From assembly GCA_025558095.1 (NCBI GenBank), contig JAIVFI010000017.1:62001-126000 (forward strand): a stretch of DNA of 64,000 bases, in the 5' to 3' direction. Of this stretch, positions 1 to 64,000 are shown piece after piece. Each line of letters starts with the position of its first letter. The first letter of the stretch is position 1. Below the pieces are notes generated by a model. That model was given only the letters and a program-made list of their open reading frames with translations, did no database searches and was not told the DNA's origin. The stretch is from Hyaloraphidium curvatum SAG 235-1. Taxonomy: Eukaryota > Fungi > Monoblepharomycota. The translations under genes were made by a program, and so were the position numbers.

Positions 1-109
1 GGGGGCCGAGGAGATGTACAGGATGCTGGGTCGGTCTGGAGGCGTGCGCCTGCGGTCCAGGAACGTCAACCGGGCCGGCGGGGTGGTCCGGGGTGGGTCG
101 GAGAAGTGA
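1..109 (+). CDS. 3' end of a further PPR-cluster paralog (partial, runs off the window)
   Basis: Frame 2 reads GAEEMYRMLGRSGG...SEK*, matching the C-termini of the three full paralogs (NAAEMYQMLTRSLG / DAKEMHGMLERSGG / GAKEMLGMLERSKG). Confidence 0.7.
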   Translation, partial: GAEEMYRMLGRSGGVRLRSRNVNRAGGVVRGGSEK

Positions 110-167
110 AGCGCAGCTTGGCGGTCAGCGGGCGGACGATGCCGTGATGCCGCAGATTAGATTACCC

Positions 168-1358
168 CTAGCCTCCCCTCACGTCCGTTCCGACCACGCT
201 CCGCCGCGCCCCGGCCCCGTCCGCCGCCCCGCCCTCCGCCCCGTGTCCAGCGCACCTCTGCAGGAACTCCCCCACCGCCTTGGCGTACGCGAACCTGTTC
301 TTGCCCCTGTAGTGCGCGACGTGCCCCGACCCCTCGAACTCGAGCGCGCGCGCGCGGGCGCCCAGCCCGCGCAGGTGGTCCCTGTACTCGACCACCGACT
401 CGGCAGGCACGAGCTTGTCGCCCTTGCCGTAGAGCATGAGGAATTCGGCCCGCGGGAAGAGCGACGGGAGGCGGTCCAGCGCTGGGAAGAGGAGGCCGTC
501 CATCCCGGCGACCACGGACGGGCGCCGCATCCAAAAGGCAAAGAAGCGCTCGAAGAGGTCCCACCACGTGGAGCCTGCGATGCCGAAGCGGCGCACCGAG
601 GGGGTGATGTCCGGGGCGCCGGTGAAGACGATGGCGGCGGCCTTCGCGATCACGCGGGGGGTCAGGGCCGACGGGGCCGAGTCGACGATGATGCCGGCAA
701 TGCAATCGCGGAGGGCGGCCAAATCCGGCGGCGGGCTGCCGTTTCCGGAGGGCAGGATTCTGTCGAGGGCAATCTCCGTCGCCCGCCCCGTGTAGAGGAA
801 CTCTTTCTCGGGCGCCAGCCCCGGCGGTGGGCTCGACCGCAGCCGCATCAGTGCACCCAGGCATGCGGCATTGTAGGCGCCGTTGTTGCTCATCGCGTGC
901 ACCACGATCCTGAGCGGGCCTTGCCGCGATTTTCGGAAGACGTCCAGCGCCTCCAGCATGCGCCAGTTCTTGCGCACGGTCGAGCGCGGCAGGAAGGTGT
1001 GGCGCATGGGCGGCAGGTGCACCAGCGTGTCGTAGCCGAGGTCCGCGTAGAGGTCGCGGTAGTGCTTCAGGTTGCCCGGCGACGCGCCCCACCACCCGAG
1101 GAGCAGCACCAGCGGGCGCGTGACCTCCCCGCCGTCCAGCGTCGCGGTGTTTGTGCCCGGCGTCCCATTGTTTGCGATTGGCGTCTCCCTTTTGGGATGG
1201 AAGGACAGCTGCTGCACCAGCTGTGGGTCGAGCCGCCAGTGGTGCGGATCGTCGCTCTTGGCGTCGCCCGGGTTGAACACGAGGCCCCTCGCCAGGCCGC
1301 GCGCGGAAAACTCGCTTACGACGCGCATCGCGCGGTGGACGGGCGCCGTCGCGCGCAT
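168..1358 (-). CDS. TMEM53/DUF829-family alpha/beta-hydrolase-fold protein
   Basis: Motifs LVLLLGWWGA..LKHY..LY, VVHAMSNNG, IIVDSAP, LYGKGDKLVP, FEGSGHVAHY. Start uncertain (ATG at 1358 or 1328). Confidence 0.8.
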   Translation of the reverse strand: MRATAPVHRAMRVVSEFSARGLARGLVFNPGDAKSDDPHHWRLDPQLVQQLSFHPKRETPIANNGTPGTNTATLDGGEVTRPLVLLLGWWGASPGNLKHYRDLYADLGYDTLVHLPPMRHTFLPRSTVRKNWRMLEALDVFRKSRQGPLRIVVHAMSNNGAYNAACLGALMRLRSSPPPGLAPEKEFLYTGRATEIALDRILPSGNGSPPPDLAALRDCIAGIIVDSAPSALTPRVIAKAAAIVFTGAPDITPSVRRFGIAGSTWWDLFERFFAFWMRRPSVVAGMDGLLFPALDRLPSLFPRAEFLMLYGKGDKLVPAESVVEYRDHLRGLGARARALEFEGSGHVAHYRGKNRFAYAKAVGEFLQRCAGHGAEGGAADGAGARRSVVGTDVRGG

Positions 1359-1447
1359 TTCGCCGGGGCGCGTCGACGTTTCGGTGTGGGCGGTGATCGA
1401 CGCCAGCCAAGGATGGGCCAAGGACCAGCTCGGACAAAGCAGGAGAC

Positions 1448-3408
1448 TCAAGCAACTACACCCGCAAAAGCTAGCAAAACCGCCCCGACCAGCCCCCATC
1501 CGACTTTTAACACCCTCCCCGAGCTCGGCCTGGCGGTGCTGCTCGCCACCGTCGCCGTCTGCGTCGCCGACGTCGCAGTGCTCGTCGCCGCGCCCGTCGG
1601 GATGCCCCCGGCAACGCTGAACACCCCACGCGGGTCGAACGAGCGCTTGATCGCCGCCAGTCGCGCCAGGGTGTCGCCGCCGGGGGTCGCGGTCGGGTCG
1701 TCGTAGTACACCGTTGGGTCGGCGCGGGCAGAGTCGATGTCGATGTAGTTCTGCGCGGACGGGGCGGCGCACATCAAGCCTTGCGCTGCAACCATCAGCG
1801 TGTGCACGAGCTTACGATGTACTGGTAACCCGTCGCGTTCCTGACCGGCCTTGTAGCGCCTAGCGGGTAAGCCTCGGGCCTCGTGGCCTCCGCCAGAGCC
1901 CTCTCCATCTCGCGCATGAACGGCACCACCTTCTCCTGCAGCTCGTTCCCGTCCTTGGCCTCCCCGTAGTACTGCATCACAAACCCCGCGCCGCGCCACG
2001 CGACCGCGCTGGATGGCGGGTCGGCGTCGCCGAGCCGCGTGGAGGGGTCGCCCGCGTGGAGCTGCACGTGCGGCCTGGAAAGGCCCCGCTCGAGGGCGGT
2101 GTCGCGCAGCTGGGCGAACGCGAGCAGGCGCTCCGCGGGCAGCGGGATGTGCTCGGGGAAGAGGTGCGCCGACTTGTGCTTGCTGTAGCCGGCCCAGCTC
2201 CAGTTCTGCACGCCGTTGCGGGTGAGCACCTCGTTCCAGCGCTCCTTTGGGATGCCGTTGATCTTGGAGAGCACGATGTCGCGCCAGTCCGAGGTGACCA
2301 CGCGGTAGCTCTCGAACCAGCCCGGGGGCGCGTCGGCAAAGGTGGCGTTGAGGACGCGGTCGCACTCTTGCTCGGTGCCGAGGAAAAGCGACGTCACCGA
2401 GGCCCAGTCGCCGTAGGCCCCGAACCAGCCCGTTAGCCTTCTGTCGATCGACGAAAACTTGGAAGTGTACCACGACAGGGCGCTTGCCATCATGCTGGCG
2501 TTGCCCCCGTTGGCTTTCCCAATCGGCCAGGCTTTCTCGAGGTAGACCATGACCGGGGGCAGCTTGAAGAGGCGCAATCGAAACTCGGTGACGATGCCAA
2601 AGTTGCCTCCTCCCGTCCCCCGTGCCCAGAAGATGTCGGCATTCTCCGTGCGCGACGCCTTGACAACATTCCCCGCGGGATCCACGACCGTCATCCCCTC
2701 GACATGGTCCGAGACGAACCCGTGCTGGCGGGCAAAGAACCCCACCCCGCCGCCCAGCGCGTGGCCTCCGATTCCCACCGAGGGGCAGTTTCCCCCCGGG
2801 ATCGAGAAGTTGCCGGCGTCGATCAGCAGCCCGTAGATCCGCCCGAGCCAGTTGCCCCCGCCCACGTCGGCTGTTCTCGCAGCACCGTCCACTTTCACGT
2901 CCAGCAGCCCGCCCGTGCCGGGACCGCGGCCGGCGAGGTCGATGACCACACCGGGGGTCGGCTTGTAGCCGCCCCTCGATTCGGCGACGTACGAGTGGGC
3001 GCCGCCGCGGGCGGTGATGGGCAGCCCGGCGCGGAGGGCGCACCGCACGGCGCGGGCGACCTGGGCGGTTGTCGACGGGTACGCGACGATGGCGGGGACG
3101 GGCAGCAGCAGCGAGGAGAGGTGCTCGGTGACGGTGATGTTTGTGGAGAACAGGGAATCGGCGGCGGAGGCCGAGATGCCCTGGGTCGCCGCGAGCACCG
3201 CCGGCGTGAGGAACGGCGCGTACGTCGCGTTGGCGGGCGGGAAGGCGTCGGTGCCGTCGAGCCCCGGGCCGCTCGGTGCCGCGAGGCACGCCCCGAAGTC
3301 GTCGGCGGGGGTGGCCGACGCTACAACGGTCCCGAGCAGCACGGCCGCCGCCAGGGCCACCAGGGCCGCGGCCGCCCCCGCCGGGCGTGGCCGGCGGGGA
3401 GTGGGCAT
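1448..3408 (-). CDS. Berberine-bridge-enzyme-like (AA7-type) FAD oxidase, secreted, probably GPI-anchored; one intron 1751-1815
   Basis: Signal peptide; RGGAHSY and GNCPSVGIGGHALGGG (His/Cys covalent-FAD motifs); WARGTGGGNFGIVT. After splicing GTAAGC...CAG it gives the BBE motif YINYID...YY...LARLAAIKRSFDPRGVF, then a Ser/Thr stalk and hydrophobic tail. Confidence 0.88.
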
Positions 3409-3717
3409 CGTCGGCAAGCCTGGTAGCGCGGCCGGTCACGCGATGGCCGCGGGTAACGCGATTTGAACGGTCCCTCACTCCGCCACGCGAAGAAACCCCT
3501 CACTGTAGTCACCAGCCCCAGCTGAACTGCGACACCAATTGGAACGCAGCCCTGAAAACACGGCGATGAAGGCGAAAATGTTGCGGGATGTGGGTCTGCA
3601 TTGCGCGGGATCGCGTCCGGTGCGTGGCGCGGTCGGTCCGGAAGTAAGGGGAGGCTGAGGGTGATCCATATAAAGAACCCGTCGCGTCCATTCATCGGAT
3701 GGACGCGACGCGTTCTT

Positions 3718-5955
3718 TCAGCTCCTCGATCGACCCCGGATGTCCGCACCGGCCTGGCCGACGTCCCGCCCAAGGGATCGCGTCAGCATCTGGTACATCT
3801 CGGCGGCGTTCATGCCCTGGATTTCTGAATAGCCTTCCCTGGTGAGGTAGCCTCGGCCCTTGCCCTCGAGGATGCGTAGGCGGTCGCCCCGAAAAATCGT
3901 CCGCATGAGGCCGAAGATTACCAGGAGCAGCCCCGGCATCGGCCGCGGCGGCGGGATCCCCGCCAGCGGCAGGTCCCGCTTCCCGGGCGGGAGGGCGGCG
4001 GCGTCGATCGGGACCCGATCGAGGACGGCGCAGCAGAGAACAAAGGCCAGGTCACCAAACTCCTCGTCCTGACGGCCGATCCACCGCCGGCCAAACGCTT
4101 GGATGGCCGCGCTCCAGATCTCCGACTGCGACAGCAGCTCTTTGGGCAAGCTGCCGAGGAAGGCGAGCAGCTGCTGCGCGTCGCCGTACTTGGCGTAGGC
4201 ATTGGCGCACGTGGCGACGGCCATTTCGTTCGGCGCGACGGGCATGTCGTTCCAGATACGTTCCATGCTTTGAAGGTCCCCCCGGGCGGCGAAGTGGTGC
4301 AATGCCTTGCTCCAGTGGATGATCGTGACCGGGATTCCTCCTTCCGACAGCAGCTCCGTGGCCCGCTTAACATCCCCCACCGTGGTCTCCGCAGTGAGGA
4401 TGCCTTCCAGCAGGGCCAACCCCGTCACCCCGTCCGGTTTGTGTCCCGCGGCCACCATCTCCTTGAGGGTGTCGCGGGCAAGACCGAGCCTTCCCGTACG
4501 CGCGTAGAAGCGGATCATGGTGTTGAACATGTCGAGGTGTGGTTCGAGACGCAGCCGCCGCATCCGCGCGAGCAGCTCGTCGCCGGCTTCAGAGTCCCGC
4601 CCGTCGGAAGCTTCCGCGAGGAGGATGTTGAAGAGCGCCGCATTGGGAGACACGCCGAAAGGGTCACCCAAGAGGACCTCGACCACGGCGCGGGCAAGCC
4701 GGCGATGCTTCCAGGCTTTGGCAGCCTCGGCCGCGGCAGCACAAGCGTAAGTGTCCACGATGCCTCGCTGCCCCTCCCTATGGCGGGCGGCGGCAAAAGA
4801 GAGGAGCTGGAGAACCTTGCGCACCGGCGTCACCGAGCCCTGGGGCATGCCCGGGGCGCAGAGGTCCCTGATCCCCACGTCTGGACCGCTCAGGATGGCA
4901 GCGCGCAGTGCAGCTTGCGGGTTCGGGTCCACTTCCAGCGGGTCCAAGAGGTCCCGTTTGGCCGGACGGCGCCGAATTGCTGGGTCACCTTTGTCCAAAG
5001 CCCACAGAGGAACAGCGAGATCCGCGACGCTCGTCTGTCGCCTCGGATACCCTTCCAGGTCTTCAGACGTGGCCGGCGATGCAACGGCAACGGCCTTTAG
5101 GAACAAGTTGACGGTATAGACGTCCACGACCGAAATGGCGTTTGCTGTCAAGCCCTCGTGGAGGAGCTTCAGGAACGCCGTGTAGTTGCCGCCGTGCGCC
5201 ACGTTGCGGACCAGGGTATTGACGTGCCGCATGTTCAGGGTTACCCCGCACTCCAGCCGCAGGAAGTCCATCAGTTCTTTGCACGCCACATAGGAGCTGC
5301 CGACAATGGATCGAGGTCAGCGGCCACACGGAACGGGGGCCAAGGAGGCCCGAAGGAGCACTCACACCAGAAGTCGGTCATTCACCTGGATGAACCAAGT
5401 AACAGCCTTAGCATTGATCGCAATGTCGCCTTTTTGCGCTGCATCGACGAAGAGGCGGCGCGTCCTGACGTTCGCTACGTCGACGAGGTTCGCGGTCCGG
5501 CGTTGGCCCTCGGTCCGTCCTTCCGGACCTGCCCGCAGCTTCGCCTGCTCCGCTATCGCGTGTGCTGTAATGAAGTGGACTACAGTCTTCACGTCCTACC
5601 CCGTCAGACCCTGGGTCGATCCAAGGGCGGCGTAGGCGTCCCAGACCGCGTCCGCGGCCTTGGGGAGCGGGATCCGCCTCTGGTCGGCGCTCCCCAGCAC
5701 CTTGCGCAGCCCCTCCAGCCCGTTATCGCGGTGAGGGCCGGAAGACGTGAACCTGGGCGCCGGAAGGTCGACCGCCGACCGCCGAGGCAGCCAGATTCCG
5801 TTACTGGCCGCGTTCCGAGACGCGCTCGCAACCGCGAACCACCCCCGCCGCAAGGCCGCAACGCGGGCCGCAACAGCGAAAGCCGGTGAGGAAACACGTT
5901 CTAGCGAGCGCCGGAGCGGGATCGAGGCGCGATGCGCCCGGTTCACGAGATTCAT
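3718..5955 (-). pseudogene. PPR protein paralog 1 with in-frame TAG in exon 1; intron 5297-5365
   Basis: PPR motifs (PNAALFNILL, PHLDMFNTMIRFYARTG, IIHWSKALHHFAARGD, PNEMAVATCANAY). Codon at 5596-5598 is TAG where paralog 3 has CAG (GLTG*DV vs GLTGQDV). Confidence 0.75.
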
Positions 5956-5994
5956 TTCATTGTTTCTTTGGTCGCAGCTTCCCGCCCTTGACTC

Positions 5995-6662
5995 CACCGC
6001 GCCCACATGCCACGCTTATCCGTCCGACAGAAAAGGCGCGCAAGTGAACCATCAGCCGAGGCATTGCGCGCGCGTGCGTGATGAGGAGAAGCTGAAGCAG
6101 TATCGGACTCGATTCCAGCTGGACCAAAGCGTGCCGGCCGCGGACATCCTCCCGATCTCCTTCGAGACTCTGGGCGCTTGGGGCGAGCACCTCGTCCCTC
6201 TGATTGACTGGCTTGCAGGAATCACCCACCCCCCGAAGTGCGACGCGCAGGATCGCTTCTACGACTTCAACAACCGGCAGGCCTTCTTTTCCGCGCCTCG
6301 TGGCGGCCGGCGGGGCTCGCGCTCCGGACGGGGGGGACGGCTGCGCGGCCATAAAGCCGGAAAAGTCCCTTCCACCAGCGCCACATCCCCGCGCCCCACA
6401 AGTAGAGTCAGTGTCCGTTCGCGCACCGATGTAGAGTCACAGCGGTGCCAGCGAGGCCAACGCCTACACCCGGCTCTCGATTGCCCTGCAGAAGGGCAAC
6501 CACGAGCGCCTCTCCAACTGGGTGCAGAAGGCCCGCATCGGCCGGCGATCGTCGGTCCCGCTTGACGGGGCCGTCGGGGGTGGGGGAGCGGGCGTAGGGG
6601 ACGGGGTGCGGGCAGGGATGGGCTCGGCGGCGGAGACGGGGGACGTGGAGATGGGGGACTAA
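5995..6662 (+). mobile_element. 3' fragment of a non-LTR retrotransposon restriction-like endonuclease domain (CRE/R2-group-like), interrupted by a 166-bp insertion
   Basis: Reads CARVRDEEKLKQY...ILPISFETLGAWG...RQAF. After removing 6287-6452 it continues in frame as EANAYTRLSIALQKGN..., stop at 6660-6662. K..KY, P...ET.G.WG and RLS.ALQ.GN are typical of the RLE C-terminus. Confidence 0.75.
6403..6451 (+). repeat. 49-bp hairpin repeat, copy 1 (right end of insertion 6287-6452)
   Basis: TAGAGTCAGTGTCCGTTCGCGCACCGATGTAGAGTCACAGCGGTGCCAG; near-identical at 22460, 62278 (reverse) and 63034. Confidence 0.95.
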
Positions 6663-7029
6663 GCTATCCGAGGAATGTGCTGGTATCCGCGTGTAGAGAA
6701 AGGATACCATACACAACGCTCGCGTGTCGGGCTCGTGTGCGTGTACAAATCAATGACCGCTGCCGCCGCCTCGGCCGGGGCTTGCCCGCACGCAACGCCT
6801 GAAAAAGGATGTCATTGCCCATGGCCCGCGCTATTTGAATTCGGGCGCGAAGGCGAGCCGTGTAACTACGGTGCCACCAAACCCTCATAAAGGCAAGGAC
6901 CGCAACAAGGATTCGACAAGGATTCGTCGAAACGCGCGATGATCGTCCTTCAGTACATATCCCCTCGGAACGTGGACCGCGCTTGTCGATCGCCGCTCCA
7001 CGCCGTGCTCGATCGCGCAGGCTTCTCCT

Positions 7030-7365
7030 CCTCGGTCGCTGCTGGACGGAACTGGACAGTGTTCGGCCGAACCAACATCGTTCCACATCACTCCAGCTCG
7101 AAAACCATGTCGCCATTCCGGTAAGAGACCGCGCTTCCTCGCTTCCGATCCAAGCCAAGCCCGATCAGGCCGACTGTCCCATCGGCCGATCCTGGGTGGA
7201 ACCGGACCCATCCTCGGCCCAGCAAAAGCACCGTTCCGCATCTTTCCGGCCCGAAAACGATGCAGCGATTCCGGTAAGGGACCGCGTTTCGTCCCGGCCT
7301 CCGATGTCTGCGCCCGCGCTGGCCGGCCCCAGCCTGGGTCGGTCCCGGACTGAACTGGACACATC
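7030..7365. repeat. Degenerate tandem repeat, about 150-153 bp period, about 2.2 copies
   Basis: ATTCCGGTAAG(A/G)GACCGCG at 7115 and 7268; GGTCG..C.GGAC.GAACTGGACA-like motif at about 7034, 7183 and 7336. Confidence 0.7.
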
Positions 7366-7558
7366 CCCGGACGACCCGGCGTTGCTAGGCGTCCTTTCAG
7401 GTCGAACTCGCTCCTCGATTGCGGCGACGGACCGCGCTCCTCGCGCTCGGGATGCGCATTTTCCCGCGCGACACGTGCACCCACCCCACCCACCCCACGC
7501 AGCCAGGTCCGAGCAACACCAGCTCCCCACCGACGCCCTCCCCTCCCAACACGCGCGC

Positions 7559-8456
7559 CTACGGTTCGCCCCCGTCCTCCCGCGCGAGGTACGCCCACCT
7601 CACCGCAAAGTTCACGAACGTCCCCACGAACAGCACCGCCATCAGCGCCGGCGGCCCCTTGAGGTCATCGTACGGCATCCGCACGCGCTGCCGGATGCGG
7701 TGGCCCCGCCACAGGAAGAGGATGAGGCCGTAGAGCATGGTGAGGAGGGAGAAGAAGGTGAAGATGAGGCCTGGCGGGGACGGGGCGGTCAGCGGTGGAG
7801 CGGGGGACGGGGGAGAGGAAGCCAAACCGGTTATCTGGGCTATCCGGTCGCCGTAGTTGAGGAGGGTGATTGAGATTGTGGTCAGGATGACGGCCTGGGG
7901 TGGAGGGGGTGACGGAATCAGACACCCGATGGAACGCGACGGCCCGACGCGTCGAAACGCCCCAGCAGGCCGCCAGGATACCCACGTAGTGCATCCAGCC
8001 CAGGAACGTCCGCTCGTTCGCGAACTGCACCTTCGGCTCCACGCGCACGGGGCTGATGATGGTCTTCTGTGTCTGCAGGCCCGGCCTGAACGACAGCGGC
8101 GGCCCCTGGCCGGCCCTCCGCTTCCGCTGCCCGGCCTGCGGGCCCGCCGGGGCCGGGTCTTGCCCCCGCGGCACGCCGACGGTCTGCCCGCCGCGCACCA
8201 CGCCCGCGCCGGGGCCCGTGCGCCAAAAGTCCTCGTCCTGCTGGCGCTGGTACACCGACGGCGCCGTGACGATCGACGCCCAGCGCGAGAGGATGTCGAG
8301 CGTGCCCTGCAGCGCCGAGCTGCGCGCGGACGACGGCGACGGCGGGGGGCGGCCGCCGCCCGGCAAAGCGCCGATGGTCACCGCGGGCGGCGCTGACGCG
8401 GGCGCGCCGCGCGTCGGCGAGGACGGGCCCGCGCGCGCGGACGAGGACGCGCTCAT
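7559..8456 (-). CDS. Vtc1-like DUF202 membrane protein (vacuolar transporter chaperone subunit), two introns
   Basis: PVRVEPKVQFANERTFLGW, then exons ILTTISITLLNYGDRIAQITG and LIFTFFSLLTMLYG...PYDDLKGP. Confidence 0.85.
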
Positions 8457-9884
8457 GGTCGCCGCGGCCGGGGGCTCGTGCGACGGGATGTGGCGAAGGG
8501 CAACGTCCCCGGCAGCGCCGCGCAACCCGAGGCACCCCAGAGGCAACTCGCCGCTGGCACGCATCGCGGACCGCCAGACGGACCTGGAGAGACGCGTTGA
8601 TGCTATCGACCGGGAGCTGAGGCACGACAAGATGGATTCCATCCTGCTGGCTTTTGCTGCCTTCAGGGGGCCGGTGGTCCTGTGGTCCTCCCAGCATGGT
8701 TAGCCTACGTCGCTCGCTTTGGCGAGGGAGCAGATGCGATATCCTGGATCGGCATAGTAAGCACGTCTTCGCGTCGGTCCCCACATCGTACAAGATCGGG
8801 ACTCATGGGATGAGATTTAGCGCAGCCTTTGCGCTCCCCGCCTCGAAGCCCAAAAAGCGACGCCAGGCCCATGACGGAGCCGCCGAACCCCGCGCCGTGG
8901 CACCTTCCTCTTGTCGGGCTACGCACCTGGCAACCACTACGAGCTCCTTGTCGTCGTCACGGAAGCCAAACTCAAAGGCCACGACACGCCGCAGATGGCG
9001 GCCCCGTGTAATCGTAAATAGTGGTACTTCGAGGAACTGCGGTCCGCGTTCGGGGGAGGCAGGCATACGCCGACGTGGCCTGTCATGGTGGATCGAGTTG
9101 GGCGCCGATCTATTCATCCAATCTCTCCCATATACTTCCACATAGATAATGACCTCCTCAATCCACGAAACCTACGTCTCGCTTCTGCATGACGGCTCGT
9201 CGATCCACTTTGAAATGTCAGGGGCATACCCTCGGTCCGTTGCTTCATTGGCCGTCGCGTAGCTTTCCCATCCTATGAATAGCCATCCAACAGGGAAGGA
9301 ATCAGGCCGGTCCTCTATCGCGTGCAATGCTTTCTGCCTCGGTCGTTAATGCTGGTAGTTGAGGTCAAGTCCGATCTTGTCCCGGACGGGGACAGTCAGC
9401 GGACGACTTGAGCCCCGACCGCACGAGCACAACAACCTCCAAAGCAAACACCCACGCAACCTCGGACAGCCCCTTCTCAGCGTACCGGTGCCGCACGAGA
9501 GACTCAAGGCGCACTCTCACGGCCCCTGTTGGACGATTTCGGCTATTGAACCCCTTGAGACGTCGCTCACCGACCTGCCGCTCCCTCCCCCCCTGCAACC
9601 TCTGTTTGCTCGTCAACACTGCTCGCGGGGAACCCGCTCTCGACTTTCCACGGCCTAGGTGAGTACTCGATCGGCGTCAACAAGGGTACGCCAAGAGTTC
9701 TCTCGGCGCGCAATGGGTTCGTGGTCAGCCCGGGCACCTGATTCTGGTAGGTGTGTTTATCGGCAAACGTCCTTCCGAAAAAGGCCTAGGGAGCTTTCGC
9801 GTGAGAATCTTGGCGTGTGATTGCTGCGGGATCGACTGAAGCTCGGACGATCGAGACCACCTTCACGAACAATAATTAACGTCG

Positions 9885-12120
9885 ATGGCCTCACTCCCGG
9901 GCGCCCATCGCGCCCTCATCCGCCCTGGCGGACGCGCCCTTTTGTCGTCCATTGCCGGCCGGGCGGCCTTTGCGGCGGTGCGGCGCGTGGAGCGCGTCGC
10001 AGCCGGCCTCAATGTTCCCGTCGCTGCGGTGCGGAGCGCCCCACCGCGCCCTGGGAGGCCCAACAGCGGCCGCGGGGCGCGGTACTTCTCATCTCCTGTT
10101 CCTGCACCGGCCAACGGATTGGACAATCTCCGCAGGGTGCTCGAACGCGCCCGCGGGAAGCGGATACCTCTCGCCAAGGTCGCGGACGCGGTCTGGGACG
10201 CTTACACCGCCCTCGGATCGCCCGAGGGCCTGACCGAGGAGGATGTGCGGGATGTAGCCTATTTCATCACAGCACACGCGATAGCGGAGCAGGGGAAACT
10301 GCGGCAAGGTTTAAAGGACCGGACCGAGGCCCAGCGCCGGACCGCGAAGCTCGTCGACGAGGCGAACGTCAGGACGCGCCGCCTCCTTGTCGATGCTGCG
10401 CGAAAAGGTGGCATTGCGATCGATGAGAAGGCTGTTACTTGGTTCATCCAAGTGAATGACCGACTTCTGGTGTGAGTGCTCCTTCACGGCCTCCTTCGCC
10501 CCCGTTCCGCGTGGCCACTGACCTCGATCCATTGTCGGCAGCTCCTATGCGGCGTGCAAAGAACTGATGGACTTCCTGCGGCTGGAGTGCGGGGTAACCC
10601 TGGACGTACGGCACGTCAATACCCTGGTCCGCAACGTGGCGCACGGCGGCAACTACACGGCGTTCCTGAAGCTCCTGCACGAGGGCTTGACAGCAAACGC
10701 GATTTCGGTCGTGGACGTCTATACCGTCAACTTGTTCCTGAAGGCCGTTGCCGAGGCGTCGCCGGCCACGTCTGAAGACCTGGAAGGGTATCCGAGGCGA
10801 CAGACGAGCGTCGCGGATGTCGCTGTTCCTCTGTGGGCTTTAAACAAGGATGACCCAGCGATTCGGTCCGGGTCGGCACAACGGGACGCCTTGGACCCGC
10901 TGGAAGTGGACCCGGACCCGGAAGCTGCACTGCGCGCTGCCATCCTGAGCGGTCCAGACGTGGGGATCACGGACCTCTGCGCCCCGGGTATGCCCCAGGG
11001 CTCGGTGACGCCGGTGCGCAAGGTTCTCCAGCTCCTGTCTTTTGCCGCCGCCCGCCATAGGGAGGGGCAGCGAGGCATCGTGGATACTTACACTTGTGCC
11101 GCCGCGGCCGAGGCTGCCAAAACCTGGAACCATCCCCGGCTTGCCCGCGCCGTGGTCGAGGTCCTTTTGGGTGACCCTTTTGGAGTGTCTCCCAATGCGG
11201 TGCTCTTCAGCATCCTCCTCGCGGAAGCTTCCGACGGGCGGGACTCTGAAGCCGGCGACGAGCTGCTCGCGCGGATGCGGCGGCTGCGTCTCGAACCACA
11301 CCTCGACATGTTCAACACCATGATCCGCTTCTACGCGCGTACGGGAAGGCTGGCTCTGGCCCGCGACACCGTCAAGGAGATGGTGGCCGCTGGACACAAG
11401 CCGGACGACGTGACGGGGTTGGCCCTGCTGGAGGGTATCATCATTGCGGAGACCACGGTGGAAGACGTGAAGCGGACGATGGACGTGCTGGCGGGGGCAG
11501 GGATTGCGATTACGATCATCCACTGGAGCAAGGCATTGCACCACTTCCCCGCCCGGGGGGACCTTCAAAGCATGGAACGTATCTGGAACGACATGCCCGT
11601 CGCGCCGAACGAAATAGCCGTCGCCACGTGCGCAAACGCCTACGACAAGTTCGGCAGCGCGGACCAGCTCCTTGCCTTCCTTGGCGGCGCGCCGAGGCAG
11701 TTGCTTTCGACGTCGGCGACGTGGAGCGCTGCAATCCAAGCGTTTGTCCGGCAGTGGGCCGACTCAAAGGACGACAAGTTCGGCGACCTGGCTTTCGCCC
11801 TCTGCGGTGCCGTCCTGGACCGGGCTCCCGTCGATCCGGCCGCGTTGCCGCGCGGAACGGACGACTTCCCGTTCGCCGGACTGCAGCCCCCCAAGCCCAT
11901 GGCGGGGCTGCTCCTGGTCGTCTTCAGCAACATGTGCGGGAGGTTCCGCGGCGAACACCTGCGCATCCTGGAGGACAAGGGGCGCGCCTACCTCGTCTCG
12001 GAGGGGTACCCGGAAGCTCGGAACATGGATGCCAAGGAGATGCACGGGATGCTCGAGCGATCTGGAGGAAAGAAGCGCCGCGCCGGCCTGGAGGACGGCG
12101 GCGGCAGGCGGGGAGCGTGA
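9885..12120 (+). CDS. PPR protein paralog 2 (probably mitochondrial); intron 10472-10541
   Basis: Arg/Ala-rich N-terminus resembling a presequence. A GTGAGT...CTGAC...CAG intron joins ORF 9885-10475 in frame to the 517-aa ORF (LLV-SYAACKELMDF). Tandem PPR motifs. Confidence 0.85.
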
Positions 12121-13076
12121 CCGTCCTGGCGGTCCGGGGTTGCGCTGAAGCTGCGCCGTCGTGTGCACAGTCGGTCCGGGGGCTTTCGACTACCGAGGAC
12201 GGCGGGCCTGATTGCTGAGGGCGACTGCTGCCGACGACCGGATGGCGGCATAATTCGCCTGTTTGCCTTTCACCGCGGTAGAGAGGCCAATCATTCACTC
12301 AAGGGCGGATCAGCCTCTTCCGAATCACCAAAACGCGATCGCACCAGTCTCCTGACGCCGAGTTCGGAGTTGAAGGGTCTTGGCTTCCACTCGACGGGTC
12401 CACGGCGTCCCATGGAATGATCGGCATTAGGGAGCGTGAAGCGCTGTCCGACGCGGTCGAGGCGGGCCTCTGTCCCCTTGCGGTCGATCGGTTGTCCCCT
12501 GGCCCCCGTTTTGCGTCAGCACGCAATCCCGACCGACAATCGGACGGTCCCTATACGGTCCCTAAGCGGCACGGCCCTGCGCCGCACGGCATTCTGCCCG
12601 GCGCCCAGCCTCGCGGTTCCGAGGTGCCGGTCGGGAAAAGGCGATCGGGGCTTCCCGGGGCGTCCGTCTGGCTGGGAGTGGCGTCCGGGTTTGGGGGCCC
12701 GGTGGGGATGGACCCGGTTGGGAGGGACCTCTTGGGACGCGGGGACGTGCGGAGGGTGTGCATCTCGCAGGTTCTTAGCCCGCACCATGGAAGCAGGGTG
12801 GTGAGGGAGCTGTGAGACGCATGGGCAGGGCCGGACAAGGGAACGGGGGCGCGGTGAGGTGTGCGTCCCCGCCGATCCCCGAAATTGGAGAGGGAATGAG
12901 CAGCTTGCAGGGCGGCTGGCTGTGTCCCCTGTTTTCACTCCCGTTTCCCTTCCCTGAGCAACGAACGGCCAGTAGAAAGCCGGCTCAGAGCCCGGCGTAC
13001 CTGCACAGGGCCCTCCATTTCCGAAACACCACCCGGGCAGCTCAGGGAGCCCAACCCCTGAAGAAGCCCCGAAGCC

Positions 13077-14348
13077 ATGGACACCGGGCCGCTCGCCCCT
13101 CCCGAAGGCGGGCCGCGCCGCGCACACACGTTTCCGCGGGCGGTGGGCGCGCACGGAAGCCCGATGGACCTGTTCTCGTCGGGCGGCCGCACGCCGGTGG
13201 TCGGCGCCGCAGGGCAGCCGGCCGACAAAGGACCCCGGCCGCCCACCGCCGGCGTACCCTCCTCCCCGCTCGTCGTCCCGCCGTCCCCCGCGGCGTGGTA
13301 CCCGAGCCCGGCCGCAAGCGAGCCGTCGGGGACGCTGCCCGCTGGGCCTCTGCCCGCCCCGCCCGCGCTCCCGCCGTATGCCACGAACCCCCGCACAAAG
13401 CCAAGGGACGCTCCGCAGCCGGGCGACGACGCCGAAGCACTGGACCTGGCAGAGTCGCTGCTGTCCCTGCGGGCATCCAACCCGGCGCCCCAACAGCCTC
13501 AGCACGCGCAGGCTGCCCAACGGTCGCAGACTGCCCCGGAGCCGTCCCGAACTGCCTTTGCCAACTACGTACCCCCTTCGTGCGACGCATTTCCGCGCTC
13601 GGTCGACCTCCGGGCGCCGCAGCTGCAGCCCGCCCCGCCACCCCGCAAGCTGCCGGACTCGCCGCAGCTGCCCGCTACCCCCAAGGTGCTTGCCTCGCCT
13701 CCTCTACCGGCCCCGACCGCACAACCCACCGTCTGGCCTACGCCACCCGGCTCGGTGGCCCCCGTGGCACCCGTGCAGCATGCATACGCACCTCCAGCGC
13801 CGATCCCGGGCCTCCCGCCCCCCTCGTTCCTGCCCCAGACGCCCTACTCCCCTCCCATGCAACCCCTGGCTCACCCGCAGGCATACTCTCCCTACGCACC
13901 TGCAGCCTACTATCCCCCCGCCTACCCCACCATGGGTATCGCCGCATCCTACCCGCCTTCCGCCGTCCCCCTTCCCGTGGACCCCGCGGCCGCGCACCGC
14001 GCCGCCCTGGCCGCGCAGCAGGCCGCCGCCGCCGCGTCGCAGCACGCCGCGCTGGCGCACCTCCGCGCGCAGCAGCAGCAGCACGCCATGGCGGTGCAGC
14101 GGGCCGCGATCGCAGCGCAGCAGCAAGCATCGATCGCGCAGCAGCAGCAGCAGCAGCAGCAGGCGGCCATGGCCCAGCAGCAGCAGCAGGCGGCCATGGC
14201 GCAGCAGCTGCACCAGCGCCAGGCGACCTCGGCCCCGGGGCGAGCGTTCCCGTGCAGGGGCGGGTGCCCCGCGGCGTTCGGCGGTTGGGTGGAGAGGGAG
14301 GTGCACGAGCGGAGCTGCGTGGCGGCGCGGGCCAGGGCGGCGGGGTAG
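13077..14348 (+). CDS. Pro/Gln-rich protein with C-terminal C2HC-type zinc-finger-like motif (putative transcription regulator)
   Basis: 423-aa ORF; poly-Q/A tract; FPCRGGCPAAFGGWVEREVHERSC. Confidence 0.6.
   Translation: MDTGPLAPPEGGPRRAHTFPRAVGAHGSPMDLFSSGGRTPVVGAAGQPADKGPRPPTAGVPSSPLVVPPSPAAWYPSPAASEPSGTLPAGPLPAPPALPPYATNPRTKPRDAPQPGDDAEALDLAESLLSLRASNPAPQQPQHAQAAQRSQTAPEPSRTAFANYVPPSCDAFPRSVDLRAPQLQPAPPPRKLPDSPQLPATPKVLASPPLPAPTAQPTVWPTPPGSVAPVAPVQHAYAPPAPIPGLPPPSFLPQTPYSPPMQPLAHPQAYSPYAPAAYYPPAYPTMGIAASYPPSAVPLPVDPAAAHRAALAAQQAAAAASQHAALAHLRAQQQQHAMAVQRAAIAAQQQASIAQQQQQQQQAAMAQQQQQAAMAQQLHQRQATSAPGRAFPCRGGCPAAFGGWVEREVHERSCVAARARAAG
14136..14190 (+). repeat. CAG microsatellite encoding poly-Gln
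   Basis: Runs of gcagcagcag... separated by a repeated gcggccatggc unit. Confidence 0.85.
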
Positions 14349-14605
14349 CGCGCCGCTGGGGGCGGTGGGCTGGAGGATGCATCCCCGCTGCCGCCCGGCC
14401 GAGCACCTCCAATCGGAACCTCGCCTGCCCGTGGACGCGACGGCTGAGCGGATCAGGATGGTGCCCGTGGCAGCCGCGGATGTATAGTTCTGGCATATAT
14501 TTGCTCGAGCCGGAGCACTTCTGCGCCGCTCTGCAGATCAGCCTAGAATGAGACGCGATCCCATCGCACAGCTGTCGCCGTCCGCATCGCAGCCCACCCG
14601 CCCGG

Positions 14606-16837
14606 TCACGTTCCCTGCCTACTGCCGCCGTACTCCAGGCTGGAGTGGCGGCGCGTGCCTTTGGATCTCTCGAGCATCCCGAGCATCTCCTTGGCCCCCA
14701 TGTCTTCGGTTCCGGAGTAGCCTTCCCCGGCGAGGTAGGCCCGGCTCTTTTCTTCGAGGATCCGCAGGCGGTCGCCCCGGAATTTCGTCCGCATGCACTC
14801 GAAGATCACCAGGAGCAGCCCCGCCAACGGCCGTGGCGGCGACATCCCCGCCAGCGGCAGGTCCCGCTTCCCGGGAGGCAGGGCGGCGGCGTCGATCGGG
14901 ACCCGATCGAGGACGGCGCAGCACAGGGCGAAGGTCAGGTCGGCAAACCGCCCATCCTTATGGCCGGTCCGCCGCCGACCAAACGCTTGGATTGCAGCGC
15001 TCCACGTCCCCGACGTCGAAAGCAACTGCCTCGGCGCGCCGCCAAGGAAGGCAAGGAGCTGGTCCGCGCTGCCGAACTTGTCGTAGGCGTTTGCGCACGT
15101 GGCGACGGCTATTTCGTTCGGCGCGACGGGCATGTCGTTCCAGATACGTTCCATGCTTTGAAGGTCCCCCCGGGCGGCGAAGTGGTGCAATGCCTTGCTC
15201 CAGTGGATGATCGTAACCGCGATCTCCGCTTCCGACAGCAGTTCCATCGCCCGCTTCACGTCCCCCACCGTGGTCTCCGCAGTGAGGATGCCTTCCAGCA
15301 GGGCCGACCCCGTCCATCCGTCCGGTTTGTGTCCCGCGGCCAGCATCTCCTTGAGGGTGTCGCGGGCCAGAGCGAGCCTCCCTGTGCGCGCGTAGAAGTG
15401 GATCGCGGTGTTGAATAGCTTGAGGGTGGGTTCCACGCGCAGCCGCCGCATCCGCGCGAGCAGCTCGTCGCCGGCTTGAGAGTCCCGCCCGTCGGAAGCT
15501 TCCGCGAGGAGGATGCTGAAGAGCGCCGCATCGGGAGACACGCCGAAAGGGTCGCCCAAAAGGACCTCGACCACGGCGCGGGCAAGCCGGCGATGCTTCC
15601 AGGCTTTGGCAGCCTCGGCCGCGGCAGCACAAGCGTAACTGTCCACGATGTCTCGCTGCCCCTCCCTATGGCGGGCGGCGGCAAAAGACAGGAGCTGGAG
15701 AACCTTGCGCACCGGCGTCACCGAGCCCTGGGGCATGCCCAGGGCGCAGAGGTCCGTGATCCCCACGTCTGGACCGCTCAGGATGGCAACGCGCAATGCA
15801 GCTTCCGGGTCCGGGTCCACTTCCAGCGGGTCCAAGGCGTCCTGCTGTGCCGACCCGGACCGAATCGCTGAATCATCCTTGTTTAAAGCCCACAGAGGAA
15901 CAGCGAGATCCGCGACGCTCGTCTGTCGCCTCGGATACCCTTCCAGGTCTTCAGACTTGGCCGGCGACGCCTCGGCAACGGCCTTTAGGAACAAGTTGAC
16001 GGTATAGACGTCCACGACCGAAATGGCGTTTGCTGTCAAGCCCTCGTGGAGGAGCTTTAGGAACGCGGTGTAGTTGCCGCCGTGCGCCACGTTGCGGACC
16101 AGGGTATTGACGTGCCGTATATCCAGGGTTACCCCGCACTCCAGCCGCAGGAAGTCCATCAGTTCTTTGCACGCCGCATAGGAGCTGCCGACAATGGATC
16201 GAGGTCAGCGGCCACACGGAACGGGGGCCAACGGGCAAGGGGGCACTCACACCAGAAGTCGGTCATTCACCTGGATGAACCAAGTAACAGCCTTCTCATC
16301 GATCGCAATGCCACCTTTTCGCGCAGCATCGACAAGGAGGCGGCGCGTCCTGACGTTCGCTTCGTCGACGAGCCTCGCGGTCCGGCGTTGGGCCTCGGTC
16401 CGTCCTTTCGGACCTGCCCGCAGCTTCGCCTGCTCCGCTATCGCGTGTGCTGTGATGAAGTGGGCTACAGTCTTCACGTCCTGCCCGGTCAGACCCTTGG
16501 GCGATCCGAGGGCGGTGTAAGCGTCCCAGACCGCGTCCGCGACCTTGGCGCGAGGTATCCGCTTCCCGCGGGCGCGTTCGAGCACCCTGCGGAGATTGTC
16601 CAATCCGTTGGCCGGTGCAGGAACAGGAGATGAGAAGTACCGCGCCCCGCGGCCGCCATTGGGCCTCCCAGGGCGCGGTGGGGCGCTCCGCACCGCGGCG
16701 ACGGGAACACTGAGGCCGGCTGCGACGCGCTCCCCGCGCCGCGGCGCCGCAAAGGCCACGCGGCCGGCAATGGACGACAAAAGGGCGCGTCCGCGAGGGC
16801 GGAACAGGGCGCGATGGACACGCGGGAGCGAGGTCAT
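14606..16837 (-). CDS. PPR protein paralog 3 (probably mitochondrial); intron 16185-16250
   Basis: Same exon structure as paralogs 1 and 2 and high identity to them; ATG of MTSLPRVH at 16837. Confidence 0.85.
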
Positions 16838-16909
16838 CGCCGTTGTTTGTTTGTGAAGGAGGAGCGTGGGCGCGGGTTGCACCGCGGCCTTCTAGGACTC
16901 CGTCTCCAG

Positions 16910-18523
16910 ATGCCTCAGCCGGACCCGCCGGAGCCGGCGGCCTTGACGGAGCTCGAATGGCTCGCGCTGCTGCCCTCGCGGCCCCCCCGTGAGGTGCCCC
17001 TCCCGTGGAAATCGGCGCCGGTACCGCCCGACCCTGCAGCGGCGGCGCGCCGCGCGGACCCCCTGACCGCCGAACGCCTGCTCGCGCTGCTGTCGCTCGG
17101 GCCCTCGGCAGCGCTTTGCCGGCTCGAGGCGTTCCGGCTGGCGTTCGGCCGCGCCTACGGCCGCTGGACCTTCCCTCACTACGTTGCGAAAAGCGGGGTG
17201 CAGCTTTCCCTCCTCGCGATTCCATTTGCGGCGAGCGCAGCAGGACCGATCGTGTTTTCCGGCCGTGACCTCGGCATCGCGACCGCGGCACTTTTGGTTC
17301 AGTATTGCGCGTGGTGGGCGTCGGTGATTTATACCGGCATCCTGTCCAGGCGCCAGGTTGCCGCGGACCTCGGTGACGCCGGTGACGGTGGCATCGGCGA
17401 CGACGATGACAAGCGCGTCAAAGGCTCGCGGGTGGAGGAGGCCGCCGGCGATCCCCAGACTTTCGACGCCTCCGAGCTCGCGCAGACCGCCCGGTGGCTC
17501 CAGTTGGTGGCGGCGGGCGATGGAAACCTGCTGGTGCACGATTCACGCGATCCGCAATGCCCATGCAGCCGCCCGTCCTGTCTCGGACGCGAGCCTTCGC
17601 GGGTCGCCGTTCTCGGTCCCCTTCAGACGGCCTTTTTCACCCTCTTCACCGTTGTCGGCTACATCTTCTTTGCGTTCTACACGGTGTATGTGACGCTTGC
17701 GTCCTATACTTGGCACCACGTGTGGAGTGCGGTCCTTGCCGGTCTCTTTCTTCTGATTGGCGCGACTTTCAATGGCCTGACGCCCATCTCGTCACGGACT
17801 ACATCAAAGAACCTTGCTTTGATTGCAGTCGAGGCACGCCTGCAGCACCGGGCGTTTGCTGTTGCTCTGGCCAGCCTGGTGGACCAGCTGACCGACGCGG
17901 TCGACGGCGTGGTCGGGCGGGGCGATCTTCCGGACGGCAACCCTTCGCAGACTTTTGCCAATCCCGAGAAGGGCCTGCACGTCACTCTGTACCGTGCTCT
18001 TGCTCCCGTGTTCCGCCTCCGGTTCCACGCGTACCTGACTGCGCGCACCGCTTTCCTGATCGCCATCTCGATTGAGCTCACCGTGGCGCTAATTTATGTG
18101 GCCGGCAGCTCCTGCCTTCCCGCTTTCTCCCTCACCACCATCCTCGGTTTCCTCATCATGACGCTCCTGGACCTCATCCACGTCGCCCGCGCCAATGCCC
18201 ACGTCGACTCGATCATCGCCATGCACCTCGCCGCGCGCGCCCACATCCGCATGCTGCTCCTCCGCCTGGGCCCACGGGCGCCCGCGCTGCAAGGGGAGCT
18301 GCTGAACCAGGAGCGCGTGCTTTCGTCGGCGCTGGACGAGGCCGCGAGGCTGAGGGCGACGTTCGCGGGGGTGCCCGTGACGATCGGCGTCGTGAGGACC
18401 GTTGCGGCGACGGTGCTGACGATCGGGGTCGGTCTGTTTGGGATACTGAAGGGCATGGGGGTCTACGTGACGCTGGACAGCGTGTGCGGAGCTTCCATCG
18501 TGTCCAGTGGTGCGCGTGGATGA
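16910..18523 (+). CDS. Uncharacterised ~7-TM membrane protein with HDxxDPxCPCxxxSC motif (paralog A)
   Basis: Intronless ORF with about 7 hydrophobic segments; shares the Cys/His motif and C-terminal pattern with 20671-22233. Confidence 0.75.
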   Translation: MPQPDPPEPAALTELEWLALLPSRPPREVPLPWKSAPVPPDPAAAARRADPLTAERLLALLSLGPSAALCRLEAFRLAFGRAYGRWTFPHYVAKSGVQLSLLAIPFAASAAGPIVFSGRDLGIATAALLVQYCAWWASVIYTGILSRRQVAADLGDAGDGGIGDDDDKRVKGSRVEEAAGDPQTFDASELAQTARWLQLVAAGDGNLLVHDSRDPQCPCSRPSCLGREPSRVAVLGPLQTAFFTLFTVVGYIFFAFYTVYVTLASYTWHHVWSAVLAGLFLLIGATFNGLTPISSRTTSKNLALIAVEARLQHRAFAVALASLVDQLTDAVDGVVGRGDLPDGNPSQTFANPEKGLHVTLYRALAPVFRLRFHAYLTARTAFLIAISIELTVALIYVAGSSCLPAFSLTTILGFLIMTLLDLIHVARANAHVDSIIAMHLAARAHIRMLLLRLGPRAPALQGELLNQERVLSSALDEAARLRATFAGVPVTIGVVRTVAATVLTIGVGLFGILKGMGVYVTLDSVCGASIVSSGARG

Positions 18524-19051
18524 TGCGATCGATACACAAAACCAGAATGGCTGGGCCCCCGAGCGCTTCACGGAAAGTTTGCCACACGATCGGCTGCCAT
18601 CGGCGGCTCAGTATACCCGCTCCGATTCTGCGGGGGATTGTCTTCCACCGCGCCGCGCGGCGTTGGGAACTTGCCGCCGCACCCCGACACCTTTCTCTGC
18701 ATCAACGCATCCGAATGCAGCTCAGCATATTCACCGTCTTCTCATCCGCTGCTCCGAAAAGGACTTTTAGTGCTCGGTCTGCAATATCTTCGCAGCGGTT
18801 GACATGATCATAGGTGGGGCGCGGGTCAACTCGGTTTCAGCCGTCGGGCTGTCCGGCGAAAGGGTCTTGGCCCGCCACCGCGCCGTCCCGAGCCCCGCCA
18901 CCGCCCCACCGCCGGACATTTAAACCCGGCAGACGAAGTGTCGGTGTTCCGAACCCCGTGCATTCATAAAGCCTCGGATCCAGGCCCACTGCTGCGTCGC
19001 ATCCGTCGGAACTCGTGCAGTACCGCACTTTTCATCCCCGCAGCTTCGAAC

Positions 19052-20572
19052 ATGAGCACCGCAACAGCTCCCGCCGCAACATCGCCCGCCGGTGTTCCCG
19101 GCACGCCCGCAGCACCGGCCGCCCCGGCGCCGCACCCCGGCGACCGGTTCACGGACAGGAAAAAGGCAGGCATCCTGGCCATCGTCGCCGGAGCCTCCAT
19201 GATGGCCATCTTCGAGGGCGCCGTCTTCTCGCCCGCCATCCTCCGCGTGCAGGAGGACCTGGGCACCACCGAGGAGCTCTCGAACCTGTCCATCACAGCT
19301 TACACCATCTCGACCGCCATCGCGCCGCTCGTCTGGGCCACGCTCAGCGAGCGCTTCGGCCGCCGCCCCATCTACCTCTACTCCCTGACCGTCGCAGCAC
19401 TCGCATCCGTCGCCCTCATCTTTACCCAGGAGCTCGGCGTGGCATGGCTCATCGTCTGGCGGGTTTTCCAGGGCGCCGGCGCGTCCGCGGCCTTTTCGGT
19501 CGGCGCGGGCTCGATCGCGGACATCTACCGCGTCGAACAGCGCGGCCGCGCCATGGGCGTCTTTTCGCTCGGACCCCTGCTTGGCGCGCTCGCTGGTCCC
19601 CCGATCGGCGGCGTGCTTGCCCAGACCGTCGGGTGGAGATTCATCTTTGTCGTCATTGCCGGCATCACCGTCTTCCTCCTCTCGATCATCTTCTTCCTGC
19701 TCCCCGAGACCCTCCCGCCCCGTGCCGAAGGTGCCAAAGCGCCGCGGATCAACCCCGTCGCCATGTTCCCGCAGCTCCGCTACGGATTCGTGCTCGTGCC
19801 CGTCGCCGCGCAGTCGCTCACCTGGGGCGCGCTGTACGCGCAGAGCTCGATGATGGCCCGGCAGATGAACGCCGCATACGGCTGGAACTCTGCGCAGGTC
19901 GGCCTCTTTGGGCTGATCCCCGCCGCCGGCAACATCGCCGGGGGCCTGCTCGGCGGCACGATCGCCGACCGCTTCGTTAACCGGCCGCACCCCGGCAAGC
20001 CACCCAAGCTCCCCGAGACCCGCCTCTACGTGCTCTTCTTCGCCGTCACTATGAGCTTCGTCGGCCTTACCAGCTTCGGATGGATCGTCGAGACCCGTGC
20101 CCCCTGGGCCGCCGGCATCCCCTTCCAGCTCATCTGGGGCTTCGGCATGCTCTCCGCCATGGTTCCTTCGTCGACGTACCTCGTGGACCTGTACCGCACC
20201 CAGGCGGCATCCATGTCGGCCGTCTCGAGCCTCGTCAGGCTCACGGTCGCCGCGCTCGCCCCTGTGGCGGCGCCGGCGATGGAAAGGACGATGGGGACCG
20301 GGGGGATGTACACGTTCTGGGGAGGCTTGCTGGTGGTCGTCGTCGTTCCGGGGGCGTGGTGGCTTACAACGAGGGGGTGGAAGTACAGGTTGTCGGTCGG
20401 GAGGTGGGCCGCGGAGGTGCAGCCGGCGGCGAAAGGTGCGACGGACGAGGAGATGGGGCTAAAGGACGGGGAGGCGAAGGTTGGGGCGGATGGAGACGGG
20501 GACTCGGCGGCAACGACGGATACCACGGAGGAGATGTTGGCGGTGGAGATCGCTCGGCCGGACAAGTCTTAG
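19052..20572 (+). CDS. MFS drug:H+ antiporter (DHA1-like)
   Basis: Motif A WATLSERFGRRPIY; WRVFQGAGAS; GSIADIYRVEQRGRAMG; motif C GPLLGALAGPPIGG; TYLVDLY. Confidence 0.92.
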   Translation: MSTATAPAATSPAGVPGTPAAPAAPAPHPGDRFTDRKKAGILAIVAGASMMAIFEGAVFSPAILRVQEDLGTTEELSNLSITAYTISTAIAPLVWATLSERFGRRPIYLYSLTVAALASVALIFTQELGVAWLIVWRVFQGAGASAAFSVGAGSIADIYRVEQRGRAMGVFSLGPLLGALAGPPIGGVLAQTVGWRFIFVVIAGITVFLLSIIFFLLPETLPPRAEGAKAPRINPVAMFPQLRYGFVLVPVAAQSLTWGALYAQSSMMARQMNAAYGWNSAQVGLFGLIPAAGNIAGGLLGGTIADRFVNRPHPGKPPKLPETRLYVLFFAVTMSFVGLTSFGWIVETRAPWAAGIPFQLIWGFGMLSAMVPSSTYLVDLYRTQAASMSAVSSLVRLTVAALAPVAAPAMERTMGTGGMYTFWGGLLVVVVVPGAWWLTTRGWKYRLSVGRWAAEVQPAAKGATDEEMGLKDGEAKVGADGDGDSAATTDTTEEMLAVEIARPDKS

Positions 20573-20670
20573 CAAGCTTAGCTGGCTTGGCGAGCATTGC
20601 GCGGTTGTACAGTGCCAGGGTTGCAATGCGTGATGTCGTATCTTTGGGAAGGATCTCGGTGCATGAAAGT

Positions 20671-22233
20671 CTATGACGACGAAGGGCACACGCTCTGGAC
20701 CGTAAAATGCACCCCGGCGCCCCTGAGCGCTCCCGTCAGTGCAAACCCGACCGTGATCCCCGTGGCTACCACCGCCCTCGCCGTCCCGTACCCGATCGGG
20801 AATCCGAGCAGCGCCACGCGGGCGTGGCCGAGGGCCATGAAGGAATCGAGGAGTTCGGCGTGGTTCTTGAGCGCCGCGAGCGACGCCGGCCATCCTGTCG
20901 GCAGGGGGTCGGGCGGCGCCGCTTCCGCGTCCAGAGCGAGCGACCGGGCGGCCGTACGGGCATCCGAATAGAGCTTCATCGTGTCGTTGATCTGATCGTT
21001 CGAAGCCGCGAGGTACGACAGTTCCAGCGCTGCGGTCGCAAGCATCCCAACGGCAGCGACGAGCTGCCAGAGCGTGAAACATGGTCCGGCCGCAAAGTTG
21101 AGCACAGCAGCAATTACTTGGACGACGAAGGCAACAAGAAGGTTCTGCTGCATGATTGCGGTGTATGTGAAACGGGAGAGAAGATCCGCCGCGAAAGCGG
21201 CGTTGAGCTGCCTGTAGAGTTCCGTGCTAGCATCCGTACATGGCGGAACCCCTTGGCCGTCAAGGAGAAAGGATCGGTACCGGGAGAGCATGGAGCGAAG
21301 CGCAGCAGAGACAACGCGGTGCTGCACGCGGAGCCGGAAGTTCAGCGAAGGGTGGGTGTTGATGAACGTGCAGCGCCACAGCGCCGTCAACAGGTTGCCG
21401 AGGAACCAACCCGCCACGACCAGCACAAACGCCGCGGAGCCCCATGATCGGAAAAAGAGGTTCGCCATTGTCAACATGGGCGTCCACAGCGCGAGGGTGA
21501 GCTCAAGTGACGAACGGCCAACGTAGAAGAGGGCGTCGCCAGCCCGTGCCCAGGCATCGGCTTTCAGAAGCCCTCCAGCGCAACTGGCTTTTGCGCACGG
21601 GCAAAGCTTGTCCAGCGGGTCGTGTTCGACGAGAACAGATGGCTCCTTTTGGCCTCCAATGTCAATGTCGACTCGCGCGCCGTCGCTGACTGACTCATCT
21701 TCTTCTCGCTCACCCTTACTGGAGGTGAGCTTTCGCCAGCGGACGTAGGGAGCCATCGGTTGGACATTAGCCGTCATCGTCGTCCCCCGCCACGACTTCA
21801 GCATCCTCGGCATCGAAAGGTAAAGCAGCATTTGGTGCGAAACCTCGCCCACGACGGCCAGCGATCCCAACACGAGTGCTACGGCCGAAAACGGGGGCAT
21901 CGAGACGTGCAGACCCATCCAGATCAGGCAGAGTGCGACGCCGGGGAGCACGGCAGCGTGCCTTAGGTGGGGCTTGCAGAGAATAGGCCACAGGGCAGCG
22001 CGCAACCGTATCAACGCGCCCAGAAGCGGCGCCCCGGCGTCCTCCAGGGCCTTTGTAAACGAAGGTACGTCGAACGGGGCCGAGTCGCGCGCGTGTTTGC
22101 CCGGGTCGCGGTCGAACAGCGTTACGGCGGCAGCGAGGTCGCGCGTCACGGGAGACGGCATGGGGTGGACCACAGCCCATTCCTCGGGCTGCAGGGACGA
22201 CGTCGATGGGCCTTCCATTGGCAGCGACAGCAT
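20671..22233 (-). CDS. Uncharacterised ~7-TM membrane protein with HDxxDxxCPCxxxSC motif (paralog B)
   Basis: Intronless ORF; EHDPLDKLCPCAKASC; RVQHRVV; LAASNDQI; LLGFPIGYGTARAVVATGITVG...GV.FTVQSVC, homologous to paralog A. Confidence 0.75.
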   Translation of the reverse strand: MLSLPMEGPSTSSLQPEEWAVVHPMPSPVTRDLAAAVTLFDRDPGKHARDSAPFDVPSFTKALEDAGAPLLGALIRLRAALWPILCKPHLRHAAVLPGVALCLIWMGLHVSMPPFSAVALVLGSLAVVGEVSHQMLLYLSMPRMLKSWRGTTMTANVQPMAPYVRWRKLTSSKGEREEDESVSDGARVDIDIGGQKEPSVLVEHDPLDKLCPCAKASCAGGLLKADAWARAGDALFYVGRSSLELTLALWTPMLTMANLFFRSWGSAAFVLVVAGWFLGNLLTALWRCTFINTHPSLNFRLRVQHRVVSAALRSMLSRYRSFLLDGQGVPPCTDASTELYRQLNAAFAADLLSRFTYTAIMQQNLLVAFVVQVIAAVLNFAAGPCFTLWQLVAAVGMLATAALELSYLAASNDQINDTMKLYSDARTAARSLALDAEAAPPDPLPTGWPASLAALKNHAELLDSFMALGHARVALLGFPIGYGTARAVVATGITVGFALTGALRGAGVHFTVQSVCPSSS

Positions 22234-22359
22234 GGTGGGGCAGAAGGACCGGTTTGACTGAACCGCTGGTGGTGGGCGGTCAACGTGCCGAATTCCTCCA
22301 GCCAGAAACCCGCCGGCGCCGATCTCAAGCAACGTAAAGTCGCGACTTGAGACAGCGGA

Positions 22360-22445
22360 TAATGACAGGTGTCAGATCATGCACATCTAGCTTCGGTATA
22401 GAACCCCAACCCGACCCATCCATACGGTCCCAGCCCCCATCCCCC
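22360..22445 (+). repeat. Duplicated segment B (copy of about 24815-24907, downstream of the reeler gene)
   Basis: TCAGATCATGCACATCTA.CTT.GGTATAGA.CCCCAACCCGACCCATCCAT.CGGTCCCAGCCCC is shared by both sites. Confidence 0.9.
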
Positions 22446-22459
22446 CCAATCCCACAATG

Positions 22460-22512
22460 TAGAGTCAGTGTGTGTCCGTTCGTGCACCGGTGTAGAGTCA
22501 CAGCGGTGCCAG
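22460..22512 (+). repeat. Hairpin repeat, copy 2 (53 bp, extra GTGT)
   Basis: TAGAGTCAGTGTGTGTCCGTTCGTGCACCGGTGTAGAGTCACAGCGGTGCCAG; overlaps the last codons and stop of the monooxygenase. Confidence 0.95.
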
Positions 22513-24018
22513 CGAGGAAAGCCCTGCCACGTACTTTTCCAGCTGCGCCTTATCTGCCGGAGTGCCCCGCCAGCCCACGATCCCATCCGGTCTGACCAAG
22601 ATCCACCCTGCCTCCTTACCCCACGTCTCTTCAGCCCGACCGGCAGCATCATGGATCCAAGGCACCTCTTCCTCTGGGGGATCTTTCCCGACGACGTACG
22701 CGAGGTGACGAAGCGCCAGTCCCGGGCAAGGCAGAGCTCCACCGTAGCACATCAGCGTCCAGTTCGGGTATCGCATCAGCTCCACGAGCCGGACCTGTCC
22801 CATGGTGCCGGGCCTTTTGAGCTCGTCGATTGAATCGAGCCGATCGCCCGGCTGCGCACCCCGATGGCCTTCAGGTATGCGGCCGGCACTAAGGAAACCA
22901 AGTCCAGCATAGCTGATGAACAACTGCGTGTCCTTCCTGGCCGCTTCCGCCGCGTCCGGCTCGCTTTTGCCGTCCATGCGGGCCGAGGTGAGCCCAACAA
23001 CGTCCAGGCCCACGGCGTGCCGTTCGTTGTGGTAGCTTTCCAGAAGTGTTTCTCCCCCGTGCCCCCGCAGGACCGAGACCAGCTTCCAGGCAAGGTTGTG
23101 GGCGTCCTGCAACCCCGTGTTCATCCCGAGACCGCCGATCGGGGGATGGATGTGAGCGGCGTCTCCGGCGAGCAAGACGCGGCGGTCGCGGTACCGGGGC
23201 ACGAGGCGGTGACTGATCTTGTAGAAGCTCGTCCAGCGGGCGCTGACGATGTTAAGGTCGGGGGGCAGCTTCTGCCGGAGCTGGTCGACCGTTGGCGGCG
23301 AACTGCCGGTTTCCTCCTCCCAAAGGTCCCTCGGCGCCTGCATGCTCACGCGGTACCGCTTCGGGTTGCCAAAGATGGGGATGGCGACGCAAAGCCCGAA
23401 GTCCTTGCGGATGATTTTCCATGCGTCGGCGTGCTCGCGATCCTCCCAATCCAGCTCAACGTCGCCGAGCATGAATTTCGGCTCGAACCTGCCGCCTTCG
23501 AACGGTATCCCGAGTAGCTTCCGCACGATGCTGTGTGCTCCATCGCAGCCGACCACGAACTGTGCCGAGATGGTCGTGCCGTCCGCGAGCACGCAGGTCA
23601 CGGAGTCCCCTTGCTGCTCCAGCGAGACGACTTCGGTGCCGTACTGCACGCCTCCGCCGTGCTCGACCAGCGAAGCCTCCAGCACGCGCTCGGCCTCGTA
23701 CTGCGACAGGGAGAACGCGCCGTACGGCAGCCCGTCCGGTCCCGCCGGCGGCACCTCGAGTCTCGACACCCTCTTCCCGTCCACGACCGTGTTCAGCGCC
23801 CTGAAAAAAAGGCCCCGGTCTAGGGCGTCGTTCAGGATCCCAAGCTGGTCAAAGATCTCAAGCGTGCGGGGAGTAATTCCCAGCGCCTTGCAGAATTCGT
23901 TGCGGGAAGAGCGGCGGTCGACTATGGTGTGGGGGACGGCCGAGCGCGCCAGGAGGTTGGCGAGGAGGAGGCCAACGGGGCCCGCGCCGACAATGAGGAC
24001 CGAGGTGCGCTCGTTCAT
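22498..24018 (-). CDS. FAD-dependent aromatic monooxygenase (FAD_binding_3, PheA/TfdB-like), intronless, bacterial-like
   Basis: VLIVGAGPVGL; VVGCDGAHSIVRK; RVLLAGDAAHIHPPIGGLGMNTGLQDAHNLAWKL; LLESYHNER; C-terminal LVRPDGIVGWR. Confidence 0.93.
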   Translation of the reverse strand: MNERTSVLIVGAGPVGLLLANLLARSAVPHTIVDRRSSRNEFCKALGITPRTLEIFDQLGILNDALDRGLFFRALNTVVDGKRVSRLEVPPAGPDGLPYGAFSLSQYEAERVLEASLVEHGGGVQYGTEVVSLEQQGDSVTCVLADGTTISAQFVVGCDGAHSIVRKLLGIPFEGGRFEPKFMLGDVELDWEDREHADAWKIIRKDFGLCVAIPIFGNPKRYRVSMQAPRDLWEEETGSSPPTVDQLRQKLPPDLNIVSARWTSFYKISHRLVPRYRDRRVLLAGDAAHIHPPIGGLGMNTGLQDAHNLAWKLVSVLRGHGGETLLESYHNERHAVGLDVVGLTSARMDGKSEPDAAEAARKDTQLFISYAGLGFLSAGRIPEGHRGAQPGDRLDSIDELKRPGTMGQVRLVELMRYPNWTLMCYGGALPCPGLALRHLAYVVGKDPPEEEVPWIHDAAGRAEETWGKEAGWILVRPDGIVGWRGTPADKAQLEKYVAGLSSLAPL

Positions 24019-24237
24019 CTTGTGCAGTTGAATATTCGTTGCTTAAGTTGCTTTGCTTTGGACCCGCTCATGTCCCGCCGCGCCCGTTCCGATCGCTATC
24101 ATCGCCCCGGTGCTTCATCAGTCATAAGGCAACATGGAGGACGCCGACATCCGCCGCACTTTACCGAGGCCGACTGGAACGCGATCCTTCCCCTGTTTTC
24201 GCCCGCCGAGGAGGATAGGCCGTTCCGTCTGGCAGGC

Positions 24238-24590
24238 ATGGGGACCGGGGGAATGTACACGTTCCGGGGAGGCTTGCTGCTGGTCGCCGTCGTTCCGGGG
24301 GCGTGGTGGCTTACAACGAGGGGGTGGCAGTACAGGTTGTCGGTCGGGAGGTGGGCCGCGGAGGTGCAGCCGGCGGCGAAAGGTGTGATGGATGAAGATG
24401 GGCTGAAAGATGGGGTGGATGGGGACGGGGACTCGGCTGCAGCGATGGAGGCTACGGAGTAAGAGGTGTTGGCGGAGGAGATCGCTCGGCCGGACAAGGC
24501 CTAGGAAGCTTAGCTGGCTTGGCCGGAATGGCAAACATTTGTACAGCTACGGGGTCGTCTACTTATGCATGTTTTTGGAACACTTCCGTC
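24238..24590 (+). pseudogene. Duplicated 3' end of the MFS gene (segment A', copy of about 20291-20655)
   Basis: MGTGGMYTFRGGLLLVAVVPGAWWLTTRGWQYRLSVGRWAAEVQPAAKG is nearly identical to the MFS C-terminus; it has an early TAA and the similarity extends into the 3' UTR. Confidence 0.9.
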
Positions 24591-24919
24591 GGTGCCTCTG
24601 CAGATCGCTTCGTGGTCCACCCTCAGCCTAGATCTACGCCGCTCGGCTCTCCTTCGCAGCAACATGGCAACGACCGGGTTCGCTGCTCAGAGCGTATTTG
24701 GTGCAGCGCATGAGCTCAATCGTGATCGATGTCCCAATCCTTGGCCGCGATATTGCATTGACCGTGGTGTGCAAGCGCAATTTGCACGGCGGCGCGCAGA
24801 CGAGGCGGCAGTGAAATGACAGATGTCTGTAGAATCAGATCATGCACATCTAACCTTGGTATAGACCCCCAACCCGACCCATCCATGCGGTCCCAGCCCC
24901 GATCCCCACCCGATCGCCT

Positions 24920-26200
24920 TCACCAATCCTTCGCCGCGGCCCTCTGCCCCGCCCCCCTCCTCACCCTCTTCCCCCCGATCCGCGCCCCCATCCCGCCCAG
25001 CGCCGCCCCTCCCGCCGAGCCGAAAGCCGGCCGCGTCGTCCGCGCCCGCCTCCGCGAGGTGGTCGGCGCCATGGCGAGGGGCACGGGCTCCCACTCCTGC
25101 CACGGGTCCTCGTCCATACGCGGTTCCGGGGCCAGGGGCCCGAGGCGGACGGCGATCTGGGAGAGCTCGCCGAGGGGTTGGAGCTCGGGGGGGAGCCGGT
25201 TCTCGGGGTCCATGGTGGCGGTGGGTTCCGGCGGCGAGGTGGTGGTGGGGCGGAGGGTCGTCGTCGGCGCGGGAGCGGTGGTGGTGGGGCGCGCCTGCGC
25301 GACGGTGGTGGTCGGCAGCACGGCGACGACCGTCGTGGTCGGGGCGGCCGGAACAGTCGTTGGCGGGACGATCGCAACCGTCGTGGTCACGACGAGGACA
25401 GGCGTCGTGGTCACTGCCGCCAGCGTGGTGTCGAGAGTCGGGGTCAGGCTCTCCGTGGCTTCCGCAACGGTGGTTGCTGCTACGGGCTCGGTCGTGACGA
25501 CGGGCGGGAGAGTGCGGGTGGTCGGGTTCGCGGCCTCGATGCCATCCGGCCGGCGATAGGTGAACGAGGCCATCGGCAGCTCGTACCATTGCAACTTGGA
25601 GGTGAGGACTGCATGGCATGGGGTTCGTGAGCCGCCGGTAACGAGCGCAACTCCAAGCAGAGGGAGCCCACCGATGGCGATGACGTTGATCTCCACGCCA
25701 TCCTCGGGAACGCGGGCGAACGCCTTCCAGCGCAACTCGAAGCGGCCGGCCTTTTCCTCGGGCGAGTTGTGCTCCAGGATGGCGTCCTCGTTGGTCCCGC
25801 AGTCCTGCTTCACCTTGAGCTTGTCGCCGTAGTTGGAGAAAATGCCGGCATAATCGACCCTGTCCGCTGCGTACAGCAACAGGCCCTTGAAGGGGGAGGC
25901 GGCCTCGAGGATGACCTTGTAGACGCCCGGTTCGTCTTCGATCGCCGCAGCGCTCAGCGTGTAGGGACCCGAGCCCTCCGTGACCGGGCCGTGCGGGGCA
26001 GTCATCTGGTCAAGCTGCTTCCTCGAGCAGAGGGTTCCGGCCGAGTTGGGGTTGGCGGAGGCGGGAAGGACGGCGCAGCCCAGTGCCAGCAGGAGGGCGG
26101 CCAGGAACCACCAGAGCCGCAGCCCCGGGGCCGTCGGTGGTCGGCGCGGACGTATAGCGGCCGAAGTGCGGTTGGCCGAGGGGAGAAACTCCCCCCGCAT
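24920..26200 (-). CDS. Secreted reeler-domain-like protein with Thr-rich mucin-like stalk; probable in-frame intron 25609-25671
   Basis: Signal peptide WWFLAALLLALGCAVLPASA; PYTL...YKVIL...PFKGLLLYA...AG.F...C.....EHNS..K.....RW pattern; TT repeats. Confidence 0.7.
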   Translation of the reverse strand: MRGEFLPSANRTSAAIRPRRPPTAPGLRLWWFLAALLLALGCAVLPASANPNSAGTLCSRKQLDQMTAPHGPVTEGSGPYTLSAAAIEDEPGVYKVILEAASPFKGLLLYAADRVDYAGIFSNYGDKLKVKQDCGTNEDAILEHNSPEEKAGRFELRWKAFARVPEDGVEINVIAIGGLPLLGVALVTGGSRTPCHAVLTSKLQWYELPMASFTYRRPDGIEAANPTTRTLPPVVTTEPVAATTVAEATESLTPTLDTTLAAVTTTPVLVVTTTVAIVPPTTVPAAPTTTVVAVLPTTTVAQARPTTTAPAPTTTLRPTTTSPPEPTATMDPENRLPPELQPLGELSQIAVRLGPLAPEPRMDEDPWQEWEPVPLAMAPTTSRRRARTTRPAFGSAGGAALGGMGARIGGKRVRRGAGQRAAAKDW

Positions 26201-26773
26201 CGCTGGCAGGGGTTCCCGGTGCAGGCGCCGCAGCCGGGGCGGTGCCGGAGCCGGGATCGCCCGCGCCGCCCCCCGGCCCCGCCGCCCCGGGCTCGGGATT
26301 GGGGACGGCGTCCGCATCGTCCAAGAGTCGCCGGCGCGGCCGTCCGGCGGCCGATGTCGGCAAGGGTGGTGCATCGAGATAGTTTTTGCGGCCCACTCCC
26401 GAACCGCCCCACGCACAAAAGGTCCCTATCGCGGGTGACGCACGCGGATCAGCATTCAACCTTCAACATCCTTGAGCGCATCCACTGCACTCGCAGCAGA
26501 AATGGAAGTGTGCGCTTCAAACATGCCGCAGGGTGCGGTTTGCGTGCCGGAAGGGACCCAGCAGAGGCCCACGGCCCTGCGAAAGGAACAGGGAGGCCGA
26601 CAACCGTAAATCGGGCAAGCTTGCTCTAGAGCGACCTACAACACTGGATGAAATGGTGCTCGCGATGCATGGCAGCCGTCGTCGATGTGCGCGCAGGTCT
26701 GTCGTGATTGGACGCCAACCACCTCGCCCTCGACTTCCTCGCGTCCCACGAACCGCACACCCCGCACATTGTG

Positions 26774-28195
26774 ATGGACGGCAAACCCTCCCCCGAGGTC
26801 CTCCGCCTGCGGGCCGAGAATGCCGAGCTCCGCCGCCGCGCGTCGGCCGTGCGCGGCGCCCTCGGGACCTCGGCCTCGCGGCTCCGCGACGCGGCCAAGT
26901 CGTCCGCCGCAGCCGGCGCCGCCGCGCGGCCCTCGAAACCGCTTCTGCTCGCCGCCGCGGAGATGGCCGGCGCCGCAGAGGACATCGAAGCCGCCGTGCG
27001 GCTCGCGGATCTCGCGCCGCGCCTTTCGCACGACGCACTCGTGGCGGTCATGGGCCAGCTCCTGTCTTCGGACTCGCGCGCGACGCTGCTGGAGCTCATG
27101 CTGGCGTCGCGGAGCACCTACGCTGCGGGCCTGCCGGTGCTGTTCCGCGTGATCTCGCTCGAGCCGCTTGCAAAGGGGTCGCTCAGCAAGACCGTCGTGG
27201 CTTTCTCGCAGCTCTTTTCGCGCTCCGACCGGACTGCCCTCGAACAAGTCAGGAGGCTGCGCCTTTGTCCGTTAGAAATCAGCCTCGGACCTGCCGAAGT
27301 GGAGTTCGTCTGGTGTCCCGCCGTCCTTTCGTGCACGAACCTCGAGCTCCTCTCGGTGGACATCAGCTCCTGTCACCTCTTCGAGACGTTCTGGCCGCGG
27401 GTCATGCAGCTGCGCAAGCTCGTGCACTTGAAGATTTATGTCAGCAGCGACTGCTGTTCCGGGCTGCTCCAAGACGGCCTTCCTTTCCTTGAGGATCTCG
27501 GGATCCCGCAGAGCGTCCGGCTGCTGACCGTCGATCACGCGGATGCCGCCTTTGTCCGCCAAGATCTGCTCGCGCGAACCAAGGACACGGCGCTCAGCTC
27601 TCCGTTGCTCCGGCTGATCGAGCGGATCGCGGGTCAGCTGACCGAGTGGCGCCTCGATTGCGGTGTGCACCTCCCGCCCCTGAGGCGCTTCCCCGCCGCG
27701 GCCGCGAAGCTCAAATCGATCGAAATCGGACCCGATCTGGAGTTCAAGTACATCGACAAGCGGCTGTTCGCCGCCAACGACTTCCGCCCGCGCCGCCTCG
27801 TGTTCCCCTGCGGCTGGCACGCCTCGTGGGCGCTGGACGGCATCGAGGAGATCCTGACCTACTACGCCGATCCGGAGCAGCTCGTTGTTCTCCCCGCCTC
27901 CCTCAAGAAGCTCCACCTCATCTCGCCCGGCGAGCTCACCGACGACGCCCCGCTGGCCGCGATCATGGCAGCCTTCGCCGCCGTTCCGCAACTCAAGGCG
28001 CGGGTCTCGGACCTCGAGCACGGGGACGACCTGACCTTCTGGCTCTCGTTGCCGGGGATGGTGGACGTGCAGACGACCGAGGAAAGCGAGCTCGGATCGG
28101 AGGAAGAAGATGAAAATGAAGACGATGAGGAAGGGAGCTCGGGCGAGGGCTCGGGCGAGGACATCGGCTCGGACGATGATCCTGGTTCAGAATGA
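26774..28195 (+). CDS. Uncharacterised F-box-like/LRR-like protein with acidic tail
   Basis: LSHDALVAVMGQL...TLLELMLASRSTYAAGLPVLFRVISL (F-box-like), LxxLxL repeats, D/E-rich C-terminus. Confidence 0.55.
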   Translation: MDGKPSPEVLRLRAENAELRRRASAVRGALGTSASRLRDAAKSSAAAGAAARPSKPLLLAAAEMAGAAEDIEAAVRLADLAPRLSHDALVAVMGQLLSSDSRATLLELMLASRSTYAAGLPVLFRVISLEPLAKGSLSKTVVAFSQLFSRSDRTALEQVRRLRLCPLEISLGPAEVEFVWCPAVLSCTNLELLSVDISSCHLFETFWPRVMQLRKLVHLKIYVSSDCCSGLLQDGLPFLEDLGIPQSVRLLTVDHADAAFVRQDLLARTKDTALSSPLLRLIERIAGQLTEWRLDCGVHLPPLRRFPAAAAKLKSIEIGPDLEFKYIDKRLFAANDFRPRRLVFPCGWHASWALDGIEEILTYYADPEQLVVLPASLKKLHLISPGELTDDAPLAAIMAAFAAVPQLKARVSDLEHGDDLTFWLSLPGMVDVQTTEESELGSEEEDENEDDEEGSSGEGSGEDIGSDDDPGSE

Positions 28196-28272
28196 TGATG
28201 CCAAACGATGATATCTTCCATAAAAGAACCATGCCACAGTAATTCCGGGCCTCAAATGTGTCGAAAGTAGTC

Positions 28273-29485
28273 CTACCACGCCACATTTCGCGCCTTGTCC
28301 GTCTCGCGCTCCTCCTCGTACTCGATCTCCACCTTCCTCCTTTTCACTTTTGCGGGCGGCGGCGGCGCCGGCTTCCGCTTGCCCTTGTCGCGGCCCTTTG
28401 GCGGCGCCTCCTCCTCCGAAGCTTCGTCCGAGCCTTCTTCCGAGGCAACCTCGGACTCGTCGTCCGAGCCGAGCGCCTCGCGGCCGTCGTCCTCCTCGTC
28501 CAGGTCCTCGAACTCGCCCTCCATTCCTTCGAACAGCTCCTCCATGTCCTCCTCCTCGCTCTCCTCCTCGACAAACTCGCGCTCGAGCTCGTCCTCGCTG
28601 CCCTCTTCCTCCTCCATCTCCTTCTCCAGGTTGTCCGCGTCCGTCTCGCCCTCGCGCTCCCCGACCATCCCGTCCAGGACCTTGCCAAACACCTCCTGGC
28701 GCTCGTTGACGATGGCATCGGGCCCGTAGACCCCGAGCTTCAGCCGCGCCAGGAGCTCCTTCTCGATCGCGCGGTCCAGCTTGGCGGCCGCGAGCGCCTT
28801 GCGCTCCCTCGTGCGGAGCTTCTTCTCGTGCTTGGCAATGATGGGCACCAGCGACGTGCTCTTTTCCCTCTCCAGGCGCCGCACGCGTATCAGGTACTGC
28901 CACATCTTGGTCAGCCGCTGCTTGCACTTGTGCCGGTGGAACATAGGCCAGTGCTCGAGCTCCCGGTCGATGACCTTGAGCGCGGCGGTGTAGTTGCCCA
29001 TGGGGAGGGCGATGCGCTCCCAAAGCCGCGAGGGCATGTGCGCGCGCTCGATGGTCTTCATATAAAGGTAGAGGACGCCTGGGGTGGCCGGTTAGAGCCG
29101 TCGGCGGAAACCGAGGAAGAGAAGCGACGCACCCTCATGTTCCCGGACGGTGGCATACCGCGAGTTGGCGAGCGGGCAGGATTGGCGGTTGCAGAGGCCG
29201 GTGACGTTGTACTCGTTCCTGCAAAAGTTCTGGGTTGTGGTCCTGCGTTTCGGAACGGACCAAACGGCGGAGCAGGAGACGGAAAATGTGTAGCGCCATC
29301 CGAAAGTAAGGCACAATTGGAAAGAAGGTGTCCAGCCGGGGATAAGAGGGCAGCGACAGCGAGAACAGGCGGAACCGGTCAGAGCCCATTCCACGAGTCC
29401 GCGGCGACAACCGAGGCACTGACTTGACTTTGAAAGAACAAAACTGGTGGTTTATGACCTGCCAGATGACCTCGTCGTGCTGCAT
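28273..29485 (-). CDS. MAK16: 60S ribosome biogenesis protein Mak16 (multi-exon)
   Basis: [21 protein letters not shown]; [32 protein letters not shown]; [10 protein letters not shown]; EIEYEEE tail. Confidence 0.97.
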
Positions 29486-29715
29486 CGTGGCACGAGAGGG
29501 TCTTGCGATGAAAGGCTGTTGGAAGGTAAACAAAGCGACGCCAGAAGAGGCCCTCCCATCACGTTTGATTTTGAAGATCGAACACAACCGTTGTTTGCTT
29601 GCTTTACACGCAACTCGTACGTCGGCAAGACTCTAGAACATAGCACATGCCAACCCTGGGTGGTTGCTTCATGACATGGCAGACCTCGGGCCATGCGATC
29701 AGGATCTCTATCGTA

Positions 29716-30858
29716 TCAAGCCAAAAGACTACACACCAGGGCAGCAACGAACGAGACCATGGCCACAAGCAAGAACGAGCGTCGATCCCGAGATGCTGCG
29801 CCAGAGCTCGGCCTGCTAGAGCTCTGAGGCCCACTGGTTGTGGATCGCGACGCCAGCGACGTCGTTGCGTCCCCTGAGCGCGGTACCAGCACGTAGATCG
29901 TGTGCCAGTACTTCCCCGTGACCCACAGCCTCCCGGCACTGTCGGTCGCGATGCCGTTCAGCACATCAACGCCGCCCATCGCCTGCTCCTTCTTCACGAG
30001 CTCCGTGCAGTCCAGGTATCCGTCCACTAACCCGTCCTCCAGCCTCACGCGGACGATGCGTTGCGTCTGCCAGATGTTGACAAGCACGGCGGGATTTGGC
30101 CCGGGGTTGAATGGCTGCCCTCCGTCGACGTACTCGAGCTCGTTCAGGTTCCGCACCGGGCGGCCCTGTTCCGTCACCCGCAGCGATCCTTGCGCGGCAA
30201 AGGTAGCGTCCCGGAACGTCAGACGGTCCGACCCGTCGGTGGATATGATGTGGGTATCGTTGTGGGTCAGGCCCCAGCCCTCCGACTCGTACGTGAAGTT
30301 GCCGTTCTGGACCAGCGTGCTGGGCTCGTACCTGCAGGACTTCCGTTACCAATTGGGCGCTGCCGGGCCGCAGAAGCAAAACACACGTGTAGCCGAGCCG
30401 GTTCTGCCACGACCACCACCAGATTTTCCCCGCAAAGAGCGTGGAGCCCTCCCCGAACATGCCCTCCATGGCGGTCATGCCGAAGATGCCGACCGAGGTG
30501 TCGTTCCTGAACGGATTGTACTTGAGGAGCACCGACTCCCCGATCATGCCCGTCGACTCCAGCATGATGTCCGAGCTGATGAACTCGAAGCCCTGCGTGA
30601 AGTGGCGGGGATTGTGCGGGTAGGTCGTGGCCACCGCATAGCGGATTGCGGTAGGCGTGGGAGTCCCCGTCGTGGTCGTCGTTGCCCCAGAGCCGGACGT
30701 CGATGTGCCGGAAGTGGGCGTGGTGGCCGACTGCGCGACCACCGGGCTAAAGAGCGCGAAAATCCCGATGAAAAGGGCAAAGGCGAAGGGAGGGAGGATA
30801 TCTGCAAACAGCATAAGAGTTGAATCGAGAGGCCAAACGGGAATAACGAACATTTCAT
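29716..30858 (-). CDS. Plant/bacterial-type glutaminyl cyclase (glutamine cyclotransferase), secreted, probably GPI-anchored
   Basis: YPHNPRHFTQGFEF, ESTG, FGEGST, EGWGLT, LNELEYV, NIWQT, VLNGIA, LWVTGKYW. Splicing 30802-30851 gives signal peptide MKYILPPFAF...; Ser/Thr-rich and hydrophobic C-tail. An upstream in-frame ATG near 31005 is possible. Confidence 0.88.
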
Positions 30859-31395
30859 GGCGCCGAAGAGGGGGTCGGACGAGGGAGGGTCGCGCGATTC
30901 CGGGAGCGGCGGAAGAGGCCGGCTCGTGTCGTCCTCGACGAGCTGCTCAGTGTCCGAGTCCAGAAGCTCGTCGAGCTCAACATCTCGGTCCGCCGCGCCC
31001 GACATCGTCCATCTCTCTGTGTCCTCAGCGGCGCTGCGCCGGGGGGAACCCATCACCAACGACACAAAGCCTCGAAAGCTCTTTCTTCTTGAAGCTCCAC
31101 GTTCTCCTTACAGAAAGAAGCTACTCGCAGTTCGGCTCCGCACTTCCCCAAATCGAGTTCGGGAGCGGATCGCGAGAGAGGTGCAGAATGCTCGACGAAG
31201 ATGCGCACCGCGGCTCCACAACCGACGGCGATATCCGCCACATCGGTCGTGCCCGAAGGAACCCCATCCCGCAGAATGTCGCGCTAGACGGAGCGGGTCG
31301 AGATGCCTTCCGCGTTTGCGAGCGCCCCGAGGGAAGAAGGACTGGTCGTCCTGACGACCCTTTCCGTGTCGTCTCCAAAGCTATCCTGTGACGTA

Positions 31396-32039
31396 TCACG
31401 GTACTGCAGAGCTGTTCTTCGGCACCGATCCCGCAAACAAGAAGCTGTTGCTCGTCCCGACCTTGAGCGAGAAGTTGATGAGCGTGGCGAAGAAGAGTGT
31501 GGCGACCATGACCCCCGGCCCGACAATGTCCTGGTAAGGACCGGGCTGCATTGTCCGGATCAACGTTCCCCGCACGAGGAACTTGTACAGCGAGTAGATG
31601 AGGGAGAGGATCGCTATGGTGGTGAAGAGGAGGCCTGGGCACGTCCGTGAGCTCCCAGTCCAAAAGCGGGACCGCTGCACGTCAATCGCACCTGAGATCT
31701 GAGCGATTCCATCTCCGAAGTTGACCAGGGCAAGCGAGAAGGCTCCCAAAGTGATTCCCTGGGAGAGAAACGCGTCGTTCGCATCGTCGCCCCGCCCGCC
31801 TCTCGTCGAGGACCCACAAAGTGAACCCAGGCTAGAAACGTCCTCTCGTTGGCGAAGAACACCTTCGGCTCCACTTTGATCTTGCCCGGTCCGGGATCTG
31901 GCTGCCAGGGCCACCATTCCGGGGGTGGTTCTGGTCGTGGCCACCAGAGGACCGCGAACGGGTGCTGGTCCTGCTCCGGGCGCGTCCTGGCCGCTCCTTC
32001 GCCCAGAAGCGGACGTCTTTCATCGTCATCGGAGCTCAT
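31396..32039 (-). CDS. Second Vtc1-like DUF202 membrane protein
   Basis: KIKVEPKVFFANERTFLAWVHF; LVNFGDGIAQISG; GPYQDIVGP. Confidence 0.88.
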
Positions 32040-32337
32040 TTGGGGAGCGACCGACGGGATGTCTGTTGCTGGTGCGCCGGCAACGACGTCTCGAAGGACG
32101 ATCCGCCAGAGCAGCCCCGAAGCAGAGACCTTTCTGTCACCATACGAACCTTCTTGCAATGGATACAAATTGCCTAGCAAGCCTACGTGATCCTCAAACT
32201 CCTACTCTCGCCATCCGTAGGGGTTCAACGCACTCCCCAACCGGGCTTGACTAGAACAATCCGTCACACGGGGTTTTTGTGAACGCAGAAGACGTGAACA
32301 TCATCTGTATTCTAAAGAGGCAAAATGCCACATCGTC

Positions 32338-33184
32338 TCACATCTTTGAGTATCGATCCGTCACCTTCTGCTGCACGGCCTCGCGCATCTTCTTGATGGC
32401 GTCCCCGGGATCCTTCTCGCCAAAGATCCCCGTCCCGCTGACGATGACGTTGGCTCCGGCCTCGGCGGCCTCCTGAACCGTCTCGACCGTCACGCCGCCG
32501 TCCACCTCAATGTCCAGGTCGGGGAACTTTTCCCGCAGCTCCCTGATCTTGGAGAGCTGCGAGGCCATGAAAGGTTGCCCTCCGAACCCAGGCTCGACCG
32601 TCATCACGAGCACCATGTCCACCAAAGGGACGTAGGGAAGGATGGCGGAGAGCGGCGTGCCGGGCTTGAGCACGAGGGCGGGTGAGAGGTTGTGCGAGCG
32701 GATGAGGGCGATGAGCGAAGTCGGATCGGCTTTCGGGCGTTCGGGGTCAAGCATGAGCACAAGAAGAACTCGAAACGTCAGTGGCGCCACAACTTACGAG
32801 CCGTTTCGATATGGACGGTGACTCCGCTCGCCCCTGCCTTGGCGAAATCGGCAATCCATTTCTCCGGGTTCTCTATCATCAGATGGCAGTCGAGAAACGC
32901 GTCGGGCAGGTGCTTCCTCAGAGCCTTGACGATCGGAGGTCCCAAAGTGAGGTTCGGAACAAAGTGCCTGGGCCGGAAGAATGGTTCAGTCGCGTGCAGG
33001 AAGACCGGTGGAGTGTCCCCCACCCGTCCATGACATCCATGTGGAGATAGTCGGCTCCGAGGTTGAGCATCCTCTTCCCCTCGTTCGCAAGGTCGGCAAA
33101 GTCCGAGGAGAGCATGGACGGGGCAATCTTGGGCTTAGGAACCCCCCGGCGGAGCGCGGACGTAGCACTCGACGCAGCCGCCAT
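32338..33184 (-). CDS. RPE1: Ribulose-phosphate 3-epimerase
   Basis: [11 protein letters not shown]; [17 protein letters not shown]; DCHLMI; [12 protein letters not shown]; IEVDGG. Confidence 0.96.
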
Positions 33185-33350
33185 CGCGAGCCTGAGTACG
33201 GGCTTTGCGACGACGAAGCCAATCTGTCGACAGCGACCGATGTCGCACCGCAAACTGCCAACCAGCGGGCTCGCCAGCTGCCAGGATGTAGTTGAAGCGA
33301 AGATCGAGGACCCGTCTCAGACCGGCCTGCTCGCGTCTGCCCGGGTTTCG

Positions 33351-34289
33351 ATGATCCGGAAGAAGCTTCGTCTGCTGCGGAAGGCCTCCTTTACTGTGTC
33401 CGACGATGTTGTCTCTCGACCGCTTGAGCTCTCTGGCGAACCGCGGTCGCTGAAGCTGGAGGCACGCCCGAACTCTGGACCCTCTAGTCCCCCCCTCTTG
33501 AGACCAAAGGAACAGCAAAAAAGAGCTAAAGGAGGCAAACGGAGACCGAAATCGGACTCGAAATCGTCGGAAGCGCCGAAAGTGGCCCAGCATGCCGCAC
33601 GGATTTCTGCGTTCCACGCGTTGGAAAAGAGGATAGCTGCTTCTACGGATCCCTCAGTGATTGCCGCTCTTCGTGCCGAACAGGAGCTCCTCGGTGGCAT
33701 CGAGGGCTACCAGAAAGCGAGCCTTACTGGCGGCGACAAGCAGAGGGGCGGTGAGACGGGGAAATGGTTCGCCAAAACCTGGATGGGCCTCTACGGCAAG
33801 GAAAAGATAACCCTGCTCGATGTCGGAGCGATACATGGAACGACATACTCCAAGTATCCTTGGATCGAAGCTACATCGATCGACCTCAACCCCCTTGGCC
33901 CCACCGTCGTTCGCGCCAACTTCTTCACCTTCCCGCCGCCGCCAGCGACCCAGCGATTCGATGTTGTCTGTCTTTCGCTGGTTTTGAACTTTGTCGGCTC
34001 GTTGCCGCAACGGGCCGAGATGCTTCGGCGGACGCATTCTTTCTTGAAGCCCGAAGGACATCTCTTCGTCGTCTTGCCCTTGGCGTGCCTCGCAAACTCG
34101 AGGTACATGGATCACGACCGCTTCCGCGCGATCCTCCGGACTCTGGGCTTCGAAGAAGTCGCCCAGCACGACTCGAGCAGACTAACGCATTGGCTGCTGA
34201 AGCGCTGTAAAGGTGATTCGCGGAAGTGGAAGAGGGAAGAGATCCGCGGCGGCGTTAAGCGAAACAACTTCGTTATCGTCGTGAAGTGA
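33351..34289 (+). CDS. BMT2: 25S rRNA adenine-N1 methyltransferase Bmt2-like
   Basis: LGGIEGYQKASLTG...RGGETGKW; LLDVGA; IDLN; LSLVLNFV; LPLACLANSRY; NNFVIVV. Confidence 0.88.
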   Translation: MIRKKLRLLRKASFTVSDDVVSRPLELSGEPRSLKLEARPNSGPSSPPLLRPKEQQKRAKGGKRRPKSDSKSSEAPKVAQHAARISAFHALEKRIAASTDPSVIAALRAEQELLGGIEGYQKASLTGGDKQRGGETGKWFAKTWMGLYGKEKITLLDVGAIHGTTYSKYPWIEATSIDLNPLGPTVVRANFFTFPPPPATQRFDVVCLSLVLNFVGSLPQRAEMLRRTHSFLKPEGHLFVVLPLACLANSRYMDHDRFRAILRTLGFEEVAQHDSSRLTHWLLKRCKGDSRKWKREEIRGGVKRNNFVIVVK

Positions 34290-34555
34290 GGACAGCAGCC
34301 GACTAAGATGTTGGACCGTCTGACGCGATGAAGCTCGTTTCTGCTTTGAATGAATCTGTTTGTCCCCCTCCGTGTGCGGCTTTGGTCAAACACCCACGGC
34401 CGGCGGGGCTGGGGCGGGACCAAACATTGCGCGGCGAAGCACGCACCCGAATCCCGCACTCCTCGAAGCATCCGCCGTCGCCGCTGCCGCGACAGAACAT
34501 TCGATTCTTCCAAACGCGAATTCGGCGTCCTCCGTGCCTCGTACTCGCTGCTGCC

Positions 34556-35348
34556 ATGGCTGTCCGGGCCGCGCTTGCGGCGACAGCCGCGGCCATGCTG
34601 CTTGCCCCGGTCGTCACGGCCATGCCGTTCACCTTCGAGCCGATTTCGGACACCGTGTGGATCAAAGGCAACACCGAGACCATCAAGTGGCGCAACGAGC
34701 TCGCCAAGGGGGTCGGCGTCGAGACCATCGACATTGAGCTCGGCACCGGGGGCAGCAACAGGGTAAGAGGACCTCCATCGCGGTTACTGGCACCTGGCAT
34801 ACTCATCATGCTTCTCCCAGGTGACCATTCTGGAGACCATCGTCAGGGGGCTCCCGTACCCGAACACGACCGAGTACATTTGGACCATCCCGAACGCAAC
34901 CAAGTACAGGCAGGAAGGCCAGGTTTTCTGCCTCCACTACGTCGGCCGCGGAAAGAACCTGACTGAAGGAGGGGCAGAGGCTCCGAAGGACGTGAGTTGC
35001 GAGCGAGGAAGCTGGTGTCTCCGGATACAAAGTGATTGACTGTTGTTTCCCGCATGGGTTGCCTCGCTGCAGGCCTGGAGCACCTGGTTCTCTCTCGTCA
35101 ACAACGAGGAGACCTACTCGCGGTTCCTCAACCTCGGCGGCTCCGCTACCGCAGCCCCCACCACCAGCACGCGCGCTTCCGCTGCGGCAACGACCACGCT
35201 GAGCGCGCCGGCAGCCACTAGTTCGGCCACCACGACGACCACCGAGAGGCCGAACGTTCCCAGCGGGGCTAGCGGAACCGGCCCTGCCTTGGTGCTGGCC
35301 ACCATCTTTGCCACTTTGATCTCCGTGATCAGTGCAGGTCTGCTTTGA
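34556..35348 (+). CDS. Secreted Ser/Thr-rich GPI-anchored cell-surface protein (Kre9/Knh1 N-terminal-like Ig fold), two introns
   Basis: Signal peptide; W..G....IKW...IDIELGTG; YIWTIP; WSTWFSL; Thr-rich stalk; hydrophobic tail. Confidence 0.7.
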
Positions 35349-35699
35349 TCGGACTCTTTCGCGCACGTTGAGCTGCAAACCCAGGCATCTTTGCCATCCA
35401 AAATTGGCGGGCTGGAACCCGCCTTCGTGGACCGACGCGGCCGTTTGATCGGAACACTCGCATTGGGCTTGATCTGGATGTAGAAGGATGCAATACATTG
35501 AAGGACCCGAGGAACGACTGCCCTCCCGGGCATGCTTGCTGGCTACTCCGTTCGAGGTTGATTGCTTTCTCGCGACCCGATCATGTAGGGACGAAGGTCG
35601 GCAAGGTGCGTGATCGTTGCATTGAGGCCGGGGATCGATTATGCAGCGGCGGAGCGGCGCGGACTCTGCGTCAACCGTCGATCAAGGCGGCGGAGCAAC

Positions 35700-38275
35700 A
35701 TGGCCAAACTCGCCCTGAAGCTCTCGACGGTGGTTCGGATCGGGGCGGCCCTGCTTGCGGTGGCAGCTGTGGCTGCACTGAAGATTCTCGCCGGGCAGGA
35801 CTGGTCGCCGGCCGCCGTGGACACCCCTCCACCGGCGTCCGAACTGAACGTGCGGTCGGAGCCCGCGGCGTCTCCAAAGCCGGACAACTCGTCCAGCGAG
35901 CACCGCGCGCCGCTAAAGGTGGAATGGGTGGCCATGCCGGACGACGAGGAGGCCGACGAAGGGCCGGAGAAGGGCGAAGGGACAGCGGAGCGTGCGGCAC
36001 CCGCGGACGCGCAGAAAGCCAGCCCCGCTGTGACGGATTTGCCCGGCGGATCCGACGGATCTGGAGCTGCAAGCGAGCCACCACCGCCCGATTCGGGTTC
36101 CCAGGGCCCGGAAGCGGAGACCCAGCCGGAGGAAGCCTGTCGGTATCCGAACCTCGCGCTGGTCGTCAAGAGCTCTCGGGACACCGTTCTCTCTCGGATA
36201 CCACTCGCGCAGGCTACCTGGCTGGGCTCCTCGCTCTGTTCTGTCATCGTGGCGATGGGTTCGCTGGGATCCCTCGCCCCGGCTGGCCGAAGGGAGACCC
36301 GCGTCGGTCGGCTGCGGGTCGTTGACGTCGTGACCGACGTCTACGTTCCTCCGGACCCCGGCCTTCCGAAATCGCAGAGGAAAGGAGCTGTTGGAAGCCG
36401 TTTCGAAGTCAAGCATGGTTATCGACTGGAGATGAAAGTGCAGGACTCGAGCTGGAAACGCCTGCGGCCAGTTGGCGCCGGTCGGGCCACAGCGAAAGGA
36501 CCGACCGCTGTCGTTGCGGAGAACGCGAGTATGCGAAGCAACGCCACCGAGGATGGAAATGGCATAGGAGCGATGGCGAAAGCTGCTGTTTCCGGAGGCC
36601 TGGGCGAGCAGCAAGGGCTCGCCAGCTCGACGACCGCGCCTGCAAATGGATCTGCGCAGTCTCCAAGGGGCGCATTTGACTCCGGGACGGTTTCCTCCCC
36701 ATCGCATGTAGCCGTCAACCTTGCCGAGGGCAGTCTACCAGACCGTCCTCCGACTGCTAAAGGGGCGAACGGTACCTACTCGGACACCGATCGCAGTACA
36801 GTTTCGGAGCCGTCTCCGGCCCCGGAGCTCGCTGGAAAGCGGACGCGTCGGCTCCACAAAAGACAGGGAGGCGAATCGCCCATCGATGCTCCGAAACGCG
36901 CTTCGAACAGCTCCAAAGCTGTTGGCGGAAGCGCACTCTCTCCAACTCGCACAAACAGCGAACGAGACGGAGCTGACAGGAACTTAGATGCCGATACGCA
37001 CATCCCTGCATTCGTGGAAGCATGGAACTTGTGGCCGGATGCAGACTGGTGTAGGTCGCTTGCGAATCCTCGCTCCGCTGGCTAAGGGCCTTTGCTCCAG
37101 ACGTCATGGTCGACGATGCCGCCTACGTGCACCTCCCTACGCTTTCTTCTCGACTGCTCACGTCGCAGCTCGATCCCGAAGCAGCTCACTTCTTCGGCAG
37201 TATTGGAAACTTTACCGGCTGCTCCCACGAGCTCGGCGGGAAAGTCGTGGACTTCGGCGCATATGCCCGGGGTGACGCGGGCATCATCCTTTCGCGCGGC
37301 GCAGTAAAGCGGATGGTGGTGAACGCGGACACGTGCATGAAGGAACTAGCGAATTGCTTGGCCGGGGACGTGCGGACGTCGATCTGTCTCGCAATGAGCG
37401 GCGTGAACCCGCAGGAGTTGACCGGACTGGGCGTTGGAAGTCTCGGAGCTGGACAGCCGAAGCTAAAGTGGCCAGCCAGCAGTCCATGGTATGGTGCCGC
37501 ACAATTTCGCCCCGCGGTGGCTGACCCATCTCTTTTCAGCGATCCCGTGATTGCGGTTCGGAACGTCAGCGAAGCCGGCGTCCGCCAATTACAGGCCGTA
37601 TCCGATTCGCTGCCGCCCGGACTGGAGCTTCCTTTTGCCGGCATTTTCGACATTCTTTCGGATCCTCCAGCAAAGGACCTGGTGGCGAAGGAGGAAGGCA
37701 CCCTCCGGATGGGAGCAGTGCGCTGGGCCTCGGAAGTGGGCCACGTTTCCGTCAAGGCGGATGGGGAGCCAAAGGCGCTCAAGTTCAGCAGCGGCGGGAC
37801 CGGGACGGTGCCGGCAACGAACGTCTTGAAGGATCCAAAGTGGATCGGCGCCAGGGCCGCCTTGGCCTGCCACGCCGCATGCGTTGCGGAGGCGCGGTGC
37901 GTTTCGTGGACGCTGGCCGCAGGCAACGGCCCCCGGAACTGCTCGCTGCTTTCCGGGATTCCGCCGCCGGTGGGTCCAGGAGGCGTCCCATCGGAGGCGC
38001 CGGCACGGTGGGAGTTTTCGGCCGCGGAGTCGAAGGAGAACGAGCGCCTGAAAAAGGCCTGGAGCAAGGACGGCTGGCCGTGGACCGGCGCCATCGACGG
38101 AGCCATGGCGAGGTGGAAGGACAACGGCTCCAAGTGCCCGCGCGCCGATGCATATCCGGCAGTTGTGGCCAACGGGCGCCCTGTGGCAACGGCAGACGAC
38201 GACTTTCTCGTTGCGCTCCAGGCTGCCGAGACGGCGCCCGAGGCCGAAGAAGAGGGGGCGTCGAAGGGTCAATAG
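35700..38275 (+). CDS. GT31/Fringe-like glycosyltransferase with long insertion and C-terminal PAN/apple-like Cys motif; intron 37051-37100
   Basis: N-terminal TM; LVVKSS...RIP...TWL; after splicing PDADWYVMVDDAAYV; YARGDAGIILSRGAV; GDVRTSICL; ACHAACVAEARCVSWT...C. Confidence 0.75.
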
Positions 38276-38436
38276 TGGATCTAGCTCTGCTTGTCACGGT
38301 TGACGTGTGAGTTGACGTCCATTACAACTGAATGCTATTGTTTGGCCGAGTGTGTCCGAGGGCGGAAAAAGCTTCGTGGCTTTCTCTCTACATCTGCTCC
38401 AGAAACGGGTTGTCAAATCCAAGTCATCACCGGTTG

Positions 38437-38790
38437 TCAAAGATGAGCCGCGCGCCTCCATAATCGCTGCTTGGCCGCGACGCAGTCATGTTCTAGTATC
38501 GGGAAAGCTCTCACTGCCTTGGTCTTCGCCCATTTTGCGCAAGATCGTGCCATCAACGTTCCGGCTGGAGGTGCACAGTCAAGGGACTTGTCCGAGTTAT
38601 GCCAAGAGCACAGAGGGATGATCGCCGCCGCTTTCCCTGGATGTAGATGTGGCCGCCACGATCCGCGTCTCGCGTGCACCCTTGAATCGCACACGGAACA
38701 CGTTTACCAGCATCGATGCCGACCGACTCCCTCCACCTGTTCAGCCAACCGTTTCCTTTGCGACTCCCTCGGACCGCGCGAGCGCCGCTG
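38437..38790 (-). pseudogene. Frameshifted small Cys/His (His-Me-finger/HNH-like) domain
   Basis: WLNRW..SVG...VPCAIQGC..DADRGGHIY in one frame continues as IIPLCSWHN in the -1 frame. Confidence 0.5.
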
Positions 38791-39278
38791 CGCTGCGCGA
38801 GCAGTACCTGCAAAACGTGGCGGAGAAAGGCGTCCGCTTATTGACTGTGGATGGCATGTTCCGCGTGTTCCTCCAAGCTCTGATACCGAGGGTGGGCGAG
38901 AAGTACGTTTGCATGGCGGGTGGCTGCATGCTTTCGTACGCGAGGTTCGCTCCTTTCCTTGGTGCTCTCGTCGGTGGATACGTGGACTACACGACTTGCA
39001 ACAGCACTGCACATACGTACAACTGGAAGATTCTCGACGGATCTTTTGAGGCGCTCCAGCGCTGATTGATTCTGAATGCATGCATCTCCGCTGTAGAATG
39101 CCACAAACCCGAACCTCTGGACCAAACCGTGTGCAATCGGAAGCGTCCACGTCTTCAACGAACCATCTATCGCAAGAGATTACATCAAAACGCCGTCCGG
39201 CCGCGGCCGGCGGCCTGCGCCTCCGCGCGACTGAGTGTTGTGGGGTATCGCGTGCCACGATCGGGCTTTTGGCCGAGC

Positions 39279-40792
39279 TCACCTGCGCAGACGGGGGGGC
39301 GTCAGCTCCACGGAACGGTGCGCCGGCGCAGGGGACCCACATGATGATAGCGGGCGCGTTCACGTCCGCCTTGACCTCCTTGTGCGGCAGCACCGCCCCC
39401 CCGATCACCAGCACCTCGTCCGACACGTGCACGTCGTCGCCCAGCACCGTGTGCTTGTCCAGCCGGGCCCACTGCCCGACGGTCGAGTGCCACCCGATGA
39501 TCGAGGTGGAGACCCAGCAGTGGTCCCGCAGGCGGGCGCCCTCGAGGACGACGGCCTTGGCGATGCGGACGCCGTCGCCGACGACGACGTTGGGGCCGAT
39601 CACGACGTCGGGGCCGATCTAAACGGCGAGGATCAGCGGGACGATCGGCGGCAAACGCCAGAGCGGCCCACCTTGCAGCCCTCGCCGATCTTGGCGGTGG
39701 GGTCGATCAGCACGTTACCCTGCACCCACGGCGCCTTTGCCAGCCTCGCGGGCTCCTTCTGCGACACGTGGTTGAGGTAGAGGCAGGTGCCGGCGATGAA
39801 GTCGCGCGGCTGGCCGACGTCCATCCAGAAGCCGGGGAGGTCCATGCAGTGCAGCTCCGAGTCGGCGGCCATGGCGGGGAAGATCTCCTTCTCGATGGAG
39901 GTGGGCTTGAGGGGGATGCGTTTCAGGATGGCGGGGTTGAAGATGTAGATGCCGGCCTGTTCCGCAAGCGAGGGACACTGTTAGGCCCCGATCGGCGGCG
40001 TCGGCGGCCCCGGACCCACGTTGATCTTGTTCCCCACAAACACCTGCGGCTTCTCCACGAACCGATCGATGGCCGAGGTGCCGGGCTTGGTCACCACGAC
40101 GCCGTACTTTGACGGCTCGTCGACCTTTGTCACGAGGATGGTGCCCTCCTTGCCGTGTGCGCGGTGGAAGTCGCTCAGCTCCCCGAACGGGAAATCGCAG
40201 ATGACGTCCGAGTTGAGGACGAAGAAGGGCTCGTCGTCCTTGCCCAGGACCTCGGCGGCGAGGGCGAGCGGGCCGGCGGTGCCCATGGGCTCGGACTCGA
40301 CCGAGAAGGTGATGCGCACGCCGAACTCCTCCTCGTACTTTTTCATGAAGTTGACCATGATCTCGGGACGGTAGTTGACGGCGAGGACGATGTCCTTGAC
40401 GCCGGCCTAAAGGAGGGGGGCGGTCCGATTAGGCTCGATCCAAGAAGAAGGCACCGGGGCGTCGGGGCGGTTCCCGGGAGGGAGCAGGCGTATGCAAAGA
40501 AAGCGGGAGAGAGCGCCAACGGCGGGAGAACCCGGCCGGAACGGCGTCCCGCCCCGGCCGCGAAGCTCAGTCCCGACACGTGATCCGCGCCACGCCCTCC
40601 CGCTCCCCTCCCGGGCTCCCCTGCGCCCCTCCGGCCCTCCCGACCGTGCCGCGAGGTACGCACCGCGACGAGTGCCTCGATCTGGTGCAGCACGATGGGC
40701 TTGTTTGCGAACTCCACCAGGGGCTTGGGGAGCGTGAGGGTGAGCGGCCGGAGCCGGGTGCCGAAGCCGCCGACGAGGACGAGGGCCTTCAT
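39279..40792 (-). CDS. PSA1: Mannose-1-phosphate guanylyltransferase (GDP-mannose pyrophosphorylase)
   Basis: [32 protein letters not shown]; [12 protein letters not shown]; [10 protein letters not shown]; [12 protein letters not shown]; GGAVLPHK. Confidence 0.97.
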
Positions 40793-41491
40793 TGCGGCTG
40801 CTGCGGGGTTGGGAGGGTGGTTGCGCGGGGTCGTGCGGCGGGATGCGGCGGCGGGGTGTGATCACGGTGGAGTTGTGGGCGGGCGGGGGTGTTGTGGGGT
40901 GTTCGGGCGACGTCACGCGGGGGGCGAAAAGGGCCGGCGGGAGCGGCGCATGCGGCGTGGGACGTCAGGGGCCGGCGGGCGCGGGTGGGAAGCGGCAGCA
41001 ACGCACGCTGTGTCGACGCTGCTGCCTCAGCAGTGAGTCGGGAGGGGCGCCGCGCGGGGTCGGGCGGGAGAGGGGAGGAGCGGGCCGGGGGAGGCGGGCC
41101 GGATTCGCGGATGTGTCGCACACCGGGTGCGGTGGCGGTCGCTGGGGGTCTTCTTCAATGACTGGCGTTGGGGTCCACGAAAGGGAAGAGTTGAGTTGCG
41201 GGCTGAGCTCCGCGGTATCAACGCACGCTAAGCTTTTGGCGTCCCTAGCCGAAACTCGTTAGCCCGTCGGAACAAAGGCCCGCGATCGTCTCGGGCCCGG
41301 GGGACTTCACCACCCTGAGGCCGACCCGCCGCATCCCGACCGCTGCGCCGCGCCGTGGTGCGAGCGCGCCCCTGCCGCCCTCCGCGAGCCATCGCCGCGC
41401 GCGCACCCCGCGGCCCTTGTTGGTTGTGCCCGCCGGTGCTGCGTAAACAATGTTCCGCGGACCGCCCGCGCCGCGCAGAGGCGCCGCCGCC

Positions 41492-42480
41492 ATGGCCGGG
41501 CCGCGCGGCGCTCTCGCGGGTGCCCGCAGCCCGCATGCCGCGGCGGCCGGGCCCGCGCCGTCGCGCCCGCCGCACCCCGCGGCGGAACCGGACCCGCCCG
41601 CGCGGCACTGGACCGCCGCATCCCCCCGCGCCGCACAACCGCCGCGCGCACGGAGACCGCGCGGGTTGCGCGCATCGCCGGCACTCCTCCCGCTGCTGCT
41701 CGCCGCCGCGCTCCTGCTGCTCGTCGCCCACACCGCCCGCGCGGCACCCGCCGCGGCAAAACCCCTGGCCGAGCAGATGCCCGCAAAGGGCGACTCCCGC
41801 GCATCCCCCGCTCCCGCCAGCCCGCACTCGCCGCCGGGCTTCGCGCCCGCGTGTCCGCGCTGCCCCTCGGGCCTCTGCGCGCCAGGCACCACTGAGGTGG
41901 GACAGGGTCCCCCCGCCACCGGCCCCGCACATCGCCGCCCGATCCTGACCCCGCGAACCCGCAGTGCCTCCCCGTGGACGACGGCGGCAGGTGCTCCGCT
42001 GCTGCGGACTGCCGCTCGGGAATCTGCGGCGCAGACGGGGCGTGCCTCCCGCGCACGTCGCCCGCACCGGCCGCAGCTTCTTCACCGGTGGGCCGTCCCG
42101 GGACCGTCACCCCCTCCCCACAGCACCCTGACACGCATGAAACACCGCAGGCGCAGCGGCAGCCCAAGTCCTTCGGCACGCACCTCCTCGAGGCCGTCGA
42201 GGTCCTCCTCTTCACCTTCCTCTCCCTCGGCCTCCTCGTCAACATCCTCCTCCACACCGGTAGCTATACCCGCCCTCATGCCGCCAATCCATCGTCGCTG
42301 ACCGCACAACCCCCAGTCGGCGTCCTCATCTTCGTCGCCAACTTCCTCGTCCCGACCTCGCTCCCCCCTCTCCCCACCCTCTCCCTGTCGGGGTTCAAGG
42401 GCCGCCTTGCCGCGGGCCTCGCGGCGATGGGGCGGCTGGCGAGCAGGGACAGGCAGCGCGAGGCGGGGTACGATTGCTAG
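41492..42480 (+). CDS. Uncharacterised Cys-rich membrane protein (multi-exon)
   Basis: Hydrophobic signal segment; CPRCPSGLC and C...GGRCSAAADCRSGICG..GAC; C-terminal hydrophobic helices. Start uncertain. Confidence 0.5.
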
Positions 42481-42763
42481 CCCGGGCCTGCCGTCGCCGG
42501 GGGGGATTGGCCGGGATCGGGCTCGGGCGGGCGGCGCTGCCGATGTAGGCGGCGCAGCGCTGCCCCCCGGGGATCCCGTGGAGGGGGACGGTGTGCGAGC
42601 GATGCGATGAATTCTATGTTGCCGGTGCGAGAGAAACAAATGCGCGGCCCGGAATGGTCCGGGCCGCCTCGGCGGCTTTTTCCCCGCCCCCCCTGGGCGC
42701 CCACGCCAAAGTCAAAACTGCGGGCGTGCTCCCCGCACGATGGTCCGACGGCCCACCCCCTCC

Positions 42764-44175
<1,412 letters not shown>

Positions 44176-44374
44176 AGTTTTTCGTTGCGGCAGGGTGGAG
44201 GAACAGCACGGGCGTGATCGATCATGAGCTCACCAGAATCATGGACTGAAATTACGAGGCTAGAATCTCGCAAGGCCTTGAAAATCGAGCGCTAAGGACT
44301 CCGAGCCTGAACAGCGTCGCGCAAACATTCGGGGAAGTCTGAAGACTCGTTGCCCTCGCCGGCCCCAGCACCCC

Positions 44375-45175
44375 ATGGCGGACGACGAGACGCTTGTGCC
44401 GGGGTCTGCGTGGGCCGCCATGGCGACGGCCACGCTTGCCGGACTTTCAACGGCGATCGGCGGCGGCATCGCGGTGGCGCGAAAGCCGGACGAGGCGGAC
44501 CTCGGGTTCCTGCTCGGCACGGCGATCGGCGTGATGAGCACCGTGTCGCTCGAGCTGTGGGCATCCAAGGCGTGGGACCGCGGCGCGCTCGCCGTCACCG
44601 CCGCCGTCGCGCTGGGCGCCGCCGCCTTCGCGGCGCTGGACAAGGCCGTGCCGGCCGTCGAGGACATCGAGGAGTCGCTGCTCGAGGGCAAGGAGCCGCT
44701 GGCCACGGGCCGCCTGCGCAACCCCGCCGCGCTGCTGCGCCTGGGCCTGCTCATGGCCCTGACCATGACGCTGCACAACCTGCCAGAGGGCATCGCCGTG
44801 GCCTTCAGCTCGGGGACGGACATCGGGCCAGTCATCGCGATCGCCATCGCGATACACAACATTCCAGAGGGCGTGATCGTCGCCCTGCCCATCTACGCCG
44901 CCACCGGCTCGGCCGCCAAGGCCATCGGCCTGGCCACCCTCTCGGGGCTCTCCGAGACGCTCGGCGCCGCCCTCGCGCTGTTCGTCCTGCGGCCTTTCGT
45001 CTCGACGCTGACACATCTGGACTACGTGCTGGCCGCCGTGGGCGGGGTCATGCTGGCCGTGTGCGTGCTGGAGCTCTGGCCCGAGGCCAAGCGGTGCCGC
45101 AGACCGACAGAGACGTTCTACGGGATCGCGGCCGGGGCGCTGGTCATGGGCGTGACGCTGTGGATTGGTATCTGA
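44375..45175 (+). CDS. ZIP-family (ZupT/GufA-like) metal transporter
   Basis: TLHNLPEG and AIHNIPEG signatures; multiple TMs; intronless. Confidence 0.92.
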   Translation: MADDETLVPGSAWAAMATATLAGLSTAIGGGIAVARKPDEADLGFLLGTAIGVMSTVSLELWASKAWDRGALAVTAAVALGAAAFAALDKAVPAVEDIEESLLEGKEPLATGRLRNPAALLRLGLLMALTMTLHNLPEGIAVAFSSGTDIGPVIAIAIAIHNIPEGVIVALPIYAATGSAAKAIGLATLSGLSETLGAALALFVLRPFVSTLTHLDYVLAAVGGVMLAVCVLELWPEAKRCRRPTETFYGIAAGALVMGVTLWIGI

Positions 45176-45259
45176 TTCCACCTGTACATTTCGCGGTATC
45201 TCGAGACAGACTATACCCGACTTTGACCGAGACAAAGAAACGAAGCCTCCGCAACGACC

Positions 45260-48200
45260 TCAAATCTGCAGGTCCGTGACGTGCCCGTCCGCCAACAACC
45301 GGAGCGAACGCTCCGAGGTGAACTCCAGGCGCACGTTCTGCCACGCGTCGCCCCTGGGACTCTGCGGCTGCGCCGCCTGGACCGATAGGAATTTGGAGGG
45401 CCGGATCGGCTTGAGCGCGCCGCCCGCGGCCGCGCCGCCCGAGAGCAGGCCGAAAAAGCCAGAGGAGAGGGAGTAGACGAGGATGGCGTGGTCCTCGGCG
45501 GAGTGGGAGGCGGCCATGCGGCCGGAAGGGGAGAATGCGACCGCCGTCACAGGTTTGTCGTGGCCCTGCGAATGAAGGAAACCCGTAAGCTCATATTCAT
45601 TGAGCGTGCGGTTGTGGCGTCCTACCTCGAGGACCTGGAATCGTTGACCCGTTTTGAGGTCAAACACAACGCACGGGCCGTCCCAGTCCCCGCAGATGAG
45701 GCGCTGCGAGATGCCGTGGAACGACACCGTGGGGTACGTCTTGACGAGGTCGTGCAGCGCCGCCGTGACAAACTCGAGGAGCGCCTCACGGAGCTGGGGG
45801 TTGTTGGGCTCCAGGCACTTGATCACGCCCTCGACGATTCGGAGCAGGTGAGGCAGGAGAAGCACGGGTTTCTGCGGCGTGCCTGTGAGACAAACTGCGT
45901 CGGCCCGACCGACCGAGACTACCTTGTGGACAAACACCGAAAGAAGCCTCAGCGAACCCTTGCGCTCCTCCACCGTCTTGGCGTGGGTCAAATCGAGCAC
46001 CAGCGTCTGGACAAAGACCGCAGTGCTCGAGGTCGCAATGGAAAGGATGGCCTGCCGCGCCATCTGCTGCACGGCGGCGGGCTGAGAGGGTGCCGGAACC
46101 GCCGAAGCAGACGACGGCGATCCGGTGGCAGGGGGAAGGAAGCCGGCCAGCTGCTCGAGGAAGCGAATGAGGCTCGTGGCGCTGATGTGGGGTTCCCAGG
46201 CCGAGAACCCGCGCCCGAGCAGCTCGAGCGCGGTGACGCGGAACCCCGTGGTCTTGCCCTCGCCAGCCATCGTGATGAGCGCGCCGGAAACCTCGCCGCA
46301 GATGCGGGAGTCCATGGCGGCGCCCTCGGCCGAACCCAGGATCGCCAGGATGACGGCGGCCCGGGAGGAGTCCGCCGACGATTGGGGTTCCCGGCTGACG
46401 AGTTTGGCGTACCAGTACTGAATCGCACGTTCCCTGGTTTCCGGGGTCCATTTGGCGATCGTCGCCCGGAAAAGGCTGCGTGCAGCCTGCTGCACCTCGG
46501 CTACCCAGAAGATGAGAGCGGACCACATCGTTAGCGAAAGAGTGTACTCACGGATCGGATCCTGCCAGAACTTGACAAGGTAAGCAAGAGATGCAGGGCG
46601 GAACTTGGGGCCGACGAGATCGGGAAGCAGCACGCCATAGTGCGTGATGATGGCAGCAATCTGCTCCTCAAAACCAAGGCCTTTTAGGTGTGCTTCGGCG
46701 GTTTGTGACTAGGCATCTACGGCGCTCAGCGGTGTTTTGCTCACCTTCGGAGGACAAGACGGAGCGAATCAAAACGAGGATGTTCAGGATCCTGGAAGCG
46801 GTGACGAAGTTGGACACAGTCCATTCGCCCTTCCCGTGAGGCAGGCTGGGCGAGAAACATGTCCAGAAGTCGCCGGCTCTGTGCCACACATTGAGTCTCA
46901 AAATGAAGAGATGTGACGCTGTACTGCACCCACCCTTTGAGCGCCAGCGCGAGATCTTGGGGAGGGAGCGCCAGATCCAGCTTGTCCACGTACATGGCGT
47001 CCAAGGCGGCATCCATTTCCCAGCTCAGCGATGCCGAAAGGATGGCGTGGATGAAGGCCTCGTCCGCTGAGGCACCCCCCGCGTCGCTTGCCTCGCTCGG
47101 GGTCGCCCTTCCCGGAGACGCTCTTCCCGGCGAACTCCGGCCGGCGTAGTCGAGCAGTCCTTCGGGAATGGCAAGCAGACGCTGGTTACCGAGCGTAGAA
47201 GGTGGGGTCTTCGGAGGCGCCAAGTCGCTGCCCGCTTCCGGCTTTGCTTCCGATCCCGGCGTCGCAGACGCCGGCAAACCGCGGTCGGCAACCTTTCCGT
47301 TCAAGGAGCTCGTGCTTGGGATGCGGCCGGCAAAGTGGCGTTTCCCGCGGTGTGCGTCGCGACAAAGCGCCTTGACGTTTGCCGAAACTAGCAGCAATGC
47401 GATCCCTTCACCTGACGGTGCTTCGTTAGACAAGCGATGCAGCTTTGTGGAAAAGCGTTACCTCGTCGAGTGGAACGGAAAGGAAGAGCCATGACGGTTT
47501 GGTCGGAAGCGGCTTCGGCTGCCGCCTCCGCAGCGAGCGTCGTGAATCTGATCACAGCAACGTTCGATCGATGCGAATGGGCCTACATGGCTAGGCACAT
47601 ACCTGCTTTTCTGGTCGCAGGTCGCCAAGATGTTCTGAGCCACGTCGCCAAACTCCACTCGATCAAGATGACCCGACTTCAAGGACCAGACGTAAAGCTC
47701 GCCTCCCTTGGTCTCGACGCACATGTAGGCATCCTCCGGTCGAAAAGATATGGACTCGATTTGCCCTTGGTGACCGCTGAAGGTGAAGAGGCTGCGGCGG
47801 GTTCACGCACGTCAACCGAGATCTCGAGATACGCAACCTCCAACCGATGCCCACGCTTTTGTCTCCTCGAGGTCCATTAGCACGATGCTGTCGTCGTCCG
47901 CAATGCTGCACGCAAGCCGCGAATAGCGCGGCAGAATCTGCCTCGGCGGTCGGAAAAAGGCAACTACGGATTCCACGTGGCATTGGAAAGTCCCGAGGAC
48001 GTCCAGGGAAGCCAAATCCAGCGCAAGCACCCTCCCATCAGCGAATCCCGCAAGCAATAGATCATCCGCACCCGACGCCGTCGTCATCTCAAATAGAGCC
48101 GTCACCCGAACGGCATGTGTCCGTGAATCCCGGCATTGCCAGGTGGGGCCATAATCCCCGAGTGGCTCAAGATTCAGCCCGGTGCGATAGAATACAGCTG

Positions 48201-50181
48201 ACAGAGGCGCAATCCGGACCGTTCCGTCATCTGCGACAACCTCGGTCAAAGTATGCTCCCCATGCGGCAAAGAACGTACCGTATCCCAAGGCAACAATTT
48301 CGGTTTTGAGAAGACAGGCGGCGGTGACGCGAGCCCCCGGAGTCCTAGGTGGCCAGCAGTGCTCAAAGAACCGTGATCCTGTGGAGATCATGAGCGATAT
48401 TCGCGATCAATAAACCAACGAAGCCCACGGAAGTAGGATTCAAGACGGCGCGGACCGTCTGGCATTGTGGTGGGGACCTGATCTCCAAGATCACCTATTC
48501 TCCAACGGAACGAATAGACGTCCATAGATTCGGTCGGCACAGACTTGAAGCATAGAAGGGACCAACATTGATGAACAGAGTCGCCGGCGGCTGTCCGTAA
48601 AGCGCATGACACGGTGTCATCGTCATCGTTGGTCACGGGGAACGACGGCAGAACCTCCTGCTCCGGCAGCAGAAGGTCGGCGACGACGTGCCTGTGGCTG
48701 ACGGGGAGATCAGAAGGGTTGGTGACTGATCCGACGCTGTCCTCACTGGTAAGAACGCTCATCCAAGGATCGTCGCCCCTGGCTGGCAATCTGCAACATC
48801 GGTCGAGGTGATTGGCCGCCAGCGCTGTCCTCCAGCAGCATGTTGGTTAATGGAAGCTCGGGGCCGAAGCTGTAGATCTGGCCGGTGCCGTTCTGTGCGC
48901 GGGATGAGAATGAGAAAACAATCTCCCGAGCGCATCTCAAAGCGCCCACAAAGGTCCACAGCACAACGACTCCTTTGTCCACTTGTCGTACTCCTGCCCA
49001 ACTCCTGCCCTCCGGTGCGGGGATGGAACACAGGAAACGAAGCGTGCGGTTCGATTCGATCTCGAACACCTGCAGAGAAACGAATCAGCGAAAGTCGCGG
49101 AGCAATCAACGGTCCAACTCGCCGCGCAGGCTTTCTTGGATAAGACGAAAACTGTGCGATTGTTGGTACCGCCTGCAACGATACTGTGGGACTGGGTCCA
49201 GCCGGGGAAATCGACGGTGAAAGGGTCGGCCAGATCGCCTGTGAAGCGAAAAGAATCCTCGTCGAAAAGTGACACGCGGACTTGGTTGGAAAACGTAGCG
49301 GAGACTATGATAGCGTTTTGCGGTACGTCTGCGGATGAAGAGTAATCGGGCAGTCAACGGGCCGTAACGAGAATGCCCACTACACCAACCCGAAGGGAGA
49401 ATAAGGAACGTCGAAAGCCAGTCCTCATAAAGATTGAGTACTTGAACAACCTGGAGTGCGACGTTCCAGGCTCGCTACAAGGTCGTGCTCGCGAACGCTA
49501 CTCACGTGGAAAGTTGCCACGTCGAGGACGACGATCTCGTTTGCTTGGCCGCAAATGAGCACATGCTTCCCCAAGGGAGTAACCTAGTGGCATTTCGGTA
49601 TCATGGAGCAGAAACGGAGCTTCTGAAACGCCCAAACCAACCTGCGCCGCTGTTGGTCTCCCCGGGAAGCAGTTTGCTCGACTATGGAGGCAACGGCCGT
49701 CGAACAGGTCCCAAAGAGCGACATCCCTGTTTCATAAAATGGCCATAGGTTCAAAATGAGACGCGCTCCTCGGTTCCGGGCATGTTGCCGGCCCACCCGT
49801 CGTCGGAACACGATAGGATTGCATTCTCCCCCGCATCGCCCAGTTCGTCCACCACCTCGGCTTCGATTCTGCACAACTCCAGCACAGAAACAGGCGATCG
49901 GTGGCCTAGCAGCTTTAGCCGGGGCACGAGCTGCGAACCCCGTCCGAGTAAGCGGAGCATCCTGGTCCGTCCTTGAGCTCACACACCCTCATTCCGGAAC
50001 CGCTCTCGGGTCCCGTTCCCGAATCGACGCCCTTCGTTCCATTGTCTGCAAACTCCAAGATCCATATGCTAGCGTGGCTCGTCGCCGCAACGACGAGACG
50101 CGAATCGCGAGACGCGACCACGCGCGTGAACGAGGGGTCGTCGTAGGTGAACCATCGCGCGAAAGACGCGATGAGAGACAT
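45260..50181 (-). CDS. WDR7/WDR72 (rabconnectin-3 beta)-like WD40 protein, many introns
   Basis: PRLKLLGHRSPV; LLLAGFADG; ACSIADD; LYVWSL..GHLDR; LVKFWQDP; YPTVSFH...QRL; GHDKPVTAVAFSPSG. Boundaries approximate. Confidence 0.8.
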
Positions 50182-50294
50182 GCTCAGGCGTGATCGTGGC
50201 TCTCTAGAGCGGCCATGTCGGCTGCTACTCCAGGGGCGGAGTGTTGGTCGCCGGTCGAGCAGCCGCAGGCCCTTCAAACGCAAACCGTCCGAAT

Positions 50295-51747
50295 CTATTG
50301 GTCACGCAGATCTGTTGGAGACGCCAAAGGCGCCGAAGCTTCCACCTCCAAAGGATGGAAACTGCCTCTGGCCACCCTGAGCCGCCGCTGCGCCAGTCCC
50401 TCCAGGGGTTCGGAAGCTAAAGTTCCGCTGCTGGCCCCCGCCGTGGCCCCCTGGTTCGACGGCGATCTCACATCAGGACTCCTGACTGGGGCCAGACGCA
50501 ATGCAGAACTTACCGTTGCTTCGTCCCTGATTGCCGAACCCGCCACCGGGGAACCGTGGGGCGCCGATCGGCTGCTGTCTCGCGGCCGGGGTGTCGTTGA
50601 ACATCTGCCCGCCCGGGTCTTCTGCGGACCCCAAGCCCAATCCCCGCTGTCCGAAAGACGCCTGATGCTGCCTCGAAGCCCCGTGGCGACCATTGTTCGC
50701 ATTCTGATCGCCAATCCCAAAGGCACCGCCGAACTGCCTTGGCTCGTTGCTTCCCGGCCCCGCACCGAGGGTGCCGTCGCCGGCAGCAAAGGAAGGCTGA
50801 TGAAGCAGAGTCTTCCGCTTGAGCGCATCGTAAACTTTCTGGAATGCGCGACGCGGTCAGCGCTCAATGATGCGATGACGGGCGCCGCTCACCTGGAGAC
50901 GTTGGAGCTGCCTCGTCTTTTCCTGCAACTGCTCCGCGACGTCCAAGGATTTCCTCTTTTCGAGCTCGTAGTCCTTCTCGTATGCCGAGAGCTTCTCCCT
51001 GAGCTGGTTTATCTCGGCATTGGCCTCGCGCACGACCCCGGAAAGCCGCCGATCGGACTCGCTGAGCCGTTCTTCGAGCTGTCGGTACGTGATCTGGAGG
51101 TAGGCGTACTCCTGGGTCTGCTGGTATCTGCTCACAGCGTCACCAAGACGAAATCCGTGGTGTGAAACACCAACGTGTAGAAAGACAGCGCGCGGCTGGC
51201 GATGTCAAGGATCGTCTCGGGCTTGAGCGCCGCCAGAATGCTGGACTTCCACTCCTCAGACGGCTGAAGCTCCACGAACACAATAGAATCAAGTTCCGTC
51301 AAGGAAGACTCGCAGGCCGGGCAAACGAGAGCTTGGCTGAAGCTCGCCGTGGCGCAGTCAACGCAGAAGAGATCTGAACCGTCGGCAGACAAAGCCAGCC
51401 GTTGAATGGCGTTCACAGATTCGTTCGCGAGCCAATGAAGCAAAGATTCCGGTCAAGCGTCGGTCGGCAGGCGATCGAGCCAGGAATCCGGAAGATCGAA
51501 CGCCGACGGTTGGGGCGGTCCCGGCGTCCCGGTCCACACCGTGCCGATCAAAGGCGAGGTCAGGAAAGGCTCCGAGGCTCTGTACAGGCGAAAACTAACG
51601 GGAACATGTGGTTGCGACCGCCCTCGAGGTGACAGGCCTCCTGCAGCTCAGCGCGTTGCACCTGCAAGGGGTCCGGCGGCGTCGGCGTCCGGGCACGCGT
51701 CCCGGCGTGTCCTGCGCCGCGACCCACTTCAGAGTGAAGTCGGACAT
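50295..51747 (-). CDS. HEI10: Meiotic RING E3 ligase HEI10/CCNB1IP1
   Basis: Spliced MSDFTLK-CNALSCRR...AVATTCS-HLFCVDC...CPACESSL...L.PSEEWKSSILAALKPE.ILDIASRALSFY-YQ..QE, then a coiled coil. 3' end approximate. Confidence 0.88.
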
Positions 51748-51914
51748 TGCGACGTGCCTCTTGACGGCACGAGAGCGGCGTTTTGCGCGACGCGGTGGGT
51801 GCGGACACGCCACGGGGCGCAATAGCGAAACTGATGATCGAAGGCGGGCACGCGACACGCAAGTGGAGTTCGCTGAGTGAAACTCCGTGCACCCCTTCCC
51901 CGCCGGCACGCGCG

Positions 51915-53477
51915 ATGCGGCCGCTGATGGCCATCGCTCGGGCAACCGCCCGGGTGACTGAGCCAGGCGGGCCCGGCGGAGGGGGCCTGCGCCTCTTCCG
52001 TGCCAAGGGCAAGCCGAAAGTCGTCACCACGCAGCAGCGGGCCCTCCGCGAGCACCATGCGGCCCTGCCGCAGCAGTCCCGCGCGCTTGAGATAACTCTC
52101 CCGCTTCGGAGCTTCACACGGGCTAAGGTAGGCGGCCCCCTCGGCACGTGGGGAGAGAAAGCTCACGCGTGTCCAGTTCCCTGCCCTTGCGGCAAAGTTC
52201 GGCAACTACAAGGCAATCCACACTGCCGCGGGGCATTCGGCGCGGCTCTTCCGCCCATTTCCCGATGCGGCGGCCCGGCTCAAGACCGGTCGATCGATCA
52301 AGCCTCTGGGTGGATTCGCCGTGACGTCGTCGCCGCTGAGTGCCGTGTTGGGGTACACCCCGGCCTTGCGCCCTGGAGTGCCGGCGGTCGGCAGGATGGC
52401 GTTCTCCACCGTGGCTTCCATCGCCCGTGCGCGCTTCGCATCTGATGCGACCGCCACGTACGGTTGGGCCAGATACGGTGCCCTCGGTCTTTTGCTTCTC
52501 TCCAACGACGAGGAAGAGTCTGTCGCGAAGGCCGATCTCCGCGTTCCGACCTCCAAGCGCTCGTCTGCAAAGAAGGCGAGGGCCGTTGGCGGGAGCAAGA
52601 AGATTCAGAAGACTCAGCGCAAGGTCTGACGGGAGCTTCGTCTGCCTGGGCTCCAACTCACAACGACCGTAGGCTACTCCCTCCAAGTACTTCGGGATGG
52701 TCCGCGGCGCCGCTCAGCTGCGTGCGACCGCGCGCAAGGTGTCCTACCAGGACCTGATGCGTCAGGTCGCCTGGCGGTCCCTCCAGGAGTCGACGACTAC
52801 TTTGTCCATCGCGCTGTATTCCTACGCAGCGTGGGACCTCGAAGGCTTTGTTCCGACGTCGATGCTTTGGAGCAACGCCCAAGGGACCGTCCCAGTCACT
52901 GCGCACGCGATCGATTGCCTGCGTCGAGCTCTTGACCAGGACGGCACCATTTCGAAACTGATCACGGTCCTGGATGCGTTCTCGGCGTCCGGCGAGGTCA
53001 ATGATGCGTTTGTGGAGATCGGCGACGGAGGAGGTGGGCAGACTTCACTATCACGTGCTAAACTGGTTTGACGCGATCGCTTCGGCAGAAATCACCCTCA
53101 AGTTGCTCTTCCCCGGACTATCTGTGGCAGACTTGCGGCAGAAGCTTTCGATGCTAGGTCTGGATCCCGACGACCATCTTTTCGAGATCGGTTTCGGTGC
53201 TTCGTCACCGGACCGGGGATCTGTCAAAGGCCAAGATCAGCTCCAAGTCATCGTCATCCCTCCGGGCCCGCCCCAAGAGATGCACTTCGACGACGAATGG
53301 GATTCGAGATCGACTTCAAGCTCCACCTATTCGTCGAACCTGGATTCCTGGATGCAAGTGCCGCCGTCGGAGCTCCGGGAGCTTTTCGGCCAAGTCGAGA
53401 TGGAGGAGCCGTTCATCTTTGATGGAGATCTTGGCGAGGATGCAGCGTGGGGAGAGGATGCGCTGTCAGACGAGTGA
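51915..53477 (+). CDS. Uncharacterised multi-exon protein
   Basis: Chain of protein-like ORF segments (51915-52130, 52340-52620, 52697-53030, 53090-53477) separated by GT..AG gaps; no family recognised. Confidence 0.4.
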
Positions 53478-53508
53478 CTTGTAGTGACATGATGCGGAAT
53501 ATGCATTA

Positions 53509-53574
53509 CTTTTCCCGGTCAGTTCGGGCAAGAGCATCTTCCCGCAGCGGGTCGAGGTGCGCTGGGCCGGCGGC
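53509..53574 (+). repeat. 66-bp duplicate of PLK4 exon-1 end and donor site (copy at 53702-53767)
   Basis: CTTTTCCCGGTCA(G/A)TTCGGGCAAGAGCATCTTCCCGCAGCGGGTCGAGGTGCGCTGGGCCGGCGGC, one mismatch. Confidence 0.95.
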
Positions 53575-53647
53575 ACAGGTGAAGATCTGATGGCCGAACT
53601 CCTCATGGGATCAGCCCCACCCGACGCTTCGAATCTTTCGCACTTCA

Positions 53648-56450
<2,803 letters not shown>

Positions 56451-56454
<4 letters not shown>

Positions 56455-59400
56455 TTTCCCTTGCGCTTAGCGAAGAATAGGAGGTACGCGTCGTCCAACG
56501 GGATCTTTTCCGCCTGAACCACCTTGTTGTCGTTGAAGAGTGCCCAGCCGTCGCCAGACTTGACGTGCGCCACGTAGTGTCCGGCATGAACAGACGTGCC
56601 CTTGTGGTTAATGAAAGCCAGAAGATCGTAGACGGCGGGCCTGGTGTCGTCTACGTCCGCCGCCGCGGCGGGTTCAGCGGCATCCGCTCCCGGGTCGCCA
56701 CCGTCGTCCGGATGATTGAAAAGCCACTCGACTGCCCGCTCCACGTTGTTGGACTGCAAAGCCGTTCAGCAGTGACAAGAGGAGACAGTGTAATGAACCC
56801 ACCGTCTCCCTCAACGCGCGCTTCGCATGTCCCTCGCTGAAGCCCATGTCTTTGAGCATGTCGACGTCGCCTTGGTTGAAAGCGCCTCCGCCGCCGCTCT
56901 CGTTTTGCTCCGGAATCGGGTCGTCCACATCTGGGGTCGCCACCCGATTAACACGGTTGATGGAGGCATCGAATGGAAACGCTTACCTGTAGCATCCATG
57001 TGCTCGAAGATCCAGTTTGTCGCAGCATCAATTCCAGAGTTGCCCGTGTTGATTATAGCCCTCTTGCACCGATTCTCGGAGAATCCCATGGCCAGAAGCT
57101 GGTTCAAGGTATCTTGATCGATGGCCGGCCCCGCAGACGGCGCAGCGTCCTCTGGCAAGGCATCTTCACCGTCCTGGAGGGCCCTTCCGCGCCAAGCTTC
57201 CATTTCCAAGGAGGTCTGGGGCACCGAGACGGGTACAACAAGCTTCCTGGGCACCCAGTTCTCCAACTTGAACCTCTGGAGCTGCAAGACGAGGATCTCG
57301 GGGAACGTTGCGAAGGAAAAGGACCTGCGAGGGTCAGCGTCCGCACACGGCCCTGTCACGCTGAACCTACTTTGCAGCGGTGGTCGTCGCTTGACAGCGC
57401 GGACACTTGAACTCGACCACTTCCGGTGCTGTCATGAGATCCAGGCATTCGCTCAACAAGACTTCCTCGAACTCCTCGCCAGCACCGTCTTCCTTCTTCT
57501 TGCGGAGCGGTACAGGTACGTCCACGAGGGTCTGTGACGTTTTCGACACGCGCGCGCCCGCGCAGTTTTGGCACTGTAGCTTCTGCTGCATTTGGAACTT
57601 GAACACCCGGGTCGGATCGACGTTGTTGGGACGCTCCTTCATTTCCACGATCTTGAGCAAATGCTGCAGGAACTCGCCCGCGTCCTGCAACGGAGAGCTT
57701 TGTGTCAGGGCGCCTTAGGAGTGGAAACCGAGTGCCGCACCTGCTGCCGCATGGTGGAGAACTCCGCGTGATCCTTTCCGATAAGCTCCTTGAACATGGA
57801 AGGCGCGATGCCATCCTGGCCGTGGATTTCTCCGTCGCTTGATTCGGTCGGGAACGAGTAGCGCCCGCTGGCAAGACCGTCGGCGATCTTTCCCATTTGG
57901 CAATGGAAACACTGTCCGTGTCGGTTGTGGCAGACTAAAGGATGTTGGCTCGCCACCTCAAGGTATCTGCGACGACAGTCGTCAGCAAAGAGGGCTGCCT
58001 GCACTCGGGAACGGACCTGTTCGATATGTCGTCAATATGGAACACCGCTTGCAGCACAGATGCCATGTAGCAACTGCAGTGGCGTTCGCAATGAGACTGC
58101 TATAGCCGGTAACGATGGCAGGCCAAAACGAACTCACCTGTTCCCAAGATTCTTCAGGCCAGTGTAGCCGGGACCGAAAAGCGGTTCCAGCTGCTTCCCG
58201 TCTTCCGTGGTCATGCTGAAGTCGAACTTCAGGTTTTGCTCCAGTTGCTGATGCAGTGGTCGTCAGCCTTTCGTGCTCCAATGTCACGAGGCTGACCGCA
58301 CCAGTTCCGCCATCGACTTTTCAGTCTTCTGCTGCGTTCCCACTTCAATGCCGAAAGTCGCGAGATGCTGCGCCAAGTTAGAATCCAACACTCCGTCGTC
58401 ATCCAGATAGCAGTAGAGATCTGTTAGTCACGCCGGTTAGTCCGTGAACTCGGCGGCTCGATCATCGCGCGCCGGGAACCCACCGGCAGTTCCTTCGGGA
58501 GTGATCGTGCCCAGCTTGCAGGACACTGGATGGCCGGTTGCTTCAAAGTGGGCGATCCCATGGCCATTCCCTCCGCTTCCGTCGTACTGCTTGCGCCCAC
58601 AGCCGACGTTGCCGCACGTCAGGCACAGCCATAGGTTGTTCTTCAGCTCGCAATCGTTGCAATGATCTGGCGGACGTGTGAGACCACTTGCAAAACGCAT
58701 AGTGCCGGCCCCCGTCAACGGACCCAACACTTTGCCGCCCGAAGTCTGAACCAGCGACCGAGTGTGTGCGCACTCTTTCGTTTCCTCCTCCCATGCTTTG
58801 ACTTCCGACTGCTTCTTTGCTGACATCGCAGATAGGACGCCAGTCACCGTGCCCGCGATCTGACGAATTGATCACAACGTGAGCGGCCGGGGCGAGGGAG
58901 TAGGTTTCAACCCACATTCGGGTGAGTCTTGTCGACGACGATGCCGCACGTCAGGCACTTTGCTTCAGTCACGAAATCGTAGAGCTCTTCTTCCGGCTGC
59001 TCGACGATGACGAGCTTCGCCATCTTCTGAGGCGGAGGATTATCGTCCTATGCCGCAAATCAGCTGGAGGTCTGCCGTAGCGTGGAGCAATCCTCCGTAC
59101 CCTCTTCGGCTTCGGCACGCGCTTGATGTTTAGGACCACGGGATGCTGCATGTTCTTGGCGTGGAGGGAGCCGTGGTTCCGCTCGTTCTCCAGGCACCCT
59201 CCATTGAAGCACGTCAGACAGACATCGACCCCCTGGCTCAGATCCTGGTTCGTGGCACGCCCAGATCGCGGTCCGTCAGATCAGGCACACTGCAGAATCA
59301 CGATGCGACACGGACCTGCGAGTCAAAGCATTGCTGTGGAGCAACGTTTCGTTCCTTTAGCTACCCTGAACGCGTCGGCCACGGAACGGCCGCCTACCGT

Positions 59401-59475
59401 GCACTCCTCCTTGTAGACCGGAGTGGACAGCGTGGGCGGACTGAATCGCTGCTCTGCGATGTGTGGGCAGGCCAT
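56451..59475 (-). CDS. UBP14: Ubiquitin C-terminal hydrolase 14 / USP5 (isopeptidase T), many introns
   Basis: VYKEECT; ZnF-UBP NLWLCLTCG.VGCGR...GGNGH; KLGTITPEG; GYTGLKNLGN; UBA domains; HKGTSVHAGHYVAH...FNDNKV. Confidence 0.95.
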
Positions 59476-59590
59476 GTCTCCCGCCAGACGACAAGAATGT
59501 AATGCCGGCAGCCTGCACGATCTGTGTCTCTGGGCCTGTCTCAAAAGCTCAAAAGCTGCGTCTCAAAACTCCGGCGTGCCGCCCTGGAGA

Positions 59591-62258
59591 ATGTCCTTTT
59601 CGTTCAAAAAGGCCCCGGCTAAGGCCCGCCGTAACTTTCGGGTCGGCGTTGAACGCGATGGATCGCCGGAAGAGACGGCGGAGGGTTCTGGACTCGAGTC
59701 GGGGACACCGGCTGCGCAGGACGAGGGCGAAACCAGTGCCGTCAAGCGGCGAGACCGAGGAAACAAGAAGGAAGGGGGTCGGAAAGCGGGCAAGATGACT
59801 TTTGGAGCCGACGAAGTCAGTGCTGGTCGCTGCAGCTGCCCCACCCAAGGTTGATTTCTTCGACGCACTGTGACAGGAGCCTGCGGAAGTGTTCAAGCTT
59901 GTGAAATCCGCCTCGCCCGCCCCATGGCCTCAGGGAGCAGAGTCGCTCCGAATGGATTCGGGGCGCGAAGGTCACGGAGGGACCCGCTACGACGCTGAAC
60001 ATCTGGAGGAGCTGCGCAAGAGCATCAGTGCCCCACCGGCTCTCCAACCGAACCGATATTCGGCAGATCAATCAATGGAGGACGTCGCGGACACCATTCC
60101 GGATGACGCAGCGGTGCTGGCAGCGCGTAGACTGCGGGAGCAAAGGCGTGCTGCCGGCGAGCGCGAAGAGAAGGAAGATTTCATCCCCTTGGATGGCAAG
60201 CCAAAGACGAGGGTGTGTGATGCCGACGCGGCGACATGAAGCAGGAATGAATTTCAGTCCTGCAGGAATCTCGACTAGTCACCGAGGATCAGCTGGTGGA
60301 GGACGAGGAAGAGTTCGAAGATTACTCGGGAGACAGGATTGCGTTCGGAGCGAAGACGGCGAAGCAACGGAAGACGGAGCGGCGACGCGAGATTGAAGCT
60401 ACCTTGCTGGCAAGGTCCGCTGCCTGAGTTTTGTTGCCTCGCCCCCGCCGCTAATTGAGGAATGTTGCTCCCCAGGGATCAATCTGAATCGGATGAAGAC
60501 CTTGAGGAAGTGAACGGGGAACACGGGGCGCAAACCGGCATTTTTGGGCTTTCGGCTCCGCCTCTTCTGGACAATGGCCGTGCAGAGGATTCTGCGATGC
60601 CAAGTGGCGCTGTGCTGGCATCAATGGGGGCGGTAAACGCGCGGCTCAATGGCCTTCTGCTCGGGAACGATGAGATTCTTGCGGCGCTCAGGCAGAAGAC
60701 CACGGAGCTTTCCTTGGAACTGGCGGCCGCCGAGGGAGCTTCTGGGGGCCTCTCGAGGGACATGGAGAGCTCCGGCGATCGGTACAACTTCTTCCAGGAC
60801 CTGCGGATGTACGTCAACAGCCTTGCCGACTTTTTCGACGAGAAAGTGAGCCTTCACTGGGGCTGCGCACAATATCTGGGCTGATGTCTTGGCTCAGCTC
60901 CCTCAACTCATCGCCCTCGAAGACGAGCACGAAGCCTATGTTGCCAAGCTCGTTGCTCAGCGCAAGGAGGCTCGCTACGCTTCAGTCGATGCAGACTACG
61001 AAATCATCACGGGCTTTGCCCCAAGGCGTCCGAGCGTCGAGCAAGAGTTGGAAGCTCGAGATCCTGATGGTAAGGACCAGGCGAACCCGTACCCTGACGG
61101 GGTCGCAAGCTAATGGGGCGCCGTCAGGGACGACAATCGAGCGACTGGAAAAGTCGCACCGTCATTTGTTTGACGATAGCTTGGAATCGTACTCGCAGTT
61201 GCAGAGCATCCGCGACACCTTGATCTCCTGGAAGATGCGATTTCCCGGAGATTACGAGCGAGCCTTCGGTTCGCTCAGCGTACCAGGTGCCTTTGAGCTG
61301 GCCGTGCGCCACGAGCTGTTTGGCTGGTTTCCTTTCCAGGTGCGAGTGGATTTCAAACGCTTGCTCTCGGAGCGCGCCGCTAACGACGTGATCTGTACAG
61401 GCTCTGGTTCGTCTCGAGGACATGGAATGGCACAGAACCGTGGCGAGCTTCGACAGCGCATATGCGCACGAAGACGAGGAGCCCCACGAGATGGAGGTTC
61501 TCAACGCCATCGTCAAATCCGTTTGCATTCCCCGGCTCAAGGCCCGTCTGCCGATGTTTGATGTCTGGTCAGCGTCGGAAACCAGAAATCTGGCGTCTCT
61601 TCTGGCGGAGATTCGAGATTACGTTGCGACCGATTCACCGGCATACAAGGCAGGCCTGATCGCTTACAAGCAGTCACCGTTGTGCTCACAAGTTCTTCAC
61701 GTAACAGGGAATCGTCTCCATCGTCAACGATCTCTTCGCGGCTGCGGTTGGGGAATGCGCAGAGCGTTACGGTGTGGAGGCGCCGCATCTTCAGACATCG
61801 TCCCCTCCCTCGCCAGAGGTCCTGGCCGCGCGGACCCGCTTTTTCGAGGGCCTGTTTCCCGTGAGTGATGCAGCCATCGTGCATCGGTGTCTTGTGCTGA
61901 CTGCTGGTCTAGCTCGTTCAAAATGCAGTGACCTTGAGGCGCTACCTGGGCAGCAGCGCGGTAACGGAGTTGTGTTCGGGGTTAATGGGGCGAGTAGTGG
62001 TCGTTGTCCTTTCGAGCGTCACACCGGCTTCCTTGAAGCATGACATTGGACTGCTGCAGAAGGTGGGAGGACTTTTGCTCAGCCGGTATCGCGCACTGAC
62101 GTTCCTCGTAGGTTTGCGCGGCAGTTCAACCTTATGGTTCCGAGGAGGACAGGGCATCCATGAAGCATGCTTTGCGGAAATGGACGTTCAAACTCCGCCT
62201 GCTGTCGTCGTCTCGACCGGACCTGCTGGACATGATTGATTCCCTCGATCTTCTCTGA
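59591..62258 (+). CDS. GCFC-domain spliceosome-disassembly/transcription factor (PAXBP1/GCFC2/Ntr2-like), many introns
   Basis: IPDDAAVLAARRLREQRR...EDFIPL; RYNFFQDLR.YV..L.DFFDEK; LFDD....Y........WK.RFP.DYE.AF.SL..P; M.WH; WS..ET. Confidence 0.82.
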
Positions 62259-62277
62259 CATTAGATTTCCCTGGTAG

Positions 62278-63082
62278 CTGGCACCGCTGTGACTCTACAT
62301 CGGTGCGCGAACGGACGCTGACTCGCTCGGGGCCGACGGCACATTGTTTCCCCCGCGTCCCTCGCTGCGCTCGCCCTCGCGCCCTATGGGCCGGCGCGGG
62401 CAATTCCGCCAACCGTTCATCTCTCGCCGGGGGCCAGACGGGAGCCCGGCGGGCGCCGGCTGGAGCACCGGACATCCGAACGGATGCATTTGGCGTAAAA
62501 ACCGCCGCGGGGAAATGCACTGGTAGTGGGGGACCGGCAACCGGGGTGGGGACAACCGGGTCGGCGGGCGGCGGAGGGCACCCGAGGGTCCGCCGCGGCC
62601 TCCGAAACGTGCGGAAATATCGCGCGCAGCCGTTGGAACGGCCGGCGGGGTCGTACGGTGTGCTGCCTGCGCGCGATGGGCGGCGGGAGCCGGCGGGTCC
62701 GATGCTCGCCGGCGGCCGCCTTCCCCCACCCGGAGCACGATGCCGGCCTGCTTCCAACGCGGCGGCGCTCTCTTCCGGCATTTTTCCGCGCGGACCGAGG
62801 GGCCGTGACCTTTCTCGAGCGAACCAATTCGAGTTTGGTGTTGAGGCCGCACTGATTTCGGTCCACGTCCTCTCTTTGGTCCACGGCTCCCTCCCATGCC
62901 CTCCAAGACGGAAAACGGGGAGAATAGGACGATGGACAAGAAACCCTTCTTTGGGTTTAAATCGTCCATCGCCCGACGACGAGTATTCGTATATCTGGTT
63001 GGGGTTTCTTGCGGCGGCGCCCGGCTATGCGGTTAGAGTCAGTGTCCATTCGCGCACCAATGTAGAGTCACAGCGGTGCCAG
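62278..63082. mobile_element. Putative non-autonomous element (~805 bp) bounded by inverted copies 3 and 4 of the hairpin repeat
   Basis: 62278-62324 (CTGGCACCGCTGTGACTCTACATCGGTGCGCGAACGGACGCTGACTC) is the reverse complement of 63036-63082 with three mismatches. No credible coding content; no TSD visible. Confidence 0.75.
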
Positions 63083-63140
63083 GAGACGAAACGATGGAAT
63101 GACACAGCAGCGTTCGGGATAGTGAGTTCATCGATTGGCG

Positions 63141-63754
63141 TTATCGAACCGCCAGCGGCGTCCACATGCTCGACAGCCCGTCCCAGCCTCTTGGCCGAAA
63201 GGACGTCCAAGAGACCCTGGTAAAGAGAATAAGCAGGAGCTACAAGCTGCGAGCCTGGCCGCTCCTACGTCGAGAAAGTCCGAGAGCCAAACATCCAGCT
63301 GCGTTTCAAGTTCCGTGCTGTTCGGGCGTTTGTCCGCGTTCGTCCGCCTCGTACCGGGTAGCCTGCGTCGTGGCGAGCGCCGCGAACGGTGCCGATCTGG
63401 ACCTCGCTCTCACTTGGATCACATCGTCGATCAGATCCGCGAAACAAGGGCGATAGCGGCGACGCACATCCGTTTCCGGATTTCGCGCTTCAGCTCCGAC
63501 TCGATCGTCATCCCGCCCAGAATCTGCGCCAGCTGAACCCGCTGCTCATCCGTTATATCCTGCAGCTTGCATCTTCGGTGTATTCCGAGCTGAAAGGCCG
63601 ACCGACGCGTTCAACGCGGCCGGGCGCGTGGCGTCGGAACCCGCACCTTGTCGCAGATTCCGGCCGCCGTCGCCTGCCCAATACCGTAGAAGCGCGTGAG
63701 CGCTATCCGGGCAAGCTTGTCGTCCGGTAGGTTGACTCCAAGGAGGTAAACCAT
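63141..63754 (-). CDS. Mitochondrial ribosomal protein uS13m (Sws2-like)
   Basis: MVYLLGVNLPDDKLARIALTRFYGIG; IGTVRGARHDAGYPVRGGRTRTNARTAR. Stop at 63265 or, after a final intron, at 63141. Confidence 0.88.
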
Positions 63755-64000
63755 TGTCACCAACCGCGCGGTCAGGTGAGGTTCCGAGATCGCCGCGGTA
63801 AACATCACGCCAAACAATGTCTCGCCCAGAACACCAGTCTCCACCAGAGATCGTGGGTAGCGGTGTTCAGCGGTGCCTACGGTCTTCTCATTAGTTTGAC
63901 GCTCTGAATCGGTGCGCGGCCAGTTCTACAATGACACCGAGGCCCGGAAGTACACGGCCAAGTGAGCACCCCTGCGACCCGTGGACTCTGGCAACTGACA

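Follow-up and report, generated by a model that had tools for sequence, protein, structure and literature searches.

A dispersed, non-coding repeat family with a near-invariant 3′ terminus and variably truncated 5′ ends in the fungus Hyaloraphidium curvatum

A hairpin-bearing motif of about 49 bp, found four times in one 64,000-nt stretch of the Hyaloraphidium curvatum genome (hereafter the window), is the near-invariant 3′ terminus (...GGTGCCAGC, also written ...GGUGCCAGC) of a lineage-specific, non-coding and non-autonomous repeat family whose members reach at most about 1.3 kb. Across the 32-Mb genome, a pattern search recovered 49 copies and a profile search 52, which bears out the dispersed mobile repeat proposed in a first-pass annotation of the window. 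Tentatively, and with somewhat less than even confidence, we read the family as a non-autonomous retroposon of the SIDE/SINE kind, whose copying would start at the 3′ end, by target-primed reverse transcription (TPRT). The RNA intermediate, TPRT itself and the kind of partner are what we infer from the family's anatomy.

The copies in the window are as follows.
6299..6452, plus strand: copy 1, a diverged, 5′-truncated copy of 154 nt; its conserved terminal ~50 nt lie at 6403-6452 and it ends ...GGTGCCAGC
22450..22513, plus strand: copy 2, ~64 nt, 5′-truncated, with a 5-nt GTGTG insertion
62277..62801, minus strand: copy 3, ~525 nt, 5′-truncated, with a 'type B' body and its 3′ terminus at 62277
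63022..63082, plus strand: copy 4, ~61 nt, 5′-truncated, ending ...GGTGCCAG with G replacing the terminal C (model positions 4-65 in the profile search)

All four contain the exact 21-mer GTAGAGTCACAGCGGTGCCAG (6431-6451, 22492-22512 and 63062-63082 on the plus strand, 62278-62298 on the minus strand), which occurs four times in the window and never in shuffles, in agreement with the earlier count of four. The features first ascribed to the motif are also there: the GCACCG/CGGTGC stem, two internal occurrences of TAGAGTCA and an abrupt end of identity at ...GGTGCCAG(C). Of 35 distinct copies, 34 include the terminal C in the element, the exception being copy 4. The motif is real rather than an artefact of assembly, as contigs of three independent public runs carry it with many different flanks; in these contigs similarity breaks at 6403/6406 and 6452/6456. 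Run X1 is RNA, because it has spliced introns, and its contigs (in which strand and 3′ ends are not visible) contain the motif together with the flanks of several copies at high summed depth.

Genome-wide, the two sides of the element behave very differently. On the 3′ side, 48 of the 52 profile matches reach model position 65 or 66 (more than 90% retain the 3′ terminus), the last ~27 nt are invariant, and no poly(A) or microsatellite tail was found at the family 3′ end. On the 5′ side, starts are scattered and junctions are sharp and without a common motif, with at least four unrelated 5′ starts among the copies. The resulting lengths form a graded series (31, 32, 37, 44, 47, 63, 67, 107, 116, 118, 171, 200, 272, 496 ... 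937 and ~1270 nt). Interiors are mosaic and fall into body types A, A′ and B, plus subfamilies with shared deletions; for example, three copies (L045, L037 and L043) have one internal deletion in common and different 5′ truncation points. Some copies are 99-99.6% alike, which indicates that the family is young. Tandem tails occur at L031/L024, L044 and L033, and copies cluster locally (3 pairs are no more than 2 kb apart, where 0.17 would be expected).

These observations change how the copies in the window should be seen. The first-pass annotation took the motif for a minimal end that mobilizes variable adjacent DNA. Instead, the inner DNA is mostly family body of up to 1.3 kb, randomly truncated from the far side. 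Its related claim, that the inner sides are unrelated between copies, does not hold for all of them. Copy 1 is a diverged family member (model positions 5-66 in the profile search) whose upstream part aligns to family tails with a local score of 33, against 20.1 +/- 3.2 for shuffles, and copy 3 shares 87-93% identity across ~425 nt with the interiors of L021, L022 and L014. Copies 3 and 4 lie head to head, 220 nt apart, and the DNA separating them is unique among the DNA compared. Since this is the only inverted pair among the 52 copies genome-wide, what had been called inverted termini are two truncated copies independent of each other.

Copy 1 provides the clearest view of an insertion. It sits at CCT^GAG within a small conserved open reading frame (ORF), the halves of which are listed here.
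6074..6298, plus strand: upstream half of the split ORF, ending ...DFNNRQAFFSAP; phmmer match to P0001
6453..6659, plus strand: downstream half of the split ORF, starting EANAYTRLSIALQKGNHERL...; BLASTP match to P0001

The upstream half matches residues 8-80 of the 132-aa P0001 (phmmer, E 2.4e-17, 52% identity) and the downstream half residues 79-106 (BLASTP, 61% identity, E 2e-11). On the homologue the two matches adjoin, give or take 3 residues, and the reading frame returns once precisely 6299-6452 is taken out. Copy 1, at 154 nt, interrupts this small conserved ORF cleanly. Together with the flank comparison, in which no flanking repeat reaches 8 nt and short flank matches are no better than in a permuted control (3.56 vs 3.52), it confirms the earlier statement that the element inserts without target site duplication (TSD).

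There is nonetheless a preference at the fixed end. Across 35 distinct copies the terminal C is preferentially followed by K-A-S, with T 17 times, G 13 times, A 4 times and C once at the first flanking base; copy 3, for instance, continues with TACCAGG on the minus strand. The GAG previously noted after the end is therefore one form of a broader rule (C, then T or G, A, and G or C) and too simple by itself. Read on the other strand, the preferred word beside the fixed end is S-T-M-G|CTGGCACC. The K-A-S triplet is not repeated at the variable 5′ junctions.

Host DNA is involved at several copies. The end of copy 2 overlaps the last codons and stop of a minus-strand FAD monooxygenase gene (22498-24018), and its other side abuts one member of a duplicated segment.
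22372..22449, plus strand: segment X, host-derived, adjoining copy 2 at its 5′ end and 90-91% identical to 24835-24915
24835..24915, plus strand: segment X′, the paralogue of X, running on into different sequence

The homology of X and X′ ends at the start of copy 2. Because X′ continues into different sequence, it stands as an 'empty' version of the 5′ junction of copy 2. Elsewhere, a USP-like fragment lies at the 5′ side in L021, L022 and C42, and L042 has a 501-nt 5′ fragment of a CN-hydrolase gene that aligns as one piece. The earlier proposal that the motif marks rearrangement junctions is accordingly upheld for two copies, where a duplicated host fragment meets unrelated DNA (CN-hydrolase at L042 and X at copy 2). 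Such foreign 5′ modules would be as expected of template switching or 5′ transduction. We looked for intron loss in the carried host fragments (USP-like and CN-hydrolase) and found no case.

TPRT by non-LTR elements is classically recognized by a fixed 3′ end and graded 5′ truncation, and both are present here. Under the reading we favour, the family would spread via an RNA copy. A reverse transcriptase (RT) would recognize the invariant 3′ end (the hairpin of ~31 nt plus CAGC), and DNA synthesis would begin at this end on a nicked target, with a nick preference of ^(T/G)-A-(G/C). Synthesis would often halt early, or jump to another RNA, short of the 5′ end. The outcome would be copies with a common end base, starts anywhere between 31 nt and ~1.3 kb, some foreign 5′ modules and no TSDs. 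Lacking both a 3′ tail and TSDs, the family could belong among non-LTR elements of the R2-like, tail-less type only and not of the APE type. Local clustering, on the other hand, is more typical of DNA transposons and counts against copying through RNA.

Several known systems resemble parts of this picture. In the eel pair UnaSINE1/UnaL2 (of the stringent type of SINE/LINE), a 3′ stem-loop of a few dozen nucleotides is recognized by the RT and the elements are non-autonomous. A tRNA-derived Pol III head, short 3′ repeats and TSDs, which characterize stringent-type SINEs, are all absent from the family described here. L1-type chimeric retrocopies, which arise by template switching, likewise fuse a host RNA fragment 5′ of a truncated copy. 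They have poly(A) and TSDs, however, which are absent here, and the fused fragments in our family are ~8-10% diverged from their paralogues. The closest likeness is to R2-type LINEs and their SIDEs. In these elements (PMC3414825, PMC4370867; for a CR1-derived SIDE, PMC6740152), the 3′ end alone serves as the cis signal, 5′-deleted copies are frequent, poly(A) is lacking, 3′ junctions are precise and TSDs are absent or minimal. For R2, the 3′ sequences are enough to support TPRT, non-coding, internally deleted, non-autonomous derivatives exist (PMC3414825), and the 5′-deleted copies result from incomplete first-strand synthesis (PMC4370867). R2 and its SIDEs are site-specific for rDNA, with a 3′ end held in common with a coding partner. 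Our family differs in being dispersed, with a target selectivity of ~3 nt, no partner found, no 5′ ribozyme in Rfam and chimeric host-derived 5′ modules.

The search for a mobilizing enzyme agreed with the earlier observation that the window holds none, and none is linked to copies elsewhere in the genome. The ~6 kb upstream of each copy contain no RT gene (PF00078) on the same strand (150 of 176 RT candidates scored, by eye). A profile search for a diverged version of the family end near any RT was also negative, so the hallmark of SINE/LINE or SIDE/LINE pairs, a 3′ end common with the partner, is missing. Three Helitron-like Rep matches (PF14214) are present in the genome (C2:541600, C35:92638 and C8:491059); the family end was found near none of the three loci, even by profile, and no Rep lies on a contig region bearing a copy. 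A Fanzor/TnpB right end (omega-RNA scaffold) was rejected because no PF07282 gene is suitably placed (of 17 matches, none is both correctly oriented and within 15 kb of a copy). Similarly, a SINE derived from tRNA, 5S or 7SL was rejected for want of a Pol III head, as ARAGORN found no tRNA in 8 family loci and Rfam gave no match at E<=1 in 6 family loci. A Crypton (tyrosine recombinase) was rejected since the 5′ junctions are variable and no recombination core is repeated at both junctions. The first-pass annotation preferred an HUH or tyrosine-recombinase mechanism, for which we found no positive evidence, and overlooked TPRT.

Among other explanations, a non-canonical Helitron-like rolling-circle family is unlikely. 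The motif would be a 3′ terminator, the 5′ parts gene capture, and the truncated copies/tandem tails aberrant events. Lack of TSDs, a hairpin just inside the terminus, 4 nt from the element end, definition by the 3′ end alone, mosaic interiors with host gene fragments, the tandem tails and the presence of Helitron-like Rep matches all agree with this, yet there is no common 5′ terminus and no copy or diverged end near any Rep locus. The terminus is CAGC rather than CTRR, only 17 of 35 copies have T as the first flanking base, and copy 1 is inserted at neither A^T nor T^T. The hairpin loop is 14 nt long, covariation is absent, and the one variable column breaks the pair in 16 of 30 copies. Moreover, a continuous truncation series down to 31 nt is not predicted if transfer is by rolling circle and needs a 5′ end, as reportedly in the Helraiser experiments. 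For Helitron2/Helentron elements, the type A start CTCGCAG is only loosely like the inverted end CTGGCAC, in a family that has no common 5′ terminus to compare. The canonical Helitron was rejected for its wrong termini, no A/T insertion site and no Rep/Hel copy with matching ends; as first noted, TC...CTRR fails, with ...GGTGCCAGC in 34 of 35 copies and heterogeneous 5′ starts. Non-autonomous fungal Helitron2-like FoHeli elements (PMC5148889) also lack TSDs, carry a subterminal hairpin on the 3′ side, conserve the 3′ terminus more than the 5′ one, have multiple/tandem termini and capture gene fragments. They differ in that their 5′ termini are defined and bear asymmetric terminal inverted repeats, that they insert at defined words (for example between TNAT and A) and that they have Rep/Hel partners with matching termini, none of which was found in our family.

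A one-ended DNA element, the first-pass idea with its polarity reversed, would use the fixed end as a nick/origin site (HUH-type or other), with transfer stopping at a variable distance. We consider this quite unlikely. One fixed and one variable end, the absence of TSDs, the local clustering and the two copies at junctions with duplicated host DNA would all follow; the word S-T-M-G by the fixed end recalls the IS200/IS605 target word, and the two repeats in the hairpin are putative binding sites. Against it, no candidate enzyme is linked to any copy, we know of no such system in eukaryotes save Helitrons, and TPRT explains all of the anatomy equally. The inner DNA, being mostly family body and not arbitrary flank, argues that copies descend from few masters rather than from local read-out. 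Less probable still is a lack of any autonomous mobility, where pieces of one abundant ~1-kb transcript (as cDNA/DNA) were caught at chromosome breaks or by stray RT, in the manner of tailless retropseudogenes and break-repair patches. The end structure and lack of TSDs, copies at rearrangement junctions, the high summed RNA depth on the motif and the missing partner with a matching end are all consistent with this, but no single source locus was found. Body types A, A′ and B and the shared-deletion subfamilies point to several propagating masters, not one source gene, and the flank bias points to a sequence-selective nick rather than random breaks. Finally, two options are barely credible: a conventional DNA transposon with TIRs and a TSD (a MITE), and a family of introner-like spliceosomal introns that end in CAG. 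Copies 3 and 4 do face outward like TIRs, CAG could be a 3′ splice site and long copies have GTGAGT. However, the single inverted pair in 52 copies, the unequal flanks (GTA/GAG) and the absence of TSDs confirm the earlier view that this is no classic DDE MITE. Removing GT(6300)...AG(6451) from copy 1 leaves two extra bases and hence a frameshift, none of the contigs shows splicing across copy 1, and copy 2 lies antisense at a gene 3′ end.

There is also a small chance that the mover is something undescribed in eukaryotes, namely a one-ended DNA mechanism working from the ~31-nt hairpin (with an HUH-like or other nickase in trans) or a LINE-independent form of reverse transcription directed to this terminus. 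Either would fuse host DNA/RNA fragments and seed rearrangement junctions.

Altogether, the family adds an unclassified, apparently young mobile element to a little-studied, early-diverging fungus. It disrupts genes, splitting a small conserved ORF and giving a monooxygenase its stop codon. As copies adjoin duplicated host gene fragments, the family may have a part in shaping the gene structure of its host. Should a partner enzyme come to light, the near-invariant 31-nt terminus would be a compact and well-defined recognition signal and the family a case of tail-less, TSD-less retrotransposition outside animals; a mover other than a reverse transcriptase would instead indicate a new mechanism of mobility.

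The 21-mer GTAGAGTCACAGCGGTGCCAG occurs in the window at 6431, 22492, 62278 (minus strand) and 63062 only, which bears out the four copies of a hairpin terminus located there by the first-pass annotation. With up to three mismatches allowed, it has 0 occurrences in 100 shuffles of the window. Reading the copies also confirmed the GCACCG/CGGTGC stem, the two occurrences of TAGAGTCA and the abrupt stop on the outer side. In the whole assembly (31.9 Mb, 55 contigs) the 21-mer is found 49 times at ≤3 mismatches (31 exact), and a profile built from the last 66 nt (alignment A1, model R1) finds 52 copies. The terminus of this family is written ...GGTGCCAGC, ...GGUGCCAGC or ...GGTGCCAG(C); this last form is where 48 of the 52 profile matches end, at model position 65 or 66. 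Start points on the 5' side vary: 37 matches begin at model positions 2-5 and the remainder at 6-36, and minimal copies of 31-32 nt consist of the hairpin and CAGC alone.

DNA on the inner side of the terminus had been described as unrelated between copies. Body mapping, in which 30 loci of 3 kb and 20 of 10 kb were compared with one another by BLAST, shows a family body there instead. Similarity runs inward from the common 3' end for 47 to ~940 nt in one body, type A (e.g. locus L042), and for up to ~1270 nt in an alternative body, type B (loci L021/L022). Mapped lengths include 47, 63, 67, 107, 116, 118, 171, 200, 272, 496, 501, 527, 539, 588, 685, 714, 855, 924 and 937 nt. On the 5' side the copies break off abruptly, at positions in the body that bear no relation to one another, and the junctions have no common flanking motif. 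Three loci (L045, L037 and L043) have one internal deletion in common and differ in their 5' truncation points, and therefore truncation accompanies every round of copying. The family is young, since identity between some copies is 99-99.6% across 200-490 nt. It has no coding capacity. Re-read in this light, the copies in the window are as follows.

Family copies in the window
6299-6452, plus strand: copy 1, diverged, 154 nt; its upstream part scores 33 against family tails (shuffles 20.1 +/- 3.2)
22450-22513, plus strand: copy 2, ~64 nt
62277-62801, minus strand: copy 3, type B, ~525 nt
63022-63082, plus strand: copy 4, ~61 nt

The 220-nt spacer between copies 3 and 4, which are arranged head to head, is unique among the DNA compared. 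The window pair (62277, minus; 63082, plus) is alone among the 52 copies in having outward-facing, TIR-like ends; all others are solo, tandem or have their tails toward each other. Since there is one such pair in 52 copies and its flanks are unequal, copies 3 and 4 are two truncated copies rather than the inverted termini of one element, as previously proposed. Together with the lack of a target-site duplication (TSD), this contradicts a TIR-MITE reading of the family.

Conservation climbs steeply toward the end, and the last ~27 nt are invariant in 30 aligned copies. The predicted single-stranded DNA fold of the end has -12.3 kcal/mol in copy 1 (z -3.8) and only -5.5 in copy 4 (z -0.1). Of the stem columns only one varies, and 16 of the 30 copies lack the pair there; no covariation or compensatory change was seen among them. 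Judged from these alignments, the conservation is of sequence and not demonstrably of structure. Rfam (E<=1, six loci) gave no match, hammerhead and HDV ribozymes included, ARAGORN found no tRNA-like head, and the exact 21-mer had 0 matches in metagenome and viral contig collections.

Copy 1 gives the clearest view of an insertion. Exact deletion of 6299-6452 fuses ...DFNNRQAFFSAP to EANAYTRLSIALQKGNHERL... in frame; the frame is lost if the deletion is shifted by 1-2 bases, or if GT(6300)...AG(6451) is removed instead, which rules out copy 1 as an intron and contradicts an introner reading of the family. A phmmer search with the upstream half against 1.84 billion proteins found one homologue of the split ORF, P0001 (132 aa, E 2.4e-17, 52% identity). 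Residues 8-80 of this protein correspond to the upstream half and residues 79-106 to the downstream half (61% identity, E 2e-11), so that the two halves are contiguous in it to within three residues. Frame restoration and the contiguous match therefore place the entry of copy 1 at CCT^GAG, with the terminal C belonging to the element, and at most a few bases are duplicated or deleted. The split ORF itself (6074-6298 and 6453-6659, plus strand) is small and conserved, with P0001 as its sole clear homologue; it contains no Pfam domain and is probably a pseudogene now. ORF restoration at 17 other copies was uninformative in this GC-rich genome.

Insertion without target duplication, as first proposed, held in tests of both long and short repeats. 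No consistent direct repeats of ≥8 nt link the 3' flank to the 5'-junction region within 1.6 kb, and the best short match, averaged over 16 5' junctions that were mapped, is 3.56 nt long vs 3.52 nt with flanks permuted between loci. The flank following ...CCAG in 35 distinct copies has C at position 1 in 34, T (17), G (13), A (4) or C (1) at position 2, A at position 3 in 32 (background 18%), and mostly G (19) or C (12) at position 4. Counting the C as part of the element leaves ^K-A-S as the target. In copies of the CGAG class, two pairs are added to the hairpin by the flank.

On the 5' side, some copies carry foreign modules. L021, L022 and a copy on contig C42 (G000:C42:424979-425352) have a common start point and, 5' of the type B body, a ~250-nt fragment with a stop codon. 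Its translation (GHYVADV...W..DD) resembles the C-terminal His box of a ubiquitin hydrolase/ubiquitin-specific protease; Pfam gave this reading no support, and DNA comparisons turned up no parent gene. In L042 (G000:C15:233471-233980), 501 nt preceding the 937-nt type A copy are 92% identical to G000:C25:651181-651673 and comprise 288 nt of upstream sequence (promoter/5' UTR) and the first ~70 codons of a CN-hydrolase gene (PF00795, E 2e-4). This homology stops exactly at the element's 5' boundary, and the DNA past the element is unrelated to C25. A search for an empty site of L042 found none: its left flank recurs on C25 and its right flank is absent. L044 and L050 have another module, of 195 nt, in common at the same boundary. 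In the window, the 78-81 nt preceding copy 2 (22372-22449) are 90-91% identical to a paralogue at 24835-24915, which continues differently; past copy 2 comes the 3' end of an FAD monooxygenase gene. Host fragments are therefore fused 5' of some copies, and for these the remark that the termini mark rearrangement junctions has a basis.

The surroundings of copy 2 are of separate interest. From its interior the copy supplies the last four codons and the stop of the FAD-binding monooxygenase gene (22498-24018, minus strand; PF01494, E 1.7e-77). The last ~280 nt of an MFS-transporter gene (ORF 18938-20572), together with 28 nt past its end, have a duplicate 3.9 kb downstream (20291-20600 vs 24238-24532, 79-94% identity). 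These duplicates and the paralogous pair around copy 2 bracket a block that contains copy 2, a 553-aa orphan ORF and the monooxygenase gene, which has no introns. This pattern looks like a local segmental rearrangement.

Copies also occur in tandem. At L031/L024 (G000:C2:895724-895838) a 44-nt tail stands behind a full tail, each with TAG after it, and this joint, which goes back 44 nt with TAG between, was confirmed in contigs of three sequencing runs. L044 has a degenerate tail, TAC and then a 95-nt copy, and at L033 TGCCAGCTAC flanks a 166-nt stretch on both sides. Three pairs lie within 2 kb vs 0.17 expected (Poisson P ~7e-4), and six within 20 kb vs 1.7 expected. The contig of the window (C17) holds, at 68-185 kb (the window and its near surroundings), five tail copies and a tail-less body fragment (C17:170251-170770) within 120 kb; this region is a local hot spot for the family.

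Public sequencing runs, read as contigs, dispel the concern that the repeat is an artefact: the motif is present in X1, X2 and X5, with other copies' flanks. Around copy 1, loose contig ends start at 6403/6406 and 6452/6456/6459 and read the flanks of L046 (upstream) and of L042 and L031 (downstream). X1 holds RNA, because stretches of 57 and 69 nt with CT..AC ends, which are minus-strand introns, are missing from its contigs. These short introns (5297-5365, 69 nt; 7770-7826, 57 nt) lie in a PPR-repeat gene region and in a gene at 7665-8642, both on the minus strand. Summed depth in the motif bin reaches 8042 in X1 vs 16-340 in neighbouring covered bins, and 104 in the DNA-like X2 vs 0.04-19 in other covered bins. 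Family copies are thus present in RNA, with read-through into flanks; the contigs show neither RNA ends nor strand, and none runs across 5953-6314.

The genome contains three Helitron-like Rep matches (C2:541600, C35:92638 and C8:491059), 17 TnpB/Fanzor zinc-ribbon matches and at least 152 reverse transcriptase (RT) matches, the last from 150 of 176 candidates scored. Within that RT coverage, no match of the three kinds lies upstream of any copy on the same strand within ~6 kb; the closest on the same strand is on C39, at a distance of 6.9 kb. Coordinates thus reject links to Fanzor right ends, Helitron Rep and RT genes, and the earlier statement that the window has no mobilising enzyme extends to the genome as no linked candidate (RT again from 150 of 176). 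A profile search found no diverged family end near any such match, and Pfam gave host domains only (ThrE, exostosin, the CN-hydrolase start) for ORFs inside or beside copies.

We rank first, tentatively and at somewhat less than even odds, a SIDE/SINE-like retroposon, because the anatomy of the family is the classical outcome of target-primed reverse transcription and has parallels in R2-type LINEs. Copies with a fixed end and a free far end classically arise when synthesis begins at a defined terminus and then aborts or changes template, and target-primed reverse transcription is the common process giving such copies. R2-type LINEs are tail-less and are not known to give a regular TSD. In the family, synthesis would start by this process at the defined 3' end of a putative RNA intermediate, and reverse transcription would abort or switch template before the 5' end. 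The near-invariant end, the far stop at any point, subfamilies with the same deletions and different truncations, the lack of a TSD, the 3-nt target preference, the chimeric 5' modules and the lack of coding capacity would all match. PMC4370867 ascribes 5'-deleted copies of R2-type LINEs to incomplete first-strand synthesis, and PMC3414825 describes these elements as needing RNA 3' sequences only and as spawning internally deleted non-coding parasites.

Serious points stand against a SIDE/SINE-like retroposon: no partner sharing the 3' end was found (RT, 150 of 176 candidates), and copies cluster significantly. A non-canonical Helitron-like family has many traits in common with ours (PMC5148889), yet such an origin is unlikely given the truncation series, the lack of a common 5' terminus and the failed terminus and target tests. 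The truly new one-ended DNA mechanism proposed in the first-pass annotation seems less probable again, and the least probable of these is that pieces of an abundant transcript were captured with no dedicated partner involved. On balance, the family is most aptly regarded as an unclassified variant within a known element type.
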